Part shown: positions 1 to 64,000 of the stretch, one piece after another
Numbering within the stretch: position 1 is the first letter of the stretch
Layout of the letters: each line of letters starts with the position of its first letter
Assembly (NCBI GenBank): GCA_965226645.1
Contig: CBDDDL010000002.1
Span: 667,147 to 731,146 of the forward strand
Direction of reading: 5' to 3'
Length of the DNA stretch: 64,000 bases
From: Candidatus Poriferisodalis sp.
Lineage (GTDB): Bacteria; Actinomycetota; Acidimicrobiia; Acidimicrobiales; Poriferisodalaceae
Position numbers and translations under genes: made by a program
The notes under the pieces: generated by a model
The model's input: the letters and a program-made list of their open reading frames with translations, nothing else
Told to the model about the DNA's origin: nothing
The model's database searches: none

Positions 1-3000
1 CGAGCACCACGGTCTCGCCGTCGTCCTCCACTTCGTCAGCCGCCGCCGCGATCCTGAGACTGGTCGAGCCGGCACCACCCGGGAGCGTCAACTGATACGG
101 CGAAGACAACTCATTGCCGTTCGCGTCGGTCAACACGAAATCGTCGTCGAGGGCGGCGCTGCCCGACACGTTCACCGACAGGCTCTGCGCCTGAGCGAAC
201 GTGACCCCGCCGGTGCGAACCGTGACCGTCGCCGTGTCGCCCTCGACAACCTGGGCGGCGCCCGCGGACACGCTGAAGATCGCGACGTCGTTGTCTCGCA
301 CCGTGATTGTGGCGCTGTTGGGCGAGCCGGCCACATATCTCGCCGGGCTCGCGGTGTCGGCCCTCACCAGCGCCGTCACCGTGGCCGCATCCTCCACGAC
401 GGTGTCGTTGACGGTCGCGGCTCGCAGCTCAGCGGTGCCGTCACCCGCGGTGAACGTCACCGTCGACGGCGGCGCGCCGCTGAGGATCCCGCCGATCGCC
501 GTCACCTCGACACGCACCGACAGCGCCTGGTCCAACGTGGTCCCCAAGGTGGCGGTGCGCCTCAGCGTGAACACGGCGTCTTCGCCCTCTGACACGGCCC
601 CGACCGGTGTGATCGTGACCTCGGGCACGCCCCAGTCGCTCGCGGGGATGGTGACGGTGCGCGAACCGATCGAGGTGTTGGTCGACGCGAGCCTGGCGCT
701 CAATACAACGGTCTCAGCCAACTCGGCATCAGAGTCGTTCACCACACGCACAACGGCACTGACCTGCGTCGCCCCCGCCGCCAAGGTGACCGAGTACGGC
801 GCCGACAGCGTCCGGTTCTGGGAGTCTGAGAGCATGAAGTCGTCGGCGGCGTCGGCCGACCCGGCCACGGTGATGTCGATGGCCTGGTCCGCCGCGAAGG
901 TGACGCCGTTGGTGATGGCGAACGTCAGCTCAGTCTCGCCTCCCTCAGAGACCTCGCTGCTCGCGACGCTGAACCCGATCGCGGCGGTGTCGGAGTCGGT
1001 GATCGTGACCGTCGCCACAGCCGTCGAGCCCTCAGAGAACCCCGGCGCAAGCGCGCCCAAGCTGAGCTCGACCGTCTCGGGACCCTCCACCAACACATCG
1101 TCAGCAGCGTCGAACATAACCGTCTTGCGGGTCTCGCCAGCCGCGAAGCTGACCTCAGAAGCCACCGAGAACTCACCAGCCGACGCGCTGAGACCCGACG
1201 CGACGATCTGCACCTCGATCTCCACACCGCCGCCGTGGGCTCTGCTCAGCACCACCGGCACCTGCAACGTCGAGCCCTCACCCACGCTGTAAGAGGCCGC
1301 GCCGAACGACACCGACACCGGCGAACCGATCACCAGCGACGAAGGCACACCCGACAACGTCGAGCCGTCGGCCGCGCAAACCCCGCCAACATCGCACCCC
1401 CGACCAGCAACCACCGACACAATGATCGCAGCCGCACTCTCAGGAGCCAAAGACACCAAATACGCATTCGCCCGCTCGCCCGCCACCAGCAATGGCGCCA
1501 CCGCCGTCACCGACGCGCCCTGAACGCTCAACGACGGAGTCGAAACCCCAAAATCCGCCACAGGCCGATTGAACACCACCGCCACCTGCGCAACATCGCC
1601 CACACCCGAATGAAACACCGACGTATCACTGCCCGCCAACACCCACGCCTCCAACAGCTCAGGAGCCTCCGCCAACGCCTCCGGCCCCATGACGGCGCCG
1701 CGAAGGTCGCCGACACCGGCGCCAGAACCGCCCAGGCGTAGCCATTCCTCGCCGGTGTCGGGATCGGCCTGGGTCATGGTCTCGGATGGGGGATCATTCT
1801 GGGGATTCCGTCCACGGGAGTTTCCCCAGCTGATCAGCCAGTGGCCGTTGCTGAGGGACTCGATGTTCCCGCCGCGATAGCCGAACTCGCTTCTCGTTCC
1901 ATGAAGCGAATGGTCGCGCACGAACACCGCCTCGCCGTTGTCGAGGTCCAAGGCGTACTCGACGCCGCGGCTGAACTCATCGCTCTCTCGGAGGAGGTCG
2001 TGTCTGGTCCAGGGATCTATTGGGCATTGCGCACCGTTGTCGTAGAGGATCAGGTTGCCGCTGGGCAGCAGCGATGTTCCGTGCTGGCCACAGAACTGGC
2101 CCTCGGGATCGCCGGTGATTTCGAGCGGCGGCGGCCCGATGTCGCGCTCGGCCCACTCGGCGTCGCTGAGATTCGACGGCCCCACCCTCCACACCACATC
2201 ACCGGTCGCCACGTCGATGGACAGCACACGCGAACACCCCCGCATCGACGCGATAATGCGCCCGTCCACCATGTGGGTCGCGTTCAGGTGCGCGTAGTCG
2301 CCGTCACCGGGCGGGAAGAAATGCTGCACGCAGTCCTCAAGCGGCATGTGATCCCACGAGTTCCAATTGAACACCGCCACCCCCGAGGGGGTGACGATCT
2401 GGATGACCGAGTCCTCCACATACACATCGGTCCCGTAGGGCTGGCCGTTCTCATCGGTGAAGGTGAGATGGGACAGGTCGCGCTCGGTGTCCTGATAGGC
2501 CATCAACATGTAGTTCCCGTTCTCGAGCACCCGGAAGTCGTGGGAGTCCTGGCGCGTGAGGGGCGCCACCGTTCTCGCCACCGCGAGCTGGCGCAGGTTC
2601 TCGTCGAGGACGCGGCCGACGCCGCTGGTGTAGGAGTATCGGGGCTCGCCGTTGACGTCGGGATAGAACCGGAAATAGAACCGGCCTCTCTGGTTCACGC
2701 TGCGTTGGACGCGCGGCACCCCGTTGCTGTCCATGATCACCAAGCGGTCGCCAAACGGGAAAAGGATCAGTTCGTCGAGCACGCCCGTCTCGCCCAGAGG
2801 TTTGTCGACGGTGATCTCTGCGAAGTTGTCGGCGAGGCAGTGCACGACGTACTGCGTCTGCGCGCCCTCGGCGTCGGTGAGGGCGATGCGCACGACGCTG
2901 TTGCCGGTCACGGCCCGCGTGGCTGTCATCGAGGTGTTCGTGCCGGGGTTGGCGTGCTGGGTGCCGTCGATCGAGATCCGGCTCGATGCGTCGGCGGGGG

Positions 3001-6000
3001 TCATGGTCAGCGTCATCGTGTCGGTGTTGTTGCAGCCCACCGAGTAGTGCAGGGTCTGCTCATCGAATGCCGGGCGCATCCGCCGCCACGCGTCGCTGCT
3101 GGTGGTCGCATCGGAGTCGTTGGTGGTGATCGACAGATCGCTGAGCAGATCGGCTGCCACGACCTCGGGCGCGGTCGCCTGGGTCTGCGCGCCGCTGCCG
3201 TGGTTGTCGTTGTAGGTGACGCTGACCCTCAGGAAGCTGCCCGCGTCAGCCGCTGCCGGGGTGTAGCTCGACGAGTCCGCCCCCGCGATCGCGGCCCATT
3301 CGTTGTATCCGGAGCTGCGCTGCCACACCCACGTCGCCGATCCGGTCACCACATCGTCGGGGTCCTCCAGGGTGGCGGTGACCTCCACGCCGGTGCGAGG
3401 CCGCTTCGTGGACAGCGACACCGTGCCGTCCTCGTCCGCGTCGGTCACCGTCACCGTCACACTCAACGCAGAAGCAGCCATGGCCGACCCTGCCGAGGGC
3501 AGCAGCGTCACCGCATAGGCGTTGTTGTCGTCGCTGTCGACCGGCGCCTCGAAATCGGGCGGCTTCTTGACGATCATCGGCGTCACCGGGTCGAGGTCGA
3601 ACCGCAGCGCGCCTGATGGCTCGTCGATGCTGAAGTACGCGGCGTCGCTGCCGCCGAGCGTCCAGGAGATGCCGTCGCGGTCCTGGGGCGACGACGCCGC
3701 GAAGGTCGCCACCCGCGACCAGCTGTTCTCCGCGAACGACACCACTGAAGGCCCTTCGATCGCTACGAGCTCGATGACGTTGTCCAACGTCACCACCAGG
3801 TGCGCGGCAACGTCGTTGAGCCCGTCGCTCACCTGCACCGTCACCTCGTAGGTGCCGTCGCCGTCGGCGTCATCGGGAGCCTCGAAGTCCTTGGCCGCCG
3901 ACAACGCCAGCACCCCCGCGGTGCTCAGCGCGAACTTGTCGGCGTCGGCGCCACCGGCCGCGCCCTCGGGGATCGACCACACGAGTTGCGAGGCTGGGGT
4001 GTCGGGATCCGACGCCGCCAGCGTCGCCACCGCCGTAGTTGCCTCCGCCACATCGAAGGCGCCGTCGCTGTCGATGGTCGGCGGCAGGTCCAACGCGAGC
4101 TCTCGTGCCGCGGGCACCTCCGACAGCATGGTGCCGTCCGCGGTGCACGCGCCCCCCGACGCGCACCCGGCGTCAGCGACCAGGCTGAAGGTGATCGCGT
4201 CGGTTCCCGTCGGCGTCAATGTGAAAATGTAGGCGTTGGCTGCCTCGCCGGGCACCACATGTGCCCGCACCGACGCCACCGTCGCGCCGGTCACGCTCAC
4301 CGACGGCGAGTCAGCCGCCAAATCCGCCACCGGCCGGTTGAACGCCACCACCACCTGCGGCGAGTCCGACATGCCCGTGTAGGCCTCGTCGGCGAAGTCG
4401 CTCTCGGCGAAGACCGCCGACAGCGGAGCCGTCTCAGCGGGGAACTCGTCATAGCGCATCGGGTACGCGCGCGTCATAGCCCGCACACCCGCTGAGGTGG
4501 TGTAGCTGATGTGGAGCAGTTCCGTGTTGGTCACGGGGTCCCATTCGGTGACCGCCGGCAGGTCCATCGTGGTGCGGCCCCAGCTGATCAACCAGTTCCC
4601 GTTGCTGATGGGCGCGACCAGACCGGCGGAAACGGTGACGGCGTTGAACGAGTCGTTGTAGGAGTGGTGGCGGACGAAGACAGCCTCTCCGCTGTCCACG
4701 TCGAGGGCGTACTCCACCACCCGGGTGAACTCGTTGTTGGTCCGTGCGGTGTCGCCGGTGTCGGGGTCTTGCAGGCAGTGGACGCCGTTGTCGTAGATGA
4801 TGAGGTTGCCGTTTCCCAGGATCTTGGCCGAGTGCTGCCCGCAGAACTCGCCGTAGGGGTCGCCCACGATCTTGAGCGGCGGTTTTAGGCCCTTGGCGCG
4901 CCACTCGTCGTCGCTGAGGTTGCTGCGCCCGAGCCGCCAGATCACCTCGCCGGTCGAGCCGTCGATCATGACCACCGCGGCGCAGCCCCGGAACGAAACC
5001 AGCAGGTTCCCGTCGACGACCTCGATCGAGTTGAAGTGGGAGTACTCGCCCTCGGAGGCCGTGAAGCGGTGCTGGGTGCAGTCGACGAGCTCCATGTGGT
5101 CCTTGGTGTTCCAGGTGAACACCGTGGTCCCCGCCGGAGTGACTTCCCGGATGATCTCGTCGTTCACTGCCTCGTTGGTGCTGTAGGGATCGCCGTTGTC
5201 GTCGGTGAACGCGCTCAGGTCGCGGGTGGAGGGATCGTCGGTCACCATGACGATGTTGTCGTTGGCCTTGGCTGCGAAGTCGTGATTGTCGATCTCCTCG
5301 TCGCTGCCAGCCGAGCTCGGAGGGCCTATCGCCGGCCCCGCCTCCTCGAGGTTCTCGTCGAGCAGCTGCAGCTTGTCGGGGCCGGGGGTTCTCGCGTAGC
5401 CGTAGGCGTAGCTAGCGGCTTGCAGCGGCTTGATGTGCGCCACCCGGAAGTTCTCGATGCGCTGACGGAACCACGGAACGCCGTTGGTGTCCACGATCTG
5501 CAGCGGGGACCACTGGTAGGCGGCGCGCCGGTCCACTGCCTCCACCGCGCCGACGATCAGCCCTTCCCACGCGCCGGGCTGCTTGGTGACGGTGATCGTG
5601 GGGTAGTCGTGGTCGAGGCAGTGAACGGTGTAGGTCCGTGCCTCGCCATCCGCGTTGCTGAGGACGATCTCGATGTCGCTGGTGCCGTCGAGCCCGCTGA
5701 GCGGCACCTGAGCGTTGTCGTTGGAGACCTGGATTCCATCGACGGCGAGCCGGGTGCCGCTCGACTCGGTGGACATTGCCAGCGTCAAGGAGTCCACCGT
5801 CGCCGGGTCGTCGTCGGAGCAGCCGGCCGCGTAGTGCAGGGTGTCAGCGTCGAACGCGGGGTACATCGCCCGCCCGACATTGCCCGACATCGACAGCGCC
5901 GCCAGCGCCAGCGCCGGGGCCGCATCGTCATCGTCGGCGATGGCGATGACCGCCGAGCCGATGCTGGCGCCGCTGTGGGAGGCAATGACGACCACGGTCT

Positions 6001-6676
6001 CGGCGTCGTCGTCGACGGTGTCGTCGACTGCTGTGACAACACCGGCCGCCTCGCTCTGGCCCGCCGCGAGCCTCAGGCTGAACGGCTTGGTCACCAGCCT
6101 GGCGGCGGCGTCGGTGAAGACGAAGTCGGCGCCCGCCGCCGCGGTGCCGCCGAGGACGACGTCGATGTCCTGGGGCTTCGCGAAGGTGACGCCGTTGGTG
6201 ATCGTCACCGTCACGGCCGCGCTGTCGGCATCGGCCTCGCTGAGCCCCGAAGGCGACACCGAAAAGGCAAACTCCGCAGTGTCGTCGTCCTCCACGGTGA
6301 CCGTCGCCGACGACGAGCCCACCGTCACGGTGACCTCACTGTCGGACTCCACCACAGCGTCATCGACGGTCGGCAGTGTCAGCGTCGCGCTATTGGAGTC
6401 CGCCTCGAACGTGACCGATCTCGTAGCCGCTCCCCCCAGCATGGATCCCGTCTCGGTCACGCCCACATCCACCGTCGCCGCGGTGTCCGTCGCCCCGGTG
6501 CGCACCAGCACGAAGCGCGCGTCCGCGCCCTCAACGACCGTCGACGACGACGCCGTCACAGTGACACCGTCCTGGGCGGCCGCGGACCCGGCCAGGATCC
6601 CCAACGCCGCCACAGTCCCTAGGACGACTGCCAGCAGCGCGACAACGGTGACCCGCGCCCGGGAGCTTGCCGGCAT
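1..6676 (-). CDS. Giant secreted multidomain surface protein, partial; the 3' end and stop codon lie beyond the window start. Domains: signal peptide, two Calx-beta domains, cadherin-like repeats, two arylsulfotransferase (ASST)-like beta-propeller modules, then further Calx-beta domains.
   Basis: The minus-strand frame reads from ATG (revcomp of cat at 6674-6676) as MPASSRARVTVVALLAVVLGTVAALGILAGSAAAQDG..., a signal peptide with an AxA site. It stays open to position 1; no minus-strand ORF in this frame is listed in the track, consistent with no in-frame stop. Translating the 1-330 end gives TITVRDNDVAIFSVSAGAAQVVEGDTATVTVRTGGVTFAQAQSLSVNVSGSAALDDDFVLTDANGNELSSPYQLTLPGGAGSTSLRIAAAADEVEDDGETVVL, a canonical Calx-beta motif. 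Internal segments include WDHM..DC.QH.F....G.Y.H.N......G.L..S.RGC..V..ID..TG.V.WR.G and ..YDNG, which resemble ASST. Cadherin-type DFEAPDDADGDGTYEVTVQVSDG is also present. The long + strand ORFs here (201..1292, 1841..3616, 5036..6622) are R/H/G-rich antisense artefacts. Confidence 0.8.
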   Translation of the reverse strand, partial: MPASSRARVTVVALLAVVLGTVAALGILAGSAAAQDGVTVTASSSTVVEGADARFVLVRTGATDTAATVDVGVTETGSMLGGAATRSVTFEADSNSATLTLPTVDDAVVESDSEVTVTVGSSSATVTVEDDDTAEFAFSVSPSGLSEADADSAAVTVTITNGVTFAKPQDIDVVLGGTAAAGADFVFTDAAARLVTKPFSLRLAAGQSEAAGVVTAVDDTVDDDAETVVVIASHSGASIGSAVIAIADDDDAAPALALAALSMSGNVGRAMYPAFDADTLHYAAGCSDDDPATVDSLTLAMSTESSGTRLAVDGIQVSNDNAQVPLSGLDGTSDIEIVLSNADGEARTYTVHCLDHDYPTITVTKQPGAWEGLIVGAVEAVDRRAAYQWSPLQIVDTNGVPWFRQRIENFRVAHIKPLQAASYAYGYARTPGPDKLQLLDENLEEAGPAIGPPSSAGSDEEIDNHDFAAKANDNIVMVTDDPSTRDLSAFTDDNGDPYSTNEAVNDEIIREVTPAGTTVFTWNTKDHMELVDCTQHRFTASEGEYSHFNSIEVVDGNLLVSFRGCAAVVMIDGSTGEVIWRLGRSNLSDDEWRAKGLKPPLKIVGDPYGEFCGQHSAKILGNGNLIIYDNGVHCLQDPDTGDTARTNNEFTRVVEYALDVDSGEAVFVRHHSYNDSFNAVTVSAGLVAPISNGNWLISWGRTTMDLPAVTEWDPVTNTELLHISYTTSAGVRAMTRAYPMRYDEFPAETAPLSAVFAESDFADEAYTGMSDSPQVVVAFNRPVADLAADSPSVSVTGATVASVRAHVVPGEAANAYIFTLTPTGTDAITFSLVADAGCASGGACTADGTMLSEVPAARELALDLPPTIDSDGAFDVAEATTAVATLAASDPDTPASQLVWSIPEGAAGGADADKFALSTAGVLALSAAKDFEAPDDADGDGTYEVTVQVSDGLNDVAAHLVVTLDNVIELVAIEGPSVVSFAENSWSRVATFAASSPQDRDGISWTLGGSDAAYFSIDEPSGALRFDLDPVTPMIVKKPPDFEAPVDSDDNNAYAVTLLPSAGSAMAASALSVTVTVTDADEDGTVSLSTKRPRTGVEVTATLEDPDDVVTGSATWVWQRSSGYNEWAAIAGADSSSYTPAAADAGSFLRVSVTYNDNHGSGAQTQATAPEVVAADLLSDLSITTNDSDATTSSDAWRRMRPAFDEQTLHYSVGCNNTDTMTLTMTPADASSRISIDGTQHANPGTNTSMTATRAVTGNSVVRIALTDAEGAQTQYVVHCLADNFAEITVDKPLGETGVLDELILFPFGDRLVIMDSNGVPRVQRSVNQRGRFYFRFYPDVNGEPRYSYTSGVGRVLDENLRQLAVARTVAPLTRQDSHDFRVLENGNYMLMAYQDTERDLSHLTFTDENGQPYGTDVYVEDSVIQIVTPSGVAVFNWNSWDHMPLEDCVQHFFPPGDGDYAHLNATHMVDGRIIASMRGCSRVLSIDVATGDVVWRVGPSNLSDAEWAERDIGPPPLEITGDPEGQFCGQHGTSLLPSGNLILYDNGAQCPIDPWTRHDLLRESDEFSRGVEYALDLDNGEAVFVRDHSLHGTRSEFGYRGGNIESLSNGHWLISWGNSRGRNPQNDPPSETMTQADPDTGEEWLRLGGSGAGVGDLRGAVMGPEALAEAPELLEAWVLAGSDTSVFHSGVGDVAQVAVVFNRPVADFGVSTPSLSVQGASVTAVAPLLVAGERANAYLVSLAPESAAAIIVSVVAGRGCDVGGVCAADGSTLSGVPSSLVIGSPVSVSFGAASYSVGEGSTLQVPVVLSRAHGGGVEIEVQIVASGLSASAGEFSVASEVSFAAGETRKTVMFDAADDVLVEGPETVELSLGALAPGFSEGSTAVATVTITDSDTAAIGFSVASSEVSEGGETELTFAITNGVTFAADQAIDITVAGSADAADDFMLSDSQNRTLSAPYSVTLAAGATQVSAVVRVVNDSDAELAETVVLSARLASTNTSIGSRTVTIPASDWGVPEVTITPVGAVSEGEDAVFTLRRTATLGTTLDQALSVRVEVTAIGGILSGAPPSTVTFTAGDGTAELRAATVNDTVVEDAATVTALVRADTASPARYVAGSPNSATITVRDNDVAIFSVSAGAAQVVEGDTATVTVRTGGVTFAQAQSLSVNVSGSAALDDDFVLTDANGNELSSPYQLTLPGGAGSTSLRIAAAADEVEDDGETVVL

Positions 6677-6882
6677 TCGCACGCCCAGAAAATAGTCGTT
6701 CGTATTATCGTTGGCAGCCAAGTCGACAGAATGGCAGCGTTCACCGAGCACTCGCTGGGAAAAGTCCAACTGCCGCAGGAGCGGCGGTCAACATCGTGAC
6801 TTGGCAGTCGCTACGCGTACCGCCGCCGAAGACCATCGGCGGCACCCCGCATCTAGGGCAGGACCGACCAGGAACCAAGAAA

Positions 6883-6970
6883 TCATCTGTGGGACGCCGG
6901 ATCGCCGGCCTTGCCCGACAGAGCCAACAAGACGAGTGCCGCGAGGCCTGCGCACGCGGACGCAAACAGA
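6883..6970 (-). pseudogene. Orphan remnant of the nhaA 3' end (about the last 30 codons, ...FASACAGLAALVLLALSGKAGDPASHR*)
   Basis: About 75% nt identity over roughly 90 bp to the 3' end of intact nhaA at 9860-9960 (NhaA C-terminus ...GAGVAALVILALSGKAGDHPDEPP...). It has no N-terminal body. It lies between the giant gene start and the CWB-repeat gene. Confidence 0.45.
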
Positions 6971-7197
6971 ATGCCGAATCTGTTGGAGACAGTCGCCTCG
7001 CTCACGGCGGGCGGCGCCGATGCCGCGTTCTGCCTCGGCGTAGTGTCCGAAAGCAACGACGGGACACGCTCAGCGAGCGACGGGGAACCGGCAAGCGAGA
7101 TCGCCGTGGCTGTCCTCATCGACTTCAGCAGCACCGACGACGCCACCACCACGACCGCTACTGCTGCGCCCAGTCGCTATCCGATGGTGAGGTCGGA

Positions 7198-7626
7198 TTG
7201 TGCGTTAGTGCCGCGTCTTCGACAGGTTACCTGAGGGCTGTGTGGGAGTTCACCGCTACCTCGAACGTTGCGGAGCCTGACAATTGGACGATCAGCTGGA
7301 GTGCCGGTGGCAGCTCGTTTCTGACGGGTTCTCGCGATGGCGAGGTGCGCAGCATTAGCGGCAGGCTCCAGACGGCGATGTTCACAATTTTCGCCGGCCG
7401 GACATGGTCGGTCAGCATCGACGGAGGAACCGACTCCAACGGCGGCCCGGTCGGAGCAACCCAGACGTTCGACACCGACGGCACCTGGACCGGAACCGCA
7501 GGAGTCGGCCAATGCCGAACGCTGCCCCGGCGAGTTGCGCTGCTGACGCCGGCGGCCTGCGGCGGAACGGCTGGTGAGCCTCGTGGGGCGGATTCGGCGC
7601 CGCTACCAATCCTGCAACTTCTCTGA
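7198..7626 (+). CDS. Hypothetical small protein (speculative)
   Basis: The 3' part of track ORF 6667..7626 has coding-like GC3 (about 75%) and a beta-rich composition (..TWSVSIDGGTDSNGGPVGATQTFDTDGTWTGTAG..). A possible TTG start follows a GGTGAGG Shine-Dalgarno-like motif. The upstream part of the same ORF is R-rich junk antisense to the nhaA remnant. No homology recognised. Confidence 0.2.
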   Translation: MCVSAASSTGYLRAVWEFTATSNVAEPDNWTISWSAGGSSFLTGSRDGEVRSISGRLQTAMFTIFAGRTWSVSIDGGTDSNGGPVGATQTFDTDGTWTGTAGVGQCRTLPRRVALLTPAACGGTAGEPRGADSAPLPILQLL

Positions 7627-7817
7627 GCTCAGCTATGTCGTGGCCTTGCCTGCAGCTTGGACTGCACGCGAGGTAGTCCTGCAATTGGGAGCATCCGATC
7701 GCAGAGCCAATTGGGTAGTCCTCATCGTCATGTTCACCGTTTCGTAGAGACTCGGGGTGATTCAAACGCTCGGCAGCATGACCTGCGTTCGCGTTCGCAG
7801 CAAGTGCGCGCAGACGT

Positions 7818-9671
7818 CTACTCGTACACGTTGAAGGACCAGCTCACCGGTTCGACAGTGGCTGAGGATTGGTAAGTGGCTGTCCATCTTCCTGGAATGA
7901 GCGGGGTATCGGCGATGAGGAACACCGCATTGCTCCCTCGCAAGATGGAGCGTCCAGTTCCTCCGTAGACAGCGTCGGTCGTCGTATAGGTGTGCTCATC
8001 CACGCGGCACAGCGTGCCGTCGGCGGTTCGATGGTGTGAACCTCCAGGGCCGACAAGCTCGGCGACGGCCAGGGGGTCGGTATCAGTGGGAAGCATGATG
8101 ATCAGCGGCAGTCCCACAGCGCCAGCGCGGTATCCCTCGCACGACTCGAGCGGCGAGGGCAACTCGCCCCGGAAGCGCATGAGTGGAACCCAACTGCCGG
8201 GACCTGGAAACAGCACGATGTCGTCGTGGGTTGTGTGGCCAAGTCCGCGAATGACGTCCAATCCGGTGTTCAGTCCAACGCCGTCGACGCGCGCGAAAGC
8301 GACGCTCTCGAGCTGGGGGCGCAAGATACCAATGGCACGAAATGGGGCAGCCATCCATTGATCGATTGCCGCGGCATCGCTCGTCGCGACGCCCAAGTTG
8401 GATGATCGACCCGCGGCAGCGCCAGCGTCGCTGTAGTGGGGGCTTGCCGGATTCTCATAGTGCGCATTCGCGTACGTACCGATCCGAAGCGAGGGGTCGG
8501 TGAATCGAAGGTATTCGAGATGCTTCCTTATTCCCTCCGAACGATCGGGACGGTCCACAACTTCGGAGAGCCCCGATCCGGTTCGGTAAGCGTTGATACG
8601 GGCTAGCCACGCCGTCGGGAGCCGTTCAGGCACAACTTGATTGGCCTGCGCGTACAGCGCCGCCGAGGCAGCAGCGCCGATTCGGTCGGTGTCGGCAATC
8701 CGCACTACCGAAACTGGGTCGAGAAGTGCCGCTAGCTCCGTCTCAATACTGCCGGTCAATGTGGCGACGCTGCCGACCAACACCACATCAGTCGGGGCGA
8801 GACGGGTAACCGCATCGCTGCTGGAGGCTCCGAGCGTGTCTGTGTTGGAGAACAGCACGCTGCCGCCCAGCGCCGCGGCCAGCGGAGCAGCGATGCCCAC
8901 ATCCGCTGGCGACCAGCCGTTGGCGATCACCACTGGGCTGCCGGCGGGTGCGGCCGCCAACAACGCTGCCTTGGCAGCACTGTCAATCCGGTCGGCGCCC
9001 GCGAGCCGCTCGACAGGAACTCTGTCGAGGAGTTCGGCGAGCTGTGCCTCGATGTCCGTTGACAGAGCGGCGGTTCCGCCCACCAGGATGATCTTCGACG
9101 GCGCCAGCTGAGCCAACGCTGTGACCGTGGATTCACCGAGCTCGGGTTGAGACGAGAACAGCACGCTGCCGCTCAGCCCCGCGGCCAGTGGCGCTGCAGC
9201 GCCCACGTCAGCGGGCGACCAGCCGTTAGCGACCACCACCGCCCGACCCGGGGGAGCGGCTGGCCAGTAGAACGCCGCTGCTCTTGCCGCAGTATCGATC
9301 CGGTCGGCGCCGCTGAGGCGATCCACGCGCACACTCGGCAAGAGTTCGAACAGCTCGTCATCAATCGCAGCGGTCAGCGCCGCAGTGCCGCCCATAAGGA
9401 TGATCTTGGACGGCAAAAGCTGCTTCAGCGCATCCGCTGCCTCCGTGCCGAGTGCGTCCGCCGACGCATACAGCACGCGTCCGCCCAGTCGATTCGCCAA
9501 CGGCGCCGCAGCGCCCACATCCGCGGACGACCAGCCGTTTGCAATCACCACTACGCCGCCGCCCGACGTGTCGGTTTGCGCCGCCCCCAACGGCTGCACG
9601 GCCAGCGTCACGCCTAGCAACACCGCGAGACACACGAGGCCGAACAGCCGACGGAACCTTGTCACGGTCAT
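7818..9671 (-). CDS. Secreted protein with three tandem cell-wall-binding (CWB2-like) repeats and a ~260-aa C-terminal globular domain of unknown function
   Basis: Signal peptide MTVTRFRRLFGLVCLAVLLGVTLAVQPLGAAQT. Three ~100-aa repeats each with ..IANGWS.ADVGAAAPLA..LGG.VL...L.GGTAALS.....L..L..V.R..GADRID[TS]AA.. Coding GC3. Confidence 0.75.
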   Translation of the reverse strand: MTVTRFRRLFGLVCLAVLLGVTLAVQPLGAAQTDTSGGGVVVIANGWSSADVGAAAPLANRLGGRVLYASADALGTEAADALKQLLPSKIILMGGTAALTAAIDDELFELLPSVRVDRLSGADRIDTAARAAAFYWPAAPPGRAVVVANGWSPADVGAAAPLAAGLSGSVLFSSQPELGESTVTALAQLAPSKIILVGGTAALSTDIEAQLAELLDRVPVERLAGADRIDSAAKAALLAAAPAGSPVVIANGWSPADVGIAAPLAAALGGSVLFSNTDTLGASSSDAVTRLAPTDVVLVGSVATLTGSIETELAALLDPVSVVRIADTDRIGAAASAALYAQANQVVPERLPTAWLARINAYRTGSGLSEVVDRPDRSEGIRKHLEYLRFTDPSLRIGTYANAHYENPASPHYSDAGAAAGRSSNLGVATSDAAAIDQWMAAPFRAIGILRPQLESVAFARVDGVGLNTGLDVIRGLGHTTHDDIVLFPGPGSWVPLMRFRGELPSPLESCEGYRAGAVGLPLIIMLPTDTDPLAVAELVGPGGSHHRTADGTLCRVDEHTYTTTDAVYGGTGRSILRGSNAVFLIADTPLIPGRWTATYQSSATVEPVSWSFNVYE

Positions 9672-9793
9672 GAGAAGCTAGCTGCCGCTGCGCGAACGGC
9701 GAGCAGAGAGCGCACCGAACCGAGGTCTCGGTCATGGCCGACACCACTGTCGCATTCTCGAGGGCCAGCCAGGGGGGATTCCGGGCAGCGAGG

Positions 9794-11185
9794 CTAGCTA
9801 TCGGCGGCTGCAGACTCCGGCGGCGCGCTGCGGTCGCTGATCATGCCGGTAGGCGGCTCGTCGGGATGATCGCCTGCTTTGCCCGACAGAGCCAGTATCA
9901 CGAGCGCTGCTACGCCCGCGCCGGCGGAGGCGACCAAAATGCCGATCTTGGCGAGGTTGGTGATGCCGCCGTCGTCAAACGCCAAGCCCGTGATGAAGAT
10001 CGACACGGTGAACCCGATGCCTGCGGCGAAGCCCATGCCGATGAACTGCGGCCAGTTCATTCCCTCGGGCAGGTTGAATCCGAAGCGGGTCGCTACCCAG
10101 GTGAACAGCGTGATCCCCACCGGTTTGCCAATGACTAGACCCGCCACCACGCCCCAGGTCACCGGCGAGCCTGCGGCATCGGAGATCGCGTCGCCCGACA
10201 GCGGCACGCCAGCGTTCGCGAGGGCGAACAGCGGCACGATGAGAAATGCCGTGAACGGGTGGAACATCGTCTCCAGCCGTTCAGTCATCGGCACGGATTC
10301 CTGCACCAGGAACGACGCTTGGTGGACTTGCTCGATGCTGGGACGTTCCGGCAGATGGTCCACCACGTCCTGAGCCTGCCCCCGGCCGAGCAGCGGCCTC
10401 GCAGGCGTCAGCAGGCCCAGCGCGACACCAGCGATGGTGGCATGGACACCCGATTCGAGCGTGGCGTACCAGGCAACCAAACCGATCACCCAGTAGATCT
10501 CGAGGGCCCAAACCCGCATCACGGTGAGCAGCCTGATGACCACGAGGAGCGCGACGGCGAGCAGCAGCCACTTGAGATTCAGGTCGCTCGTGTAGAAGAT
10601 GGCGATCACGGCAATGGCGCCGATGTCGTCGACGATCGCCAATGTCAGCAAGAACAGCTTCAGCATCGGCGGAATCCGCGAGCCCAGCAGCGCCACTACG
10701 CCCACGGCGAACGCGATGTCGGTGGCCATCGGGATGCCCCAACCTGACGCGGCATCGCCGGACGGATTGAGCATGAAGTACAGCAGCGCCGGCGCGACCA
10801 TCCCGCCGATTGCTGCAATCGCCGGCAGCGTGGCCGCGCGCACGCTCGCCAGATAACCCGTCACCAGCTCGCGCTTGATCTCGAGGCCGACCACGAAGAA
10901 GAACAACGCCATGAGCGCGTCGTTCACGAACTCCTCGAGTGTGAGCGGATGCAGGTGAAAACCGCCGACCGAGATGTCGATGTGCGTGTGCCAGAAGTCG
11001 ACGTAGGCGTCGCTCCAGGGCGAATTTGCCCAGATGAGCGCTGCGCTGGTCGCCAGCAGCAACAGCACGCTGCCAGCCACCTCGCGGTGGACGAACTTCA
11101 AGATCGGCCGCGCCAAAAAGCGAGCAAGCCGGCTGCTCCCGCCTGCGAAAGTCTCCCGCTGGTACAGGTACTCCGGTCCGGCCAT
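9794..11185 (-). CDS. nhaA: Na+/H+ antiporter NhaA
   Basis: 463 aa, 12 TM. Conserved NhaA segments (..FFFVVGLEIKRE.., ..AFAVGVVALLG.., ..VDDIGAIAVIAIFYT..). Confidence 0.9.
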   Translation of the reverse strand: MAGPEYLYQRETFAGGSSRLARFLARPILKFVHREVAGSVLLLLATSAALIWANSPWSDAYVDFWHTHIDISVGGFHLHPLTLEEFVNDALMALFFFVVGLEIKRELVTGYLASVRAATLPAIAAIGGMVAPALLYFMLNPSGDAASGWGIPMATDIAFAVGVVALLGSRIPPMLKLFLLTLAIVDDIGAIAVIAIFYTSDLNLKWLLLAVALLVVIRLLTVMRVWALEIYWVIGLVAWYATLESGVHATIAGVALGLLTPARPLLGRGQAQDVVDHLPERPSIEQVHQASFLVQESVPMTERLETMFHPFTAFLIVPLFALANAGVPLSGDAISDAAGSPVTWGVVAGLVIGKPVGITLFTWVATRFGFNLPEGMNWPQFIGMGFAAGIGFTVSIFITGLAFDDGGITNLAKIGILVASAGAGVAALVILALSGKAGDHPDEPPTGMISDRSAPPESAAADS

Positions 11186-11262
11186 ACGGGCGCAAAGGAT
11201 ACGGCCACCGTCGCTGGTGCCTTGCCGCCGATCAGCCTCCGGGGTGCCTCGTCAACCGATGT

Positions 11263-11631
11263 TCAGCCGACAGTAAGACGCTCCACGGCGTCCTGTATCC
11301 CGGAAGCCATTTCGAAGAGCGGCTCGACACCGGTGTCGACCAGCGTGGCGCTGATTTCACGGTCCGTGACGACCAGCGACATTGCGCCCCCAGCGCCCTG
11401 ACAGCGCCGCCGAGCGTCGAGCAGCACGCCGAGGACCACCGGTGCCAACAAGTCGACATCGGTCAGGTCCACGATGAGCCTCGGCGGCGAACCTGCGGTG
11501 GCCAGCGCCGACCGCAGCGCACTGTCCAGCGACGCAATGGCTCCCAGATCGAGTTCGCCACGCGGGGTCACAACAACGGCACCCGAACCGTCTGCTGCGG
11601 TGACTGTGCGCTCGGAGATGCCGGAGATCAA
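11263..11631 (-). CDS. STAS-domain anti-sigma factor antagonist
   Basis: 122 aa. ..VTPRGELDLGAIASLDSAL...PPRLIVDLTDVDLLAPVVLGVLLDARRR.. is the typical SpoIIAA/RsbV fold pattern. Confidence 0.75.
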   Translation of the reverse strand: MISGISERTVTAADGSGAVVVTPRGELDLGAIASLDSALRSALATAGSPPRLIVDLTDVDLLAPVVLGVLLDARRRCQGAGGAMSLVVTDREISATLVDTGVEPLFEMASGIQDAVERLTVG

Positions 11632-11688
11632 CCCAGCCCCCGATGCCGTCGGTCCGGGGGCGGCTGGGTGATGGGCTCTCGGTCCGGC

Positions 11689-12813
11689 TCACGCAAAGCG
11701 AGGCATCACCTTGTCGCTGATGAGTTCGAGCGACGAGTTGATCTGGTCGGCGGAGTGGATGCCCTGGGGCACCAGGAAGAACGCCTCCTCGATGCCGAGC
11801 AGCGTCTGCGCCTCTTCGATCTGGCGGCTGATGGTGTCGGGGCTGCCGACGAGCTGCAGCGGCATGCCTTGGCCGAACTGGATGGCCCACTGATTCCAGA
11901 ACCACTCCATGTCGGCGAACTGGCGCCAGGCCTCCTCGTCGGTGGGCGCGCACACGGCCACCCCGCCCCAGCCGCACTCGTGCCCACGGGGCTTGTCGAC
12001 ACCGTGGCGAGCGGCCTCCTCGCGGTACGCCTTCCAGAGCGCCTCGCAGAAATCCATCTTGTCGCTCAGCACGATCGGCGTGCCGCCATAACGCGCCCAG
12101 AACACGGCCGAGCTCATCGACATCGTGAACCCGCCGTACAGCGGCGGGTGCGGTGACTGCAGCGGGCGTGGCGCGATGCCGACTTCGTGGATGGTCATGT
12201 CCGCATCGACGCCAGCGCCGTAGTCGGAATACACGGTGTGGGTGTGCGGGTTCAGGTTGTCGTTGGGGAAGCGCCAGAACTCGCCCTCATAGGAGAACGT
12301 TTCGCTGCGAAGCGCTGTCAGCACCACATCGACGAACTCTTCGAAGAACCGGCGGTTGTACGCGTCGTCGTGGGTGTCGCGGTTCCACTTGCCGACTGCG
12401 GCGAGGTCGGGGCGGATCTTGAACTGATCCACCCAGCGGTGCTGGTAGCCGCGCACCACGCCGAAGCACAGCCGCCCACCGGTCATGTGGTCGAGGGTTG
12501 CCACCTGCTCTGCAACCCGCAGCGGGTTGTGCGTGGTCGACACGTAGCCGCAGGCGATCGGGCGCAGCCGGGTGGTGTGCTGGGCAATCCAGCTGGCCAT
12601 CAGATTCAGATCGTTGGAGATCTCGAATCCCTCGATCTGCAGGTGGTGCTCTGGGTGGCCCAAGCCGTACCAGCCGGCCTCGTCGGCGAAGCGCGCGATC
12701 TCGGCAATCTCGCCGAGCATGCGCTGGTAGTAGTCGTTGTTGAGTCCTGCGAGGCCGCCTTCTAACTCGTGGCGGCGGCCGATCGTGCAGTACATGAACA
12801 AGCTGAACTTCAC
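11689..12813 (-). CDS. LLM-class (luciferase-like) flavin-dependent oxidoreductase
   Basis: Track ORF 11689..12882. The conserved start is probably the GTG giving VKFSLFMYCT.., so the first 23 track residues are likely non-coding. TIM-barrel LLM motifs throughout. Confidence 0.8.
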   Translation of the reverse strand: MKFSLFMYCTIGRRHELEGGLAGLNNDYYQRMLGEIAEIARFADEAGWYGLGHPEHHLQIEGFEISNDLNLMASWIAQHTTRLRPIACGYVSTTHNPLRVAEQVATLDHMTGGRLCFGVVRGYQHRWVDQFKIRPDLAAVGKWNRDTHDDAYNRRFFEEFVDVVLTALRSETFSYEGEFWRFPNDNLNPHTHTVYSDYGAGVDADMTIHEVGIAPRPLQSPHPPLYGGFTMSMSSAVFWARYGGTPIVLSDKMDFCEALWKAYREEAARHGVDKPRGHECGWGGVAVCAPTDEEAWRQFADMEWFWNQWAIQFGQGMPLQLVGSPDTISRQIEEAQTLLGIEEAFFLVPQGIHSADQINSSLELISDKVMPRFA

Positions 12814-12981
12814 CCCGAACCCCCGTCGGCTCGACCCGCAGCCGCCCCGCGCGACCACTTCGCGGAGTGTAGGTGAGTGCACTACGGCACGTTCCGGCGG
12901 CTGTCGTCTGCGGGTGTCAAGACACAGGTGCGCGTTCAGCCACTACATGAACGCACGTTCAGGACTAGGTTTTCCTACGGC

Positions 12982-13701
12982 ATGGCCAGCACCGATGCAG
13001 CCTCCGGCAGTTCAGGCGCAGTCGCCGGCAGTTCCGCCGAATCGGGCCCCATGGACAGCACCGTCGCCACCGAAGCCGAAGAGAACGACATCAACGGCAA
13101 CGGCCGTCGGGTCCGCAAAGGCGAGCGCAGCCGGATGCGCATTCTTGACGCTGCCGCGCGTCTGCTCTCGTGCCGCGGCTACGCCGCCACCACGCTGACC
13201 GACATCGCCGGCGCCGCCGAGATGCAGGCCGGCAGCCTCTACTACCACTTCGACTCGAAAGACGCGATCGTCGAAGAGGTGCTGCGGGTCGGCATCGACC
13301 ACGCCCGCAGCGCCATCGACGCGGCGCTCGAGGCTCTTGGTCCTGATGCCTCGGGCTCGGATCGGCTGGCCGAGACCATCGTGGCGTACGTGAACTGCAT
13401 CGTGGCCGCGAGCAGCTTCACCGTCGCCAACATTCGCTGCTACAACGAGTCGCCGCCGCACACCCGCGAGAACCTCACGGTGCCGCTGCGTGAATTCGCG
13501 AACCTCTGGGTGGGGCTGATTTCCGAAGGCCAGGCCGACGGCTCGTTGCGCGCAGACACCAACGCCAAGGTCCTCGCCAGGCTGATGATCTCGGGCCTCA
13601 ACTCTCTCGCGAGCTGGTACCGCCCCGGCGGCGAACTCCGCCTCGACGACCTCGCCCGCCAATTCGCCGCCATGGTCCTCACGGGTTTGCAGCCCGCCTG
13701 A
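12982..13701 (+). CDS. TetR/AcrR-family transcriptional regulator
   Basis: HTH ..RILDAAARLLSCRGYAATTLTDIAGAAEMQAGSLYYHFDSKDAIV.. Start taken at MASTDAAS; the track ORF begins upstream at 12877. Divergent from the LLM gene. Confidence 0.85.
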   Translation: MASTDAASGSSGAVAGSSAESGPMDSTVATEAEENDINGNGRRVRKGERSRMRILDAAARLLSCRGYAATTLTDIAGAAEMQAGSLYYHFDSKDAIVEEVLRVGIDHARSAIDAALEALGPDASGSDRLAETIVAYVNCIVAASSFTVANIRCYNESPPHTRENLTVPLREFANLWVGLISEGQADGSLRADTNAKVLARLMISGLNSLASWYRPGGELRLDDLARQFAAMVLTGLQPA

Positions 13702-13737
13702 ACTTCGAATAGTCGTTCTCAGCAGTAGCGTCCGCTG

Positions 13738-14856
13738 GTGCAATTCCCCATCCGGCTCGCGCTGCTTCTGCGGCCGACAGTCAAGATCGGCATCCTGCTC
13801 GCGGTCGGCTTCAGCGCCCTCGCGTTCGTGTCGACGCCGTTCCTGTTGCCGGAGATCTCCGAGCACTACGGCATCAGCCTCGGCGCAGCTTCCATGATCG
13901 GGGTGTTCCAGCTGGGCGGTTTCGTGGTGACCTCATGGGGCGCCGGTCGCTGGCTGCAGCCACGCGGGTGGGTCTTCGTCACCAGTCTCGGGGCGGCTGC
14001 GGCAGCCAATCTGGCATCGGCCGCCCTGCCCGCATTCGCGGTGCTCGTGGCGTTGCGGCTTGTCAGCGGTCTCGCTCTTGGGCTTCTGGCCTGGTACGGA
14101 TGGGTTCAGGCCTTCGGCGACACGCGCCGAATGGACGATGTGGCGGTGACCGGCCCCTTGGTCGGACTGATCGCTGCACCGCTCATCTCGGTGCTCCTCA
14201 CAGCTGGCGGCGCACGACTCGTGTTCGCTGCGTTGGCGGGCGTGTCGCTCATCCCTCTCGCGTTCGGTTACCGAAGCGCAGTGGACGATCTCCCGAGAGC
14301 GACCACGCGCAATCGTGCCGTGCCCGCCGCCCGGATCCTGCTGATCTGTCTGGGCTTGTTCACCCTCGGCGGCTCGTCGGTCTTCGTGTTCGCCGTCGTC
14401 TTGGGAACCGGCAACACATCGATGTCAGTGACGGTGATCGCTGTCGCCTTCAGCCTCAACGCCCTGGTTGGGATCCCGGCGGTTCGATGGAAGGCCCCCC
14501 GCAAGTTTCCGGGTCCCCCGATGGCAGCCACAGCGGCGTGCCTGATCCTCATCGCGACATCAACGCAATCGTGGCTGTTCTTCGGTGCCCTCGTGGCGTG
14601 GGGCTTCTTCTTCTGGCTGGCCATACCGGGAGTGTTCGAAGTCCTGGCCAGCCGGTCCCGCTATCCCGAAGAACGTGCAGGCGACGCCCAAGCAGTCATG
14701 GCCGCAGGCCGCGCCGGCGGACCGCTGCTCGGCGGTGTACTGATCGACACCCTCGGCACCACAGCGCTAGGCGTCGTCGGCGGCAGCCTCGTGCTGATCT
14801 CCGCGATCGGTGTCTTCACCGTTCGCAACGTCGCCCCGCCCCTGCCGAACGCCTGA
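13738..14856 (+). CDS. MFS transporter
   Basis: 372 aa, about 12 TM helices, immediately downstream of the TetR gene. Start codon uncertain (GTG). Confidence 0.75.
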   Translation: MQFPIRLALLLRPTVKIGILLAVGFSALAFVSTPFLLPEISEHYGISLGAASMIGVFQLGGFVVTSWGAGRWLQPRGWVFVTSLGAAAAANLASAALPAFAVLVALRLVSGLALGLLAWYGWVQAFGDTRRMDDVAVTGPLVGLIAAPLISVLLTAGGARLVFAALAGVSLIPLAFGYRSAVDDLPRATTRNRAVPAARILLICLGLFTLGGSSVFVFAVVLGTGNTSMSVTVIAVAFSLNALVGIPAVRWKAPRKFPGPPMAATAACLILIATSTQSWLFFGALVAWGFFFWLAIPGVFEVLASRSRYPEERAGDAQAVMAAGRAGGPLLGGVLIDTLGTTALGVVGGSLVLISAIGVFTVRNVAPPLPNA

Positions 14857-14879
14857 GCGGCCACGCCAACAACTGTCAC

Positions 14880-14923
14880 AAACCAACACACATCACTCAA
14901 ACTCCATGCGAGTGTGTTGGTTT
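14880..14923. other. Perfect 12-bp-stem inverted repeat (aaaccaacacac ... gtgtgttggttt) with a third direct copy at 14941-14953; possible terminator or operator
   Basis: Seen directly in the sequence 24 nt after the MFS stop, in a lower-GC intergenic stretch. No U-tract follows. Confidence 0.3.
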
Positions 14924-15121
14924 ACGAACGACACAACGCGTAAACCAACACAGATGAGGTAGCGGCGACTCACACCGCTTCCTCCCGAGAGAACCGAACG
15001 GGCTGAGGATTCCACTACGTTCCGGCAGACACCTGATCCGTGGGTTTGGCATTGCGCTTCGGCTCATGCACCGTGGACTCCTATGCGCCTGAGGAAGTGC
15101 CCCATCGACTCATATATCGAC

Positions 15122-15150
15122 TTGTCTCTATACTGAGTACGCTCTATAAT
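15122..15150 (+). promoter_or_regulatory. Sigma70/SigA-like promoter (TTGTCT - 17 nt - TATAAT) 6 nt upstream of the GTG of the HigB-like gene, giving a leaderless or near-leaderless transcript
   Basis: cgacTTGTCTctatactgagtacgctcTATAATctgattGTG. Local AT-rich island in an otherwise GC-rich window. Confidence 0.5.
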
Positions 15151-15156
15151 CTGATT

Positions 15157-15534
15157 GTGAAGTGGGAGGTGAGCGGCACAGACGAATTTGCCGAATGGTA
15201 CGACGGCCTTGCCGAAGCGCATCCAGACGGGCTTGTGGCGGCTGTCGAAATGCTCCGGGAGCACGGCCCTCGCTTGGGCCGGCCCCGTGCTGACCGGATT
15301 GAGGGTTCCAAGCATCACAACATGAAAGAGCTCCGGCCGCCCGGTGCCGCGAAGAACTTGCGCGTACTTTTCATGTTCGGCCCGCACCGCGAAGCCATCT
15401 TGCTGGTCGGCGGCGACAAGGGCGGCCAATGGAACAGCTGGTACAAGACAGCGATTCCCGAAGCCGAGCGTCTCTACGAGCGATACCTGGGCGAGATCGG
15501 CGCCGCGAACCCCCGCCACACCGCGCACGAATGA
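15157..15534 (+). CDS. higB: HigB-like toxin (Gp49/DUF891, RelE/ParE superfamily)
   Basis: ..ELRPPGAAKNLRVLFMFGPHREAILLVGGDKGGQWNSWYKTAIPEAERLYERYL.. matches the Gp49-like HigB pattern (R[IV]L[FY]FF..[KR].[IV]LL.GF.K....Y...I..A..). Toxin-first gene order with a downstream HTH. Start taken at the GTG after the promoter; the track ORF starts at 15040. Confidence 0.6.
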   Translation: MKWEVSGTDEFAEWYDGLAEAHPDGLVAAVEMLREHGPRLGRPRADRIEGSKHHNMKELRPPGAAKNLRVLFMFGPHREAILLVGGDKGGQWNSWYKTAIPEAERLYERYLGEIGAANPRHTAHE

Positions 15535-15554
15535 ACGAAGGAGGATCACACAAC

Positions 15555-15893
15555 ATGGGACATCGAAAGTTCAGCGACATCGTCGGCGAGATCAGCCCTG
15601 AACGCCGCGCCCGCATCGACGCAATCAAGCAAGCAGCCCGGGCCGACGCTGTGGCATTCAGCCTCGCTGAGGTCCGCAAGCGTCGCGACATCACACAGGT
15701 CAACCTCGCCCAGCAGATGCAGCGTTCCCAAGCGTCTATCTCGGCGATGGAGACAGCCGGCGACAACCTGCTCTCCACTTGGCTGAGCGCCATGGAAGCC
15801 ATGGGAGGCCGTCTCGAACTCGTGGCCGTGTTCGACGACGAGCGAATCGCCATTCCCACCGACGGATCCGAGCTCACAGCAACATCAATGTGA
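15555..15893 (+). CDS. higA: HigA-like XRE-family HTH antitoxin
   Basis: AAGGAGGA Shine-Dalgarno 9 nt upstream of ATG. MGHRKFSDIVGEISPERRARIDAIKQ..LAEVRKRRDITQVNLAQQMQRSQASISAMETAG.. 112 aa. Confidence 0.7.
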   Translation: MGHRKFSDIVGEISPERRARIDAIKQAARADAVAFSLAEVRKRRDITQVNLAQQMQRSQASISAMETAGDNLLSTWLSAMEAMGGRLELVAVFDDERIAIPTDGSELTATSM

Positions 15894-16215
15894 AGCGAGA
15901 AGCGTTCTCCATTCATGCGCTGAGAACGACCGGTGCGTCTCACGCTGCCACGTGGCGTCCTGAGAGTGGCCGAACAACGCAACCTGCAAATCAGCGCACA
16001 TGACCCAATCTGGCTCTACGCAACCGTATCGACAGCGGGTACCTGACGTCGTCGATGACATCGAACGCAGGTTGTTGCACCGGACACGCTTGAGGGGCGA
16101 AGCAATGGCCGCGATCTGGCAGGAACCAATGCTCGAAGCCGGCGGCGCCGCGGTTGCCCTGGGCGTCAAGCCCTCGAATCGGGAGAAGGTGCGCCAATAC
16201 GGATGGTGCGAGCGC

Positions 16216-18288
16216 CTAGAACCGGCCGCTCGTGCTCAGGCGCCGCCGGTGCTCGAGGAAGTCGACCAGCACGTAGTTGCCCAGATCGTGCGGGCTCGTG
16301 AAGAACGCCCGGCCGCCGTTCATCTCGGTCATCTTCTCCACGAACGCCCGCAGGTAGCTGTTCGGGTCGAGCATGAACACGTTGATGCGGATGTCCTCGC
16401 GGGTGGCGCGGGCCACTTCCAACAGCGTCGCCTCGATGGTCTCGCGCACCGGCGGGTAGGCAAAGAACGGACGCCCGTCGCGCCCGAGGTGGGCGGTCGG
16501 CTCGCCGTCGGTGATCATGATGATCTGCTTCGAGCCGCTCTGGCGGGCCAGCAGGCGCCGAGCGATCATGAAGCCGTGCTGCATGTTGGTGCCGTAGGCG
16601 AAATCCCACGACACCTCCGGCAGCTGCGACGCCTTCAGCTCGTTGGCTGACTCGGCAAAGCCCACGATGCCGAGGTAGTCACGCGGGAACTGCGTTGAGA
16701 TCAACGAGTGCAGCGCCATCGTGACCTTCTTCGCGGGAAGAAAGTTGTCACGCATCGGCATCGACAGCGACAGGTCCAGCATCAGCACCGTCGAGGCCCG
16801 AGAAAGCAGCTCAGTCCGCTCGATCTCGAAGTCGTCGGGCGTCAGCCGCACCGGCGTGCCGGTCCCCTGGCGGGCAATGGCGTTGCGCACGGTGCGCTCG
16901 ATATTGAGATTGAAGGTGTCGCCGAATTCGTAGGGCTTGGTCTCGTAAGCCCGTTCGTGGCCGATGCCGGTCTTGTGCACCTGGTGACTGCCGACCTTGT
17001 CGTCCATGAGACGGTCGAACAGGTCGCCCAGAGCGTTCTGGCCGATGCGTCGCAGCGCCCGCGGCGTGAGCTCGAGCCTGCCTTCGGTGTGCTGGGCAAG
17101 CCCTGATTCCTCAAGCATCCGAGCCATCTCGCTGAGCTGCTCCAACGCCTCAGCGGACTCGTTGCCGAGCAGCTCACGCACCCGCTCCGGGTCCACCTCG
17201 GCCAGCGCGGAGGGGCTGACGGCACCCTGCAGCATCTCTGAGAGCGCATCGAGGTCGCCGAGTTGGCCCAGCACATCGGCGGCCTGGGACATCGACAACG
17301 GATCGTCGCCTCCGAACTGGTAGCCCCGCTCCCAACCCATGCCGGGGAATGCCTGCTGGAGGTTCTGGGCGAGTTGCTGGGCCTGCCACTGCAGATCCAT
17401 GTCGTCCATGAATTGCGCGGCCAGGTCGGCGAGCTGCTGGCGTTGGGCCGGCGTCATCGAGTTGAGCATCGAGGCCATGGCCGCCATGCGCTTGGCCATG
17501 ATCTCGAGCAGCTCGTCGAGCGTCTGGGGGTTCTCGGGGAAGAAATCGCCGTAGCGGTCCATGAAGCCCTCGAAGTCGGGCTCTTCGCCCCGGGCGCGCT
17601 GTTCGAGCATCTGGTTGAGCTCGGCCATCATGTCCTTGGTGCGGGCCAAGTCCTCGGGGCTCATGTTGCCCATCGCGCCCGTCATCTGGTCGAAGTAGCT
17701 CTGGGCGACCTCTTGTCGCAGCCGCTCCACCAGCTCGGCGAACTGTTCGCGGGCTTCGGGAGATTCGAAGTCGTAGCTCTGCAGGCCCCGCATCTTCCCG
17801 GCGAGGTCGGGCGGCAGCATGTCGAGTTGCAAGTTGCGCTCGGCGGCGCTGGACTGGGCGATCTCGCTGCGTCGCTCGTCGCCGCTGTCGGTGGCATCGT
17901 GCGCGAACTGTTCGAGTGCCTCGCGCTCGGTGTCGGTGATCTCGCCGAGCTCACGGGCGATGTCGTCGTAGACGCCGCCGAGATCGAATTGATCGAGCAT
18001 TTCCGAGCGGCGCTCGCGCAGCCGCTCGAGCATCTCGCGAAGCCCTTCGAGCCGGTTGCCGTCGGCGTCGGTGAAGCCCTGTTGCATCAGGCGCCGCAGC
18101 GCAGCATTCAGGTCGCCGTGATACAGCAGATCGTCGGTCAGTTCGGCGAAGAGGCTGTCCGCGTCGAAGTCGAAGCCGGTCTGGGTGCCGTCCCAAGCCG
18201 AATAGCGGAAGCGGGTGCCCTCGCGGCGGGCCCGACGCCAGCGAATCTTCATCGAACGCCCACTGTCCTTGCTCCGTCGACCGCGCAA
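16216..18288 (-). CDS. VWA-domain protein with a long acidic/coiled-coil N-terminal region (partner of the MoxR-like ATPase)
   Basis: C-terminal vWA with MIDAS (..VLMLDLSLSMPM.. ..IIMITDGEPTAH..). An alternative start is M13 (MKIRW..) at 18252. Confidence 0.8.
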   Translation of the reverse strand: MRGRRSKDSGRSMKIRWRRARREGTRFRYSAWDGTQTGFDFDADSLFAELTDDLLYHGDLNAALRRLMQQGFTDADGNRLEGLREMLERLRERRSEMLDQFDLGGVYDDIARELGEITDTEREALEQFAHDATDSGDERRSEIAQSSAAERNLQLDMLPPDLAGKMRGLQSYDFESPEAREQFAELVERLRQEVAQSYFDQMTGAMGNMSPEDLARTKDMMAELNQMLEQRARGEEPDFEGFMDRYGDFFPENPQTLDELLEIMAKRMAAMASMLNSMTPAQRQQLADLAAQFMDDMDLQWQAQQLAQNLQQAFPGMGWERGYQFGGDDPLSMSQAADVLGQLGDLDALSEMLQGAVSPSALAEVDPERVRELLGNESAEALEQLSEMARMLEESGLAQHTEGRLELTPRALRRIGQNALGDLFDRLMDDKVGSHQVHKTGIGHERAYETKPYEFGDTFNLNIERTVRNAIARQGTGTPVRLTPDDFEIERTELLSRASTVLMLDLSLSMPMRDNFLPAKKVTMALHSLISTQFPRDYLGIVGFAESANELKASQLPEVSWDFAYGTNMQHGFMIARRLLARQSGSKQIIMITDGEPTAHLGRDGRPFFAYPPVRETIEATLLEVARATREDIRINVFMLDPNSYLRAFVEKMTEMNGGRAFFTSPHDLGNYVLVDFLEHRRRLSTSGRF

Positions 18289-18364
18289 ACCGCCAATCGC
18301 CTCGGGAACCGAACGCCCACCGCCATGGCCTTCACTCTGTCACGGTCGCAGTCGGGACAGCGAC

Positions 18365-19795
18365 TCAACCGCGCCCGCGGTAGGTGGCGCGGGCACCGAC
18401 GTGTTCTTTGTTGAGCCGCTTGGACAGGTGCAGGCCTTCGAGCACCAGCTCGACGGCGGAAGCGAGCACCGCTGGCGCGACGCCCTCGCTGGCCGCTGCG
18501 GCATCGACCGCGTTGGCCACAAGCGACTCAGCCGCAACTGCGAGCGCCGGGTTGCCTTCGAGCAGTTCCATGTAGGCCTCGGAGCCCAGGTCGTCGCCGG
18601 TGTGGACCACTTTGCCCTCGCCGAAGCTGGCTACGACATCGGTCAGCTCGTCTGGTGAGAAGCGGTTCTTGAAGACTTCGAGCACCGCGGCACGCAGCAT
18701 CGTCTCGACGATCTTGCCGTCGCGGCCTTCCTCCATCGACTCAATCTCGATCTTGCCCGCGGTGGAGCTCATGAGCGCTTCGAGGTCGCTGACGCGCGGC
18801 ACGACGTGGTACTCGCCGCGCTGCAGCGCCCGGCGAGCGGCGTTGGCGACCAGCGTCTCGGTGTTCGTGACGGTCATGCGTACCGAGACGCCTGAGCGCT
18901 GATTGACGTGGCTGCTCGAACGGGCCACATGGCTGAAGGTCGCCACGATCTCGGACATGAATTCCGGCAGCGTCACCGAGATGCCTTCGGCATCGAGCGG
19001 GCGAGCCTCGGCCGCGGCGATGTCCATCTCGGTGTCGACGTCGAGCGGGTAGTGGGTGCGGATCTGGGCGCCGAAACGGTCCTTCAGCGGCGTGATGATG
19101 CGGCCCCGGTTCGTGTAGTCCTCTGGATTGGCCGTGGCAACGAGCAGCACGTCGAGTGGCAAGCGGATCTTGTAGCCGCGAATCTGCACGTCGCGCTCTT
19201 CGAGCACGTTCAGCAGGCCCACCTGGATGCGCTCGGCAAGATCCGGCAGCTCGTTGATGGCGAAGATGCCGCGGTTGGTGCGCGGCACCAGGCCGTAGTG
19301 CAGCGTGAGCTCGTCTGAGAGGTACCTGCCCTCGGCCACCTTGATGGGGTCCACCTCGCCGATGAGGTCGGCGATCGAGGTGTCCGGCGTGGCCAGCTTC
19401 TCGCCGTAGCGGACGCTGCGATGCGCCCAGGCGATGGGTGTGTTGTCGCCGCGCTCAGCAACGAGGTCGCGGGCATGCCGAGAGACTGGGTTGTACGGAT
19501 CGTCGAAGATCTCCGAGCCCTCGATGTAGGGCATCCACTCGTCGAGCAGGTTCACCAGTGATCGGATCATCCGTGTCTTGGCCTGCCCGCGCTCGCCCAG
19601 AAAGACGACGTCGTGCCCAGCGAGCATCGCGTTCTCGAGTTGCGGCAGCACCGTGTTCTCGAAGCCCAGCACTCCCTCGAACAGCGGCTGGCCCGCGGCG
19701 ATGGCCGTCGCGGCGTTGGCGCGCATCTCCTCTTTGACCGGTCGGGATTCCCAGCCGATCTTGCGCAGTTCGCCGAGCGTGGTGGGTTGCGTCAT
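18365..19795 (-). CDS. MoxR-family AAA+ ATPase (extended C-terminus)
   Basis: Walker A ..AGHDVVFLGERGQAKT.., Walker B ..IFAINELPDLAERIQVGLLNVLEERDV.., sensor ..ATANPEDYTNRGRIITPLKDRFG.. Start taken at MTQPTTLGELRK. The first 139 codons of track ORF 18365..20212 are low-complexity and overlap the divergent gene. Confidence 0.75.
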   Translation of the reverse strand: MTQPTTLGELRKIGWESRPVKEEMRANAATAIAAGQPLFEGVLGFENTVLPQLENAMLAGHDVVFLGERGQAKTRMIRSLVNLLDEWMPYIEGSEIFDDPYNPVSRHARDLVAERGDNTPIAWAHRSVRYGEKLATPDTSIADLIGEVDPIKVAEGRYLSDELTLHYGLVPRTNRGIFAINELPDLAERIQVGLLNVLEERDVQIRGYKIRLPLDVLLVATANPEDYTNRGRIITPLKDRFGAQIRTHYPLDVDTEMDIAAAEARPLDAEGISVTLPEFMSEIVATFSHVARSSSHVNQRSGVSVRMTVTNTETLVANAARRALQRGEYHVVPRVSDLEALMSSTAGKIEIESMEEGRDGKIVETMLRAAVLEVFKNRFSPDELTDVVASFGEGKVVHTGDDLGSEAYMELLEGNPALAVAAESLVANAVDAAAASEGVAPAVLASAVELVLEGLHLSKRLNKEHVGARATYRGRG

Positions 19796-19937
19796 GGCGG
19801 GCAACCTAGCCCCCGGCACTCGTGGCGACAGGCGCCGGATTCGGCATCGGCGACCGCTACCGTCGCGACGAGACCAGGTGCGCCGGGTGCAGCGCTCGCA
19901 CAGCGCGCACGTGCGGTCACCGAGACGGGGGGACAGG

Positions 19938-21197
19938 GTGAGCGTCGAGTGGTCGCTCGTCGAGGAGTCCGGTGCCAAAGCCGTGCCGCTCACCGGAGAG
20001 TGGTTGGTTCGAGCGGCCGGGCACGGCGAATGGCGCACAGTCGCTGATCGATCACTCGACGACTCGGGCTGGACGGTGTCGCGCTCGCCAGGTCGCTGGT
20101 GGCTCGACGACGGGCTCGGCGACGCCGATGCCGTTCTGTACCGACGCCACTTCGACCCTCCCATCCCGGACGGATCCGACACGGATTTCGATGCCCGCGA
20201 CTGGTTGGTCACCAGCGGCCTCTGCGGGCTCGGTCATATCTGGCTGGACGGGGCCTATCTCGGTGACGTCCGTGGCCGGCACTACCAGCGAGCCTTCGAG
20301 ATCACGGGACGTCTGGGGCCCGGTGACGCTCACGGGGCCACACATCTGGTCGCCATCGAAGCAGCCCACCCGCCGAACCGACCGCAACCGGCACTTGACA
20401 CCCCGGTCGCCGACATCCGGATTGAACGAACGGGCCCCGCACGCATCGAGCGTGCACGCGTCCTGGTCATCGAGGCTGACTACGACCGGGCAGTGCTGCG
20501 CATCTCCGCAACAGTCGACAGCGCCGCCACCCACCGATCCGAAGTCACCACGACGGTGTTGCCGTGCCCAGCGCCGCCGACAAGCCCAGCGCCCCCAACA
20601 AGCCCGACGATCGGCAATGGCCTGGCGAGGTCGTCACCAGTGCTGGCGCGAGGACGCAACAACCTCGAATGGCTGGTCGCACTCGATCAGCCGGCGCTGT
20701 GGTGGCCCTCCGGAATGGGAGTCCAGCCCCGTTACGACGTCAGCGTTGCCCTGTCCGTCGACGAGCGGACGAGTCACACGGTGCAGTGCACAACAGGCAT
20801 CCGCACGGTGAGCGCGCAACGCTCCGAGCTGCTGGTGAACGGTGAGCCCCACCCGACAGGACCAGACAGCCTCACCATCATTCAGCACGATCTCGCGCAC
20901 CGAGGCCTGTACGAGACCGCAGACGCCACCGGCACGCTGCTGTGCCAACAGATCACCCTCGACCGCAGCGTGCTCGGCGGCGGACAGCGAAGCCTCCGTG
21001 CGGTAGCAGACCGAGCCGCAGCCGCTGCCACCGACCGTGTCGGCAACCACCCGAGTGTCGCCGTTTGGCAGCCGTTACAGCACCTCGGAGGTAACCGATC
21101 CATTCCCGGAAGCGGCCTCGTGCATAACCGCATCGTGCGTCGCGCCCTCCACAACGCAGACTCCACGCGTCCCGCGTGGCTGCTTGGGGGCCTCTAA
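19938..21197 (+). CDS. Glycoside hydrolase family 2-like protein, apparently truncated or degenerate. The sugar-binding and Ig-like domains are present; the TIM-barrel region is compressed and the protein ends about 420 aa in.
   Basis: The GH2 N-terminal jelly-roll pattern (..W.V..SPGRWW......LYRRHF......D..L...G....IWLDGAYLGDVRGRHYQRAFEIT..) is followed by ..LWWPSGMGVQPRYDVSVAL...TGIRTV.. LLVNGEP.. and ..NHPSVAVWQ... Typical GH2 proteins are 800-1000 aa. GTG start follows a GGGGGGA Shine-Dalgarno-like motif; the track ORF begins at 19578, overlapping the ATPase gene. Confidence 0.45.
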   Translation: MSVEWSLVEESGAKAVPLTGEWLVRAAGHGEWRTVADRSLDDSGWTVSRSPGRWWLDDGLGDADAVLYRRHFDPPIPDGSDTDFDARDWLVTSGLCGLGHIWLDGAYLGDVRGRHYQRAFEITGRLGPGDAHGATHLVAIEAAHPPNRPQPALDTPVADIRIERTGPARIERARVLVIEADYDRAVLRISATVDSAATHRSEVTTTVLPCPAPPTSPAPPTSPTIGNGLARSSPVLARGRNNLEWLVALDQPALWWPSGMGVQPRYDVSVALSVDERTSHTVQCTTGIRTVSAQRSELLVNGEPHPTGPDSLTIIQHDLAHRGLYETADATGTLLCQQITLDRSVLGGGQRSLRAVADRAAAAATDRVGNHPSVAVWQPLQHLGGNRSIPGSGLVHNRIVRRALHNADSTRPAWLLGGL

Positions 21198-21387
21198 CGC
21201 CCTGACCAGCAACCCACGACGAATTGCGCAGAGCGGAAGGCGCGCAAGTACGGTTCGAGGCCGCGCGAACCGCTCTCTGCGGTCTCGCACCGAAACCACG
21301 TCGCATCCAGTTCGCTGACCGGGTCAGCCCGGCCGGCTGTGCCGCCACTGCACACTGTCCCCCGAACGTCACCCACAGGAGGAGCAC

Positions 21388-22218
21388 ATGGCGCCGACTG
21401 CCACGCAGCCTGCCGGTTCGGTTCCGGTGTTCAAGACCCGCCGTGCGCTGCCGTTCCCGTTGAACATCTACCAGTCATCTGTGGGTCGCAAGTGGGTGAT
21501 GGCGCTGACCGGCATCGGGCTGCTGGGCTTCGTCATCGTGCACATGATCGGCAACCTGCACATCTACGAGGGCCCCTCTCGGATGTACGAGTACGCCGAG
21601 ACGCTGCGCGAGCTCGGAGGCGGACTGGTGCCCCGCACGCTGCTGCTGTGGATCATGCGAGTCGGTCTTCTCGCCATGTTCTTGGTGCATCTGCATTCGG
21701 CGTACACGCTCAAGGAGCGAAGCCGCCTGGCCTCGGATCGGGCCAGCTTCGTGGGCGGCGCCAAGAAGTACGAATCCAAGCGCGACTACATCGCAGCCAA
21801 TTACGCCTCGCGCACGATGCGCTGGACGGGTCCGATCGTGGGCCTGTACGTGCTGTTCCACCTTGCCGACCTGACCTGGGGCTGGTGGCTGGGCGATGCC
21901 TATGTGCGGGGCAACCCGTACCACAACGTGGTCGAGTCACTGTCCTCCATACCGGTCGCGATCATCTACGTCGTGGCGAATGTGGCGCTGGCGGTGCACA
22001 TCTTCCACGGCACCTGGAGCATGTTTCAGAGCCTCGGTGTGAACAACCCTCGCTACAACGGCCTGCGCCGCAACTTGGCGACAGTGCTGGCCGGCGTAGT
22101 CCTGATCGGCAATCTGTCTTTCCCAGTGCTCGTGCAGGCCGGCCTCGTGAACGAGGACAACGGGAAATGCAGCAGCGTCGATCTCGAATGTCTGGCCGAA
22201 GAGGCGGAGGCTCACTGA
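21388..22218 (+). CDS. sdhC: Succinate dehydrogenase / fumarate reductase cytochrome b subunit (b558-type, single membrane anchor)
   Basis: AGGAGG Shine-Dalgarno. 5-TM pattern with conserved His residues. First gene of a C-A-B operon. Confidence 0.85.
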
Positions 22219-22219
22219 G

Positions 22220-24181
22220 ATGGCTTCTGAGGAGACCGCAGCAACCATGAACGGTGCATCTAACGGCGTGCTCGACTCCCGCGTACCGCCGGGACCGATG
22301 GCCGACAAGTGGACCGACCACAAGTTCTCGATGAAGTTGGTCAACCCGAACAACAAGCGTCGCTTCGAGATCATCGTGGTGGGCACCGGCCTGGCAGGCG
22401 CTTCCGCAGCGGCGTCGCTGTCCGAGCTGGGCTACCGGGTCAAGGCGTTCACGTTCCACGACTCGCCGCGCCGGGCGCACTCGATCGCAGCCCAGGGCGG
22501 CATCAATGCCGCGAAGAACTACACCAACGACGGCGACTCGGTGCACCGGCTCTTCTACGACACCGTCAAGGGCGGCGACTACCGCAGCCGCGAGGCCAAC
22601 GTGCACCGCCTCGCCGAGGTGTCGGCAAACATCATCGACCAGTGCGCGGCGCAGGGCGTGCCGTTTGCCCGCGAATACGGCGGCCTGCTCGACAACCGCT
22701 CCTTCGGCGGGGCGCAGGTCAGCCGGACGTTCTACGCCCGTGGCCAGACAGGTCAGCAGCTGCTGCTCGGCGCCTACCAGGCGCTCGCAAAGCAGGTTGC
22801 GGCCGGCGGAGTCGAGCTGCACACCCGCAGCGAGATGCTGGATGTGGTCACGAAGGACGGCAGGGCCTGCGGCATTGTCACTCGCGACCTCGTCTCGGGC
22901 GAGATCGCAGCGCACTCCGCGCATGCGGTGGTGCTGGCCACCGGCGGCTACGGCAACGTCTACTACCTGTCCACCAACGCCATGGCGTGCAATGTCACGG
23001 CGGCGTGGCGGGCACATCGGCGAGGGGCGTTCTTCGCCAACGCCTGCTACACGCAGATCCACCCCACGTGCATCCCGGCGAGCGACGAGTTCCAGTCGAA
23101 GCTCACGCTCATGTCCGAGTCGCTGCGCAACGATGGCCGGATCTGGGTGCCCGAGGCGATGGACGATGTCCGCTCACCCGACCAGATTCCCGAGAGCGAA
23201 CGCGACTACTACCTCGAGCGCAAGTATCCGGCGTTCGGCAACTTGGTGCCGCGTGACGTGGCCAGCCGCAACGCCAAGACGGTGGTGGACCAGGGCAAGG
23301 GCGTCGGGCCGCTGCGCAACGGCGTCTATCTGGACTTCTCCGAGGTGACCGCCCGCGACGGACAGGCGGCGGTGGCGGCGAAGTACGGGAATCTCTTCGA
23401 CATGTACGACCGCATCACGGGTGAGAACCCCTATGCGGTGCCGATGCGGATCTACCCGGCCATCCACTACACGATGGGCGGACTCTGGGTCGACTACCAC
23501 CTCATGACCACGGTTCCGGGCTGTTACTCGATCGGCGAAGCCAACTTCTCCGATCACGGCGCCAACCGGCTGGGTGCATCAGCGCTGATGCAGGGGCTCG
23601 CTGACGGCTACTTCGTGCTGCCGTACACGATCGGCGACGACCTCGCCGGCCGGCTGGGCGAGCCGGTGATGCCAGTGGACGATCCGGTCTTCACCGAGGC
23701 GGTGGCCGGCGTCGCCGACGCCACGCAGCGTTTCCTGTCGATCGGCGGGACCCGCTCGGTGGACTGGTTCCATCGGGAGCTCGGCCAGATCGTGTGGGAC
23801 TACATCGGCATGGAGCGCTCCCGCGAAGGCCTCGAGAAGGCGCTCTCGGAGATCCCAGCGCTCGAAGCCGAGTTCTGGGCGGACCTCCGGGTGCCCGGCT
23901 CGGGCGCAACGCTCAATTCGGGCCTGGAGAAGGCCGGCCGGGTGGCCGACTTCTTCGAACTCGCCAAGCTCATGGCCCGCGATGCCCTGCTGCGCGAGGA
24001 AAGCTGCGGCGGGCACTTCCGGGCTGAGCACCAGACACCCGACGGCGAGGCTCAGCGCGATGACGAGAACTTCGCGCACGTCGCCGCATGGGAATGGCAC
24101 AACGCCGACACCGTCCAGACCCGTCACACCGAGGAGTTGGAGTTCGAAGAGGTGGCACTGACACAGCGGAGCTACAAATGA
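22220..24181 (+). CDS. sdhA: Succinate dehydrogenase / fumarate reductase flavoprotein subunit
   Basis: FAD-binding ..[17 protein letters not shown].., ..[14 protein letters not shown].., ..[15 protein letters not shown].. Confidence 0.9.
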
Positions 24182-24981
24182 GCGGCGGGACAAACGGCCA
24201 GAGCAGCCACGGCGGCGTGCTGAACCTCACCTTGCGGGTGTGGCGTCAAGACGGCGCCGACGCTAAGGGTCACTTCGAGACCTACGACGCGCCGAACGTC
24301 AGCGAGGACATGTCCTTCCTTGAGCTGCTCGACACCATCAACGAGCGGCTGATCGCCGATGGCAACGTGCCGATCGAGTTCGACCACGACTGCCGCGAGG
24401 GCATCTGCGGCATGTGCAGCCTGATGATCAACGGGCGGGCGCACGGCCACGAAGCGGCCACGACCACCTGCCAGCTGCACATGCGCAAGTTCTCCGACGG
24501 CGACACCATCACCGTCGAGCCCTTCCGGGCGAAGGCGTTCCCGGTGGTGCGCGACCTCGTCGTGGATCGAAGCGCGTTCGACCGCATCATTGAGGCCGGT
24601 GGCTACATCTCGGTGAACACCGGCGCTGTCGGCGATGCCAATCTCACGCCGGTGCCCAAGGACGCAGCCGAAACGTCGTTCGACGCCGCGGCCTGCATCG
24701 GGTGCGGTGCCTGCGTGGCGGCGTGCCCGAACTCGGCGGCGCAATTGTTCACCTCGGCCAAGCTGGCGCATCTCAATCTGGTCCCCCAAGGCCAGCCGCA
24801 GCGCTGGGAGCGCACCGAAGCGATGGTGGAGACCATGGAGCAGTACTTCGGCTCGTGCACCAATCACGGGGAGTGCACCGAAGCGTGCCCCAAGGAGATC
24901 AGCCTCGACTTCATCGCGTTCATGAACCGCGACTACGTCAAGGCCAAGATCAAGAACCGCAAGCTCGCCGGGCAGCACTGA
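24178..24981 (+). CDS. sdhB: Succinate dehydrogenase iron-sulfur subunit
   Basis: ATGA overlap with the sdhA stop. Cys clusters [34 protein letters not shown]. The track ORF starts upstream at 24088. Confidence 0.9.
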
Positions 24982-25019
24982 TTTGGTCAGCGCTGAATCT
25001 GCACAGCATTCGGGCACGG

Positions 25020-25042
25020 CTAGTGCTGTGTCCGCAAACGTT
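25020..25042. repeat. IS630 left terminal inverted repeat
   Basis: Exact reverse complement of 26239..26261. Confidence 0.85.
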
Positions 25043-25054
25043 TGCGCGCTTTGG

Positions 25055-25843
25055 TCATGCGGCTGCTTTGGTGGGTCTGCCCCAGCGGTGTTGTTTTTCG
25101 GCTCGGGTTCTGGCTCGTTCGCGTCGTTGGGCTGCGAGCAGTTCGGGTGAGCGTTTGTTGGCGTTGCGCCAGCGCAGGTGGGCGTGCAGAGCGCGGGTGA
25201 GCACGGTGTGGTTGGGGTGGTCGGAGTTGTCGGGCACGAACTCGCGCAGCGGCCCGAAGTGCGCTTCGATGGGGTTCGCCCATGAGCTGTAGGTGGGGGT
25301 GAAGCACAGCTCGACTTTGTTGCGCTTGGCCCATTTGCGAATGTCGGTGCGGTTGTGGGCGGACAGGTTGTCCAAGATCACATAGACCGGCTCGCCGTCA
25401 GGGCGGCGGGCGCGGATGCTGCGCAGCGCCGCCTTGGTGTTGGCCGCGGACTTGCGATGCCGCACGACGCCCCACATCTCGTCGTCGCCGACGCTGTAGC
25501 AGCCACAGAACTGGCGCACGCCGTGGAGCTTGTTGTAGTTCGCGCGCAGCCGCTGGGGACGCGACCGCGGCGCCCAGCACGCCCCGCCGGTCGGGCGAAT
25601 GGCCAGCGGCCCGAACTCGTCGAACGCGAACACCCGGTCCGGGTGCTTGTCCGCCACATGCTCGACGCGGTCCAGCTTCGCGTCCCGGTCCGCGTCGTTG
25701 GACTCGGCCCAGGTCCTGGTGCGCCCGAACGTGATCCCTGACTCGGTGAGGATCTCGTGCAGCCGCTGCCGGCCGACCTGCACAACCCGGGTCGGGTTGT
25801 CGCCCAGATACGCCGCGAGCTTGCGGACGCTCCACCGCGCCAA
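25055..25843 (-). CDS. IS630 transposase, DDE catalytic part (orfB). It is separate from orfA in this sequence, so either frameshift-expressed or inactive.
   Basis: ..VFAFDEFGP.. ..VILDNLSAHNRTDIRKWAKRNKVELCFTPTYSSWANPIEAHFG.. is the DDE pattern of IS630/Tc1. A 58-bp gap in a different frame separates it from orfA. Confidence 0.8.
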   Translation of the reverse strand: MARWSVRKLAAYLGDNPTRVVQVGRQRLHEILTESGITFGRTRTWAESNDADRDAKLDRVEHVADKHPDRVFAFDEFGPLAIRPTGGACWAPRSRPQRLRANYNKLHGVRQFCGCYSVGDDEMWGVVRHRKSAANTKAALRSIRARRPDGEPVYVILDNLSAHNRTDIRKWAKRNKVELCFTPTYSSWANPIEAHFGPLREFVPDNSDHPNHTVLTRALHAHLRWRNANKRSPELLAAQRRERARTRAEKQHRWGRPTKAAA

Positions 25844-25901
25844 CGGCTGGTCCAGCTTGCGCGGGCGGATGCGGGCCGTCTCGACGATGAACGCATCATC
25901 G

Positions 25902-26258
25902 TCAGTCGTGATCCGGCGGCCACGGCCACCCGCCCACTGAGGGACCCGACGACGCCATCGGCGACTCGTTGAACCTGTGGATCATCTCGCGCACCCGATC
26001 AGGCGACGTCGCCGCCAGCTGCGCGATCACCGGCACCAAGTTCCCGCCCGCCGACGCATGGACCACCACCGCACGCCGCCATCGCACATGAGACCCCGGC
26101 GACCTGCCGGCGCCGCGACGCACGATCCGCTGCAACGCCTGGCCTTCCTCATGGGTCAACCGACGGACCCGAACACGCTCACTCATACCCCCGACCAAAC
26201 CACAAACCACACCCCGACACGCGGACACCAACCCGACGAACGTTTGCGGACACAGCAC
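25902..26258 (-). CDS. IS630 transposase, N-terminal HTH part (orfA)
   Basis: ..VRRLTHEEGQALQRIVRRGAG.. ..IAQLAATSPDRVREMIHRFNESP.. HTH/wHTH. Confidence 0.75.
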   Translation of the reverse strand: MLCPQTFVGLVSACRGVVCGLVGGMSERVRVRRLTHEEGQALQRIVRRGAGRSPGSHVRWRRAVVVHASAGGNLVPVIAQLAATSPDRVREMIHRFNESPMASSGPSVGGWPWPPDHD

Positions 26259-26261
26259 TAG
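26239..26261. repeat. IS630 right terminal inverted repeat
   Basis: Exact reverse complement of 25020..25042. Confidence 0.85.
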
Positions 26262-26273
26262 CGTTTCGCTCTC

Positions 26274-28652
26274 GTGAGCACGACTCGTCTTGGCATTGAC
26301 AGCATCTCGTTGGCCGATCGACGCGGCCGGGGACTCAGGCGGGCAGCCAGAGCCGCTCTGGCGCTGGCCGTGGCATTGGGCGTCTTGGCGCCAGCCGCAG
26401 TGTCAGGGGCGGCAGAACCGGCACCGAATCTGGTGCGCCATGGGGCGAACCTGACGCTTGTCGTGGCCAGTTGCCCGGGCCCAGCCGACAACGCAGTCGC
26501 GGAGGCGCTGGCTCATCACGCCCGCAACGCGGCGAAGGTGTGCGTCGATCCTGGCGGCCTGTCGCCCGAGACAGCCGCCCTCATCGCCGACTTTGCGCCA
26601 GACCGTGTGCAGGTCGTGGGCGGCAAGGTTGCGGTGCCGCCATCGGTGATGGATGAGCTGACCGCAGCTGCGCGCGCGGCATACCGCTGGAGCGTGGTCA
26701 AGCGCCTCGACGGTGCCACCCGGATCGAGACCGCAGCGTTGGCTGCCCGTGTGGCACTGGAACGCCCCGATGTCGTCGGGCCAGACACAGCCACCCTGAT
26801 CGTGGCGAATGGCTGGAGAAGCGCCGACGTCCGCACCGCAGCAGACGTGGCGGCGCACACCGCTGAAGCAGCCGTCGCGTACGTGTCGCCGCGCACGATC
26901 GCTGACGGCCTGCCGGTCGCGACCGCCTCGCTGATCACCGACTACCGCCCGGCGCGTGTCGTGATCGTGGGCCCCGCCGACGAGGTGGGCTCGGTCACCG
27001 AAGCGGCAGTTGAGGCGACGCTAGATGCCATCGGATCGACGATCGAGATCGAGCGGATCGTCGAAGCCGGAGAGCCTCGCGTAGCGATCCCCGAAGCCTC
27101 CCCGTCAGATGAGCGGGCGCGCGAGATCTTCACTGCCATCCAACAAGGAGTGCCGCGCCCCGCTCCCGGGAGTGGAACGTCGCTGCCGGTCGTGGCAATG
27201 AGCAAGGCGCAAGGCCCCTCCGGTGAGGGCGAACGCCTCTGGACGGCGCGCGCCGACGGTTCTGACCGGCAGCTGCAATCCGAAGACCATCGCGGCTGGG
27301 CATGGCATCCGAATGACGGTCGTTTGAGTTGGTCCAATGTCGACGGCCATTTGAGGGTCGCCGAACTCGCCGGTGACGAACAGGTGCTCTTCGAATCGGG
27401 CGGATTCCCAACTTGGTCGCCCGACGGCCGCCACGTGGTCGCCTTCAGGTTCATCGACAACGATGACAACGGCCGTTTCGAAAACATCGAAGCGCACCTC
27501 GCCGCGGCCGATGGCAGCCGGCTCCGCCGCATCGGACACGTCGATTACCGCACCTTCCTCTTCTCGGACCTACCGCTCGCGATCTGGTCGCCCGACGGGC
27601 GACGCCTCGCGTACGTGGAGCTGTCCACCGATCCCGAATCAGGGGAACAGACATCGCACACGCGTATCGAGACGGTGGATGCACGAACTTCCCCCGTCAC
27701 GCTCGGGGAGGACGTCACGTTCCTGGGCTGGTCACCTGATGGTCAACGCATCGCGTACGCCACGCCGAGCGACTGCGACGGCAACGGACAGCACGAGAGC
27801 CAGATCCTGTGGATCGCCAAGCCCGACGGCAGCGACGCCCGCGACCTCGGCCTCATTGATCGCATCCAATGGCGACTGCTGTATCTCTGGTCGCCCGACG
27901 GCTCCCACCTGGCGTACGAGTCGCTCGACCCAGCGGACTGCTCGATGCGGCTGAAAGTGCAGACCGCGAGCGGCGCAGACCCAGTGCTCGAGCTGCCGGT
28001 CGGCAGCCGGTTCATGGGTTGGTCGCTCAACAGCACCCACCTCGCCTACGGCATCACAGTCGGCACGCCCGGCCGGGGCGTCCCATTACGGGAGCACACC
28101 TGGGTGGTGCGACGCGACGGGAGCGACCTGCGTGAGCTGGGCGAGATCCGGTCAAACGTGAACGGGTCGGTGCTGTGGTCGCGCGACGGCAATCATCTGG
28201 CATACACCCAGGTGCTGCGCGATGCAGACGGCGACGTCATCGGCACACGGCCAATGGTCCAGCAGTCAAATGGAATCGGCAGTGCTGCGGCCCTCGAGGA
28301 GAACGGAAACGCCCTCGGATGGTCACCGGCGGACGACCGCCTGGCATACGTCGCGCACTACGACGAAGACAGTGACGGCGAAATCGACCGCCGGGCACTT
28401 CGGTTGCACACCGCCGGATCACTGGGTGCCGAGAGCACACTCGTCCACGAACTGCCCGATCTCACGGTCGGAGCGCGCTGGTCGCCCGACGGCGCCTATA
28501 TCGGCTACTCATCAGGCCCGACGGAGCTGATCCTGGACTGGTTCATCAACCGCCGACGAGGCTCGAACGCCTGGGTCGTGGCTACCACTGAGCCACGCTG
28601 GACCCGCCGCGTAGTCACCGATGTCGCCTGGGGCGCATGGCAACCGCGATGA
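26274..28652 (+). CDS. Secreted protein: N-terminal CWB2-like cell-wall-binding repeats plus a C-terminal TolB-like PD40 beta-propeller
   Basis: Signal peptide ..RRAARAALALAVALGVLAPAAVSGAAEP. ..GATRIETAALAA.. repeats. At least seven W[SA]PDG..[LI]AY blades (WSPDGRHVVAF, WSPDGRRLAY, WSPDGQRIAY, WSPDGSHLAY, WSRDGNHLAY, WSPADDRLAY, WSPDGAYIGY). The start lies 13 bp after the IS630 right inverted repeat. Confidence 0.8.
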   Translation: MSTTRLGIDSISLADRRGRGLRRAARAALALAVALGVLAPAAVSGAAEPAPNLVRHGANLTLVVASCPGPADNAVAEALAHHARNAAKVCVDPGGLSPETAALIADFAPDRVQVVGGKVAVPPSVMDELTAAARAAYRWSVVKRLDGATRIETAALAARVALERPDVVGPDTATLIVANGWRSADVRTAADVAAHTAEAAVAYVSPRTIADGLPVATASLITDYRPARVVIVGPADEVGSVTEAAVEATLDAIGSTIEIERIVEAGEPRVAIPEASPSDERAREIFTAIQQGVPRPAPGSGTSLPVVAMSKAQGPSGEGERLWTARADGSDRQLQSEDHRGWAWHPNDGRLSWSNVDGHLRVAELAGDEQVLFESGGFPTWSPDGRHVVAFRFIDNDDNGRFENIEAHLAAADGSRLRRIGHVDYRTFLFSDLPLAIWSPDGRRLAYVELSTDPESGEQTSHTRIETVDARTSPVTLGEDVTFLGWSPDGQRIAYATPSDCDGNGQHESQILWIAKPDGSDARDLGLIDRIQWRLLYLWSPDGSHLAYESLDPADCSMRLKVQTASGADPVLELPVGSRFMGWSLNSTHLAYGITVGTPGRGVPLREHTWVVRRDGSDLRELGEIRSNVNGSVLWSRDGNHLAYTQVLRDADGDVIGTRPMVQQSNGIGSAAALEENGNALGWSPADDRLAYVAHYDEDSDGEIDRRALRLHTAGSLGAESTLVHELPDLTVGARWSPDGAYIGYSSGPTELILDWFINRRRGSNAWVVATTEPRWTRRVVTDVAWGAWQPR

Positions 28653-28675
28653 GGGGTCCACGTTGCCGGGAGCCC

Positions 28676-30034
28676 TTACGGCGTGACTGATTCGAGGCGG
28701 TAGACGGTGCCCGCTGCGCTGAGCACGTAGAGCTCGCCGTCGGCGTCCTCGCCGAAGGACACCAGCGTGTTGCGCGGCACTGACACGCCCAAGTCGATCC
28801 GCTCCGGTTCGCCGTCGGGTCCCCGGACGAGGCCCCATACCGCACCCGTGCAGTAGTCGCCGAACACATAGGTGCCCCAGAGGGCCCCGATGGCACTCCC
28901 CCGGTAGACGTATCCGCCGGTCACCGAGCAGCCTTCGTCGTGGGTGTAGGTGTACACGGGGAAGACGAGATCGCCCGGCGTGTCGGTGCTGGATCCGTTA
29001 TCGCTGAACTGATCGTTGCCCTCGAACAGCGGCCAGCCCAGGTTGGCTCCCGGTGACCATCCGTCCTCGGCTGGCAGCACGTGAATTTCCTCGACGCGAT
29101 TCTGGCCGACGTCGCCGATCCACAGGTCGCCGCTGTTGCGGTCGAACGAGAACCGCCATGGGTTGCGCGCGCCGTATGCCCACACCTCGGGCGCCCCTCC
29201 GCTGGTTGCGAACGGGTTGCCGTCCCCGATCTCGTAGCCCTTCCCCGACGCAGGGTTCGGGTCGATGCGCACGATGGTGCCGAGCAGGGTTTCGCGGTCC
29301 TGACCCTGCCCGAAAATGTCATCGGCACCGCCGCCATCGCCGAAGCCGATCCACAGTTGGCCATCGGGACCGATGATCAGGTGGCCGCCGTTGTGGTTAC
29401 ATGCCGGTTGGTCGAGCGCCAGCAGTACCCGGCGGCGATCGGTCTGAGGGATCTCGCCCTCCATCGGAACCACAGCGATCCGGCTGTTGCGAGCCGTGTC
29501 GGTGTAGCTGAGATACAGCTGCGAGCCGTCAGGGGCGAACGCCATGCCCAAGAGCCCGTTCTCGCAGCCTTGACTGATTCTCGTGCCGATGTCGGCCACC
29601 AGCTGCGGGGCCGCGCTGGCGTCGGACGGGTCCAGCAGCCACAGCTGCCCGGTCAGCGTGGCCACGTAGCGCTGGTCGGTGCCGGGCCTCGCAACCAACG
29701 CAATGGGTGCAGCGATCTCGGCAACGGGCACCAGTTCGAACCGGGTCTCGGCGAGGGACTGCGTCGTCGCAGTGGCGCCGGTCGGCGTGCTCGAGGGTGC
29801 GCTCGTCGGCAAGCTCAGTGATGTGCCCGTCGGCACAGCGGTGGTGCTCGCCGCCACCGCGGCGCTCTTCAAGGCTGGAGGCGCTGTCACCGCAACGCTC
29901 GGAGCGCCGCCTTCAGCATCCGGCTGCGGGCCCCCGGCCGGAACATCGGGCTCGACCTGGCCCGAACTGCACGCCGCGGCCAGAAGCACTGCCGCCACAA
30001 CCATCGCTGCTGCGCGCACCGACTTCACAGCCAC
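28676..30034 (-). CDS. PQQ-dependent (soluble glucose/sorbosone dehydrogenase-type) sugar dehydrogenase, lipoprotein
   Basis: Lipobox LLAAAC. ..ACNHNGGHLIIGPDGQLWIGFGDGGG.. ..GARNPWRFSFD.. ..GWPLFEG.. Confidence 0.85.
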   Translation of the reverse strand: MAVKSVRAAAMVVAAVLLAAACSSGQVEPDVPAGGPQPDAEGGAPSVAVTAPPALKSAAVAASTTAVPTGTSLSLPTSAPSSTPTGATATTQSLAETRFELVPVAEIAAPIALVARPGTDQRYVATLTGQLWLLDPSDASAAPQLVADIGTRISQGCENGLLGMAFAPDGSQLYLSYTDTARNSRIAVVPMEGEIPQTDRRRVLLALDQPACNHNGGHLIIGPDGQLWIGFGDGGGADDIFGQGQDRETLLGTIVRIDPNPASGKGYEIGDGNPFATSGGAPEVWAYGARNPWRFSFDRNSGDLWIGDVGQNRVEEIHVLPAEDGWSPGANLGWPLFEGNDQFSDNGSSTDTPGDLVFPVYTYTHDEGCSVTGGYVYRGSAIGALWGTYVFGDYCTGAVWGLVRGPDGEPERIDLGVSVPRNTLVSFGEDADGELYVLSAAGTVYRLESVTP

Positions 30035-30103
30035 GACGGTACCGACGCAGTCCGCTTAGCCTCACGGCGAGGCGTATCGAGTCGTGAACAGGGCGGACAC
30101 CGG

Positions 30104-30595
30104 ATGAGCTCGACCACCAACGCAGTGAGCTGGGCAGCCTTCGCCGAGGACTGCCCGGAATTGGCCGCACGCGTCCAGCAGCGTTTCGAAAATCACCAGC
30201 ACGTGGTCATGGCCACGATCCGTCGCGACGGTTCTCCCCGCATGTCGGGTATGGAGGCGCCCGTCCGCGACGGGCATATGTGGCTGGGCATGGAATACAA
30301 CTCGACGAAGGCCGCCGATCTGCGACGCGATCCGCGCTTCGGTCTGCATTCGACTCCCGACGACGAGGACTTGTCGGCGGGAGATGCACGCATCGAGGGA
30401 GTCGCTGTGCTGGCCGACGCAGCACAGGTTGACCTCTTCGTGCGCGGGCACCGCCACGAGATCGACGACTCCACCCAGATGGCACTGTTCACGGTCGACA
30501 TTGCCCGAGCGGTGCTGGTACTCGTTGAGGACAGGCACCTGGTGCTCGAGTCCTGGACGCCCGACGGTGGCCTGACCGAACGCCGGATCAGCTAA
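30104..30595 (+). CDS. Pyridoxamine 5'-phosphate oxidase-like FMN-binding protein
   Basis: 163 aa split-barrel pattern (..HVVMATIRRDGSPRMSGM..). Confidence 0.7.
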   Translation: MSSTTNAVSWAAFAEDCPELAARVQQRFENHQHVVMATIRRDGSPRMSGMEAPVRDGHMWLGMEYNSTKAADLRRDPRFGLHSTPDDEDLSAGDARIEGVAVLADAAQVDLFVRGHRHEIDDSTQMALFTVDIARAVLVLVEDRHLVLESWTPDGGLTERRIS

Positions 30596-30701
30596 GCCAG
30601 TCCAGCTAGGCCAGTTCCTTCTCGGGGCAGGTTCGCTCGCGGTCTTCACCGCAGACGGGCCACTCGCAGCGACACGTAGAGTTCTGCCAAGGAGGCAGCT
30701 C

Positions 30702-31256
30702 ATGGGCGATTGGTGGCAGGCGCTGACCGGCGATCTGCAGATCTTCTACGCGGTCGCCTTCATCGCCAGCTTCTTCCTGCTGTTGCAGCTCGTGCTGCTG
30801 GCATTCGGCATCGGAGCTGATGTCGATATCGACGTTGGCGACGACGACCCGGGCAGCGGGTTCCTGTCCGTGCGGACGTTGACGGCGTTCTCGTTTGCGT
30901 TCGGTTGGACAGGCGTCCTCATGAAGCAGGCAGACCGCTCGACTCCTGCGTCAGTGGGCGTCGCCCTCGTCGTCGGATTCGCAGTGTTCATCGCCGTGGG
31001 CTTGCTGTGGCGCTCGTTCGGCAAGCTTGGTGAGAGCGGCTCGATCGACTACCAATCCGCCGTCGGCGCAAACGGCACCGTCTATCTCACGGTTGCTGCG
31101 AACCGTGCCAAGCCCGGCAAAGTCGAAGTGATGGTGCAGGGTCGACTGCGGGTCATCAATGCCCTGACCGAGTCCGACGAGAATTTGCCTGCGCAAACCT
31201 CCATTACCGTGGTCGGCGTTGTCGACCCTTCGACCGTGCTCGTGGCGACTCATTAG
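30702..31256 (+). CDS. NfeD-family membrane protein (short YuaF/YqiJ type)
   Basis: AAGGAGG Shine-Dalgarno. N-terminal TM helices plus a C-terminal OB-fold (..GTVYLTVAANRAKPGKVEVMVQGRLRVINAL..). Immediately upstream of the flotillin gene. Confidence 0.75.
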   Translation: MGDWWQALTGDLQIFYAVAFIASFFLLLQLVLLAFGIGADVDIDVGDDDPGSGFLSVRTLTAFSFAFGWTGVLMKQADRSTPASVGVALVVGFAVFIAVGLLWRSFGKLGESGSIDYQSAVGANGTVYLTVAANRAKPGKVEVMVQGRLRVINALTESDENLPAQTSITVVGVVDPSTVLVATH

Positions 31257-31292
31257 CCTGACCTTCCCCGCCACGCAATCCGAGAGGTAGCT

Positions 31293-32708
31293 ATGGCTGT
31301 TATCGCACTGGCAGGTGGCCTGTTCGCCATCCTGCTGATCGCCCTGATGTGGATTTCATCGCGCTTCAAGCGCTGTCCATCTGACCGGATCCTCGTGGTC
31401 TATGGACGCGTCGGAGGGGAAGGCGAGTCGGCGCGGTGCCTCCATGGCGGCGGCGCGCTGATCTGGCCCGTCGTTCAGGGCTACGCCTACCTGGATCTCA
31501 CGCCGATTCCCATCGAGATCAGGCTGCAGGGCGCTCTTTCCCAGCAGAACATCCGGGTCAACACGCCGGCCACGTTCACGGTCGGGGTATCCACCGAGCC
31601 AGGCGTCATGCAAAACGCCGCCGAGCGGATGCTTGGTCTGTCCCTGTTGGAAATCGAGAACCTGGCCCGCGACATCATCTTCGGTCAGATGCGGGTGGTG
31701 ATCGCCACCATGCCGATCGAGCAGATCAACACCGACCGCGAACAGCTCATCCTCAACATCACCGAATCGCTTGAACTCGAGTTGCGCAAGGTCGGGCTGC
31801 GTCTCATCAACGTCAACATCCAGGACATCACCGACGAATCGGGATACATCGACGCTTTGGGTCGCGAGGCCGCGGCCCGCGCCATCAGCGAAGCCAAGGT
31901 CAAGGTGGCCGATCAGGAGCGCGACGGCGACATCGGCGCTGCCGAGGCACAGCGCGAGCAGCGCATCCGCGTCGCACAGGCCAACGCCACCGCGACCGAA
32001 GGCGAGAACGAGTCGTACGTCGTGATTGCTCAATCGGCCGGCGAGCGGCGCCAAGCCGAAGCCGAAGCCGAACGCGCCGCCAACGCCGCTGAGCGCGTCA
32101 GCCAGGCACTTGCCGCGCAGGAGTCGTTCTCGGCTGAGGCCGAGGCCGAACGGGTGCGAGCAGAGCGCGACAAGGCCGCTCAGGAGGCCGACATCGTGGT
32201 GCCGGCCCAGGTGGAACGCGAGCGGGTGCGCACGCTTGCTGAAGCAGAAGCCGACCGGATCAGGCTGGTGAAGGCCGGTGAGGCTGACGGTCAGCGACTG
32301 CTCATGGAGGCCGAGGCGCTGGGCTTGCTGGCGTTGCTGAGCCGGCGCGCCGAGGGCTTTGGCGCACTCGTGACGGCTTGCGGCGGTGCGGCGCCCCAAG
32401 CGGCCTTGCTGATGATCGCCGAGCAGCTGCCCACCCTTGTGGCTGAGCAGGTGAAGGCCATCTCGAATCTCAAGATCGACAAGATCACCGTGTGGGATTC
32501 GGGCTCGGGTGGCGACGGGAAAGCCGGCACGACGGCCAACTTCGTGTCTGGCCTGGTGGGTGCGCTGCCGCCGCTGCATGAGGTGGCGAGTCAGGCAGGC
32601 ATCAAGCTGCCGCAGTTCCTTGGCGAGCTCGAGGACGAAGGGGCGCTCGATCGTCTGCGCGAGCTGGCCGACCGGCTCCGGGATGACTCAGACGACGAGG
32701 GCGGCTAG
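31293..32708 (+). CDS. Flotillin-like SPFH/band-7 protein (FloT/YqiK type)
   Basis: N-terminal TM, SPFH domain, long E/A/R-rich coiled coil (..AEAEAERAANAAERVSQALAAQESFSAEAEAERVRAERDKAAQEA..). Confidence 0.85.
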   Translation: MAVIALAGGLFAILLIALMWISSRFKRCPSDRILVVYGRVGGEGESARCLHGGGALIWPVVQGYAYLDLTPIPIEIRLQGALSQQNIRVNTPATFTVGVSTEPGVMQNAAERMLGLSLLEIENLARDIIFGQMRVVIATMPIEQINTDREQLILNITESLELELRKVGLRLINVNIQDITDESGYIDALGREAAARAISEAKVKVADQERDGDIGAAEAQREQRIRVAQANATATEGENESYVVIAQSAGERRQAEAEAERAANAAERVSQALAAQESFSAEAEAERVRAERDKAAQEADIVVPAQVERERVRTLAEAEADRIRLVKAGEADGQRLLMEAEALGLLALLSRRAEGFGALVTACGGAAPQAALLMIAEQLPTLVAEQVKAISNLKIDKITVWDSGSGGDGKAGTTANFVSGLVGALPPLHEVASQAGIKLPQFLGELEDEGALDRLRELADRLRDDSDDEGG

Positions 32709-32775
32709 GCCGAGACTTCCAGCGGCCCCAGTGCGCGAGCGACCCAGCACGCAGGCGACCCAGCACGCAGGCGGT

Positions 32776-33549
32776 TCAGTGCGCAGGCGTGTCGGCGTCC
32801 GGTAAACGGCGCTCGTGCAGCTCAACCGGCTGCGCACGCGACTTGCGGTTGCGCTTCATCCGCAAGTTGAGCGCCTCCACCATCACGGCGAATCCCATCG
32901 CGAAGTAGATGTAGCCCTTCGGGATGTGGAACTCGGCGCCCTCGGCGACGAGTGACATACCGATGAGCAGCAGGAAGCTGAGCGCCAGCATCTTCACTGT
33001 CGGGTGACGGCTCACGAACCGCATCACCGGGCCCGACGACCACAGCATCACCCCGACGGCGATGACGACGGCTGCGATCATCACGCCGACCTGTTCGGCC
33101 ATGCCGACCGCGGTGATCACCGAGTCGAGGCTGAACACCAGATCGAGCAGCAGGATCTGCACGATGACCTTGGCGAACGAGCCGGCCGCGCCCCCGGAGG
33201 CACCGTGGGCATCATCGCCTTCGAGCTTGTGATGGATCTCGAACGTGGACTTGCCCAGCAGGAACAGTCCGCCGCCGAACAGGATCAGGTCTCTGCCCGA
33301 CAGCTCGTGGCCGAATACCGAGAACAGCGGTGCGGTCAACCGCACGATCCACGCGATGCCCAGCAGCAGCAGCACCCGCATCCCCATCGCCAGCGACAGG
33401 CCAACGACTCGCGCTCGATCTGCCTGCTCGCCGCCCAGTCGGCCCGCCAAGATCGAGATGAAGATGACGTTGTCGATACCGAGGACGATCTCAAGCACCG
33501 TCAGCGTTGCCAGCGAGATCCAGATTTCAGGATTCGATATCCACTCCAC
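32776..33549 (-). CDS. TerC/Alx-family integral membrane protein
   Basis: ..LTVLEIVLGIDNVIFISILAGRL.. and a second DNV-like half. 257 aa. Confidence 0.85.
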   Translation of the reverse strand: MEWISNPEIWISLATLTVLEIVLGIDNVIFISILAGRLGGEQADRARVVGLSLAMGMRVLLLLGIAWIVRLTAPLFSVFGHELSGRDLILFGGGLFLLGKSTFEIHHKLEGDDAHGASGGAAGSFAKVIVQILLLDLVFSLDSVITAVGMAEQVGVMIAAVVIAVGVMLWSSGPVMRFVSRHPTVKMLALSFLLLIGMSLVAEGAEFHIPKGYIYFAMGFAVMVEALNLRMKRNRKSRAQPVELHERRLPDADTPAH

Positions 33550-33591
33550 GGGCGCCCACGCTAGAGCGAGCGCGCTACCCGCCCGTCGCGC

Positions 33592-35028
33592 TCAGCGTGT
33601 GCGCGGCGGATGGCGACGCTGCAGAATTGCCCGGCAATGTCCTCGGTGCCTAGCTGCAAGCCCGCAGCGCTGGCCAGTCGAGCGCACCCGCAGTGGGCAT
33701 CGCTCCCACCGCGCCCCGAGATCGACGCTCTCGACGGCGCCCGAGAAGTCGTCGCCGTCATTGGTGGGCAGAAACGGATCTCCTGCGATCTGGTCGAGGA
33801 GTTGACGTGCGTTGTGCGGATCGCCCATTGTCGAGGACATGACGTCGTACATTTCGAAAATGCGGTCGGCGTCGTAGGCCCGCAGGCGCGGACCGACGCG
33901 GCGGCTCCGTGTAATGCCAGCTTCAGTCAGACGACGAAGCGCTTCTGCGCACCGCCGCGGCGAAAAACCGGATTCCGACGCGAGGTTCTCTGGCGTCAGC
34001 GAAGGTTGCGACGCCAGCAGGTTCACTGCAGCCAGAGCCACAGAGCGCCCGGTGCGCTGCCCGACACGCTCGCGCCAACGGTCCTGCAGGCGTGAAACGG
34101 CATCCGCATATAAGCTCGCCGCTTCGCAGGACTGACTCACCGCTGTGCTGACGACTTCGAGCAACGGGATCACGGCTGCGGATCTGTGCGCGTCATCGGG
34201 CGCTCCGACGTAGCTCTGATATGCAGCGAGCGATCGCAGGTAGGCATCACGGTTCTGCGACAGGGCCAAGCTGATGGGCGGCATGAACCCCTCCGAAACG
34301 CACCGATGCTTCAACGCGGCATACAGGAGCGTCCGGCCCGTACGGCCGTTGCCATCGCCGAATGGATGAATCGTCTCGAATTGAGCGTGGGCCACCACGG
34401 CTTGCAGAATTGGCGAGTGATCGCCAGCTCGCAGATATGCGACGAGATCCTCCATGAGCGGCGGGCACTCATCGGGCGGCGGCGGCACGAAGTCGCCATC
34501 GAGCGGATGCCAGTCATTGCCCCCGATCCAGTTCTGCGTCGTCTTCAAAACGCCGCCGAGTCCCGGATTCGGGGACGAGTTCATGAGCACGCGATGGGCA
34601 TCGCAGAGCAACTCGACAGTCAACGCCGCCGGCTGGGCGAGGATGCGCAGAGCTTCTGCGGTTGCTTCGATGTTGCCAATCGCCTCGCCGACATGGCCCC
34701 GACGATGAGGTGGGGAAGCAGACGCCTCGGCAATCAACGCGTGCACGACCCGCCGAGCTTGCGGCGTCACTCCCTCGATACGCGACGAGCCAAGCGACTC
34801 CGCCCAGAAGAACATGGCGACCGAAGCTGAATCTGGCGCAAGCACTGAAGCCGTCGCAACCAGTTGGCGCTCGGCATCAGCAACGAATGCCGCCACATCG
34901 GCTGGCAGCAGTGGATGCCAGCCGGTCAGACGGTGAGGGACATAGGCGAGAAATGTGCCCAGCCGCCGGTCGACAGCCCGTGGCGCCGCCGGATTTCCTG
35001 GCCAGGACTCAGTGCGAAGGAAGCCCAT
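33592..35028 (-). CDS. Fic-family protein (AMPylase/filamentation-induced by cAMP family)
   Basis: Canonical Fic motif HPFGDGNGRTGRTLL. 478 aa with N- and C-terminal extensions. Confidence 0.85.
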   Translation of the reverse strand: MGFLRTESWPGNPAAPRAVDRRLGTFLAYVPHRLTGWHPLLPADVAAFVADAERQLVATASVLAPDSASVAMFFWAESLGSSRIEGVTPQARRVVHALIAEASASPPHRRGHVGEAIGNIEATAEALRILAQPAALTVELLCDAHRVLMNSSPNPGLGGVLKTTQNWIGGNDWHPLDGDFVPPPPDECPPLMEDLVAYLRAGDHSPILQAVVAHAQFETIHPFGDGNGRTGRTLLYAALKHRCVSEGFMPPISLALSQNRDAYLRSLAAYQSYVGAPDDAHRSAAVIPLLEVVSTAVSQSCEAASLYADAVSRLQDRWRERVGQRTGRSVALAAVNLLASQPSLTPENLASESGFSPRRCAEALRRLTEAGITRSRRVGPRLRAYDADRIFEMYDVMSSTMGDPHNARQLLDQIAGDPFLPTNDGDDFSGAVESVDLGARWERCPLRVRSTGQRCGLAARHRGHCRAILQRRHPPRTR

Positions 35029-35085
35029 GATGGTGACCCTCTTCCGCTGATGGGAGTGCCGCTTACCGCGCCAGTTCTTGTCGTA

Positions 35086-35116
35086 TTTGACGCGTAAACA
35101 ATCTTACCGTGTCAAA
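35086..35116. promoter_or_regulatory. Near-palindrome TTTGACGCG-N13-CGTGTCAAA, 58-88 bp upstream of the fic start; candidate operator
   Basis: Inverted repeat seen directly in the fic upstream region. Confidence 0.3.
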
Positions 35117-35165
35117 TGCAACAGCTACATGACGCAGCAACGGTGGTCGTCGCCGCGGGTCGCAT

Positions 35166-36116
35166 TCATTCCTCGCTCCGATGCTCAACGGAATCTTGGG
35201 CGGCCCACCAGGCATGGAGGCGGCGGAGTACCTCGTCGTCGCCCAGCTCGCCTTCAGTTCGGCGCAGCTCCAGCAGGAACTTCATGGCATGGCCCACCTC
35301 GGGCCCGGGTGCCAAGCCCAAGTGGGCCATCACCTCGTCGCCGTTCATCTCAGGACGCACCTCGGCGACCGCCTGCTCTCGGGCCAACCGGGAGATACGA
35401 ACCTCGAATCGGTCGAGCGCATCGTGCAGCGCCTGGATCCGCTTCACATTGCGCGATGTGCAGTCGCTGCGCACCATGTCGTTCAGGTCGCCCAACAGCA
35501 GTCCGGCGTCACGGGCGTAGCGCCGTACTGCGGCATCGGTCCAACCGGTGTCATACCCCTTGAAGCGGCCCGACAGGTGCACCAACCGGGCGACCTCGTC
35601 GGTCAGCTCGCGGTTGTAGCCCATCTGCGGCATGCGGCGGCGAGTCATCTTTGCGCCTACGGCCTCGTGGTTGCGGAACGTCACCCCGCCGTGGGAAAAC
35701 GACCGCGTCAGCGGCTTGCCGATGTCGTGAAAGAGCGCTCCGAGGCGCACCCGCAGCCGCGGCGGGCTTTGGGCCACGACGGCGATCGTGTGCGCCAGCA
35801 CATCCTTGTGGCGGTGGATCGGATCCTGCTCGAGCGCCAGCGCCGGCAGCTCGGGCAGGTGCTCATCGGCCCAGCCGCTGTCGACCAGCTCCCACAAGCC
35901 CTGGCGCGGATCGTCGACCACCAGGACGCTGTTGAGTTCGTCGCAGGGCAGCGCGGCACCGTCGTCTAACGCCAGCTCGTCGAGAGCGAGTTCATCGACG
36001 CTGTCTGGATCGTCAGCGCCCGGCGCGCTGTGCGGCGCGCGGTGCGGGGTGCTCATCCCACCATGATGCAGTGCTGCGAGCGCCCGTCCAACCATGTTTT
36101 GCGGGAGTTTTGCCAT
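35166..36116 (-). CDS. HD-domain protein resembling the C-terminal half of CCA-adding enzyme / poly(A) polymerase (no nucleotidyltransferase head evident)
   Basis: ..LPELPALALEQDPIHRHKDVLAHTIAV.. ..LGALFHDIGKP.. HD motif. The N-terminal 80 residues are low-complexity. Divergent from dnaE. Confidence 0.6.
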   Translation of the reverse strand: MAKLPQNMVGRALAALHHGGMSTPHRAPHSAPGADDPDSVDELALDELALDDGAALPCDELNSVLVVDDPRQGLWELVDSGWADEHLPELPALALEQDPIHRHKDVLAHTIAVVAQSPPRLRVRLGALFHDIGKPLTRSFSHGGVTFRNHEAVGAKMTRRRMPQMGYNRELTDEVARLVHLSGRFKGYDTGWTDAAVRRYARDAGLLLGDLNDMVRSDCTSRNVKRIQALHDALDRFEVRISRLAREQAVAEVRPEMNGDEVMAHLGLAPGPEVGHAMKFLLELRRTEGELGDDEVLRRLHAWWAAQDSVEHRSEE

Positions 36117-36210
36117 CCAGCGGCGCGCACGCCTCCGCGATACCGGGATCGCGCCTGCGGCGGGTCTATGTTCGACAAACGGGTCGCTTCGGACAACTTC
36201 AAGGAGCAGC

Positions 36211-39200
36211 GTGGCAGCGTCGTTCGTTCACCTGCACACTCACACCGAATACTCGCTGCTCGACGGCGCGGCGCGTGTCAATGAGGTGGTAGCAGCCGCC
36301 GCCGCGGACGGCCAGCCCGCACTGGGCATCACCGACCACGGGAACATGTACGGCGTCCTGGACTTCTACCGGGCCTGCAAGGCGCATGACATCACGCCGA
36401 TCATCGGCACCGAGGCCTACATGGCACTCGAGAGCCGCCACGAGCGTCCCGTCCGAAATCGCGCCAAGAACAGCAAAGTCGACGATTCGGGCGACGACGG
36501 CGAGGGCGAAAAGCTCTACTACCACCTGACCCTGCTGGCGGCGAACGACACCGGCTACCGGAATCTGCTCAAGCTCGCCAGCACGGCGTTCTTGGAGGGC
36601 TACTACTACAAGCCCCGCATGGACTGGGAGATGTTCGCCCAGCACGCTGACGGCCTGATCGCCACCACGGGGTGCCTGGGAAGCGTCGTGCAGCAGGCCC
36701 TGCTTGCCGGCGACTACGACGAGGCCCGACGCCGGGCGGGTCGGCTGCAGGACATCTTCGGACGCGACTCGCTGTACGTCGAGCTGCAGGACCACGGCAT
36801 CGACGCGCAGCACGCCTGCAACCCGCAGCTGCTGCAGATTGCCCAAGAACTCGGCGCTCCGCTGCTCGCCACCAACGACCTGCACTACACACATCGGGGC
36901 GATGCGCTCGCTCATGACGCGCTGCTGTGCGTGCAGACCGGTGCGTTGCGCAGCGATCCAGACCGCTTCAAGTTCCACGGCGACCAGCACTATCTGAAGA
37001 CCGCCGCAGAGATGCGGACGCTGTTCGACGCTCATCCCGACAGCTGTAACAACACGCTGGCCATCGCCGAGCGCGCCGATGTGAACATCGAGTTCGGCCG
37101 CATGCTGTTGCCGCACTTCGACGTGCCCGCCCCCCACGCCGACGCCGACGCCTACCTCCATCACTTGGCATTCGAAGGAGCGACGAACCGCTGGGGCCCG
37201 AATCTGCCGGCCAGCACCACTCAACAGCTCGCCTACGAGCTGCGCGTCATCTCCGACATGGGCTTCAGCTCGTACTTCCTCATCACCTGGGATCTCATCC
37301 GCCATGCCCGCGAGAACGGCATCCGCGTCGGGCCCGGACGAGGGTCGGCAGCGGGCTGCGCGGTGGCGTACTGCCTGCGCATCACCGACCTCGACCCCAT
37401 CCACTATGGGCTGGTGTTCGAGCGGTTCCTGAACCCGGCGCGCATCTCGATGCCCGACATCGACATCGACTTCGACGACCGCTACCGCGACGAGATGATC
37501 CACTACACGGCCCAGAAGTACGGCACCGATCACGTGGCACAGATCATCACGTTCTCCACGATCAAGGCCCGGGCCGCCGTGCGAGATGCCGCCCGAGTGC
37601 TGGGCAAGCCGTACGCGCTGGGCGACCGTGTCTCCAAGGCCATGCCACCGCTCATCATGGGCCGCGACACCCCTCTGGGCGCCTGTTTTGAACGCGACGA
37701 AAAGTATGCCGACGGTTACGCCGCAGCGGCTGAGCTGCGCGACATGTACGCACTCGACGACGACGTGCGCGAGGTCGTCGATGTGGCCCGCGGGCTAGAG
37801 GGGCTCATCCGTCAGGACTCGGTGCATGCCGCCGCCGTGGTGATCAGCCCCCAGCCGCTCACCGACTACCTGCCCATCCAGCGCAAGCCCGAGGCAGGCA
37901 CCGATCCCGACGAGGCACCCATCGTCACCCAGTTCGACATGGGCGGGGTGGAAGACCTCGGCTTGCTGAAGATGGACTTCCTGGGCCTGCGGACGCTGTC
38001 GATCATCGACGAGTGCGTGCGCCTCATCGAGCGACGCACGGGCTCGACACTCGACATCGACGCAGTGCCGCTCGATGACCCAGCCACGTTCAAGCTGCTG
38101 TGCGCCGGGGACACCATGGGCGTGTTCCAGCTGGAATCCGCGCCAGTTCGATCGCTGCTGCGCTCGATGCAGCCCAATCAGTTCGAGGACATCTGCGCGC
38201 TGGTGGCGCTATACCGGCCGGGCCCCATGGCAGCCGATATGCACAACAGCTACGCCCACCGCAAGAACGGCCGCCAGCCCGCCGATCCGCCGCATCCGGA
38301 TCTGGCCGAACTGCTCGACGAGACCTACGGGCTGATGATCTACCAAGAGTCGATGATGCGGGTGGCACAGGAGATCGCGGGCTACTCCATGGCCGAAGCC
38401 GACGACCTGCGCAAGGCGTGCGGCAAGAAGAATCGAGCCCAGATCGCCGAGCACCGCGCCAAGTTCATCGCCGGCACCGATGCGAAGGGGTACGGCGAGG
38501 CGCTGGGAGAGCAACTGTTCGGGATCATCGAGCCGTTCGCGGATTACGCCTTCAACAAGAGCCACGCCTTTGCCTACGGGCTGATCGCGTACCAGACGGC
38601 GTACTTGAAGGCCAACTGCCTCACCGAGTTCCTAGCTGCCGTGCTGACTGGCTCCAAGCGCAACATTGAAAAGGCGGGCGTGTACCTCACCGACTGTCGC
38701 CAGCACGGCATCGAGGTGCGCGTGCCCGACATCAACGTCTCCGAAATGGATTTCGCGACCGACGGGGATGCGATCCCGTTCGGGTTGTCGGCGGTGCGCA
38801 ACGTGGGCGAGAAGGTGGCCGAGCCGATCATCGCCGAGCGCAGCGCCAACGGCCCCTTCGCCGACTTCAACGACTTCTGCGAGCGGATGCCACGCGAGGT
38901 GCTGAACCGCAGGTTCGTGGAGTCGCTCATCAAGGCCGGCGCTTTCGAGACATGCGGCCACACCCGCGCCGGTCTGCTCGACGTGTTCGACCGCATCATC
39001 GAGGCTGCCTTGCGGCGCCGTGCCGAGGCCGAGGCGGGACTGCAGTCGATGTTCGGCGGAGCGAACGTCGGCGGTGTCGAATTCGACGACCGGATCGACG
39101 TGCCCAACATCACCGCCGACGAACGCACCACGCTGGTGTGGGAGAAGGAGCTGCTCGGGCTGTACGTGTCGGATCACCCACTGCGCGGCGGCGAGGCCCA

Positions 39201-39744
39201 GCTGCGGCGCGCCACCGACTGCACCATTAGCGGGCTCGGCGACCTGCCGTCGAACCCCGACGGCGGACAGCAGTCGGTGACCATCGGCGGCGTCGTGCAC
39301 AACTTCCAGCGGCGCTTCACCCGCAGCGGCGAGCCCATGGCCCGCTTCACGCTCGAGGACACCGAAGGCTCCATCGAGGTGACGGTGTTTCCCAAGGCCA
39401 TGGCCGAAGCCGGCGACCTCCTCGCCGAAGACGCCGTCGTGCTGGTGCGCGGCCGTCCGGACCGGCGAGGCGAGGGCGAGACGGCATTCCTCGCGAACGA
39501 GCTTCTCCCGATCGACCTGCGCAGGGGACCGGCACCGCTATGGCTGAACGTCGAGCGCGTCGATATGGACGAGGACTGGCTGGTCTCGTTCGAGAAGATG
39601 CTGGCCTCCCATCCCGGCGATGCGCCCGTGCACTTGCGCGTCGGAGACCGGCTGGTGAAGCTGCCGGAGTCGCGATGGGTGGACGCTGGCGCCCTCGCAG
39701 GACCACTGCGCGAGATTCTCGGCGCCGACGCCGTGCGCACGTAA
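36211..39744 (+). CDS. dnaE: DNA polymerase III alpha subunit (DnaE1)
   Basis: PHP start ..SFVHLHTHTEYSLLDGAARV.. AAGGAG Shine-Dalgarno 4 nt upstream of GTG. The track ORF starts 39 codons earlier. Full-length pattern to ..C-terminal OB. Confidence 0.95.
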   Translation: MAASFVHLHTHTEYSLLDGAARVNEVVAAAAADGQPALGITDHGNMYGVLDFYRACKAHDITPIIGTEAYMALESRHERPVRNRAKNSKVDDSGDDGEGEKLYYHLTLLAANDTGYRNLLKLASTAFLEGYYYKPRMDWEMFAQHADGLIATTGCLGSVVQQALLAGDYDEARRRAGRLQDIFGRDSLYVELQDHGIDAQHACNPQLLQIAQELGAPLLATNDLHYTHRGDALAHDALLCVQTGALRSDPDRFKFHGDQHYLKTAAEMRTLFDAHPDSCNNTLAIAERADVNIEFGRMLLPHFDVPAPHADADAYLHHLAFEGATNRWGPNLPASTTQQLAYELRVISDMGFSSYFLITWDLIRHARENGIRVGPGRGSAAGCAVAYCLRITDLDPIHYGLVFERFLNPARISMPDIDIDFDDRYRDEMIHYTAQKYGTDHVAQIITFSTIKARAAVRDAARVLGKPYALGDRVSKAMPPLIMGRDTPLGACFERDEKYADGYAAAAELRDMYALDDDVREVVDVARGLEGLIRQDSVHAAAVVISPQPLTDYLPIQRKPEAGTDPDEAPIVTQFDMGGVEDLGLLKMDFLGLRTLSIIDECVRLIERRTGSTLDIDAVPLDDPATFKLLCAGDTMGVFQLESAPVRSLLRSMQPNQFEDICALVALYRPGPMAADMHNSYAHRKNGRQPADPPHPDLAELLDETYGLMIYQESMMRVAQEIAGYSMAEADDLRKACGKKNRAQIAEHRAKFIAGTDAKGYGEALGEQLFGIIEPFADYAFNKSHAFAYGLIAYQTAYLKANCLTEFLAAVLTGSKRNIEKAGVYLTDCRQHGIEVRVPDINVSEMDFATDGDAIPFGLSAVRNVGEKVAEPIIAERSANGPFADFNDFCERMPREVLNRRFVESLIKAGAFETCGHTRAGLLDVFDRIIEAALRRRAEAEAGLQSMFGGANVGGVEFDDRIDVPNITADERTTLVWEKELLGLYVSDHPLRGGEAQLRRATDCTISGLGDLPSNPDGGQQSVTIGGVVHNFQRRFTRSGEPMARFTLEDTEGSIEVTVFPKAMAEAGDLLAEDAVVLVRGRPDRRGEGETAFLANELLPIDLRRGPAPLWLNVERVDMDEDWLVSFEKMLASHPGDAPVHLRVGDRLVKLPESRWVDAGALAGPLREILGADAVRT

Positions 39745-39853
39745 ATTGGGCATCGAACTTTGAAGCGAAGCCCCTAGCCTTGCCCAATGGTCGTGACCGC
39801 GGCCGTTTCATCGGTGGCACCACCCGCCGAAGCGCAGTTCACCTGGAGTGCTC

Positions 39854-40048
39854 ATGAGCGACGGCGATACCCGGAAAGTCGACGAGAAGTCGCTCAAGGA
39901 CCCGGCCAAGATGATGGTCCCGTTCGCGAAGTTCAAGAGCTTCCAGCGGTCCGATCAGATCTGGGTGATCTGCGGCATCCTGTTCCTGATCATTTTGATG
40001 AACGTCGTCTTCTACAACGGGACCGGCCCTGTAACCCCAGCGCCATGA
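39854..40048 (+). CDS. Small hydrophobic protein (64 aa, one TM)
   Basis: MSDGDTRKVDEKSLKDPAKMMVPFAKFKSFQRSDQIWVICGILFLIILMNVVFYNGTG.. High GC3. Lies between dnaE and thrS. Confidence 0.4.
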   Translation: MSDGDTRKVDEKSLKDPAKMMVPFAKFKSFQRSDQIWVICGILFLIILMNVVFYNGTGPVTPAP

Positions 40049-40086
40049 GCCGACGCCCGTGAGCCGACGCCCGTGAGTTTGGGCCG

Positions 40087-42156
40087 ATGAGTCCCGCCGG
40101 CGAGGCCGCAGCCACCAGCGCCGCCGGCGAGGCCGTCACCACCGTGGTGCTGCCCGACGGGCAGTCCCGCGAACTCCCCGCCGGCGCAACGGGCGCCGTC
40201 CTTGCCGCGTCGCTGGGGCGCCGTGCCGCCAAGGACGCTCTGATCGCGGTCGCCGACGGCGAGCAATTCGATCTGAATCGGCCGCTGCCCGACGGCGCGG
40301 CGGTGTCGCTGGTGTTTCCGGCCTCCGACGATGGCCTCGAAGTGTTGCGTCACTCCACCGCGCACGTTCTGGCCCAAGCGGTGCTGCGGCTGTATCGGGG
40401 GGCCACGTTCTCGATCGGGCCCCCGATCACCGACGGCTTCTATTACGACTTCGATCTCGGCACCGACGACTCGGGCACAGCGCGGACGTTCTCTGACGAC
40501 GACCTCGAGGCGATCGACGCCGAGATGCGCTCCATCGTGGCTGCCCGCCAGCCGTTCATCCGCGCCGAGGTGGACCGAGCTACCGCCGATGAGCTGTTCG
40601 CGCAGCATCCCTACAAGATCGAGATCCTCGACGGTGAGGCCGACGACCCGACGTCGGGTCCCACCGGCGGGGTGATCACCACCTACCGGAACACCGACGA
40701 GTTCGTGGATCTGTGCCGCGGCCCCCACGTGCCCGACACCGGACGGCTGGGTCACTTCAAGCTGATGCGGGTGGCTGGTGCGTACTGGCGCGGCGACGAG
40801 AAGCGCCAGATGCTGCAACGTATCTACGGCACGGCGTGGGGCTCTGCCGCCGACCTGGCTGCGCACCTCGAACGGCTCGAAGAGGCCGCCAAACGTGACC
40901 ACCGTCGTTTGGTCAACGAGCTGGACCTGCTCAGCTTTCCCTCCGAGCTCGGCGGCGGACTGGCCGTGTGGCATCCCAAGGGCTCGGTGATCCGCAAGAT
41001 CATGGAGGATTACAGCCGGGATCGGCACGAGTCGGGCGGCTATCAGTTCGTCTACACGCCGCACCTCGCCAACGCTCGGCTATTCGAGACCTCCGGGCAC
41101 CTGGACTTCTACGCCGAGGGCATGTACCCGCCGATGGAGATGGACAACGGCGTCTACTACCCCAAACCGATGAACTGCCCGATGCACTGCCTGATCTTCG
41201 GCCAGCGCCAGCGTTCCTACCGTGAGCTGCCGCTGCGGCTGTTCGAACTGGGCACCGTGTACCGCTACGAGCGGTCGGGGACGCTGCACGGGCTGATGCG
41301 GATCCGTGGGTTCACCCAGGACGACAGCCACCTGTACATGGCACCCGAGCACTTGGCCGACGAGATCGAACGGCTGCTGGATTTCGTGCTGTCGGTGCTG
41401 GGCGCGTTCGGCTTCGAGGATTTCACCTTCAAGCTGTCGACGCAGGATCCCGACAAGTTCGTGGGTAGCGCCGACGGCTGGGACCGGGCGACGGCGGCGC
41501 TGCGGGAGGCCTTGGACCGGCGCGGCCACGACTACGTCGAGGCCGAGGGCGAGGCGGCGTTCTACGGGCCGAAGATCGACATCGACGTGCAGGACGCCAT
41601 CGGGCGGTCATGGCAGCTGTCGACGATTCAGCTCGACTTCAACCTGCCGGAACGGTTCGACCTGCGATACACCGGCGCTGACGGTGAACTGCACCGGCCG
41701 ATCATGATCCACCGGGCGCTCTTTGGCGCGATCGAGCGGTTCTTCGGTGTGATGGTGGAGCACTACGGGGGTGCGTTCCCGCCGTGGCTGTCACCGGTGC
41801 AGGCGGTGGTGCTGGGCGTGCGGGCGGATCACGACGCGTTTGCCTCGGAGGTGGTGGCGCAGCTGGCCGAGAAACGTTTTCGGGCCGAGATGGTGCCGGC
41901 GGATGACCCACTGGGGGCGCGGATCCGTCGGGCCAAGCTCGAGAAGGTGCCCTACGTGCTGGTGGTGGGCGACGACGATGTGGCTGCGGGCACGGTGGGC
42001 GTGAATCCGCGTGGCCATCCGGTACGGCGCGACGTGCCGATCGATGAATTCATCGCGCAGCTGGCCGATGAGGTGGAAAGCAAAGCTGTTGACGTTGGCG
42101 GCTCAAGTGATACGGCCGCCGATGTGAGCGCTGCGGTGGCCGCGGCGAGCGACTGA
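40087..42156 (+). CDS. thrS: Threonine--tRNA ligase
   Basis: TGS domain, ..HSTAHVLAQAV.. editing motif, class II core (..FRVAGAYWRGDEK.., ..RGFTQDDSHLY..), anticodon-binding C-terminus. Confidence 0.95.
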   Translation: MSPAGEAAATSAAGEAVTTVVLPDGQSRELPAGATGAVLAASLGRRAAKDALIAVADGEQFDLNRPLPDGAAVSLVFPASDDGLEVLRHSTAHVLAQAVLRLYRGATFSIGPPITDGFYYDFDLGTDDSGTARTFSDDDLEAIDAEMRSIVAARQPFIRAEVDRATADELFAQHPYKIEILDGEADDPTSGPTGGVITTYRNTDEFVDLCRGPHVPDTGRLGHFKLMRVAGAYWRGDEKRQMLQRIYGTAWGSAADLAAHLERLEEAAKRDHRRLVNELDLLSFPSELGGGLAVWHPKGSVIRKIMEDYSRDRHESGGYQFVYTPHLANARLFETSGHLDFYAEGMYPPMEMDNGVYYPKPMNCPMHCLIFGQRQRSYRELPLRLFELGTVYRYERSGTLHGLMRIRGFTQDDSHLYMAPEHLADEIERLLDFVLSVLGAFGFEDFTFKLSTQDPDKFVGSADGWDRATAALREALDRRGHDYVEAEGEAAFYGPKIDIDVQDAIGRSWQLSTIQLDFNLPERFDLRYTGADGELHRPIMIHRALFGAIERFFGVMVEHYGGAFPPWLSPVQAVVLGVRADHDAFASEVVAQLAEKRFRAEMVPADDPLGARIRRAKLEKVPYVLVVGDDDVAAGTVGVNPRGHPVRRDVPIDEFIAQLADEVESKAVDVGGSSDTAADVSAAVAAASD

Positions 42157-42169
42157 GGCTCGGGCGGGC

Positions 42170-43345
42170 GTGCGGGCGCTGATTTTCGAGCGCAAGGAAT
42201 TGCGATTCGCGGCGGCGATGGCAGCGGGCAAGCTGAAGCCTGGCTCGGGTGCAGGCGTGGGCCCACTGCGTTTGACCGAGATGGATCCGCCGGAGCTGCC
42301 GGGCGGCGACTGGCAGTACGTGCGCACGGCGCTGTCGGGCATCTGCGGCTCGGATCTTGCGACGGTGGACGGGAAGGTGTCGCGCTATTTCGAGTCGCTG
42401 GTGTCGTTCCCGTTCGTGCCAGGCCATGAGGTGGTGGGTCACATCGACGACGGCTCCCGGGTGGTGCTGGAACCGGTGCTGGGGCCCGAAGCGCACGGTG
42501 TTGCACCGCCGTGGCCCGACGCGGCGCCTGCCGACGGCGACGACTACGGCCACTTGATCGGCGGCGTGATCGAAGCCGGGTTGCAGACAGGTTCGTGTTC
42601 GTCGACTGGTGGCGGTTGGTCCGACACGTTCGCCGCACACCGGTCGCAACTGCATTCGCTGGGGGCGCTGGGTCCGGCGGAACTGTCAGACGAGGCGGCG
42701 GTGATGATCGAGCCGACCGCGGCGGGCATTCATGCTGCGTTGCGGTCGGGAGTGACCGAGGGCGGCACAGCGGCGGTGATTGGCGCCGGCACGATGGGAT
42801 TGGTTGCGGTTGCCGCGCTGCGTCAACTGACCGGCGTGGCGGCGATCGTGGTGGGCGCCCGCTACAGCCATCAGCGCCGGCTGGCCCGTGAGCTGGGGGC
42901 CGACTTGGCGGTGTCGCCCGACGAGTTGGGACGGGCCGTGCGCCGTGCCGCAGGCACGAGGGTGATCGGGCAGACGCTGGGCTCGGGAACGCACGTGACG
43001 ATCGATGCAGTCGCCTCGTCGTCGTCGCTGACTGATGCCATTGCAATCACCCGACCGCGGGGTCGGGTGGTGGTGCTGGGCATGCCTGCGAACGTGGAAC
43101 TGAACCTGTCGGCGTTGTGGCACCGCGAGACCGAGTTGGTGGGGGCCTACTGCTACGGCACCGAGCCAGCACTGGACGGGGGTCACACCTTCGAGGCCGC
43201 GATCAAGCTGGTGCGCGACTGCGACCTAGGCCGACTGGTCTCTGCGTTGTACCCGCTGGAGGAGTACCGGGCTGCGCTGGAGCACGCCGCGAGTGCTGGT
43301 GCGCGCGGCTCGACCAAGATTGCGTTTGATTTGCGCGAGGACTGA
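42170..43345 (+). CDS. Zinc-binding medium-chain dehydrogenase/reductase (threonine/sorbitol dehydrogenase-like)
   Basis: ..LSGICGSDLATVDG.. ..PFVPGHEVVGHI.. Rossmann ..AVIGAGTMGLVAVA.. Confidence 0.8.
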   Translation: MRALIFERKELRFAAAMAAGKLKPGSGAGVGPLRLTEMDPPELPGGDWQYVRTALSGICGSDLATVDGKVSRYFESLVSFPFVPGHEVVGHIDDGSRVVLEPVLGPEAHGVAPPWPDAAPADGDDYGHLIGGVIEAGLQTGSCSSTGGGWSDTFAAHRSQLHSLGALGPAELSDEAAVMIEPTAAGIHAALRSGVTEGGTAAVIGAGTMGLVAVAALRQLTGVAAIVVGARYSHQRRLARELGADLAVSPDELGRAVRRAAGTRVIGQTLGSGTHVTIDAVASSSSLTDAIAITRPRGRVVVLGMPANVELNLSALWHRETELVGAYCYGTEPALDGGHTFEAAIKLVRDCDLGRLVSALYPLEEYRAALEHAASAGARGSTKIAFDLRED

Positions 43346-43703
43346 AGTCGTTTCGTGCGAGCGGCGCCCGAGTCGTATTCGCTTGCAATACAATTACCGC
43401 CGTGGAGCGCCCATTCGACGTGGACCTCCTCGACGACCATGACCCGTTCGAAATCACCGATCAGCTGCCACATTTGCACAAGCACGGAATGCTCGGCGTG
43501 TCATACATCGTTGAAGTCTGACAGAACAGACCGCTCTTCTACCCGGCGCGACCTCCCGCACACTGGATCATGGTTGCGGAGGTCAACGGTGACGTGCTGG
43601 CGGTCCCGCTCGCACCATCAAAGTCCGGTGACTCAACTAAGTGTCGGCCGATTGGCTGCTACGAGGCACCCCGGTACCTGACAGCTCAATACATGGAGGA
43701 CCG

Positions 43704-43940
43704 ATGAACACTGAGAGCATGTCGCCTGCTGAGGAATACGAGTTCTATAGCCGGCCGGAAAACCTGCGACCCCAGGGGCCACCACGACGCCGCGTGACCA
43801 CCCTGTCCGACCCGATCGCGGTGCGCTTCTCGCCGCAGGTGCTCGAACAGGTGAAAGCAGCGGCGGCGGCAGATGACCGCTCGGTGTCTTCGTGGGTTCG
43901 CCGCGCAGTCGATAACGCCTTGCAAGAATCATCCGCCTAG
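43704..43940 (+). CDS. Ribbon-helix-helix (CopG/Arc-type) DNA-binding protein
   Basis: GGAGGA Shine-Dalgarno. ..RRRVTTLSDPIAVRFSPQVLEQVKAAAAADDRSVSSWVRRAVDNAL.. is an RHH pattern. It lies in a lower-GC 0.6-kb insert. A 45-codon upstream ORF ends in ATGA overlap with its start. Confidence 0.65.
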   Translation: MNTESMSPAEEYEFYSRPENLRPQGPPRRRVTTLSDPIAVRFSPQVLEQVKAAAAADDRSVSSWVRRAVDNALQESSA

Positions 43941-43970
43941 ACGACACGGTCCCCAACCAACGCCGGCTCC

Positions 43971-44012
43971 CGCGGCTCAACCATGATTGCCTTCGACCTG
44001 CGCGAGAGCTGA
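43971..44012 (+). other. Orphan copy of the last 13 codons plus stop of the ADH gene (..RGSTMIAFDLRES*)
   Basis: 34 of 42 nt identical to 43304..43345 (..RGSTKIAFDLRED*). The differences are mostly synonymous third-position changes. The orphan copy has the host-like higher GC3. Confidence 0.6.
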
Positions 44013-44226
44013 TCTCCTCAGTCCGCCCGGGGGCGTCTCGCCTCGGAACGGACAGCCCGTGACGGATCCGCCTGGTCAGCTTCGATCTGGGCCACGAGCT
44101 CGGGATGCCGCAGCAGAGCGGCTTCATGTGCCGACGTCACGGCGGCGGGAGTTCGGTCGGCTTCTTCGTTCACATAGCAAGGACTGCCAGATCGAAGGAA
44201 GAGGAGACTGACCGGTCGTCAACGCA

Positions 44227-46536
44227 ATGGACATTGCCCACAGCCGGTCGGCGTGTTGCACCCCCCGCTGTAGGTTCGCCGCCATGAACGACGAGCAGTA
44301 TTGGATGCAGCGACTTGACGAGTATTGCAAACAGTTGGCCCGCGAGAGCGTCAAGGCCAAGACTGTCAGTGTCTACCGAAACGTCACACGACTGTGGATC
44401 GACTATTGCCTCGAGCGCGGGCACGATCCGTCACCGAACGACCATGACGTGGTCGAACGGTTTCTCGATTCCCGAGATGGCATCGCTGAGACGACGAGGT
44501 CGACCTACACAAGCGATCTCCGTCGGTGGTTCAACTACATGAACGAGTCGTCATCGCAGTTCGACGTCGAAACCTGGATGCAGCGACTTGAGGCCTACAT
44601 CAAGTGGCGAAGTGAAGTCGGTGGACGGAGCGGCGCAGGCGCCATGAGACCAACGCAGGAAAATCTGCGTTCGATCCTGGGTCGATGGGCACGCTACGCC
44701 TGCAAGAACAGGATCGATCCTGCCACCTACGATGAAGCCGCGATCGCGCAGTTCTGCCATGAACAGGGCGGCATCAAGGAATCAACCCGTGGCGATTACA
44801 GACGGCACATTCGCAGGTGGTGCGAGCGGTTGCCAGAATTCGAGCGCGCTCGGCCTGAGCGTCTACCAAAGCTCTTTGCCGAGTTTCGCCGGTCCAGATA
44901 CCCGACGCCTGACGACGAAGAGAGCAAACTCGCGCGGGAACGATTCCAGCGAATCTTGGAATCACTACCGTCGCTCGCGTTCGAAGACCGGGGGCAACTC
45001 AAGCAAGTTTGGAGTAGGGGCAAGAACACTTACGGGAGTCCGGGCCAGGTTGTTCATCTGAATTCGTACCTAAACCAGGCCTCCAGTGCGCAATGGGTCG
45101 AACTTCGAGACCTCCTCACTGGGCTGTGCTTCGGGGGAGGCGACCTCGCCTCTCGAATCGACACGGCCATGAGCCAGAAGGGCATCGGCTCCGCGACTGC
45201 GACTCGATTGGCTGCAATCTGCCACCCTGAGCGGTTCATTCCCAACTACGTGCTCGCGAGAAGCAGCAGCGACAACTGGCGCGGCAAGCTGGAGATGATC
45301 GAGCTCGTGGACGAGCTTGGACTCCTTGACGTCGCTGGGACACGCGAGGCACAAGAGATCCACCTGCTCCATCGTGAACATGGCGGCTCGGGTGCCGTAG
45401 TGATGCGCGCGAACGACCTTCTCCTCGAATCGCTCCGTCCTTACTTCACGGACGACGATGTCGTCGACACGTGGGGTATCCGAACATTTCTGTATTGGTT
45501 GGAGGAGAACTACGGCGATAGCACCGAGACGGTCGATCAATGGATTGACGACGAGGACCTCGTGAAATTGGCGGACGAGCTGTTGTGCGAGGTGGACTTC
45601 CTCCAGGACATCCTGGCCCTGCTTGATGACAAGGGGCAGGTGATCCTGTACGGACCGCCGGGAACGGGCAAGACGTACTTCGCGCGGTCGCTTGCTGTCA
45701 GGTTGGCGCTGTACGAGGACGAGGGCGACGATGCGTATTCACTGGTGCAATTCCATCCGGCGTACTCGTATGAGGACTTCTTCGAAGGCTTCCGCCCTCG
45801 GATCGATGACAACGGGCAGATGACGTACGAGTTGACGCCGGGTCCGCTGATTCGGCTCGCCCAACGCGCGGAGGAGCATCCGGACGAACTGCACGTCATG
45901 GTCATCGACGAGATCAACCGGGCGAACCTGCCGAGAGTGTTGGGGGAACTGCTTTACCTGCTGGAGTACCGCGACGAGGAGATCCAGACGCAATACCGGC
46001 CCGACGACACTTTCTCTCTGCCATCAAACCTTTGGTTCATTGGCACGATGAATACGGCCGACCGGTCCATCGCGCTGATCGACGCGGCGATGCGGCGACG
46101 GTTCCACTTCGTGCCGTTCTTCCCCAACCATGGGCCGACGGCGGGTCTCCTGCGCCGGTGGATGCAGCGCAATTCACCGGAACAGGAATGGGTCGCCGGC
46201 CTGGTTGACAAGGTGAACAGAGACCTGGCCGAGCAGATGGGTGGTGATCACTCGCTGATCGGGCCGAGCCACTTTATGAAGAGCGACCTCGACAAGGAAA
46301 GCCTGCGGCGCATCTGGGAGTACAACATCGAACCGCTCATCGAGGACCAGCTGTTCGGTCGTCAGGAAGCGATCGAGAGCTTCCGGTTCGGCAGCGTCTG
46401 GCGGCGCTACGGATCCGGAGCGACTTCGTCTGGTGCGCCGCCGGCTGAGCCTGACGACCAACCGCCTGACCCCGCGGATGAAGCAGGGAACCTCGCAGGT
46501 GAGAGCGAGGGCGCTGTCGACAAGGGCGACGCGTAA
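44227..46536 (+). CDS. McrB-family AAA+ GTPase homologue with an atypical ~430-aa N-terminal module
   Basis: C-terminal half: ..GQVILYGPPGTGKTYFARSLA.. ..LHVMVIDEINRANL.. ..FIGTMNTADRSIALIDAAMRRRFHFV.. N-terminal region: two tandem segments resembling recombinase SAM-like core-binding domains, plus an HhH-like GIGSATATRLAA segment. Lower GC3 than neighbours. An alternative start is M20 (MNDEQYW) at 44284. Confidence 0.8.
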   Translation: MDIAHSRSACCTPRCRFAAMNDEQYWMQRLDEYCKQLARESVKAKTVSVYRNVTRLWIDYCLERGHDPSPNDHDVVERFLDSRDGIAETTRSTYTSDLRRWFNYMNESSSQFDVETWMQRLEAYIKWRSEVGGRSGAGAMRPTQENLRSILGRWARYACKNRIDPATYDEAAIAQFCHEQGGIKESTRGDYRRHIRRWCERLPEFERARPERLPKLFAEFRRSRYPTPDDEESKLARERFQRILESLPSLAFEDRGQLKQVWSRGKNTYGSPGQVVHLNSYLNQASSAQWVELRDLLTGLCFGGGDLASRIDTAMSQKGIGSATATRLAAICHPERFIPNYVLARSSSDNWRGKLEMIELVDELGLLDVAGTREAQEIHLLHREHGGSGAVVMRANDLLLESLRPYFTDDDVVDTWGIRTFLYWLEENYGDSTETVDQWIDDEDLVKLADELLCEVDFLQDILALLDDKGQVILYGPPGTGKTYFARSLAVRLALYEDEGDDAYSLVQFHPAYSYEDFFEGFRPRIDDNGQMTYELTPGPLIRLAQRAEEHPDELHVMVIDEINRANLPRVLGELLYLLEYRDEEIQTQYRPDDTFSLPSNLWFIGTMNTADRSIALIDAAMRRRFHFVPFFPNHGPTAGLLRRWMQRNSPEQEWVAGLVDKVNRDLAEQMGGDHSLIGPSHFMKSDLDKESLRRIWEYNIEPLIEDQLFGRQEAIESFRFGSVWRRYGSGATSSGAPPAEPDDQPPDPADEAGNLAGESEGAVDKGDA

Positions 46537-54970: not shown

Positions 54971-55099
54971 CTGCACCTACGAGCGGTGGGCAGACAGAGG
55001 TCACGATGACAGACCGCATGTGTGAGACAAAAGCCGACAGCCGCTGGTTGCTTGAGTTCGGCAAGACCCTCGCAAGCGCGGATTCGTTCCAATCGGAGG

Positions 55100-56400
55100 T
55101 ATAGGAGGGGCGGCGAACTCCATCGGTGGATGCTCCTATGTTTGTCAACTCCCGGTCTGTGCGAGGTGTCGCTGGTAGCGTTCGGCGAGGTCGCGGTTGT
55201 GGATGATGCCTCTTTCGAGTTCGGATATCCGGTTGGGTGCGGCTCCGAGGGCTCGGGCTGTCTGGTGGATGGTGAGCCCTCGTTGGGTGCGGTGGCGGCG
55301 CAGGTCCGCTCCGTGGGCGACGTCGGGCGGGTCGATGATCAGCTTGTAGACCTCGCGTGCGATGTGGCGTTTGAGGCAGCGGAGTATCTCGCGTCGGGTC
55401 TTGCCCTCGGCGGTGAGGCGGGCGGCGTAGGCGATGCTGCGCTCGTCGACGCGCAGGCGGACCATCGCGATGCGCCACAGTGCGTTGTTGGCCTGGCGGT
55501 TGCCGCCGCGGTTGAGCCGGTGGCGCACCGTTCGGCCTGAGGACGCCTCGATGGGGCTGGTGCCGCACAGGGCGGCGAAGGACGCCTCGCTGCGCAGCCG
55601 CTCGGGGTTGTCGCCGGCGGCGACGAGCAGCGCGGCCGCGGTCTCCGCGCCGACGCCGCAAGCGCCCAGCAGCGCCGGGTTGGCTCGTTCGCACAGGCGG
55701 CGCAGCTCGGCGTCGAGGTGCTTGATCTCCGCGGTGAGAGCCTGGTGGCGGCGGGCCAGGGAGCGCAGCGCCCGCTTGGCCGCAGAGCGGACGAGATCAC
55801 CGTGTGTGCCGGGCCGCATCCGGGCGCAGGCGGCGACGGTGCGGGCGGTGTTCAGTGCCCGCAGGCGGTCTTTGACGGGCTCGGGGGCGGTCACGACGAC
55901 AGCGTCGATCTGGTTGGCGGCGACGGTGCGGGCCTTGACCGCGGAGCGGCGCGCCACACGCAGGGTCCTGATCGCCTCGACGCATCCGTCGGCGCTCTTG
56001 GGCACCACTGCGGCACTGCCGTTGAGCGCGGCCCGCGCCGCTGGCTCCGCGTCGACGGTGTCGGTCTTGCCGCGGCGGCGGCGCATCTGGCGGTTCGGGC
56101 GGTTCACATCGACGACGTCGACGCCGGCAGCCGTGAGGTGCCGGGCGAGGCCCGCGCCGTAGGAGCCGGTTCCCTCCACGCCGACGCGCTCGACGCTGCG
56201 GTGGCCGCCGAGCCATCCCAGCAGCGCCGTGTAGCCGGCGGTGTCCGCGTCGAACGCGGCGCTGCCCAAGACCCGTCCGGCGCCGTCGAGGACGGCGGCG
56301 ACATGGGTGTGCTTGTGGGTGTCGACCCCGCCGAATACGGCGGGGCGGTCCTGTGTCATGATGGTGATGCCTCCTTGTGGTCATCTCACTGTCGGGGGCG
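55100..56400. mobile_element. IS110-family insertion sequence (bounds approximate)
   Basis: Contains the IS110-type transposase gene 55145..56359. IS110 elements lack terminal inverted repeats, so the ends are not delimited here. Confidence 0.5.
55145..56359 (-). CDS. IS110-family (DEDD) transposase
   Basis: N-terminal ..VFGGVDTHKHTHVAAVLDGAGRVLG.. C-terminal ..GVGAETAAALLVAAGDNPERLRSEASFAALCGTSPIEASSGRTVRHRLNRGGNRQANNALWRIAMVRL.. Confidence 0.85.
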   Translation of the reverse strand: MTQDRPAVFGGVDTHKHTHVAAVLDGAGRVLGSAAFDADTAGYTALLGWLGGHRSVERVGVEGTGSYGAGLARHLTAAGVDVVDVNRPNRQMRRRRGKTDTVDAEPAARAALNGSAAVVPKSADGCVEAIRTLRVARRSAVKARTVAANQIDAVVVTAPEPVKDRLRALNTARTVAACARMRPGTHGDLVRSAAKRALRSLARRHQALTAEIKHLDAELRRLCERANPALLGACGVGAETAAALLVAAGDNPERLRSEASFAALCGTSPIEASSGRTVRHRLNRGGNRQANNALWRIAMVRLRVDERSIAYAARLTAEGKTRREILRCLKRHIAREVYKLIIDPPDVAHGADLRRHRTQRGLTIHQTARALGAAPNRISELERGIIHNRDLAERYQRHLAQTGS

Positions 56401-56639
56401 CCACCGGCCGCGACGGCGGACAGAACACTCACGGTGTGGCTTACAAGGCTCCTATCGGGTCACATCCGTCGGGCCGGTCGGTGCGCGCCCCGCCGACCAG
56501 ACAAAGCCGACAGATCCACCGCAGGGCACCACGAGGGGCCGGTTGCAACTCGGGTCAGACCCTCTCCTGCCGACAGGGCCCAACCATTATGAGTGTTGCA
56601 AGTGAACGGTCATGATGACCGTTGCGAACACATGCAGCC

Positions 56640-57631
56640 GACCGATGGAGGTGTCAGTATGGCAGCGAGGCTGAGTTTGGATGAGCGGGTGTTATCGAGT
56701 CGTCGCTCGGGACGGGCCGCAGCGTCGCGGACGTAGCGCAGCGGCTGGGCCGTGATCCGTCGACGGTGCATCGCGAGCTGGCCCGCTGCGCCGGGCGGGC
56801 GGGCTATGACGCCCGCTCGGCGCACGCGTCGGCATGCGCGAGGACGCGACGAGAGCGAACGCCCAAGCTGGCGGCCGATCGGGTGCTGGCCGCCGCGGTC
56901 GATGAGCGCTTGAAGCTGCGTGGTCCCCGCACGCGACCGCGGCGGACCTGCGCGAGGCGGGCATGAGCGTGTGCGCGGAGACGATCTATCGGGCGTGCTA
57001 CGCGAACGACGCGCGCAGCGGCCTGCCCGCCGGCACCTGGGCGAAGCTGCCGCGGCGCGCCCGGCGCCGTCGGCCGCGCAGCGTCGCGCAGGCCCAAAAG
57101 CCCAGCCCGCTGGGGGAATACCGGCCGATAGCCGACCGGCCCGACGACGTCGAGGACCGTATAGAGCCCGGCCACTGGGACCGCGACCTCATCGTCGGCA
57201 AAGCGAACCTCACCGCCGCGGTCACCCTCGCAGAGCGCACCAGCCGCTACACGGTCACCGCAGCGCTGCCCGACGGCTACGGCGCGCCCCAGGTCGCCGC
57301 CGCGGCCGCCGCGGCGCTGGGCCGCCAGCCCGCAGCGCTCGTGCGCAGCCTCACCTGGGACCAAGGCCGCGAGATGGCCCGCTGGGCCGACGTCGAGGCC
57401 GCGCTCGGCATCGAGGTGTTCTTCTGCGAGCCGCGCTCGCCGTGGCAGCGACCCACCAACGAGCAGACCAACGGACTGCTGCGCCGATGGCTCCCCAAAG
57501 GCACCAGCCTCGACATCGGACAACTGCGGCTCTCGGTCATCGAGGACAACCTCAACCACATGCCCCGCCGACTCCACCACTGGACATCAGCACACGACAT
57601 CTACACTCAACTCACTTGCAACCACCGGTAG
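56640..57631 (+). mobile_element. Degenerate IS30-family element (transposase carries at least one frameshift in its N-terminal HTH region)
   Basis: ORF 56963..57631 has the IS30 DDE core (..GHWDRDLIVGK.. ..LTWDQGREMA.. ..FFCEPRSPWQRPTNEQTNGLLRRWLPKGTSL..). The upstream HTH part (MAARLSLDERVL.. / ..VADVAQRLGRDPSTVHRELAR..) is spread over three frames. Confidence 0.65.
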
Positions 57632-58044
57632 AGCTTGCCGGCCTTCGATCCATCATCTCGGTAGAGCTGAACGTTCCCGTCGTCGAACGAGAACAGCGTC
57701 GTGTCGCCTGCGCTGAGCCGTTCCAAGCCGATGCGAGCACTTCGCTTGTCGAAGCGGTTGTGCTCAATCTCGATGCGGTAGCGAAAGTTGTCGTCACCTA
57801 CAACAGCGTCAATCTCGACGACTTGGACTCGATCGTGCTGCCACATCGTCAGTGCGCTCGAGGGGAAGCAGGACGCTTCGGTGACCTTGGCCTCGCCCAG
57901 GAGCAGCTGCCGCACGGCGTAGACGACATCGAGTAAGGCGGTCTTGCCAGACCCGTTTGGGCCGAGCAACAGATTGACTTCGCCGAGTCGTAGCTCGAAG
58001 TTGACCAAGCACTTGTAGTTGTGCACGTAAACGCGCTTCAGCAC
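57607..58044 (-). pseudogene. ABC-like (AAA_21-type) ATPase, N-terminal fragment (Walker A)
   Basis: VLKRVYVHNYKCLVNFELRLGEVNLLLGPNGSGKTALLDVVYAV.. The track ORF 57607..58173 adds 43 spurious N-terminal codons that run into the displaced aquaporin repeat. The fragment ends at the junction with the IS30-like remnant. Confidence 0.6.
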
Positions 58045-58136
58045 GGAGTCAGAGTATCGCCCGGTGTCTTGGTGGAGGCTGCTGCGGTGCTGGGTCGTGG
58101 TTCTCGCCGTTGGCGCGGCTCGCACCGCATACCCGG

Positions 58137-58182
58137 GGCGCTGTGCGCCATCGGCGTGGCGCGGGTGACACACCCGGCGCGC
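58137..58182. repeat. 46-bp direct repeat, copy 2 (displaced aquaporin 3' end)
   Basis: Identical to 53904..53949. It lies 4.2 kb downstream, just before convergent hemB. Confidence 0.85.
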
Positions 58183-58212
58183 TAGCGGCTCGGCGGCGCT
58201 TCCGGCGGGCTG

Positions 58213-59193
58213 CTACTGCAGGGTCTCGGCGAACTCTCGGGCCAAGTAGGTGAGGATGAGGTCGGCGCCGGCTCGTTTGATGGCGGTGAGGTGCTCGACC
58301 GCTGTGGCGTCGCCGTCGATCCAGCCGTTGGCCGCCGCGGCCTTGAGCATCGCGTACTCGCCCGAGACGTGATATGCCGCCAGTGGCAGGTCGAATCTGG
58401 CCCGGGCAGCAGCAATGACATCGAGGTACGCCAGCGCTGGCTTCACCATGATGATGTCGGCGCCCTCGGCGATGTCCAACTCGATCTCGGTCATGGCCTC
58501 GCGGGCGTTGGCCGGGTCCTGCTGGTAGCCCTTGCGGTTCCCGCCGCCCGCAATCGTCACATCGACGGCGTCGCGGAACGGCCCGTACTCGGCTGAGGCG
58601 TACTTGGCCGAATAGGCCATGATCGGCAGGCTCTCGTGGCCGTTGCGGTCGAGCACCTGGCGGATTGCACCCACCTGCCCGTCCATCATCCCCGAGGGCC
58701 CCACCATGTCGGCACCTGCTTCGGCCTGGGCCAGCGCCACCCGCTGGTACAGCTCAAGCGTGGCGTCGTTGTCGACTTCGCCGTCATCGGTGAGCACGCC
58801 GCAGTGGCCGTGGTCGGTGTATTCGTCGAGGCAGAGATCGGCGATGATCGCCAGCTCGGAACCGTGGTCGTCTCGCAGGTTGTTGAGCGCAACTTGCACA
58901 ACACCGTCCGGGTTCCAGGCTTCGGAACCGACGGGGTCTTTGCGGGCGGGCAGTCCGAACAGGATCACGCCGCTGATGCCCATGGCGGCCAGCTCGCTGA
59001 CTTCCTTGCGCAGTGACTCCTGGGTGTGCTGCACGACGCCCGGCAGCGACACGATGGGCTGCGGCTCGGTTGCGTCCTCGCGCACGAACAGCGGGGCGAT
59101 GAGATCGTCAGGCGTGACGGTGGTCTCACGGACGAGCCGGCGCAGTGCCGGGGTCCGACGCAGGCGGCGCAGACGGCGAGCCGGAAAGGTCAC
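58213..59193 (-). CDS. hemB: Porphobilinogen synthase (delta-aminolevulinic acid dehydratase)
   Basis: ..ALRRLVRETTVTPDDLIAPLFV.. Active-site Lys regions ..IMVKPALAYLDVI.. ..YHVSGEYAMLKAAA.. 326 aa. Confidence 0.9.
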   Translation of the reverse strand: MTFPARRLRRLRRTPALRRLVRETTVTPDDLIAPLFVREDATEPQPIVSLPGVVQHTQESLRKEVSELAAMGISGVILFGLPARKDPVGSEAWNPDGVVQVALNNLRDDHGSELAIIADLCLDEYTDHGHCGVLTDDGEVDNDATLELYQRVALAQAEAGADMVGPSGMMDGQVGAIRQVLDRNGHESLPIMAYSAKYASAEYGPFRDAVDVTIAGGGNRKGYQQDPANAREAMTEIELDIAEGADIIMVKPALAYLDVIAAARARFDLPLAAYHVSGEYAMLKAAAANGWIDGDATAVEHLTAIKRAGADLILTYLAREFAETLQ

Positions 59194-59199
59194 CCCGTC

Positions 59200-59673
59200 A
59201 TGCTATTAGCGGATGATCGGCGTAGTTTCGGGACCGTGGTGATCGGGTCCGAGGAATGGTGCGCTGCCATGTCCGAGGTGCTTGCGGACGTGGAGCTACC
59301 GGAAGTTCGGGCCACAGTGGAGCAGCGGATCGGCGACGGCAATGGCGGGCCGGTGGTTGCCTACCGGCTGGTGATCGACGGCGGTCGGGCGCATCTGGAG
59401 CCAACGCCTGAGGATGTTGGCAGTGGTGATGACGGTGGCGTCGTGGTGATGAGTCAGTCACGGACCACCGCTGAAGCGGTGCGGAGCGGTGAACTCGGCG
59501 CGCTGGCTGCCCTGCAGGCGGGGCTGATCAAGGTCAGCGGCGACATGCGGGTGCTCATCACGGCCGCTGAGGCGTTGGCAGCCGTGGACGCGGCGCTGGG
59601 GCGAGCGCTCACCGGCGACGACGGGAATGGCGCTGACGGCCCAACCGGTGACGCCGGCGGCGACGAGGGCTGA
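59200..59673 (+). CDS. SCP2 (sterol-carrier-protein-2)-like domain protein
   Basis: ..GPVVAYRLVIDGGRAHLEPT.. ..AEAVRSGELGALAALQAGLIKVSGDMRVLI.. The start is uncertain; it could be the ATG at 59269. The track ORF begins at 59026 inside hemB. Confidence 0.55.
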   Translation: MLLADDRRSFGTVVIGSEEWCAAMSEVLADVELPEVRATVEQRIGDGNGGPVVAYRLVIDGGRAHLEPTPEDVGSGDDGGVVVMSQSRTTAEAVRSGELGALAALQAGLIKVSGDMRVLITAAEALAAVDAALGRALTGDDGNGADGPTGDAGGDEG

Positions 59674-59679
59674 GACGCC

Positions 59680-60687
59680 GTGCCGGAGATCCCTGAGATC
59701 CGGGCGCACGCTGAACGATTGGAAGCCCTGGCTGCCGGCGAGGTGCTGAAGCGCGTCGAGCCGCTGTCGTTCACCGCGTTCAAGACCGCCAGCCCGCAGC
59801 CGAGCGATGCAGTCGGATGGCCGCTGTGCAGCGTCGGCCAACGGGCCAAGTTTCTGCTGCTGCGGTTCGCTCCCCGGAGGCGGGATCCGGCCGGCGGGGG
59901 CGCCGGCAGCGGCGAGAGCATTGGCCATGACATGAGCGACAGCGACGACGGCGACACGGGCGACAGCCACGACGGCGACACGGGCACCGGCAGCGACGAG
60001 AGCATCGGCGACAGCGGGGGCGACAGGGGCGACGGCCTGACGTTTGTGGTGCATCTCATGCAGGGCGGACGGCTGCGAGTGCTCGAAACGGGTGCGAAGC
60101 GGCCGCGCCGTCCCCGCGACGGCTTGGCACGCATCGAGTTCGACAGCGGCTTGGGGCTGTTGCTCACCGAGCCCGGCACGCAGAAACGGGCCGGCGTGTG
60201 GGTGCTCGACGGGAATGCGGCCACAACCGAGCCAATCGTCGGGCTGGGACCCGAGGCCACCGAGTTGGACGCCGACGGCATGGCCGAGCTCATGACGGCA
60301 CATTCGGGGCGCTTGCACAACTTCCTGCGGGACCAGCGGGTGATCTCGGGGCTCGGGCGGCGGCTAGCGAACGAGATCTGTCACCGGGCGAAGCTGTCGC
60401 CGTTCGCTTCGGTGGGACGGCTCGACGCCGATGCCGTGGGGCGGATAGTGGCAGCCATCGGGGCCGTTGTCGACGAGTCGCTGGATTTCGAACGTGGGCG
60501 CTCGGAGATGAGCCGCTCAGCCGAGCGACCCTCGGCGGTGCACCGCCGCACGGGGGAATCCTGCGTGGCTTGCGATGACGTCGTACGAGCCGTTGAATAT
60601 CGCGATTACTCGGTCAATTACTGCGCCGGATGTCAAACCGGCGGGCGGGTGCTGGCCGACAACACCACGAGCAAGTTTCTGCGCTAG
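59680..60687 (+). CDS. Fpg/Nei-family DNA glycosylase with an acidic low-complexity insertion
   Basis: MPEIPEI.. N-terminal catalytic Pro. H2TH region. C-terminal zinc finger ..CVACDD..YCAGCQ.. About 50 aa of D/G/S/T-rich insert (..DSDDGDTGDSHDGDTGTGSDESIGDSGGDRGDG..) lie between N-domain beta strands. Confidence 0.8.
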   Translation: MPEIPEIRAHAERLEALAAGEVLKRVEPLSFTAFKTASPQPSDAVGWPLCSVGQRAKFLLLRFAPRRRDPAGGGAGSGESIGHDMSDSDDGDTGDSHDGDTGTGSDESIGDSGGDRGDGLTFVVHLMQGGRLRVLETGAKRPRRPRDGLARIEFDSGLGLLLTEPGTQKRAGVWVLDGNAATTEPIVGLGPEATELDADGMAELMTAHSGRLHNFLRDQRVISGLGRRLANEICHRAKLSPFASVGRLDADAVGRIVAAIGAVVDESLDFERGRSEMSRSAERPSAVHRRTGESCVACDDVVRAVEYRDYSVNYCAGCQTGGRVLADNTTSKFLR

Positions 60688-60734
60688 CGGCACCCCCCGG
60701 TGCTTGTCACAGGCGCCGGTTACGCTCCTGCGCC

Positions 60735-61406
60735 ATGAGCGAAACAGAGACTATGAAACTTGGACTGTCAGCCGACGACGTGCTGCGGACCACCCGGGCC
60801 GTTCGCAAGCGGCTCGACTTCGACCGGCCGGTGCCCGAATCGGTGCTGCGGGAATGTGTCGAGATCGCCGTGCAAGCGCCGACGGGGTCGAACATGCAGG
60901 GCTGGCACTTTGTGTTCGTCACAGAGCGAGAGAAGATCGAAGCCATCGCGGCGCTGTACAAGAAGGGCTTCGACTCGTACCGCAACAGCCCCATGTATGC
61001 GGGCCGGGTGGCGTCGGGCCTCGGGGCCGATCGTGACGCGCAGCAAGCTCGGGTGACCTCGTCAGCGGAATACCTGTCGGAGAACATGGGTCGCAGCCCG
61101 GTGCTGTTCATCCCGTGCATCTCGGGCCGTACCGACGATCCGCGGATGTTGATCGGCCAGGCCGGTTCGATCATCCCCGCCGCGTGGAGCTTCATGCTCG
61201 CCGCACGCGAACGAGGCCTCGGCACCTGCTGGACGACGCTGCACCTCGGCTACGAGGCCGAAGCCGCCGAGATCCTCGGCATCCCCTACGACAAGGTGCG
61301 GCAGTACGCGCTCAGCCCGATCGCATACACCCAGGGCACCGACTTCAAGCTGGCCACCCGGACCAATCTCGACTCGGTGATGAGCTGGAACACCTGGAGC
61401 CGCTGA
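60735..61406 (+). CDS. Nitroreductase-family protein
   Basis: ..RAVRKRLDFDRPVPESVLRECVEIAVQAPTGSNMQGWHFVFV.. The track ORF starts 35 codons upstream. Confidence 0.8.
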   Translation: MSETETMKLGLSADDVLRTTRAVRKRLDFDRPVPESVLRECVEIAVQAPTGSNMQGWHFVFVTEREKIEAIAALYKKGFDSYRNSPMYAGRVASGLGADRDAQQARVTSSAEYLSENMGRSPVLFIPCISGRTDDPRMLIGQAGSIIPAAWSFMLAARERGLGTCWTTLHLGYEAEAAEILGIPYDKVRQYALSPIAYTQGTDFKLATRTNLDSVMSWNTWSR

Positions 61407-61407
61407 G

Positions 61408-62190
61408 ATGGCCGCGCAGACGCCGTCAGAGCTGTTCGACCTGTCCGGGCGGGTGGCGGTGGTCACCGGCGGATCGCGGGGCATGGGCCGCGAGATCGTG
61501 CTGGCGTACGCCCGCGCTGGCGCCGACGTGGTGATCGCCTCACGCAAGCTTGAAAACTGCGAAGAGGTGGCCGACGAGGTGCGCTCCACGACCGGCCAGC
61601 GGGCGCTCGCGGTGGCATGCCATGTCGGCTATTGGGAACAGTGCGACGAGCTGTGCGATCGCGTCTACGACGAGTTCGGGCACTGCGAAGTGCTGGTGAA
61701 CAACGCCGGGCTGTCGCCGCTGTACCCGTCGCTGTTCGATGTCAGCGAGGCGCTGTTCGACAAGGTGATCGACGTGAACCTGAAGGGGCCGTTCCGGGCC
61801 TCGGCGGTGTTCGGCAAGCGGATGTACGAAGCGGGCAGCGGCTCGATCATCAATGTGAGCTCGGTGTCAGCAGTCATGCCGACGCCCAACGAGACGGCCT
61901 ACGGCGCTGCGAAGGCCGGCATCCACGCCATCACGGCGTCGTTCGCCCGCGAGTACGGCCCTCGGGTTCGAGTGAACTGCATCATGCCGGGGCCATTCCT
62001 GACGGACATCTCCAAGGCGTGGGACATGGACGCCTTCAACAAGCGGGCTGCAACGGACATCGCCCTGCGCCGCGGCGGCGAAGCCGCCGAGGTCGTGGGT
62101 GCTGCGCTGTACTTCGCGTCGGAGGCGTCGAGCTACACGACGGGTTCGGTGCTGAAGATCGACGGCGGCACTGCTTGGGCGATGGGCTGA
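61408..62190 (+). CDS. SDR-family oxidoreductase
   Basis: ..GRVAVVTGGSRGMGREI.. NNAG. Catalytic ..YGAAKAG.. Confidence 0.85.
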   Translation: MAAQTPSELFDLSGRVAVVTGGSRGMGREIVLAYARAGADVVIASRKLENCEEVADEVRSTTGQRALAVACHVGYWEQCDELCDRVYDEFGHCEVLVNNAGLSPLYPSLFDVSEALFDKVIDVNLKGPFRASAVFGKRMYEAGSGSIINVSSVSAVMPTPNETAYGAAKAGIHAITASFAREYGPRVRVNCIMPGPFLTDISKAWDMDAFNKRAATDIALRRGGEAAEVVGAALYFASEASSYTTGSVLKIDGGTAWAMG

Positions 62191-62220
62191 ACTGAACCGC
62201 AAACGAGAAGGAGATTCGCA

Positions 62221-63009
62221 GTGGGAACGACGAGACGACTGTCGAAGCTGAGCCGGTCGATTGAGGGGCGGGTGACGATGGTCACCGGCGCCGGCGCCGG
62301 TCAGGGCCGAGCCACCGCTCACCTGTTCGCTGACGAAGGCGCTCATGTCGCGGTGACCGACTTGGGTCAGGCCGACGTGGACGCCGTCGTGGCCGAGATC
62401 ACCGATGCCGGCGGATCGGCCGCGGGCTGGACGATGGATGTGGCGAATGCCGAACGGGTCCAGCAGGTGACCGACGAGGTGGCAGCACGGTTCGGCGGGC
62501 TGGATCACCTCATCAACAACGCGGGCATCTCACGGTTCTCGCCCATCGACGCGGATGAGTACGAGGACAACTGGGCCATCTCGTTGGAGGTGCTGCTGAC
62601 GGCGCACACCCGCACGATCCGCGCCGCGCTGCCCTATCTGCGCCAGTCTGATGCCGCCCGCATCGTGAACATCGCCTCCACCGAGGGCTGGGGTGCCACG
62701 AAGTTCGGCTCGCCCTACACGGCCGCCAAGCACGGCGTCATCGGGCTCACCAAGTCACTGGCCGTGGAACTCGGCCGTGAGGGCATCACGGTCAACTGCA
62801 TCTGCCCCGGGCCGATCAACACGGCGATGACCGCCGACATCCCCACCGAGCACAAGACGATCTTCGCCAAGCGCCGGACCGCGCTCGGCCGCTACGCCGA
62901 GCCCGAGGAAGTCGTCCACGGCACCCTCAACTTCTGCCTCCCCGCCAGCCAATACATGACCGGCGCCGTGCTCCCCGTAGACGGCGGCCTCCTCATCAAG
63001 AACGCCTAG
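62221..63009 (+). CDS. SDR-family oxidoreductase
   Basis: AAGGAG Shine-Dalgarno. ..GRVTMVTGAGAGQGRA.. NNAG. ..YTAAKHG.. Confidence 0.85.
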   Translation: MGTTRRLSKLSRSIEGRVTMVTGAGAGQGRATAHLFADEGAHVAVTDLGQADVDAVVAEITDAGGSAAGWTMDVANAERVQQVTDEVAARFGGLDHLINNAGISRFSPIDADEYEDNWAISLEVLLTAHTRTIRAALPYLRQSDAARIVNIASTEGWGATKFGSPYTAAKHGVIGLTKSLAVELGREGITVNCICPGPINTAMTADIPTEHKTIFAKRRTALGRYAEPEEVVHGTLNFCLPASQYMTGAVLPVDGGLLIKNA

Positions 63010-63101
63010 CTGCCCTCAGCATGCATTGAGGACAATCCGCGTATGGCTGAAGACGAGGAGTCGGACGCTTCGGACTAGTCGTCAGGCCAGGTTCGGCACC
63101 G

Positions 63102-64000
63102 CTACTGGGTGAGGGTGACGGTCAGCGACGCTGGCATGCCGTCGGCATCGAGCGTCAGCGTGCCCGACAGGGTGCCGCGGTCGTCCAGCGGCAATGAGGC
63201 AGTAGGTGTCGCGGTGAAGAAGCCCGACATGGTGAGCGAGGTGTCGCCTGCTGGGGTGCCGCGGGCTGCCAGGCGCATTTCGGCAGATGCGCCGTCGCTG
63301 CCGGGTGCGAACACGAGCAGGGCGCTGAAGCGTCGATCCGAAGAATCAGAACCGGCAGGCGACAGCGATGCCGTGCTGGGCGCCACAACAGCGACCGAAT
63401 CGTTCACCGTCATCGTCTCGACGGTCTCTTCGCCGTCGGCGCTCGTGGTGGTTGCCGTCGAGGTCACGGTCACCGACAGCGTGCCGGTCACGTCGTAGCG
63501 GTCGGCTCCCGCAGACGTGAAGCTCAGCGCTGCGCCGTCGACCATGCTGGTGGTGATCGTCGTCACCGTTGGCTCGGCGACTTCAGCTGCCGTTTCCTCG
63601 GCTGTGGTGCCTGATTGCTCATCTGTGGTGGAGGATCCAGTTTGCTCGGTCTGCGCAGACGCGCCCTCCGAAACCAGCGACTCCGACGACGTGACATCCG
63701 GAGCCAGCGACTCTGACGATGTGCCCGTGTCGGTCGGATTGCTGAGCACCGAAGATGTGTGAGTGTCGACAGCAGCCTCGGGAGCGTCGGCGACGCTCGA
63801 GTCGATCTCTTCTACGGCCGCAGTCTGTGCAACTGCAGCCGCGGCGACTGGCGCTGCAGCCGCTTGGGCAGGCTCCTCGACAGCTTCGGTCGTCTCGATG
63901 ACGGCCGGTGTTTCCGTTGCCGTGGCAACAACGACTGGCGCAGCAACGATCTCGGGCACAACAACGGGCGCGTCGATTTCGATCGATTCGACGGCGAACG
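63102..64000 (-). CDS. Thr/Ala/Ser-rich hypothetical protein, partial (5' end beyond the window end)
   Basis: The frame stays open through position 64000, upstream of the GTG at 63959 that the track takes as start. Low-complexity acidic T/S/A-rich N-region, then a beta-rich C-terminal ~130 aa. Confidence 0.5.
   Translation of the reverse strand, partial: FAVESIEIDAPVVVPEIVAAPVVVATATETPAVIETTEAVEEPAQAAAAPVAAAAVAQTAAVEEIDSSVADAPEAAVDTHTSSVLSNPTDTGTSSESLAPDVTSSESLVSEGASAQTEQTGSSTTDEQSGTTAEETAAEVAEPTVTTITTSMVDGAALSFTSAGADRYDVTGTLSVTVTSTATTTSADGEETVETMTVNDSVAVVAPSTASLSPAGSDSSDRRFSALLVFAPGSDGASAEMRLAARGTPAGDTSLTMSGFFTATPTASLPLDDRGTLSGTLTLDADGMPASLTVTLTQ

What the first reader, a model, noticed from the sequence alone, without database searches (positions are those of the whole stretch)
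1..6676. Giant secreted adhesin-like gene missed by the ORF track, with two arylsulfotransferase-like propellers inside a Calx-beta/cadherin scaffold
The largest coding feature of the window is not in the six-frame track because its stop codon lies beyond position 1. From ATG at 6676 the minus strand is one open frame of over 2,200 codons.

Reading it gives, in order:
- a signal peptide and two Calx-beta domains (..DDAETVVV.. pattern);
- a cadherin-like beta-sandwich (..MYPAFDADTLHYAAGC...TYTVHCL..);
- a propeller module with the ASST-family pattern (W..DH..L.DC.QH.F....G.Y.H.NS.....G.LL.S.RGC..V..ID..TG.V.WRLG ... YDNG);
- cadherin repeats (..DFEAPDDADGDGTYEVTVQVSDG..);
- a second cadherin-like plus ASST-like module;
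- at least four more Calx-beta domains running off the window (..LTLPGGAGSTSLRIAAAADEVEDDGETVVL).

I do not recognise two catalytic-type ASST propellers embedded in a giant Calx-beta/cadherin surface protein as a described architecture. It could be a cell-surface sulfotransferase or sulfated-glycan-binding adhesin.
Basis: partly seen in the sequence, partly recalled or inferred. Interest (0 to 1): 0.7.

Follow-up and report, generated by a model that had tools for sequence, protein, structure and literature searches.

The report
Wall-anchored giant protein with two sulfotransferase modules
A sponge-symbiont actinobacterium encodes a 3,181-residue cell-wall-anchored surface protein carrying two apparently active PAPS-independent aryl-sulfotransferase modules, one member of a large undescribed family that points to sulfate-transfer chemistry on symbiont cell surfaces.

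Summary
The minus strand from ATG 6676 to position 1 is one open frame of 2,225 codons. A 99.9 %-identical independent assembly shows the complete gene encodes about 3,181 residues.

- Signal peptide and two Calx-beta domains.
- Cassette 1: Cadherin-like sandwich, ASST propeller, Ig-like domain.
- Two cadherin-like repeats and an A9-type Ig domain.
- Cassette 2, then four Calx-beta domains.
- Beyond the window: more cadherin repeats and three CWB2 cell-wall-binding repeats.

Both propellers pass Pfam's ASST thresholds. Modelled module 1's best fold matches are the sulfotransferases Cpz4 and E. coli ASST, not generic propellers. Both modules keep the sulfo-histidine nucleophile and its His/Asn/Arg partners, which are conserved in 198-205 of 206 related modules.

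The host is Candidatus Poriferisodalis, a sponge-symbiotic Acidimicrobiia genus. The three-domain cassette recurs in hundreds of giant, unnamed surface proteins from MAGs of many phyla, several of which carry sponge-symbiont taxon names. No paper in the searched library describes it.

Best reading: a displayed, PAPS-independent sulfotransferase on an adhesin-like stalk. Its donors and acceptors are unknown. I rate it a new variant of a known enzyme kind.

The parts
1..6676 (-). 5' 70 % of the giant gene: 2,225 of about 3,181 codons. The start is ATG 6676 and the stop lies beyond position 1.
   Evidence: The full length comes from P0001/L001.
6572..6676 (-). Sec-type signal peptide, aa 1-35. 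It has an n-region with two Arg, a 22-residue hydrophobic core and a probable AAA|QD cleavage site.
   Evidence: Read directly from the sequence. No signal-peptide predictor was available.
5927..6571 (-). Two N-terminal Calx-beta-superfamily sandwiches: A-type aa 36-135 and B-type aa 130-250.
   Evidence: Pfam Calx-beta is weak for the first (16.7 bits) and absent for the second. hhalign against a Calx-beta profile gives 99.8 % probability for both types.
5612..5929 (-). Cadherin-like beta-sandwich 1 (PF12733), aa 250-355, the first domain of cassette 1. It has invariant Cys281 and Cys348.
   Evidence: 35.3 bits, cutoff 24.2. Invariant Cys columns.
4442..5614 (-). ASST-type beta-propeller 1, aa 355-745. 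Active-site equivalents are His465, His547, Asn549, Arg563 and the nucleophile His615. Conserved cysteines are Cys533, Cys565, Cys612 and Cys634.
   Evidence: Pfam. PDB profile alignment. AF2 model pLDDT 86, pTM 0.86. Foldseek. Residue mapping.
4832..4834 (-). Codon of His615, the equivalent of E. coli ASST His436 (the sulfo-histidine nucleophile), in module 1.
   Evidence: The column is His in 205 of 206 modules.
4067..4369 (-). Ig-like domain 1, aa 770-870, the third domain of cassette 1. It contains a conserved C-x5-C loop.
   Evidence: Self-similarity to aa 1694-1781 at E 3e-23. It follows the propeller in 158 of 160 testable relatives. Invariant Cys columns.
3392..4039 (-). Two cadherin-like repeats, aa 880-985 and 980-1095.
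   Evidence: Pfam Cadherin scores 18.6 bits, below the cutoff. They are homologous to the C-terminal repeats at aa 2258-2456. The repeats at about aa 2540-2830 pass the cutoff.
3137..3409 (-). A9/SCAB-type Ig domain, aa 1090-1180.
   Evidence: SCAB-Ig scores 21.8 bits, below the cutoff. A second copy lies at aa 2454-2524.
2834..3103 (-). Cadherin-like beta-sandwich 2 (PF12733), aa 1192-1281, the first domain of cassette 2.
   Evidence: (25.2 bits, cutoff 24.2).
1637..2809 (-). ASST-type beta-propeller 2, aa 1290-1680. Active-site equivalents are His1379, His1463, Asn1465, Arg1479 and the nucleophile His1532. It is 39 % identical to module 1.
2081..2083 (-). Codon of His1532, the nucleophile equivalent in module 2.
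1334..1597 (-). Ig-like domain 2, aa 1694-1781, the third domain of cassette 2.
2..1324 (-). Four Calx-beta-superfamily domains: aa 1785-1900, 1894-2011, 2020-2132 and 2130-2225+. The last is cut by the window edge.
   Evidence: Pfam Calx-beta scores 35.6 bits for the first and 17.3 bits for the third. Internal repeats. hhalign.
7818..9671 (-). Upstream neighbour on the same strand: a 617-aa CWB2-repeat wall protein. It is context only, with the same anchor type as the giant protein's C-terminus.
   Evidence: Pfam CW_binding_2 E 7e-21. PDB hits to C. difficile Cwp6, Cwp8 and SlpA.

Best explanation
The gene encodes a roughly 3,181-residue surface protein of a sponge-symbiotic Acidimicrobiia bacterium (Candidatus Poriferisodalis).

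**Export and anchoring.** A Sec signal peptide exports it. Three C-terminal CWB2 repeats tie it non-covalently to the cell-wall polymer. A stalk of about 20 Calx-beta, cadherin and Ig-type sandwiches holds two rigid three-domain cassettes away from the wall. Each cassette is a Cadherin-like sandwich, an ASST propeller and an Ig-like domain.

**Proposed catalysis.** Each propeller is a PAPS-independent aryl-sulfotransferase-type enzyme working by a ping-pong mechanism. An extracellular aryl-sulfate donor sulfurylates the conserved histidine (His615 in module 1, His1532 in module 2). The His/Asn/Arg triad assists. The sulfuryl group then passes to a hydroxyl acceptor: a phenol, a tyrosine or a sugar.

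**Likely role.** The protein probably edits or detoxifies sulfated or phenolic host compounds at the symbiont surface while the stalk mediates Ca2+-dependent adhesion.

**Shown versus inferred.** Shown here: the ORF, the architecture, ASST family and fold membership, the conserved active-site residues, the export and anchor signals, the taxon and the family distribution. Inferred: actual catalysis, the identity of donor and acceptor, and the role in symbiosis.
For: **ORF.** It is intact in two assemblies.

**ASST membership.**
- Pfam ASST E is 7e-21 for module 1 and 2e-19 for module 2.
- A 22-module profile hits Cpz4 (9KF4) at E 4.5e-22 and E. coli ASST (3ELQ) at E 7.5e-10. That alignment places EcAST H356, N358, R374 and H436 on the conserved motifs YAHxN, RGC and FCGQH.
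- The H436N mutant entry 4P04 confirms the nucleophile column.
- Both window modules keep all four residues. Across 206 modules they are present in 198-205.

**Fold.** The module 1 model has pLDDT 86. Its top Foldseek hits are Cpz4 (TM 0.70) and EcAST (TM 0.64), with a gap to generic propellers at about 0.4. The three-domain cassette model has pTM 0.85.

**Cassette.** The sandwich-propeller-Ig unit is conserved in 180 of 187 modules upstream and 158 of 160 downstream.

**Extracellular hallmarks.** Eight conserved cysteines per cassette suggest an oxidising, extracellular setting. The C-terminal CWB2 repeats score E 3e-19.

**Taxon.** ThrRS from the window is 95 % identical to that of Ca. Poriferisodalis sp.. 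This family is sponge-symbiotic and enriched in cadherin and Calx-beta genes.

**Enzymology from the literature.** Known ASSTs use the sulfo-His ping-pong mechanism and accept phenols, Tyr-peptides and sugars. Cpz4 sulfates a sugar hydroxyl using an aryl-sulfate carrier.
Against: - No biochemical data exist for any member of this subfamily.
- No donor-making or partner genes lie nearby. There is no PAPS-dependent sulfotransferase, type III PKS or Dsb gene in the window or in the L001 flanks.
- The EcAST Thr501 position is not conserved: Ala in module 1 and Gly in module 2.
- The His252 equivalent rests only on the Cpz4 alignment.
- Module 2 was not modelled.
- Sponge association of most relatives rests on MAG taxon names, not on sample metadata.
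Confidence: 0.6

Rival explanations
1. The protein is a non-catalytic adhesin. The ASST propellers act as lectin-like modules that bind sulfated aromatics or sulfated glycans of the sponge matrix without turnover, and the protein is purely an attachment factor.
For: The scaffold is made of classic adhesion domains: cadherin, Calx-beta and Ig. Cadherin and Calx-beta genes are interpreted as attachment factors in sponge symbionts. No donor-supply genes lie nearby.
Against: Binding modules derived from enzymes usually lose catalytic residues. Here the nucleophile His is kept in 205 of 206 modules and its partners in 198-204 of 206, across many phyla. Related scaffolds carry other genuine enzymes such as sulfatases, metallopeptidases and a subtilase, which suggests enzyme display.
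Confidence: 0.15
2. The modules have the ASST fold and are catalytic, but perform different chemistry. Possibilities are net hydrolysis of aryl sulfates (sulfatase-like scavenging of sulfate or phenols from host metabolites) or transfer of another group.
For: Identity to characterised ASSTs is only 16-21 %. Thr501 of EcAST is not conserved. The subfamily has its own invariant residues of unknown role (Asp532, Asp629/Asn630, Arg652, Glu655/Tyr656) and its own cysteines. One relative, P0034, combines the cassette with a sulfatase domain.
Against: The four residues that hold and carry the sulfuryl group in EcAST are all retained. The closest solved structure, Cpz4, is equally divergent from EcAST yet is a genuine sulfotransferase.
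Confidence: 0.2
3. The long ORF is an assembly chimera or a decaying pseudogene, so the two-propeller architecture is not expressed as one protein.
For: The gene is a mosaic. Residues 1-1049 resemble single-cassette P0005/P0006, and residues 866-2840 resemble single-cassette P0002. In the sister assembly an IS element sits inside the signal-peptide codons.
Against: Two independent assemblies agree at 99.9 % across the junction region, with no stop or frameshift. Other genomes hold proteins with two or three cassettes: 12 and 4 cases among the proteins retrieved. All catalytic and structural residues are intact.
Confidence: 0.03

Closest known systems
Cpz4, the PAPS-independent arylsulfate sulfotransferase of caprazamycin biosynthesis (Streptomyces; PDB 9KF4/9KF6)
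   Same: It is the best sequence and fold match: profile E 4.5e-22, Foldseek TM 0.70. It shares the YxHxN, R and QH active-site motifs. It acts on a sugar hydroxyl using a small aryl-sulfate donor.
   Different: Cpz4 is a solved 472-residue chain encoded within an antibiotic biosynthesis pathway that includes a donor-making partner, Cpz8. The window modules are about 20 % identical to it. They carry four extra conserved cysteines, are flanked by fixed sandwich domains, occur twice in one 3,181-residue wall-anchored protein, and have no donor-making genes nearby.
E. coli CFT073 arylsulfate sulfotransferase AssT (PDB 3ELQ; Pfam PF05935)
   Same: Both have a six-bladed propeller fold (TM 0.64). 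The sulfo-histidine nucleophile His436 and the His356/Asn358/Arg374 triad are conserved. Both are extracytoplasmic, and both have a beta-sandwich N-terminal to the propeller.
   Different: AssT is a soluble periplasmic homodimer of 64-kDa subunits. Identity is about 16 %. Thr501 is not conserved. Adding the Cadherin-like sandwich to the model raises the TM score only from 0.49 to 0.52, so equivalence of the N-terminal domains is not established.
'Eukaryotic-like' cadherin, Calx-beta and fn3 proteins enriched in sponge symbionts
   Same: Same host family (Poriferisodalaceae/TK06) and same scaffold domains. Same pattern of spread across unrelated symbiont phyla and lateral transfer.
   Different: Those studies count the domains and interpret them as adhesion factors. 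Neither of the two papers checked here mentions an ASST or any sulfotransferase payload (no literature hits).
Clostridioides difficile CWB2 cell-wall proteins (Cwp6, Cwp8, SlpA)
   Same: Both have three tandem CWB2 repeats as a wall anchor plus a variable functional region.
   Different: The anchor here is C-terminal in an actinobacterium, and the functional region is about 2,850 residues long. Close relatives replace CWB2 with SLH-like repeats.

Membership tests
PAPS-independent aryl sulfotransferase (ASST; Pfam PF05935/PF14269) | Match to the family HMM above the curated threshold | tested here: met
   PF05935 scores 75.0 bits for module 1 and 70.5 bits for module 2, against a cutoff of 24.2. 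PF14269 scores 54.4 and 41.6 bits, against a cutoff of 27.
PAPS-independent aryl sulfotransferase (ASST) | Six-bladed beta-propeller fold closest to solved ASST structures | tested here: met
   The module 1 model has pLDDT 86 and about 25 strands. Its top hits are Cpz4 (TM 0.70) and EcAST (TM 0.64), and the next folds score about 0.4. Module 2 was not modelled; it is supported by sequence only.
PAPS-independent aryl sulfotransferase (ASST) | Catalytic histidine that is transiently sulfurylated (EcAST His436) | tested here: met
   His615 and His1532 lie in the FCGQH motif and align to His436. The H436N entry 4P04 marks the same column. It is conserved in 205 of 206 modules.
PAPS-independent aryl sulfotransferase (ASST) | Sulfuryl-coordinating His356, Asn358 and Arg374 | tested here: met
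   The equivalents are His547/Asn549/Arg563 in module 1 and His1463/Asn1465/Arg1479 in module 2. They are conserved in 203, 204 and 198 of 206 modules.
PAPS-independent aryl sulfotransferase (ASST) | His252 equivalent | tested here: inconclusive
   The 3ELQ alignment starts at residue 353. The conserved HDF histidine (His465, His1379) aligns with a Cpz4 histidine only. It is conserved in 203 of 206 modules.
PAPS-independent aryl sulfotransferase (ASST) | Thr501 equivalent | tested here: not met
   The aligned column holds Ala in module 1 and Gly in module 2, and it varies across the family. Cpz4 has Gln there, so the residue is not universal among active ASSTs. The alignment in this region is of lower confidence.
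PAPS-independent aryl sulfotransferase (ASST) | Sulfuryl transfer from aryl sulfates (pNPS, MUS) by a ping-pong mechanism | not testable with these tools
   This needs enzyme assays and mass spectrometry of the sulfo-enzyme.
PAPS-independent aryl sulfotransferase (ASST) | N-terminal beta-sandwich plus propeller, as in EcAST | tested here: inconclusive
   A Cadherin-like sandwich precedes 180 of 187 modules, and the cassette model has pTM 0.85. The TM score to EcAST rises only from 0.49 to 0.52 when the sandwich is included.
Calx-beta domain (PF03160) | HMM match or profile homology | tested here: met
   One domain is above the cutoff (35.6 bits) and two are weak (16.7 and 17.3 bits). Both A-type and B-type sandwiches reach 99.8 % hhalign probability against the Calx-beta profile, while controls reach about 1 %.
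Cadherin-like beta-sandwich (PF12733) | HMM match above threshold | tested here: met
   Scores are 35.3 and 25.2 bits against a cutoff of 24.2.
Cadherin repeat (PF00028) | HMM match above threshold | tested here: inconclusive
   The in-window repeats score 18.6 bits or nothing. They are homologous to the repeats at aa 2258-2456. The repeats at about aa 2540-2830 score 41.9 and 36.3 bits.
CWB2-anchored cell-wall protein | Tandem CW_binding_2 repeats | tested here: met
   PF04122 scores E 3e-19 in the last 310 residues of the full-length protein. Three repeat units are visible in the sequence. This region lies outside the window.

The most novel reading that the evidence does not exclude
The Cadherin-like/ASST/Ig cassette is a laterally shared 'symbiosis enzyme' of sponge (and coral) microbiomes. 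Symbionts from many phyla display it on giant surface stalks to run a PAPS-independent, extracellular sulfate-transfer economy in the host matrix. Donors would be host aryl sulfates. Acceptors would be brominated phenols, matrix or aggregation-factor glycans, or tyrosines. The result would be detoxification of host chemical defences or remodelling of the sulfated recognition molecules that sponges use for cell adhesion. This would give ASST enzymes, whose natural role is still unknown, their first ecological function.
Probability: 0.3. Interest if true: 0.8.

Novelty: new variant of a known kind. Interest (0 to 1): 0.62.

Why it matters
A 2026 review states that the natural substrates and physiological role of bacterial PAPS-independent aryl sulfotransferases remain poorly understood. 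All characterised members are small soluble enzymes.

Here the same catalytic machinery is found in a fixed three-domain cassette, in one to three copies, on wall- or S-layer-anchored giant proteins. The carriers are uncultured bacteria, several with sponge-symbiont taxon names, spanning Actinomycetota, Chloroflexota, Acidobacteriota, Binatia, Proteobacteria, Spirochaetia and Latescibacterota.

If the modules are active, three things follow:
- Sulfate-ester chemistry happens on symbiont surfaces inside the sponge. This would be a new class of host-interaction factor beyond the 'adhesion' reading of cadherin and Calx-beta genes.
- The family is a pool of disulfide-stabilised, extracellular, cofactor-independent sulfation biocatalysts.
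- The hypothesis is directly testable with recombinant cassettes.

Tried and rejected
- **NCBIfam.** The scan of the whole fragment gave no hit.
- **Single-sequence PDB search.** It found only Cpz4. E. coli ASST appeared only with a 22-module profile.
- **Rfam and regulatory scans.** Rfam over the whole window found nothing. The promoter/terminator scan of the 1.1-kb upstream spacer also found nothing, so no regulatory element is proposed.
- **Literature.** Searches for sponge symbiont plus arylsulfotransferase, PF05935/PF14269, 9KF4 and Poriferisodalis found no description of this architecture.
- **Operon partners.** I looked for sulfur-metabolism or donor-making partners in the window and in the L001 flanks. 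Only housekeeping and unrelated genes were found.
- **N-terminal domain equivalence.** I tested whether the Cadherin-like sandwich equals EcAST's N-terminal domain by modelling the whole cassette. The TM score rose only from 0.49 to 0.52, which is inconclusive.
- **Split-gene origin.** I asked whether the two cassettes are adjacent split genes in relatives. They are not; the single-cassette relatives sit at non-syntenic loci, so the window gene is a recombinational mosaic.
- **Specificity classes.** Hierarchical clustering of 206 modules did not separate clean classes. Module 1 falls in a small clade and module 2 in the main one.
- **Other copies.** There are no further ASST modules elsewhere in the window.
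Full report
**1. The observation**

Translating window 6676->1 on the minus strand gives 2,225 codons with no stop. The ORF lister omits it because it skips ORFs that run off an end. The next largest gene in the window is DnaE at 1,216 aa.

A database protein, P0001, is 100 % identical over 99 % of the fragment and is 3,169 aa long. Its contig (ENA ERZ28763718 ctg125601, 4.8 Mb, fetched as L001) matches the window at 99.9 % DNA identity on both sides of the gene start. The open frame is therefore reproduced in an independent assembly. The complete protein has about 3,181 residues in window numbering.

L001 differs by a 2,032-bp IS element with a 6-bp overlap, inserted at window 6618-6623. That position lies inside codons 18-20 of the signal peptide. 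The window carries the uninterrupted allele.

**2. Anatomy**

The N-terminus has a Sec-type signal peptide: two Arg, a 22-residue hydrophobic core and an AAA|QD site. This is read directly from the sequence.

Pfam and internal-repeat analysis give the following order.

| Residues | Domain |
|---|---|
| 36-135, 130-250 | Two Calx-beta-type sandwiches |
| 250-355 | Cadherin-like sandwich (PF12733) |
| 355-745 | ASST propeller 1 |
| 770-870 | Ig-like domain |
| 880-1095 | Two cadherin-like repeats |
| 1090-1180 | A9/SCAB-type Ig domain |
| 1192-1281 | Cadherin-like sandwich (PF12733) |
| 1290-1680 | ASST propeller 2 |
| 1694-1781 | Ig-like domain |
| 1785-2243 | Four Calx-beta-type sandwiches |
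| beyond the window | Four to five cadherin-type repeats, a second A9 Ig, a Gly/Thr linker, three CWB2 repeats |

Only one Calx-beta domain passes Pfam's cutoff. Profile-profile comparison in the sandbox puts both other sandwich types in the Calx-beta superfamily at 99.8 % probability, while four unrelated domains of the same protein score about 1 %. One caveat applies: the iterated profiles may share members.

It lacks the two post-propeller Ig domains, the A9 Ig domain and the anchor.

**3. Are the propellers ASST-like?**

Yes. PF05935 scores 75 and 70 bits against a cutoff of 24, and PF14269 also passes. A profile of 22 modules hits Cpz4 (9KF4) at E 4.5e-22 and E. coli ASST (3ELQ) at E 7.5e-10.

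An AlphaFold model of module 1 has pLDDT 86 and pTM 0.86. Its best Foldseek matches are Cpz4 (TM 0.70), then eleven E. coli ASST chains (TM 0.64). NHL and WD40 propellers follow only at about 0.4. Module 2 was not modelled and rests on sequence evidence.

**4. Active site**

A 2026 review lists the E. coli active site as His436 (transiently sulfurylated), His252, His356, Asn358, Arg374 and Thr501. The profile alignment maps these as follows.

| E. coli residue | Motif | Module 1 | Module 2 |
|---|---|---|---|
| His356 / Asn358 | YAHxN | His547 / Asn549 | His1463 / Asn1465 |
| Arg374 | RGC | Arg563 | Arg1479 |
| His436 | FCGQH | His615 | His1532 |

The H436N mutant entry 4P04 marks the nucleophile column.

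In 206 modules from 203 related proteins plus the window, these residues are present in 203, 204, 198 and 205 cases. A conserved HDF histidine (203 of 206) probably corresponds to His252, but this rests on the Cpz4 alignment only. The Thr501 column is variable.

Four cysteines in the propeller are invariant or nearly so: 206, 206, 194 and 193 of 206. Two more are conserved in each flanking sandwich. This suggests four disulfides per cassette, as expected for an extracellular enzyme. That is an inference, because no coordinates were available.

Such near-invariant retention of catalytic residues argues for catalysis rather than mere binding.

**5. The cassette and the family**

The propeller almost never occurs alone. 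A Cadherin-like sandwich ends within 60 residues of its start in 180 of 187 modules. The Ig-like domain follows in 158 of 160 testable cases. The three-domain model has pTM 0.85, which indicates a fixed arrangement. Whether the sandwich corresponds to the N-terminal sandwich of E. coli ASST is unresolved.

Family size and spread:
- An exhaustive profile search finds 857 clusters (50 % identity) at E <= 1e-30. Most of the top hits are 1,000-4,000 aa long.
- Proteins with two or three cassettes exist: 12 and 4 among those retrieved.
- Related scaffolds carry other payloads, namely sulfatase, reprolysin-type metallopeptidases, subtilase and glucose/sorbosone dehydrogenase, sometimes together with the ASST cassette. 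The stalk therefore looks like a general display platform.

The window gene is a mosaic. Residues 1-1049 are 81-84 % identical to single-cassette proteins P0005/P0006. Residues 866-2840 are 78 % identical to single-cassette P0002. Both relatives end in SLH-like repeats and sit at non-syntenic loci. The two window modules are only 39 % identical, so the pair did not arise by a recent tandem duplication.

**6. Organism and habitat**

The window's ThrRS is 95 % identical to that of 'Candidatus Poriferisodalis sp.'. This genus belongs to the Acidimicrobiia. Its family is sponge-symbiotic and significantly enriched in cadherin, Calx-beta, fn3 and LRR genes relative to free-living relatives.

A scan of species-representative genomes found at least 468 stretches encoding the module. 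The 79 best come from MAGs of these groups:
- Dehalococcoidia/Tepidiformaceae
- Acidobacteriota
- Binatia
- Acidimicrobiia (Poriferisodalis, Spongiisociaceae, Aldehydirespiratoraceae)
- several gammaproteobacterial Candidatus lineages
- Alphaproteobacteria
- Spirochaetia
- Latescibacterota
- Ca. Porisulfidus

Several of these names are sponge-symbiont taxa. The isolate labels resemble sponge and coral MAG sets that I recall, but I could not read sample metadata. The sponge link for most relatives is therefore suggestive, not proven.

Cadherin-domain genes are known to be enriched and laterally transferred among sponge symbionts. Neither of the two papers I checked mentions an ASST or sulfotransferase payload. 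No paper in the searched library links ASST domains to sponge symbionts.

**7. Mechanism proposed**

Steps 1 and 2 follow from the signal peptide and the CWB2 repeats, which match C. difficile Cwp and SlpA anchors. Steps 3 to 5 are inferred from the known ping-pong mechanism and the substrate range of ASSTs. Those enzymes accept phenols, Tyr-peptides and sugars, and Cpz4 uses a dedicated aryl-sulfate carrier.

1. The protein is exported by Sec.
2. It attaches non-covalently to the wall polymer through three CWB2 repeats.
3. A Ca2+-stiffened stalk projects the two cassettes.
4. An extracellular aryl sulfate sulfurylates His615 or His1532.
5. The sulfuryl group passes to a hydroxyl acceptor.

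No donor-making or Dsb genes lie nearby, so donors would have to come from the host milieu.

**8. Rivals**

- A lectin-like, non-catalytic adhesin. This is disfavoured by the conservation of catalytic residues.
- An ASST-fold enzyme with other chemistry, such as net hydrolysis. This remains open.
- A chimera or pseudogene. This is disfavoured by the two concordant assemblies.

**9. Verdict**

The enzyme kind is known. Embedding it as a fixed cassette, singly or in multiples, in giant wall-anchored surface proteins found across many MAG phyla, several with sponge-symbiont names, appears undescribed. I rate it a new variant of a known kind, of above-average interest, with function still to be shown experimentally.

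Noticed in passing
window 6618-6623; L001 7986-10017: The 99.9 %-identical sister assembly carries a 2,032-bp IS element (DDE_Tnp_1/DUF772 ORFs, 6-bp overlap) inserted inside the signal-peptide codons of the giant gene. This replaces the N-terminus with MKNTSHL... The window allele is intact. It suggests ongoing inactivation or variation of this surface protein within the population.
   Followed up: partly
window 7818-9671 (-): A 617-aa protein with CWB2 repeats resembling C. difficile Cwp6, Cwp8 and SlpA lies 1.1 kb upstream on the same strand. About 300 C-terminal residues have no family match. It may be another wall or S-layer component.
   Followed up: partly
window 51275-53200 (+), with 53277-53951 (+): A 641-aa 'animal haem peroxidase' (PF03098, E 1e-154), a eukaryote-like enzyme, is immediately followed by a MIP/aquaporin gene. 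A link to the host's halogenated or phenolic chemistry would be speculation; this was not examined.
   Followed up: no
window 1-6676 versus P0002, P0005, P0006 (L081, L082): The giant gene is a mosaic of two single-cassette genes found separately, at non-syntenic loci, in related genomes. Those relatives end in SLH-like repeats instead of CWB2, so both anchor and cassette shuffling occur within the family.
   Followed up: yes
relatives listed (e.g. P0032, P0034, P0036, P0038, P0056, P0059, P0089): The same Calx-beta/cadherin/fn3 giant scaffolds carry other catalytic payloads: sulfatase, reprolysin-like metallopeptidases, subtilase, glucose/sorbosone dehydrogenase and cytochrome c peroxidase. 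Some carry these together with the ASST cassette.
   Followed up: partly
window 44227-47880 (+), 55145-56359 (-), 33592-35028 (-): A McrB-like AAA_5 ATPase plus McrC restriction pair, an IS110-family transposase and a Fic-domain protein lie in the same window among housekeeping genes (DnaE, ThrRS, HemB, SdhA/B-like).
   Followed up: no
window 16216-18288 (-), 48169-49668 (-), 56920-57936 (+), 21339-22250 (+): Four long ORFs (690, 499, 338 and 303 aa) have no Pfam match at E <= 1e-5. They could be real orphan genes or high-GC shadow ORFs.
   Followed up: no

Follow-up and report, generated by a model that had tools for sequence, protein, structure and literature searches.

Gene-3′-end integration and cis-mobilizable elements (CIMEs) have been defined by Guedon et al. 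2017 (PMC5704250), and direct repeats of 46–60 nt that include the 3′ end of a gene are the textbook footprint of elements with a tyrosine integrase (PMC5704250). C-terminal or effector displacement has been described for Rhs, CDI, and T6SS effector-immunity arrays, and Kirchberger et al. 2017 (PMC5361080, which cites Jackson et al. 2009 as a further source) published a displacement model for T6SS and Rhs loci.

A stretch of 64 kb (the window) from Candidatus Poriferisodalis sp., an uncultured sponge symbiont of the Acidimicrobiia, was compared with related loci (labelled L002, L016, L018, etc.), and hotspot cargo was compared in ten genomes. A sequence-only reading of the window had proposed that the 3′ ends of three host genes, i.e., nhaA, an alcohol dehydrogenase (ADH) gene, and an aquaporin gene, are displaced downstream of inserts. 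All three repeats turned out to be truly homologous; chance similarity as their source was rejected on the basis of the E-values, the retained reading frames and stop codons, and the matches to native ends in relatives. The description as displaced gene ends fits the aquaporin and ADH copies, but not the nhaA copy, which is an internal piece of the gene. Each of the three repeats is the scar of a separate insertion into a variable gap between core genes, and the insertions differ in age. The ADH/aquaporin gap, the aquaporin/hemB gap, and the region downstream of nhaA are accessory-gene hotspots in the genus. As in core-gene-bounded accessory and defence hotspots, the same gaps hold different cargo in each genome, and the GC content of the cargo is below that of the core (0.59–0.61 in the inserts versus 0.67–0.69 in core genes). 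There is no essential difference from such hotspots; the scars are, on the present evidence, occasional by-products of ordinary hotspot turnover and not a defining trait. They are a familiar kind of scar and not evidence for a new active integration system.

The aquaporin and hemB site

The features of this site are as follows.

53277..53951, + strand: aquaporin (MIP family) core gene (Pfam)
53900-53949, + strand: repeat copy A, the functional aquaporin end, followed by TGA and then by GCCTGCCGCGC
53952..58133, no strand: insert between aquaporin and hemB (Pfam, PADLOC, frameshifts, empty sites in relatives)
57607-58047 and 54311-54916, − strand: decayed ATPase gene (AAA_15/AAA_21) in two pieces (Pfam, frameshifts)
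55112..57639, no strand: secondary IS block within the ATPase gene (Pfam; missing from L002)
55145-56359, − strand: IS110-family transposase (Pfam)
about 56660-57634, + strand: IS30-family transposase (Pfam)
58134..58186, + strand: repeat copy B (58134-58183), the displaced 3′ end of the native aquaporin gene, which has a TAG stop of its own and precedes the native spacer and hemB
58213..59193, − strand: hemB, delta-aminolevulinate dehydratase, convergent core neighbour and hotspot boundary (Pfam ALAD, E=2e-137)

The two aquaporin copies are 4.2 kb apart. The identical terminus of 46 bp that had been reported was recovered in full (53904-53949 versus 58138-58183, 46/46), and it can be extended to 49/50 (53900-53949 versus 58134-58183). 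The stop codons differ, being TGA in the gene copy and TAG in the displaced copy. The sequence after the TGA of copy A, GCCTGCCGCGC, is of a spacer type that is native in L111, L025, and L018, and of which 11–13 nt are present. With its different stop codon and this spacer, the present aquaporin end looks imported. Positions 58134-59951 of the window form a contiguous alignment with positions 10624-12501 of L016, which comprise the aquaporin end, the spacer, and hemB of that genome. The displaced copy is the resident end, because it is collinear, together with the spacer and hemB, to the native junction of L016. In six relatives (L016, L018, L021, L025, L108, and L111) the aquaporin-hemB gap is empty and contains a single copy of the repeat, and the insert is present in all near-identical contigs (L002, L105–L107). 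Among the loci compared, the event is thus confined to the window strain and to these near-identical (about 99%) contigs.

Without the IS block the insert has a length of 1.65 kb and a GC content of 0.59–0.60. PADLOC matches of the decayed ATPase were AriA, mad3, PtuA, and HEC-01A type ATPases. The best homolog is 81% identical and is found on a 2-kb contig, and all others are 54% identical or lower, so that a multicopy mobile cassette was rejected as an identity of this cargo. Contig L002 (99% identical) has the same repeat and the same insert but lacks the whole IS block, and therefore, the IS110 and IS30 elements are secondary, later arrivals. Also missing from L002 is an exact duplication of 38 nt with a filler of 35 nt inside the ATPase gene (54860-54970). 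Duplication-making illegitimate events therefore occur in this lineage.

Upstream of the repeat, no imported tract or recombination breakpoint was detectable in the aquaporin gene, although the conservation of this gene is too high for one to be visible. The join at this site reads CATACC/CGGGG and is ambiguous for microhomology. If the aquaporin gene of an insert-free sister strain ended with TAG and CGGCTCGG, the present TGA end would be imported. A metagenome scan with the aquaporin protein yielded almost exclusively distant relatives, and a strong displaced copy was found at 0 of 63 testable loci. L025 and L111 contain a 20-nt near-repeat of the spacer directly past the aquaporin stop codon.

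The ADH site

The features of the second site precede the aquaporin gene.

42170..43345, + strand: zinc-type alcohol dehydrogenase (ADH), core gene (Pfam)
43292-43345, + strand: atypical ADH end, last 54 nt (AT-shifted synonymous codons)
43346..43958, + strand: ADH insert, 613 nt, GC 0.61 (sequence, translation, GC)
43402-43707, + strand: unannotated ORF with an in-frame TGA at 43519-43521 (translation)
43704-43940, + strand: 78-aa ribbon-helix-helix ORF with a 4-nt overlap with the preceding ORF (weak Pfam match, E about 2e-3)
43959..44012, + strand: displaced ancestral ADH 3′ end, NAGSRGSTMIAFDLRES followed by its own stop (match to the native ends of relatives)
44227..47880, + strand: McrB and McrC restriction genes, GC about 0.60 (Pfam AAA_5, McrBC)

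The previously noticed match of 34/42 was exact and could be extended to 54 nt (43959-44012). The displaced copy is located about 0.6 kb past the gene and has kept both the reading frame and the stop codon. It is identical to the native end of L111, which encodes RES before the stop, at 48/54 positions and to the gene end of the window itself at 40/54 positions; BLAST against the ADH end of L018 gave an E-value of 1e-11. The functional ADH end of the window is an outlier among all genomes, with 33–41/54 identities to the end of every relative, while the thrS-ADH alignment with L016 is 86.5% identical. It contains the codons AGT GCT GGT and ATT GCG TTT GAT TTG. Judged from sequence, the present ADH end looks imported or foreign, and the displaced copy represents the ancestral resident end.

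The same displaced copy is carried by L016, which is another species (4777-4830, 48/54 identical). As it is common to a second species, it goes back to one old event before the species split. In L021 and L111, the order thrS-ADH-aquaporin-hemB has nothing between the genes, and thus, the search for empty sites in relatives, which had been suggested as a check, was positive for the ADH site in these two genomes as well as for the aquaporin-hemB gap in six.

The ORF pair of the insert resembles a toxin-antitoxin layout, and the toxin is a putative one. A BrnT-like identity of the ORF at 43402-43707 had no Pfam support and was given up, and the ORF is called toxin-antitoxin-like by layout only. 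The two ORFs leave only 56 nt and 18 nt to the repeats, which is too little space for an integrase gene that was later deleted. The window and L016 both contain the displaced copy and the ribbon-helix-helix gene, but their sequences differ from the last ADH codons up to the latter gene, showing that the cargo was swapped without generation of a new repeat.

The McrBC genes represent an older hotspot layer, because they are located past the displaced ADH end; McrBC remnants are also present in L016, L019, and L020. The idea that the ADH copy marks the far end of a McrBC island proved to be wrong, as the copy precedes McrBC and follows ADH after 613 nt. The scars make the ancestral gene end identifiable and reveal the order of events, with the McrBC island arriving before the toxin-antitoxin-like insert and the IS elements last.

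The nhaA site and the generality of the repeats

The third repeat lies at the other end of the analyzed region.

9794..11185, − strand: nhaA Na+/H+ antiporter (Pfam PF06965, E=3e-141; alignment with L022, L023, L024)
9868..9945, − strand: repeated nhaA stretch (last transmembrane helix), ending 74 nt ahead of the stop
7818-9671, − strand: 617-aa protein with cell-wall-binding repeats (Pfam CW_binding_2)
7227-7628, − strand: unannotated ORF in the nhaA-side block
6978..9780, − strand: window-specific DNA between nhaA and the fragment (synteny break, gene contexts of L022–L024)
6900..6977, − strand: orphan nhaA fragment, GILFASACAGLAALVLLALSGKAGD, the frame of which continues into unrelated codons with a stop at 6883

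A displaced nhaA terminus of about 90 bp had been postulated. The homology is real, with 61/78 identities between 6900-6977 and 9868-9945 and 67/78 and 68/78 identities of the fragment to L022 and L023, respectively (E about 1e-19). However, the repeated stretch is not the terminus, since 74 nt still separate its end from the stop codon of nhaA. Up to and including this stop codon, and for about 15 nt past it, the gene is native and orthologous to its counterparts in relatives. In L022–L024, an H+-pyrophosphatase gene follows directly after nhaA, where the window has window-specific DNA. The fragment is an internal gene piece that is followed by unrelated sequence and not by native downstream DNA. 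It is eroded and atypical, and it needs extra deletions or a rearrangement under any model.

The cargo across the three inserts comprises the toxin-antitoxin-like pair, the decayed defence-type ATPase, and the cell-wall-binding protein. At the hotspots, the cargo varies by genome and includes McrBC, VapBC, HipBA, Phd/PIN, defence-type ATPases, an AHJR-like nuclease, and IS elements. Pfam searches covered the sizeable ORFs of the window, selected cargo ORFs of L016 and L019, and precomputed lists for the called genes of relatives. A tyrosine or serine recombinase domain was found neither in the three inserts nor in the scanned ORFs of the window nor in the hotspot cargo of the ten genomes. The only recombinases at these hotspots are transposases of the IS110, IS30, and IS630 types. 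The earlier statement that the inserts encode no integrase thus holds for tyrosine and serine recombinases, but the aquaporin insert does contain the two secondary transposases.

It had also been suggested that the repeats are a recurrent signature, and that three cases in 64 kb point to an active mechanism. Neither a general signature nor one active mechanism was supported. None of six other insertions checked in these genomes (HipBA in L016 and in L111, VapBC in L108, an enoyl-CoA hydratase gene in L019, and both L019 inserts) has a flanking repeat of at least 11 nt. The three cases also differ greatly in age; the ADH event is older than a species split, that at aquaporin is at strain level, and the nhaA piece is eroded. 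BLAST of the window against itself revealed only a few further dispersed direct repeats, which were either within genes or local, and 19 related loci gave no more than the shared ADH copy plus a single partial duplication of a tRNA. The three repeats have no sequence motif in common by eye, no unusual secondary structure (z-scores of −0.2 to −1.0), and no match in viral contigs.

Possible origins of the displaced gene ends

For the observed geometry, the empty sites, the ancestral displaced copies, the foreign ADH end, and the lack of recombinase genes, we propose homology-anchored illegitimate capture as the recombination pathway. With a probability of about 0.45, it is tentatively favored over att-type integration by an integrase that was lost or acts in trans. 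The donor would be DNA of a related strain with cargo already located just past the same core gene. The donor core gene would pair with the resident gene as a homologous anchor, and the non-homologous far end of the donor would be joined illegitimately at a point some tens of nucleotides ahead of the resident stop codon. The incoming copy of the last 50–55 nt would then terminate the gene, and the resident 3′ end would be pushed downstream of the cargo, as may have happened in the two clear cases. An illegitimate join past the stop codon would leave no repeat, which would be the commoner outcome seen here, and the cargo could later be exchanged by ordinary homologous recombination. Such a pathway, which works without a recombinase, would be homology-facilitated illegitimate recombination as in the "displacement" model.

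As in the displacement at Rhs, CDI, and T6SS loci, the two clear cases have a shared upstream sequence, a new 3′ end that came with the incoming DNA and its cargo, a resident end that is retained as an orphan downstream, and no recombinase, and in both settings, orphan-free ordinary homologous replacement is commoner. In contrast to those loci, the anchors are housekeeping genes, ADH and aquaporin, instead of polymorphic toxins, the new and the old ends encode essentially the same peptide, and the displaced pieces comprise only 50–55 nt. Several points count against illegitimate capture. Measured frequencies of homology-facilitated illegitimate recombination are low. The two clear joins both lie within 50–55 nt of the stop codon, which is only weakly predicted by a random illegitimate join, and the repeat lengths fit well to the 46–60 nt of the tyrosine-integrase footprint.

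Two other explanations do without att sites. Transposition of one IS or transposon family with long target-site duplications had been offered as an alternative, since a direct repeat flanks the insert in each case, and the aquaporin insert indeed contains IS110 and IS30 transposases. However, the repeats have lengths of 50, 54, and 78 nt instead of a fixed length, two of the three pairs are diverged, no terminal inverted repeats are present at the ends of the inserts, and the transposases came late, because L002 has the same repeat and insert without them. Furthermore, a target duplication cannot explain TGA with one native-like spacer versus TAG with another native-like spacer, and thus, transposition is highly improbable. 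A local repair or replication error, i.e., template switching or end-joining with fill-in, might have duplicated the gene end and captured DNA at the same break without any homologous anchor. The recent 38-nt duplication with its filler and the spacer near-repeat in L025 and L111 would be in line with such errors. Nevertheless, this explanation predicts two copies of one allele, while the functional ADH end differs strongly from the ancestral one (40/54) and the aquaporin copies differ in stop codon and spacer type, both of which look native; it is therefore regarded as rather unlikely.

Site-specific integration is the most serious competitor of illegitimate capture, but it is judged to be doubtful. 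In this case, a tyrosine or serine recombinase would have joined attB and attP at gene 3′ ends, the element would have brought a mimic of the gene end, and the inserts would be integrase-less remnants (CIMEs) or mini-cassettes mobilized in trans. The attL/attR-like geometry that had been described was borne out at aquaporin and ADH, but not at nhaA. Foreign DNA of lower GC content lies between repeats of 50 nt (aquaporin) and 54 nt (ADH), one of which contains the functional gene end, the target gene is intact, the sites are empty in relatives, and genes for integration or transfer are absent, all of which is similar to gene-3′-end elements and CIMEs. The functional copy is wholly foreign-like and the displaced copy wholly native-like, which is what a crossover at the upstream boundary of the repeat would produce, and toxin-antitoxin-like and defence genes are the kind of cargo that tends to survive the decay of islands. 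However, in contrast to such elements, no related integrase-bearing element was found at these sites in the ten genomes, and no recombinase gene is present within the inserts. The cargo, down to 0.6 kb in size, fills the space between the repeats, and in the 613-nt ADH insert the ORFs extend nearly to both repeats, which makes it implausible that an integrase gene was lost by internal deletion. In L019 and L108, the insertions at these sites have no repeats, and L019 lacks a displaced copy even though its aquaporin site holds a homologous ATPase cargo. The nhaA piece, in turn, comes from within the gene, and the DNA that follows it is not native. The repeat sequences had no hits in viral contigs. 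With regard to a reuse of crossover boundaries, the ADH copies of the window and of L016 go back to a single event, and a second, independent repeat-bearing event was not found.

A variant of integration would be a trans-acting recombinase that moves integrase-less mini-cassettes of 0.6–1.7 kb, with single toxin-antitoxin or defence genes and a gene-end mimic each, into the last 50–60 nt of housekeeping and tRNA genes. This would be integron-like, but without attC or an integron platform, and we consider it to be improbable. No IntI-like protein was found in the window, the ends of the cargo have no shared imperfect inverted repeat, and, unlike integron cassettes, the inserts are located at gene ends and not at an attI site. 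If a census showed many such cassettes, they would point to a hitherto undescribed route by which toxin-antitoxin and defence genes are moved. With regard to islands at tRNA 3′ ends, the window differs in that it has no tRNA genes and the targets are protein-coding genes. In favor of site-specific integration, the classical form of this geometry is present in the distant relative L006, in which a one-gene insert is flanked by two copies of the 3′ 61 nt of a tRNA-Val gene at a distance of 1966 nt.

Displaced gene ends at the aquaporin and ADH sites

The displacement of gene 3′ ends described in the sequence-only reading is largely real, and the scars are of a known kind and lie at ordinary accessory-gene hotspots. 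The window (GC 65%, third-position GC revealing the coding frames) was compared with nine homologous regions from related genomes at graded distances (L002, a 99%-identical strain, and L019, L016, L018, L108, L111, L020, L021, and L025). By exact and near-exact protein matches, the window belongs to a 4.8-Mb contig of an ENA metagenome assembly, and its close homologs bear the name "Candidatus Poriferisodalis" (Acidimicrobiia, sponge symbiont). L105, the ENA assembly of a near-identical strain, is 99.7%, not 100%, identical to the window.

Features of the two sites
42170-43345, zinc-type alcohol dehydrogenase (ADH) gene, followed by a 613-nt insert (GC 0.61)
43959-44012, displaced ADH end of 54 nt with its own stop codon, before the McrBC restriction genes
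53277-53951, + strand, aquaporin gene, convergent with hemB
55112-57639, IS block of 2.5 kb, splitting the ATPase gene of the aquaporin insert
55145-56359, − strand, IS110-family transposase gene inside the IS block
about 56660-57634, + strand, IS30-family transposase gene with HTH_38 and rve domains
58213-59193, − strand, delta-aminolevulinate dehydratase gene hemB, convergent with aquaporin

The 46-nt identity reported for the aquaporin end was exact: 53904-53949 recurs at 58138-58183, and the wider repeat from 53900-53949 is identical at 49/50 nt. The copy in the gene runs into TGA GCCTGCCGCGC, and the downstream copy into TAG CGGCTCGG..., with the hemB stop codon 27 nt further on. The downstream copy is the displaced resident end, because window 58134-59951 aligns collinearly, as a single block, with the aquaporin end, spacer, and hemB of L016. 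The functional end and a short stretch downstream seem to represent a different allele of this locus, since the 11-13 nt past the stop codon are of the spacer type native to L111, L025, and L018. Empty sites were indeed found in relatives: the aquaporin-hemB gap is empty in six (L016, L018, L021, L025, L108, and L111; spacers of 11-128 nt), and aquaporin directly follows ADH in L111.

The cargo of the aquaporin insert (GC 0.59-0.60) is one frameshifted defence-type ATPase gene (Pfam AAA_15/AAA_21; PADLOC matches to the AriA, mad3, PtuA, and HEC-01A models). L019 carries an ATPase gene of 75-77% identity together with additional genes at the same site; the displaced copy is absent there despite the homologous ATPase, and the insert ATPase has no close homologs elsewhere. 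The IS block, which the 99%-identical L002 lacks, is therefore a later arrival; its IS110-family and IS30-family elements adjoin directly, and one may have targeted the other. In the ATPase pseudogene, an exact 38-nt duplication (54860-54897 and 54933-54970) surrounds a 35-nt filler that has no second occurrence within the window; L002 has the 38-nt unit in single copy and lacks the filler.

For ADH, the 34/42 identity was also correct. The ADH end of L111 matches the displaced copy at 48/54 nt, and the copy encodes almost the same peptide as the ADH ends of L108 and L111 (..RES*), whereas the present ADH end, with its AT-rich synonymous codons, is only 33-41/54 identical to that of any relative. 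Thus, the displaced copy is ancestral and the present end imported. The displaced copy, a ribbon-helix-helix gene, and the flank are common to the window and L016 (84% over 434 nt), and therefore, the repeat is older than the split of the two species. Between the ADH stop codon and the ribbon-helix-helix gene, L016 has an AHJR-like nuclease gene where the window has an ORF without annotation, which is interrupted by an in-frame stop codon and overlaps the weak ribbon-helix-helix ORF by 4 nt; the cargo was thus swapped later without formation of a new repeat. The sequence right after the ADH stop codon differed in every genome examined.

The nhaA fragment and the frequency of the signature

The nhaA region was compared with L022, L023, and L024. 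The reported homology is real, but the fragment is not a terminus: its 78 nt (61/78 identical to the window gene, 67-68/78 to L022 and L023) derive from the last transmembrane helix, and homology stops 74 nt short of the stop codon. The window nhaA is orthologous to its relatives up to the stop codon and ~15 nt past it. In place of the H+-pyrophosphatase gene that follows in all three relatives, the window has specific DNA, at least 9.8 kb long, with a cell-wall-binding protein, the nhaA fragment, and a very large protein, which has internal repeats of 90-650 nt and is window-specific relative to L022-L024:

2-6787, − strand, ORF of >2262 aa that continues beyond the window; arylsulfotransferase, cadherin-like, and Calx-beta domains

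No native downstream DNA follows the fragment, which is an eroded relic inside a rearranged region. The attL/attR-like interpretation is fair at the other two sites but not here.

The proposed recurrent, active mechanism of this lineage is unsupported. Flanking repeats of at least 11 nt were found at none of six other insertions in these genomes (HipBA, VapBC, the enoyl-CoA hydratase gene, and both L019 inserts), and a strong displaced copy at none of 63 distant aquaporin loci. The remaining dispersed direct repeats of the window are all within-gene or local, and 19 scanned related loci yielded only the shared ADH copy and a tRNA-Val duplication in L006 (a Microthrixaceae MAG). The latter is the same signature in its classical type, at a tRNA gene: the 3′ 61 nt of tRNA-Val(CAC) occur at 45-105 and 2011-2071 (90% identity, 1966 nt apart) and flank one gene for a 558-aa secreted protein, with no integrase.

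Origin of the scars

Duplicative transposition with long target duplications, one of the mechanisms proposed, is excluded as the source of the repeats. Two others fit the geometry equally well, i.e., integration into the gene 3′ end by a site-specific recombinase with later decay to a cis-mobilizable element, which keeps its att sites and loses its integrase (PMC5704250), and homology-anchored illegitimate capture, known as the displacement model (PMC5361080). Site-specific integration accounts slightly better for the repeat lengths and for the clean division into a functional copy of foreign type and a displaced copy of native type. Nevertheless, Pfam detected no tyrosine or serine recombinase domain in the sizeable ORFs of the window or in hotspot cargo (ten genomes), the 613-nt ADH cargo is too compact for an integrase gene to have been deleted from it, and insertions without the repeat are in the majority at these hotspots. 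These observations make site-specific integration slightly the less likely of the two and, together with the cargo swapping by flanking homology in this lineage and the recent 38-nt duplication with filler, lead us to favour homology-anchored illegitimate capture, tentatively, at a probability of about 0.45. The statement that the inserts encode no integrase holds for tyrosine and serine recombinases, but the aquaporin insert does contain the late-arriving IS110- and IS30-family transposases.

Further variation around the hotspots

L105 1-346 (~ window 43279-43624) diverges from the window just past ADH, and its 436-aa DDE transposase gene (DDE_Tnp_1_4) extends into the position of the window's toxin-like ORF; the ADH hotspot is thus variable even between near-identical genomes. 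The stretch from McrC to the 3′ end of an HNH-domain gene (48169-49668, − strand) contains a ~42-nt G-rich repeat in three copies (47983-48195), with 71-86% identity to the reference copy. The 18-nt unit ACACGGGATCTGACACCG, which encodes an Asp/Thr/Gly/Ser-rich repeat, occurs at least nine times in tandem (52905-53138) at the 3′ end of a bacterial animal haem peroxidase-family gene (51275-53200), which some relatives have and others lack.

A ~20-nt unit, GAG[G/C]CTGCCGCGCCACAGGC, is present twice, ~13 nt apart, in the spacer that follows the aquaporin stop codon of L025 (~1676-1730) and L111 (~10673-10730); this might be a minor trace of a past insertion or deletion at this hotspot. Among the relatives that share this gene neighbourhood, L003 (1357-4197) is the most distant; its aquaporin gene is inverted and lies on the − strand together with hemB, with ADH on the + strand. 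The convergent aquaporin-hemB order is therefore specific to the Poriferisodalis group. A 30-nt gap between two short-chain dehydrogenase genes (window 62190-62221) is filled in relatives.

Insertions at the short-chain dehydrogenase genes, all without flanking repeats
L016 14776-16414 and L111 15021-16671, HipBA in the gap
L019 17904-18788, enoyl-CoA hydratase gene in the gap
L018 16919-17535, PIN-domain pair after the second dehydrogenase gene

The gap at 14857-16215, between an MFS transporter gene and a large VWA-domain gene (16216-18288), contains two overlapping ORFs:

15040-15534, Gp49-family (DUF891) ORF
15429-15893, ORF with a weak helix-turn-helix (HTH_31) match

The same gap holds RES-domain and RCC1 genes in L022, an IS in L023, and nothing in L024, and it is therefore another hotspot.

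Follow-up and report, generated by a model that had tools for sequence, protein, structure and literature searches.

The locus considered here raises the question of why the 3' end of a housekeeping dehydrogenase gene occurs twice in a genome of the sponge symbiont Candidatus Poriferisodalis sp., on either side of a short insert of lower GC content, and whether the second copy is the trace of an integrative element. Within the window (the whole stretch of 64,000 nucleotides that was analysed) an intact Zn-dependent ADH gene, matched by Pfam ADH_zinc_N, ADH_N and related families, lies on the forward strand at 42170..43345 and adjoins the ThrRS gene; the order DnaE-ThrRS-ADH is kept in all relatives. 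The last 18 codons of this gene and its stop (43289..43345, +) recur at 43956..44012 on the same strand as a displaced, non-coding copy, hereafter the relic, whose peptide reads NAGSRGSTMIAFDLRES*. The two copies align without gaps (NAGSRGST...) and share 41 of 57 bases, against a maximum of 32/57 in shuffled sequence and an equal 32 at the next best site of the whole window, both strands included. The duplication had been noticed from the letters alone at 43304-43345 and 43971-44012, and both copies are present at these positions, but the homology is longer than this 14-codon core, in which 34 of 42 bases are the same. In the core the gene-attached copy reads CGCGGCTCGACCAAGATTGCGTTTGATTTGCGCGAGGACTGA (translation RGSTKIAFDLRED) and the displaced one CGCGGCTCAACCATGATTGCCTTCGACCTGCGCGAGAGCTGA (translation RGSTMIAFDLRES); a degenerate pattern fitting both has exactly 2 sites in the window and 0 in 100 shuffles. 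ADH orthologues are 94-69% identical and every one ends K[IV]AFDLR. The K of this ending is invariant in 120 orthologues, and in the relic its place is taken by M (in the window and the related genome L025) or R (in L002); this K/M difference, first assigned to the first codon of the copy, belongs to the fifth of the 14.

The 610-bp insert between the copies is a single compact operon consisting of an operator/promoter-like motif, a broken toxin gene and an intact RHH gene. Its left end (43346..43401, +), identical to L025 at 55 of 56 positions, contains the palindrome GTATTCGCTTGCAATACAAT at 43375-43394, and TACAAT stands 7 nt ahead of the GTG start of the toxin gene. The motif GTAnnCGnTTGTAATACAnT, found ~26-35 nt upstream of the toxin start, matches 43 of 78 metagenome loci as a strict pattern, with close variants visible in most of the remaining ones, and probably serves as operator and promoter; a generic sigma-70 promoter scan of 42.9-44.4 kb was negative, and terminator and Rfam/structured-RNA scans of the same interval gave no match. 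The palindrome can also be written GTATTCGCTTGCAATAC and is a candidate target of the RHH protein. The toxin pseudogene (43402..43707, +; ~101 aa) carries an in-frame TGA at 43519-43521, a TGG to TGA change at the nearly invariant Trp40 (W40*), together with the changes F26H, R30M and D35Y, and differs from L025 by 5 synonymous and 5 nonsynonymous substitutions; it is inactivated in the window. What had been described as a 45-codon upstream ORF is the 3' part (43570-43707) of this 101-codon pseudogene. A structure model predicts a BrnT/RelE-type fold for the toxin; at the sequence level it matches neither Pfam BrnT or BrnA nor any PDB chain.

The RHH gene (43704..43940, +) encodes an Arc/CopG-like, YlcI/YnfO-type protein of 78 aa, of the antitoxin type, and its start does overlap the stop of the upstream frame (ATGA), as was first observed. 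Its Pfam matches (Arc, RHH_5, Antitox_RHH and BrnA_antitoxin, the last with E = 0.022) are all below the cut-offs, as is the NCBIfam YlcI/YnfO match (29.2 bits for a cut-off of 30), and 145 homologues were found. The gene differs from its L025 counterpart by 7 synonymous and 0 nonsynonymous changes, a pattern that suggests continuing purifying selection. In 80 of 80 metagenome loci it immediately follows the toxin gene; because of this obligate pairing with a BrnT-fold toxin gene the Xis-like role proposed in the sequence-only reading, that of an excisionase, was rejected, and the RHH gene appears to be the antitoxin-type partner in what is probably a type II toxin-antitoxin (TA) pair. PADLOC holds no model for either protein. 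As in BrnT/BrnA systems of the RelE/ParE superfamily, two small, adjacent and co-oriented genes are kept as a pair; unlike them, the ADH cassette gives no Pfam BrnT/BrnA sequence match, its toxin gene is a pseudogene in the window, and its TA function is a prediction.

The surroundings of the cassette are those of a defence-gene hot spot. The GC profile confirms the lower GC content of the insert (57-63%, compared with 67-70%), but the two copies do not delimit the low-GC island, since the tract runs past the second one through McrBC to ~47.9 kb. Immediately beyond the relic, a small gene remnant on the reverse strand (44021..44194), N-terminally truncated and AbrB/MazE-like to judge by its sequence pattern, converges on the relic, their stop codons being 5 nt apart. 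In every genome that bears the relic, it is this gene sequence that lies beside it; tblastn with the full 82-aa gene of L002 (12641-12889) gives matches of 66 aa in the window (74% identity) and of 43 aa in L025 (84%). It is followed at 44227..47880 (+) by the genes of a McrB-like AAA_5 GTPase of 769 aa, whose N-terminus has a SAM-like DNA-binding region, and of McrC (Pfam and NCBIfam matches; GC 57-63%). The two make up a low-GC defence module of their own, situated to the right of the relic and outside the repeat-bounded unit; McrBC is absent in L025, is represented by a McrC remnant in L002 and has a homologous pair in L019. A 'Phage_int_SAM_1' match at the McrB N-terminus was rejected as an integrase, as it comes without a catalytic domain. 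The DNA right after the ADH stop differs in every genome compared; in Ca. Poriferisodalis a hypervariable hot spot of defence genes has ADH as its left border. A second duplicated gene end is found in the window, where the 3' end of the MIP (aquaporin) gene occurs at 53900-53949 and at 58134-58183; these copies flank a defence-type ATPase island, and L004 and L002 have clean empty sites. The window and the key loci contain no tRNA genes, which rules out a tRNA-based att site. A third copy of the repeat, the expected sign of tandem islands, was not found to the right of McrBC by a pattern search with 3 mismatches, a six-frame peptide scan with up to 4-5 mismatches, or self-BLAST.

Comparison with relatives indicates that the arrangement is not confined to the window. 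Cassette and relic are both present in L025, a genome ~12% diverged from the window, and the RHH gene and the relic in L002/L003, while L106 and L109 hold a divergent cassette allele at the same place without any relic. The arrangement is absent and the ADH end single in L004 (the closest relative of the window), L018, L019, L020 and L024, but none of these is a clean empty site, the downstream DNA being non-homologous to the relic flank. It had been reasoned that the same duplicated end in relatives, without a compositional shift, would suggest an ancient duplication rather than integration: the end is indeed duplicated in L025 and L002, but the shift accompanies it there too. The tree is ((window,L004),(L025,(L106,L002))) with 97-100% bootstrap. 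The toxin gene has an internal deletion in L106/L109, is replaced in L002 and, in a sister strain, is additionally interrupted by an IS; by contrast with the 57-nt repeat, the overlap at the IS of L001 measures 5 bp (43637-43641). With ADH as query, a contig scan yielded distant Acidimicrobiia only (50-71% identity), and in none of them is there a second ADH end within 10 kb; a literature search for 'Poriferisodalis' found no papers.

The divergence between the window and L025 is distributed in an uneven manner, amounting to 8.5-12% over the ADH body, 17.8% over the last 45 nt of ADH, ~3% over 43346-44012 and 15.8% over 44013-44151, with flanks overall at 9-18%. The tract of ~3% divergence spans one repeat period, and its two ends, which can be placed to within ~15-35 nt (left) and up to ~55 nt (right), fall at corresponding points of the two copies; the comparison of the window with L002 has a breakpoint at 44012/13 too (88% identity to its left, 94% to its right). 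The relic, lying in the ~3% block, is the same at 56 of 57 positions, whereas the gene-attached copy agrees at 47 of 57, like the host flanks or worse, so that the relic moves together with the cassette. The K-to-M change common to the window and L025 implies in turn that relic status predates the last sharing of the unit. Since cassette and relic are found in L025, and RHH gene and relic in L002, the event is old, inherited or recombined among species, and not a recent integration. In this mosaic region, chance or a bias towards conserved sequence could in part account for the low-divergence patch ending at the repeats.

On the anatomy, age, distribution, decay and unit-like divergence pattern described above, the recombination mechanism at the ADH end may be reconstructed as follows. 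We assign a probability of roughly 0.45 to an old insertion of a TA cassette at the ADH 3' end, of which the locus would be the decayed, Campbell/att-type remnant. The incoming DNA, probably circular, would have carried a compact two-gene TA cassette together with a sequence resembling the ADH end, and a single crossover of the Campbell type between this sequence and the ADH end of the chromosome would have placed the cassette at the extreme 3' end of ADH, the left border of the hot spot. The last 57 nt of ADH would thereby have come to exist as two direct copies, of which the upstream one completes a working ADH gene and the downstream one is dead DNA; the recombinase would either have disappeared along with the remaining parts of the element or have acted in trans. 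The cassette has since decayed, by the toxin nonsense mutation in the window and by other lesions in relatives, and the 667-bp unit of cassette and relic may have passed between species by recombination. Such a crossover, by which integrative elements recombine at gene 3' ends, is favoured because the insert measures exactly one repeat period, the repeat ends at the stop codon and the target gene is intact. The sequence-only reading had proposed integration into the gene end, which agrees with the lower-GC foreign cassette lying exactly between the ADH stop and the displaced copy, but the event is old; its description of a decayed remnant is fair. The junction predicted for an excised circle would be ...GAGAGCTGA joined to AGTCGTTTCG..., and the restored single-copy site would read ADH ...CGCGAG[GA/AG]CTGA then TCTCCTCAGTCC...; the sole indirect sign on excision or re-integration is that the 667-bp unit is ~97% identical between species, with flanks at 82-91%. 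The locus itself is an integrase-less scar and not an active mobile element.

The Campbell/att insertion is further supported by the MIP-end duplication nearby and the occasional presence of recombinases or att-like repeats beside the TA family elsewhere: 3 Resolvase and 3 Phage_integrase matches occur among 140 flanking ORFs, the L043 locus has a serine recombinase and 22-nt flanking palindromic repeats, and the L045 locus has tRNA-3'-end-like repeats. On the other side, the absence of an integrase claimed in the sequence-only reading holds over a wider scope, for no integrase or recombinase lies between the two copies, nine related loci have no integrase or resolvase among their called genes, and Phage_integrase and Resolvase are not among the listed 25 of the 44 Pfam families matched by 47 window ORFs. 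The repeat-bounded unit is just 667 bp, the L106/L109 alleles are relic-free, and no viral attP with an ADH end was found, the one IMG/VR match to the ADH-end 20-mer being a chance match inside a phage tail gene. Most other TA loci are also repeat-free: at least 55 of 59 have no flanking repeat above the null distribution, and flanking repeats as a feature of every TA-family locus were rejected, as only L033, L043 and L045 among these 59 reach or exceed the null. The family is rare on viruses and plasmids (1 IMG/VR contig and 1 plasmid), and no ADH homologue stands beside a TA locus in the metagenome set.

A close rival, which we regard as possible though less probable, is that no site-specific recombinase ever acted and that the relic was left as islands turned over, a scar of homology-facilitated illegitimate recombination. 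Homology in ADH would have anchored DNA donated by a relative, and the other end of this DNA would have joined illegitimately 57 nt upstream of the recipient stop, so that the gene end native to the recipient came to lie downstream of the newly arrived cassette. The lack of any recombinase at the locus, the relic-free alleles of L106 and L109 and the hypervariability of the DNA after the ADH stop all suit this explanation, as does the extensive mosaicism of the region, made of short inter-species recombination patches of high identity (e.g., 54197-55111, at 97-99% to L025), with RHH alleles only 77-78% identical between genomes whose backbones are ~92% identical; moreover, selection alone would account for the survival of only those events that spared ADH. 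It explains less readily why two independent cases, ADH and MIP, show a 50-57-nt repeat ending at a stop codon, why the low-divergence unit shared with L025 is one repeat period with equivalent ends in the copies, and why there is almost no extra DNA at the joins, which lie 29 nt before the operator and, on the other side, 15 nt past the RHH stop, where the relic begins. A precedent is provided by the T6SS effector/immunity arrays of Vibrio cholerae, for which displaced gene 3' ends and sequential module acquisition are described and homology-facilitated illegitimate recombination is invoked (PMC5361080). As in those arrays, a new module lies beside a conserved gene with older 3' fragments downstream at a strain-variable locus; unlike the arrays, in which polymorphic toxin genes are concerned and the gene itself is diversified, here the end of a housekeeping dehydrogenase is merely duplicated (PMC5361080).

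The sequence-only reading had gone further and seen a recent site-specific integration, in which the gene-attached copy with its low-GC3 codons was supplied by the element (attL), the native end was left at attR, and the element could still be mobilised in trans; we consider this improbable. The rare synonymous codons are real in the window, where the five codons at 43319-43333 (ATT GCG TTT GAT TTG) have host frequencies of 0.09, 0.36, 0.11, 0.23 and 0.11 (jointly ~1e-4), and the relic has host-like codons, lacks the invariant K and ends ..RES*, as does the functional ADH of L106. However, the five changes (43321, 43324, 43327, 43330 and 43331) belong to the window lineage only and are missing from the equivalents in L004, L025, L002 and L106; L025 has cassette and relic and nevertheless a host-like gene-attached copy (ATC GCC TTC GAC CTG). 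Since these codons are specific to one lineage and the relic moves with the cassette, sharing its low divergence, the assignment of native and supplied copies by codon usage is unsupported. The shared K-to-M change, the greater conservation of the relic between the two species, the toxin pseudogene and the missing recombinase also stand against it, and the parts of this explanation that concern recency and which copy is native are already contradicted.

It is very improbable that the repeat is a target-site duplication from a transposase-like staggered cut, or a local tandem duplication followed by deletion, for although a direct repeat flanks the insert and the reconstructed ancestral copies are nearly identical save for the last codon, 57 nt far exceeds the 2-15 bp usual for transposons, the 667-bp unit contains no transposase, no inverted repeat at either of its ends was listed by the repeat scan, and no relative has a longer ADH fragment downstream as an intermediate allele. 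A DDE transposon or IS was set aside on the same grounds; an integron gene cassette was also set aside, with no integrase among the listed 25 of 44 window Pfam families and no structured-RNA match in 42900-44400.

Elements that use the 3' ends of protein genes and duplicate them are well known, such as phages e14 and 21 at icd of E. coli, and ICESt1 and ICESt3 at fda of Streptococcus thermophilus; cis-mobilizable elements (CIMEs) are integrase-less, att-flanked derivatives of integrative elements. As in e14 and the ICEs, the direct repeat at ADH comprises the last tens of bases and the stop of a housekeeping gene, the target gene is intact and lower-GC foreign cargo lies between the copies; as in CIMEs, no recombinase lies between the repeats. 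Related genomes with a single ADH end exist, none of them a clean empty site. Unlike in e14 and the ICEs, no integrase was found at the ADH locus or among the families listed for the window, the unit measures only 667 bp, its excision and att function are putative, and its element-borne copy is seemingly the distal relic and not the one that completes the gene. Should the att-type reading be true, the locus would show what finally remains of an integrative element in the genome of a symbiont, namely an addiction module and two att copies, the toxin dying thereafter and the antitoxin-type repressor persisting. Beyond this, several related genomes document a hot spot for defence islands in which the left edge coincides to the base with the stop codon of a gene, and at which the 667-bp unit would have been exchanged between species. 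It is rather unlikely, though conceivable, that small defence and TA cassettes in Ca. Poriferisodalis move between species as units carrying the last ~50-57 nt of the host gene (ADH, or the aquaporin gene 10 kb away) and insert there, joined by a trans-acting recombinase or by host recombination alone; such integrase-less exchange at gene 3' ends would be comparable in effect to that of integron or CIME cassettes. The ADH locus leaves current concepts unchanged and its value is mainly descriptive; the toxin family, of ~100 aa and with >160 homologues, has no Pfam model and is a candidate for family curation.

The ADH gene (42170-43345, + strand; Pfam ADH_zinc_N and ADH_N) closes with a stretch, 43304-43345, that translates to RGSTKIAFDLRED, and a second copy, which would read RGSTMIAFDLRES if translated, is present at 43971-44012, both being found where the sequence-only reading had placed them. 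A degenerate pattern fitting both copies matches exactly two sites and none in 100 shuffles. Alignment with orthologous gene ends extends the repeat beyond 42 nt to 18 codons plus stop (43289-43345 and 43956-44012), and the 57-nt copies are identical at 41/57 positions without gaps; the best score against this repeat was at most 32 when the downstream 5 kb were shuffled, and the runner-up site in the whole window scored 32. The duplication of the ADH end is real. The names of the best ADH matches place the source in Candidatus Poriferisodalis (Acidimicrobiia). In all 120 best ADH homologues the C-terminus consists of K[IV]AFDLR with 0-5 variable residues after it; the K, invariant among them, is M in the downstream, non-coding copy of the window (the relic).

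The insert between the copies has a GC content of 57-63%, compared with 67-70% in the flanks, in agreement with the lower GC previously remarked. A 39-codon ORF (43402-43521) and a 45-codon ORF (43570-43707) lie in one frame with a single TGA between them, and read through they yield a protein of 101 aa, for which 169 homologues, each about 100 aa long, were found, including an intact copy (P0241) that is 95% identical and belongs to another Ca. Poriferisodalis genome. The toxin gene so defined is a pseudogene, since its stop results from a TGG to TGA change at a nearly invariant Trp and three more conserved positions are altered (F26H, R30M and D35Y). The 45-codon ORF, initially taken as translationally coupled to the RHH gene, does overlap the latter by ATGA but is part of this broken 101-aa gene. 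The RHH antitoxin-type gene (43704-43940) encodes 78 aa with matches to Arc, RHH_5, Antitox_RHH and BrnA, all sub-threshold, and to YlcI/YnfO at 29.2 bits (cut-off 30). In 80/80 metagenome loci retrieved through the toxin family, the toxin-family gene is directly followed by an RHH homologue. In addition, a palindromic motif, GTAnnCGnTTGTAATACAnT, is conserved across the family ahead of the toxin start, at a distance of about 26-35 nt (43/78 loci by strict pattern, close variants in most others), and occurs in the window at 43375-43394, only 29 nt after the ADH stop; the gap between the RHH stop and the relic is likewise short, at 15 nt. Given the toxin/RHH pairing and the upstream motif, the insert is a single compact operon composed of a putative operator/promoter, a toxin gene with a BrnT-like predicted fold and an RHH antitoxin-type gene. 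The closest known kind for this cargo is the BrnT/BrnA-type toxin-antitoxin (TA) module, which the cassette resembles in predicted fold and gene organisation but not in sequence families. Codon differences from L025, a related genome (GCA_965215815.1), are seven synonymous and no nonsynonymous in the RHH gene, and five synonymous and five nonsynonymous, counting the nonsense codon, in the toxin gene: the toxin gene is decaying and the RHH gene still constrained. The relic shares the reading frame of the RHH gene, so that translation past the RHH TAG would continue for 23 more codons, as far as the TGA of the relic (43938-44012); this shared frame is also inherited by L025 and probably coincidental, with a chance of 1 in 3.

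Elsewhere the TA family sometimes adjoins recombinases, the ORFs flanking 37 of its loci (n=140) giving three Resolvase and three Phage_integrase matches. Among unrelated metagenome contigs, L043 has a serine recombinase gene (339-977, - strand) adjoining the TA pair and a 22-nt palindromic direct repeat whose copies (1072-1093 and 1700-1722) lie 59 nt ahead of the toxin start and 23 nt past the RHH stop; in L045 tRNA-3'-end-like repeats (285-310 and 1369-1394) flank the cassette, and in L033 a 56-nt direct repeat (2294-2349 and 3203-3258) flanks the pair. Most other loci of the family are without flanking repeats.

The ADH locus was compared in nine related genomes. L001, of the same species and with an identical ADH, differs only by a 1.76-kb IS in the toxin pseudogene (11472-13233, at window 43637-43641; DDE_Tnp_1_4 transposase of 436 aa, 5-bp overlap at the junctions), relative to which the window is the IS-free allele. 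L025 shares colinearity with the window over 33460-44151; its ADH is followed by an intact toxin gene, then by RHH and the relic. In L002/L003 the order is ADH, an AHJR-like gene in place of the toxin gene, RHH, the relic RGSTRISFDLRES* and an McrC remnant. In L106/L107 and L109, ADH is followed by the operator, an internally deleted toxin gene and RHH; the relic is missing, and the RHH stop overlaps that of a convergent AbrB-like gene (within CTAG in L106). A single ADH end, followed by unrelated genes, is present in L004 (AHJR-like), L018 (AAA_14 ATPase), L019 (HNH and McrBC), L020 (IS1595) and L024 (RusA and AHJR-like); the end is duplicated in L025 and L002/L003. The duplicated end is therefore old, being common to the three species-level lineages of the window, L025 and L002/L003; in the tree ((window,L004),(L025,(L106,L002))), with 97-100% bootstrap (neighbour-joining, 5-7 kb upstream), it is missing from L004, the closest relative of the window. 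The sequence following the ADH stop codon differs in every genome from the first base on, and the ADH 3' flank forms a hot spot of defence-type genes. The AHJR-like genes (PF18743) just downstream of ADH in L002 (11466-12326), L004 (11284-12030) and L024 (11655-12518) are only about 68% DNA-identical, far below backbone identity.

In the window, a small gene resembling AbrB/MazE-type antitoxins converges on the relic (44021-44194, - strand) and, as in L025, is truncated relative to the full-length 82-aa counterpart in L002 (12641-12889, - strand). It is followed by a low-GC (57-63%) McrBC-type restriction module (44227-47880), which is absent in L025, reduced to an McrC remnant in L002 and matched by a homologous pair in L019; the long N-terminal region of its McrB homologue (769 aa) gives Phage_int_SAM_1-like matches, which are DNA-binding and not catalytic. 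Downstream of McrC, a 499-aa gene (48169-49668, - strand) is related to HNH-annotated genes of L019 and L025 and is inverted with respect to L002, L004, L025 and L106; three copies of a G-rich 42-nt repeat lie between McrC and this gene (47983-48190, with 49866-49934 noted with the gene). The same hot spot holds a PIN and PhdYeFM-type toxin-antitoxin pair (49852-50649, - strand), also present in L001 and L106. An animal-haem-peroxidase-like gene (51275-53200) has at its 3' end an 18-nt tandem repeat of more than seven copies (52941-53131) encoding a (TDTGSD)n tail.

The window and L025 diverge by 8.5-12% in the ADH body and by 17.8% in the last 45 nt of ADH; the value falls to 3.4% at 43346-43700 and 2.6% at 43701-44012, and returns to 15.8% at 44013-44151. 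The low-divergence tract has its left edge somewhere in 43332-43368 and its right edge in 43957-44026, at equivalent places of the two copies, and therefore corresponds to one repeat period of 667 nt (43346-44012). The relics of the two genomes are identical at 56/57 positions and the gene-attached copies at 47/57; the K-to-M change common to both relics indicates that this copy had become a relic before the unit was last shared. Rightward of 44012, the identity of the window is 94% to L002 and 83% to L025, and thus the relic end is a breakpoint in two comparisons. Cassette and relic behave as a single discrete unit that is exchanged horizontally.

Among known systems, this scar comes closest to integrative elements that sit at the 3' ends of genes (e14/icd, ICESt1/fda) and to the att-flanked derivatives of these that lack an integrase. 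The ADH-end scar departs from integrative elements of this kind in having no recombinase: as the sequence-only reading had observed, none lies between the two copies, and none was found at the ADH locus in any of the nine relatives; in the window, the 25 of 44 Pfam families listed include no recombinase of this sort, only IS110 and DDE_3 transposases. We tentatively favour, with a probability of about 0.45, an att/Campbell-type insertion at the ADH end whose recombinase would have been lost later, leaving a CIME-like remnant, because the stop codon closes the repeat, the gene is intact, the insert measures one repeat period, cassette and relic are transferred as a unit, and a second gene-end duplication, that of a MIP gene, exists in the same window. 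The recombinases that sometimes adjoin the TA family elsewhere point the same way. Counting against this origin are the missing recombinase, the very small unit, the L106 and L109 alleles without relic, the repeat-less majority of other TA loci and the generally mosaic region. A scar of homology-facilitated illegitimate recombination during island turnover, which is possible if somewhat less probable, fits almost as well these same five features, including the mosaicism seen in short high-identity patches and in RHH alleles only 77-78% identical between genomes with about 92% identical backbones. The ADH-end scar is a real yet ordinary kind of genomic scar, here resolved in unusual detail.

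From the low-GC3 codons of the gene-attached copy, the sequence-only reading proposed an integration in which the element supplied the gene end. The run ATT GCG TTT GAT TTG is indeed very unusual for the genome (host codon frequencies 0.09, 0.36, 0.11, 0.23 and 0.11), but it is restricted to the window lineage, the gene-attached copies of L025, L002, L106 and the sister genome L004 having ATC GCC TTC GAC CTG, and it is the relic that travels with the cassette, contrary to that assignment; a recent integration of that kind is quite unlikely. As to the original direction of the event, the ancestral versions reconstructed for the two copies are almost the same, the last codon apart, and the ..RES* ending of the relics also closes the functional ADH of L106. 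Transposon-like or local-duplication origins are very improbable. The five synonymous changes (ATC>ATT, GCC>GCG, TTC>TTT, GAC>GAT, CTG>TTG) fall within 11 nt (43321-43331), and four are coding-strand C>T; they might stem from clustered deamination or from a short tract converted by a source outside the sample.

The second gene-end duplication concerns the MIP/aquaporin gene (53277-53951), whose last 50 nt (53900-53949) recur with 49/50 identity at 58134-58183, 4.2 kb downstream and just before a convergent ALAD gene. The 4.2-kb island so delimited (53952-58133) contains no integrase; it carries an AriA/mad3/HEC-01A-like ATPase gene, split at 54314-54916 and 57610-58110, which is broken up by an IS110-family transposase gene (55145-56359, - strand; DEDD_Tnp_IS110 and Transposase_20) and a partial transposase-like ORF (56963-57631, + strand), IS30-like as judged by eye. 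Clean single-copy MIP sites occur in L004 and L002, and an island is also present at this site in L025, L106 and L109. A mechanism by which these symbionts exchange cassettes without an integrase, with such gene-end repeats as its marks, is conceivable but unlikely. Adjoining the transposase genes of the island is a perfect direct repeat of 38 nt (54860-54897 and 54933-54970). Moreover, a 0.9-kb patch (54197-55111) is 97-99% identical to L025 (15237-16078) in a backbone of about 87% identity and ends exactly at the IS110 insertion point, which suggests recent inter-species recombination or IS-associated transfer.
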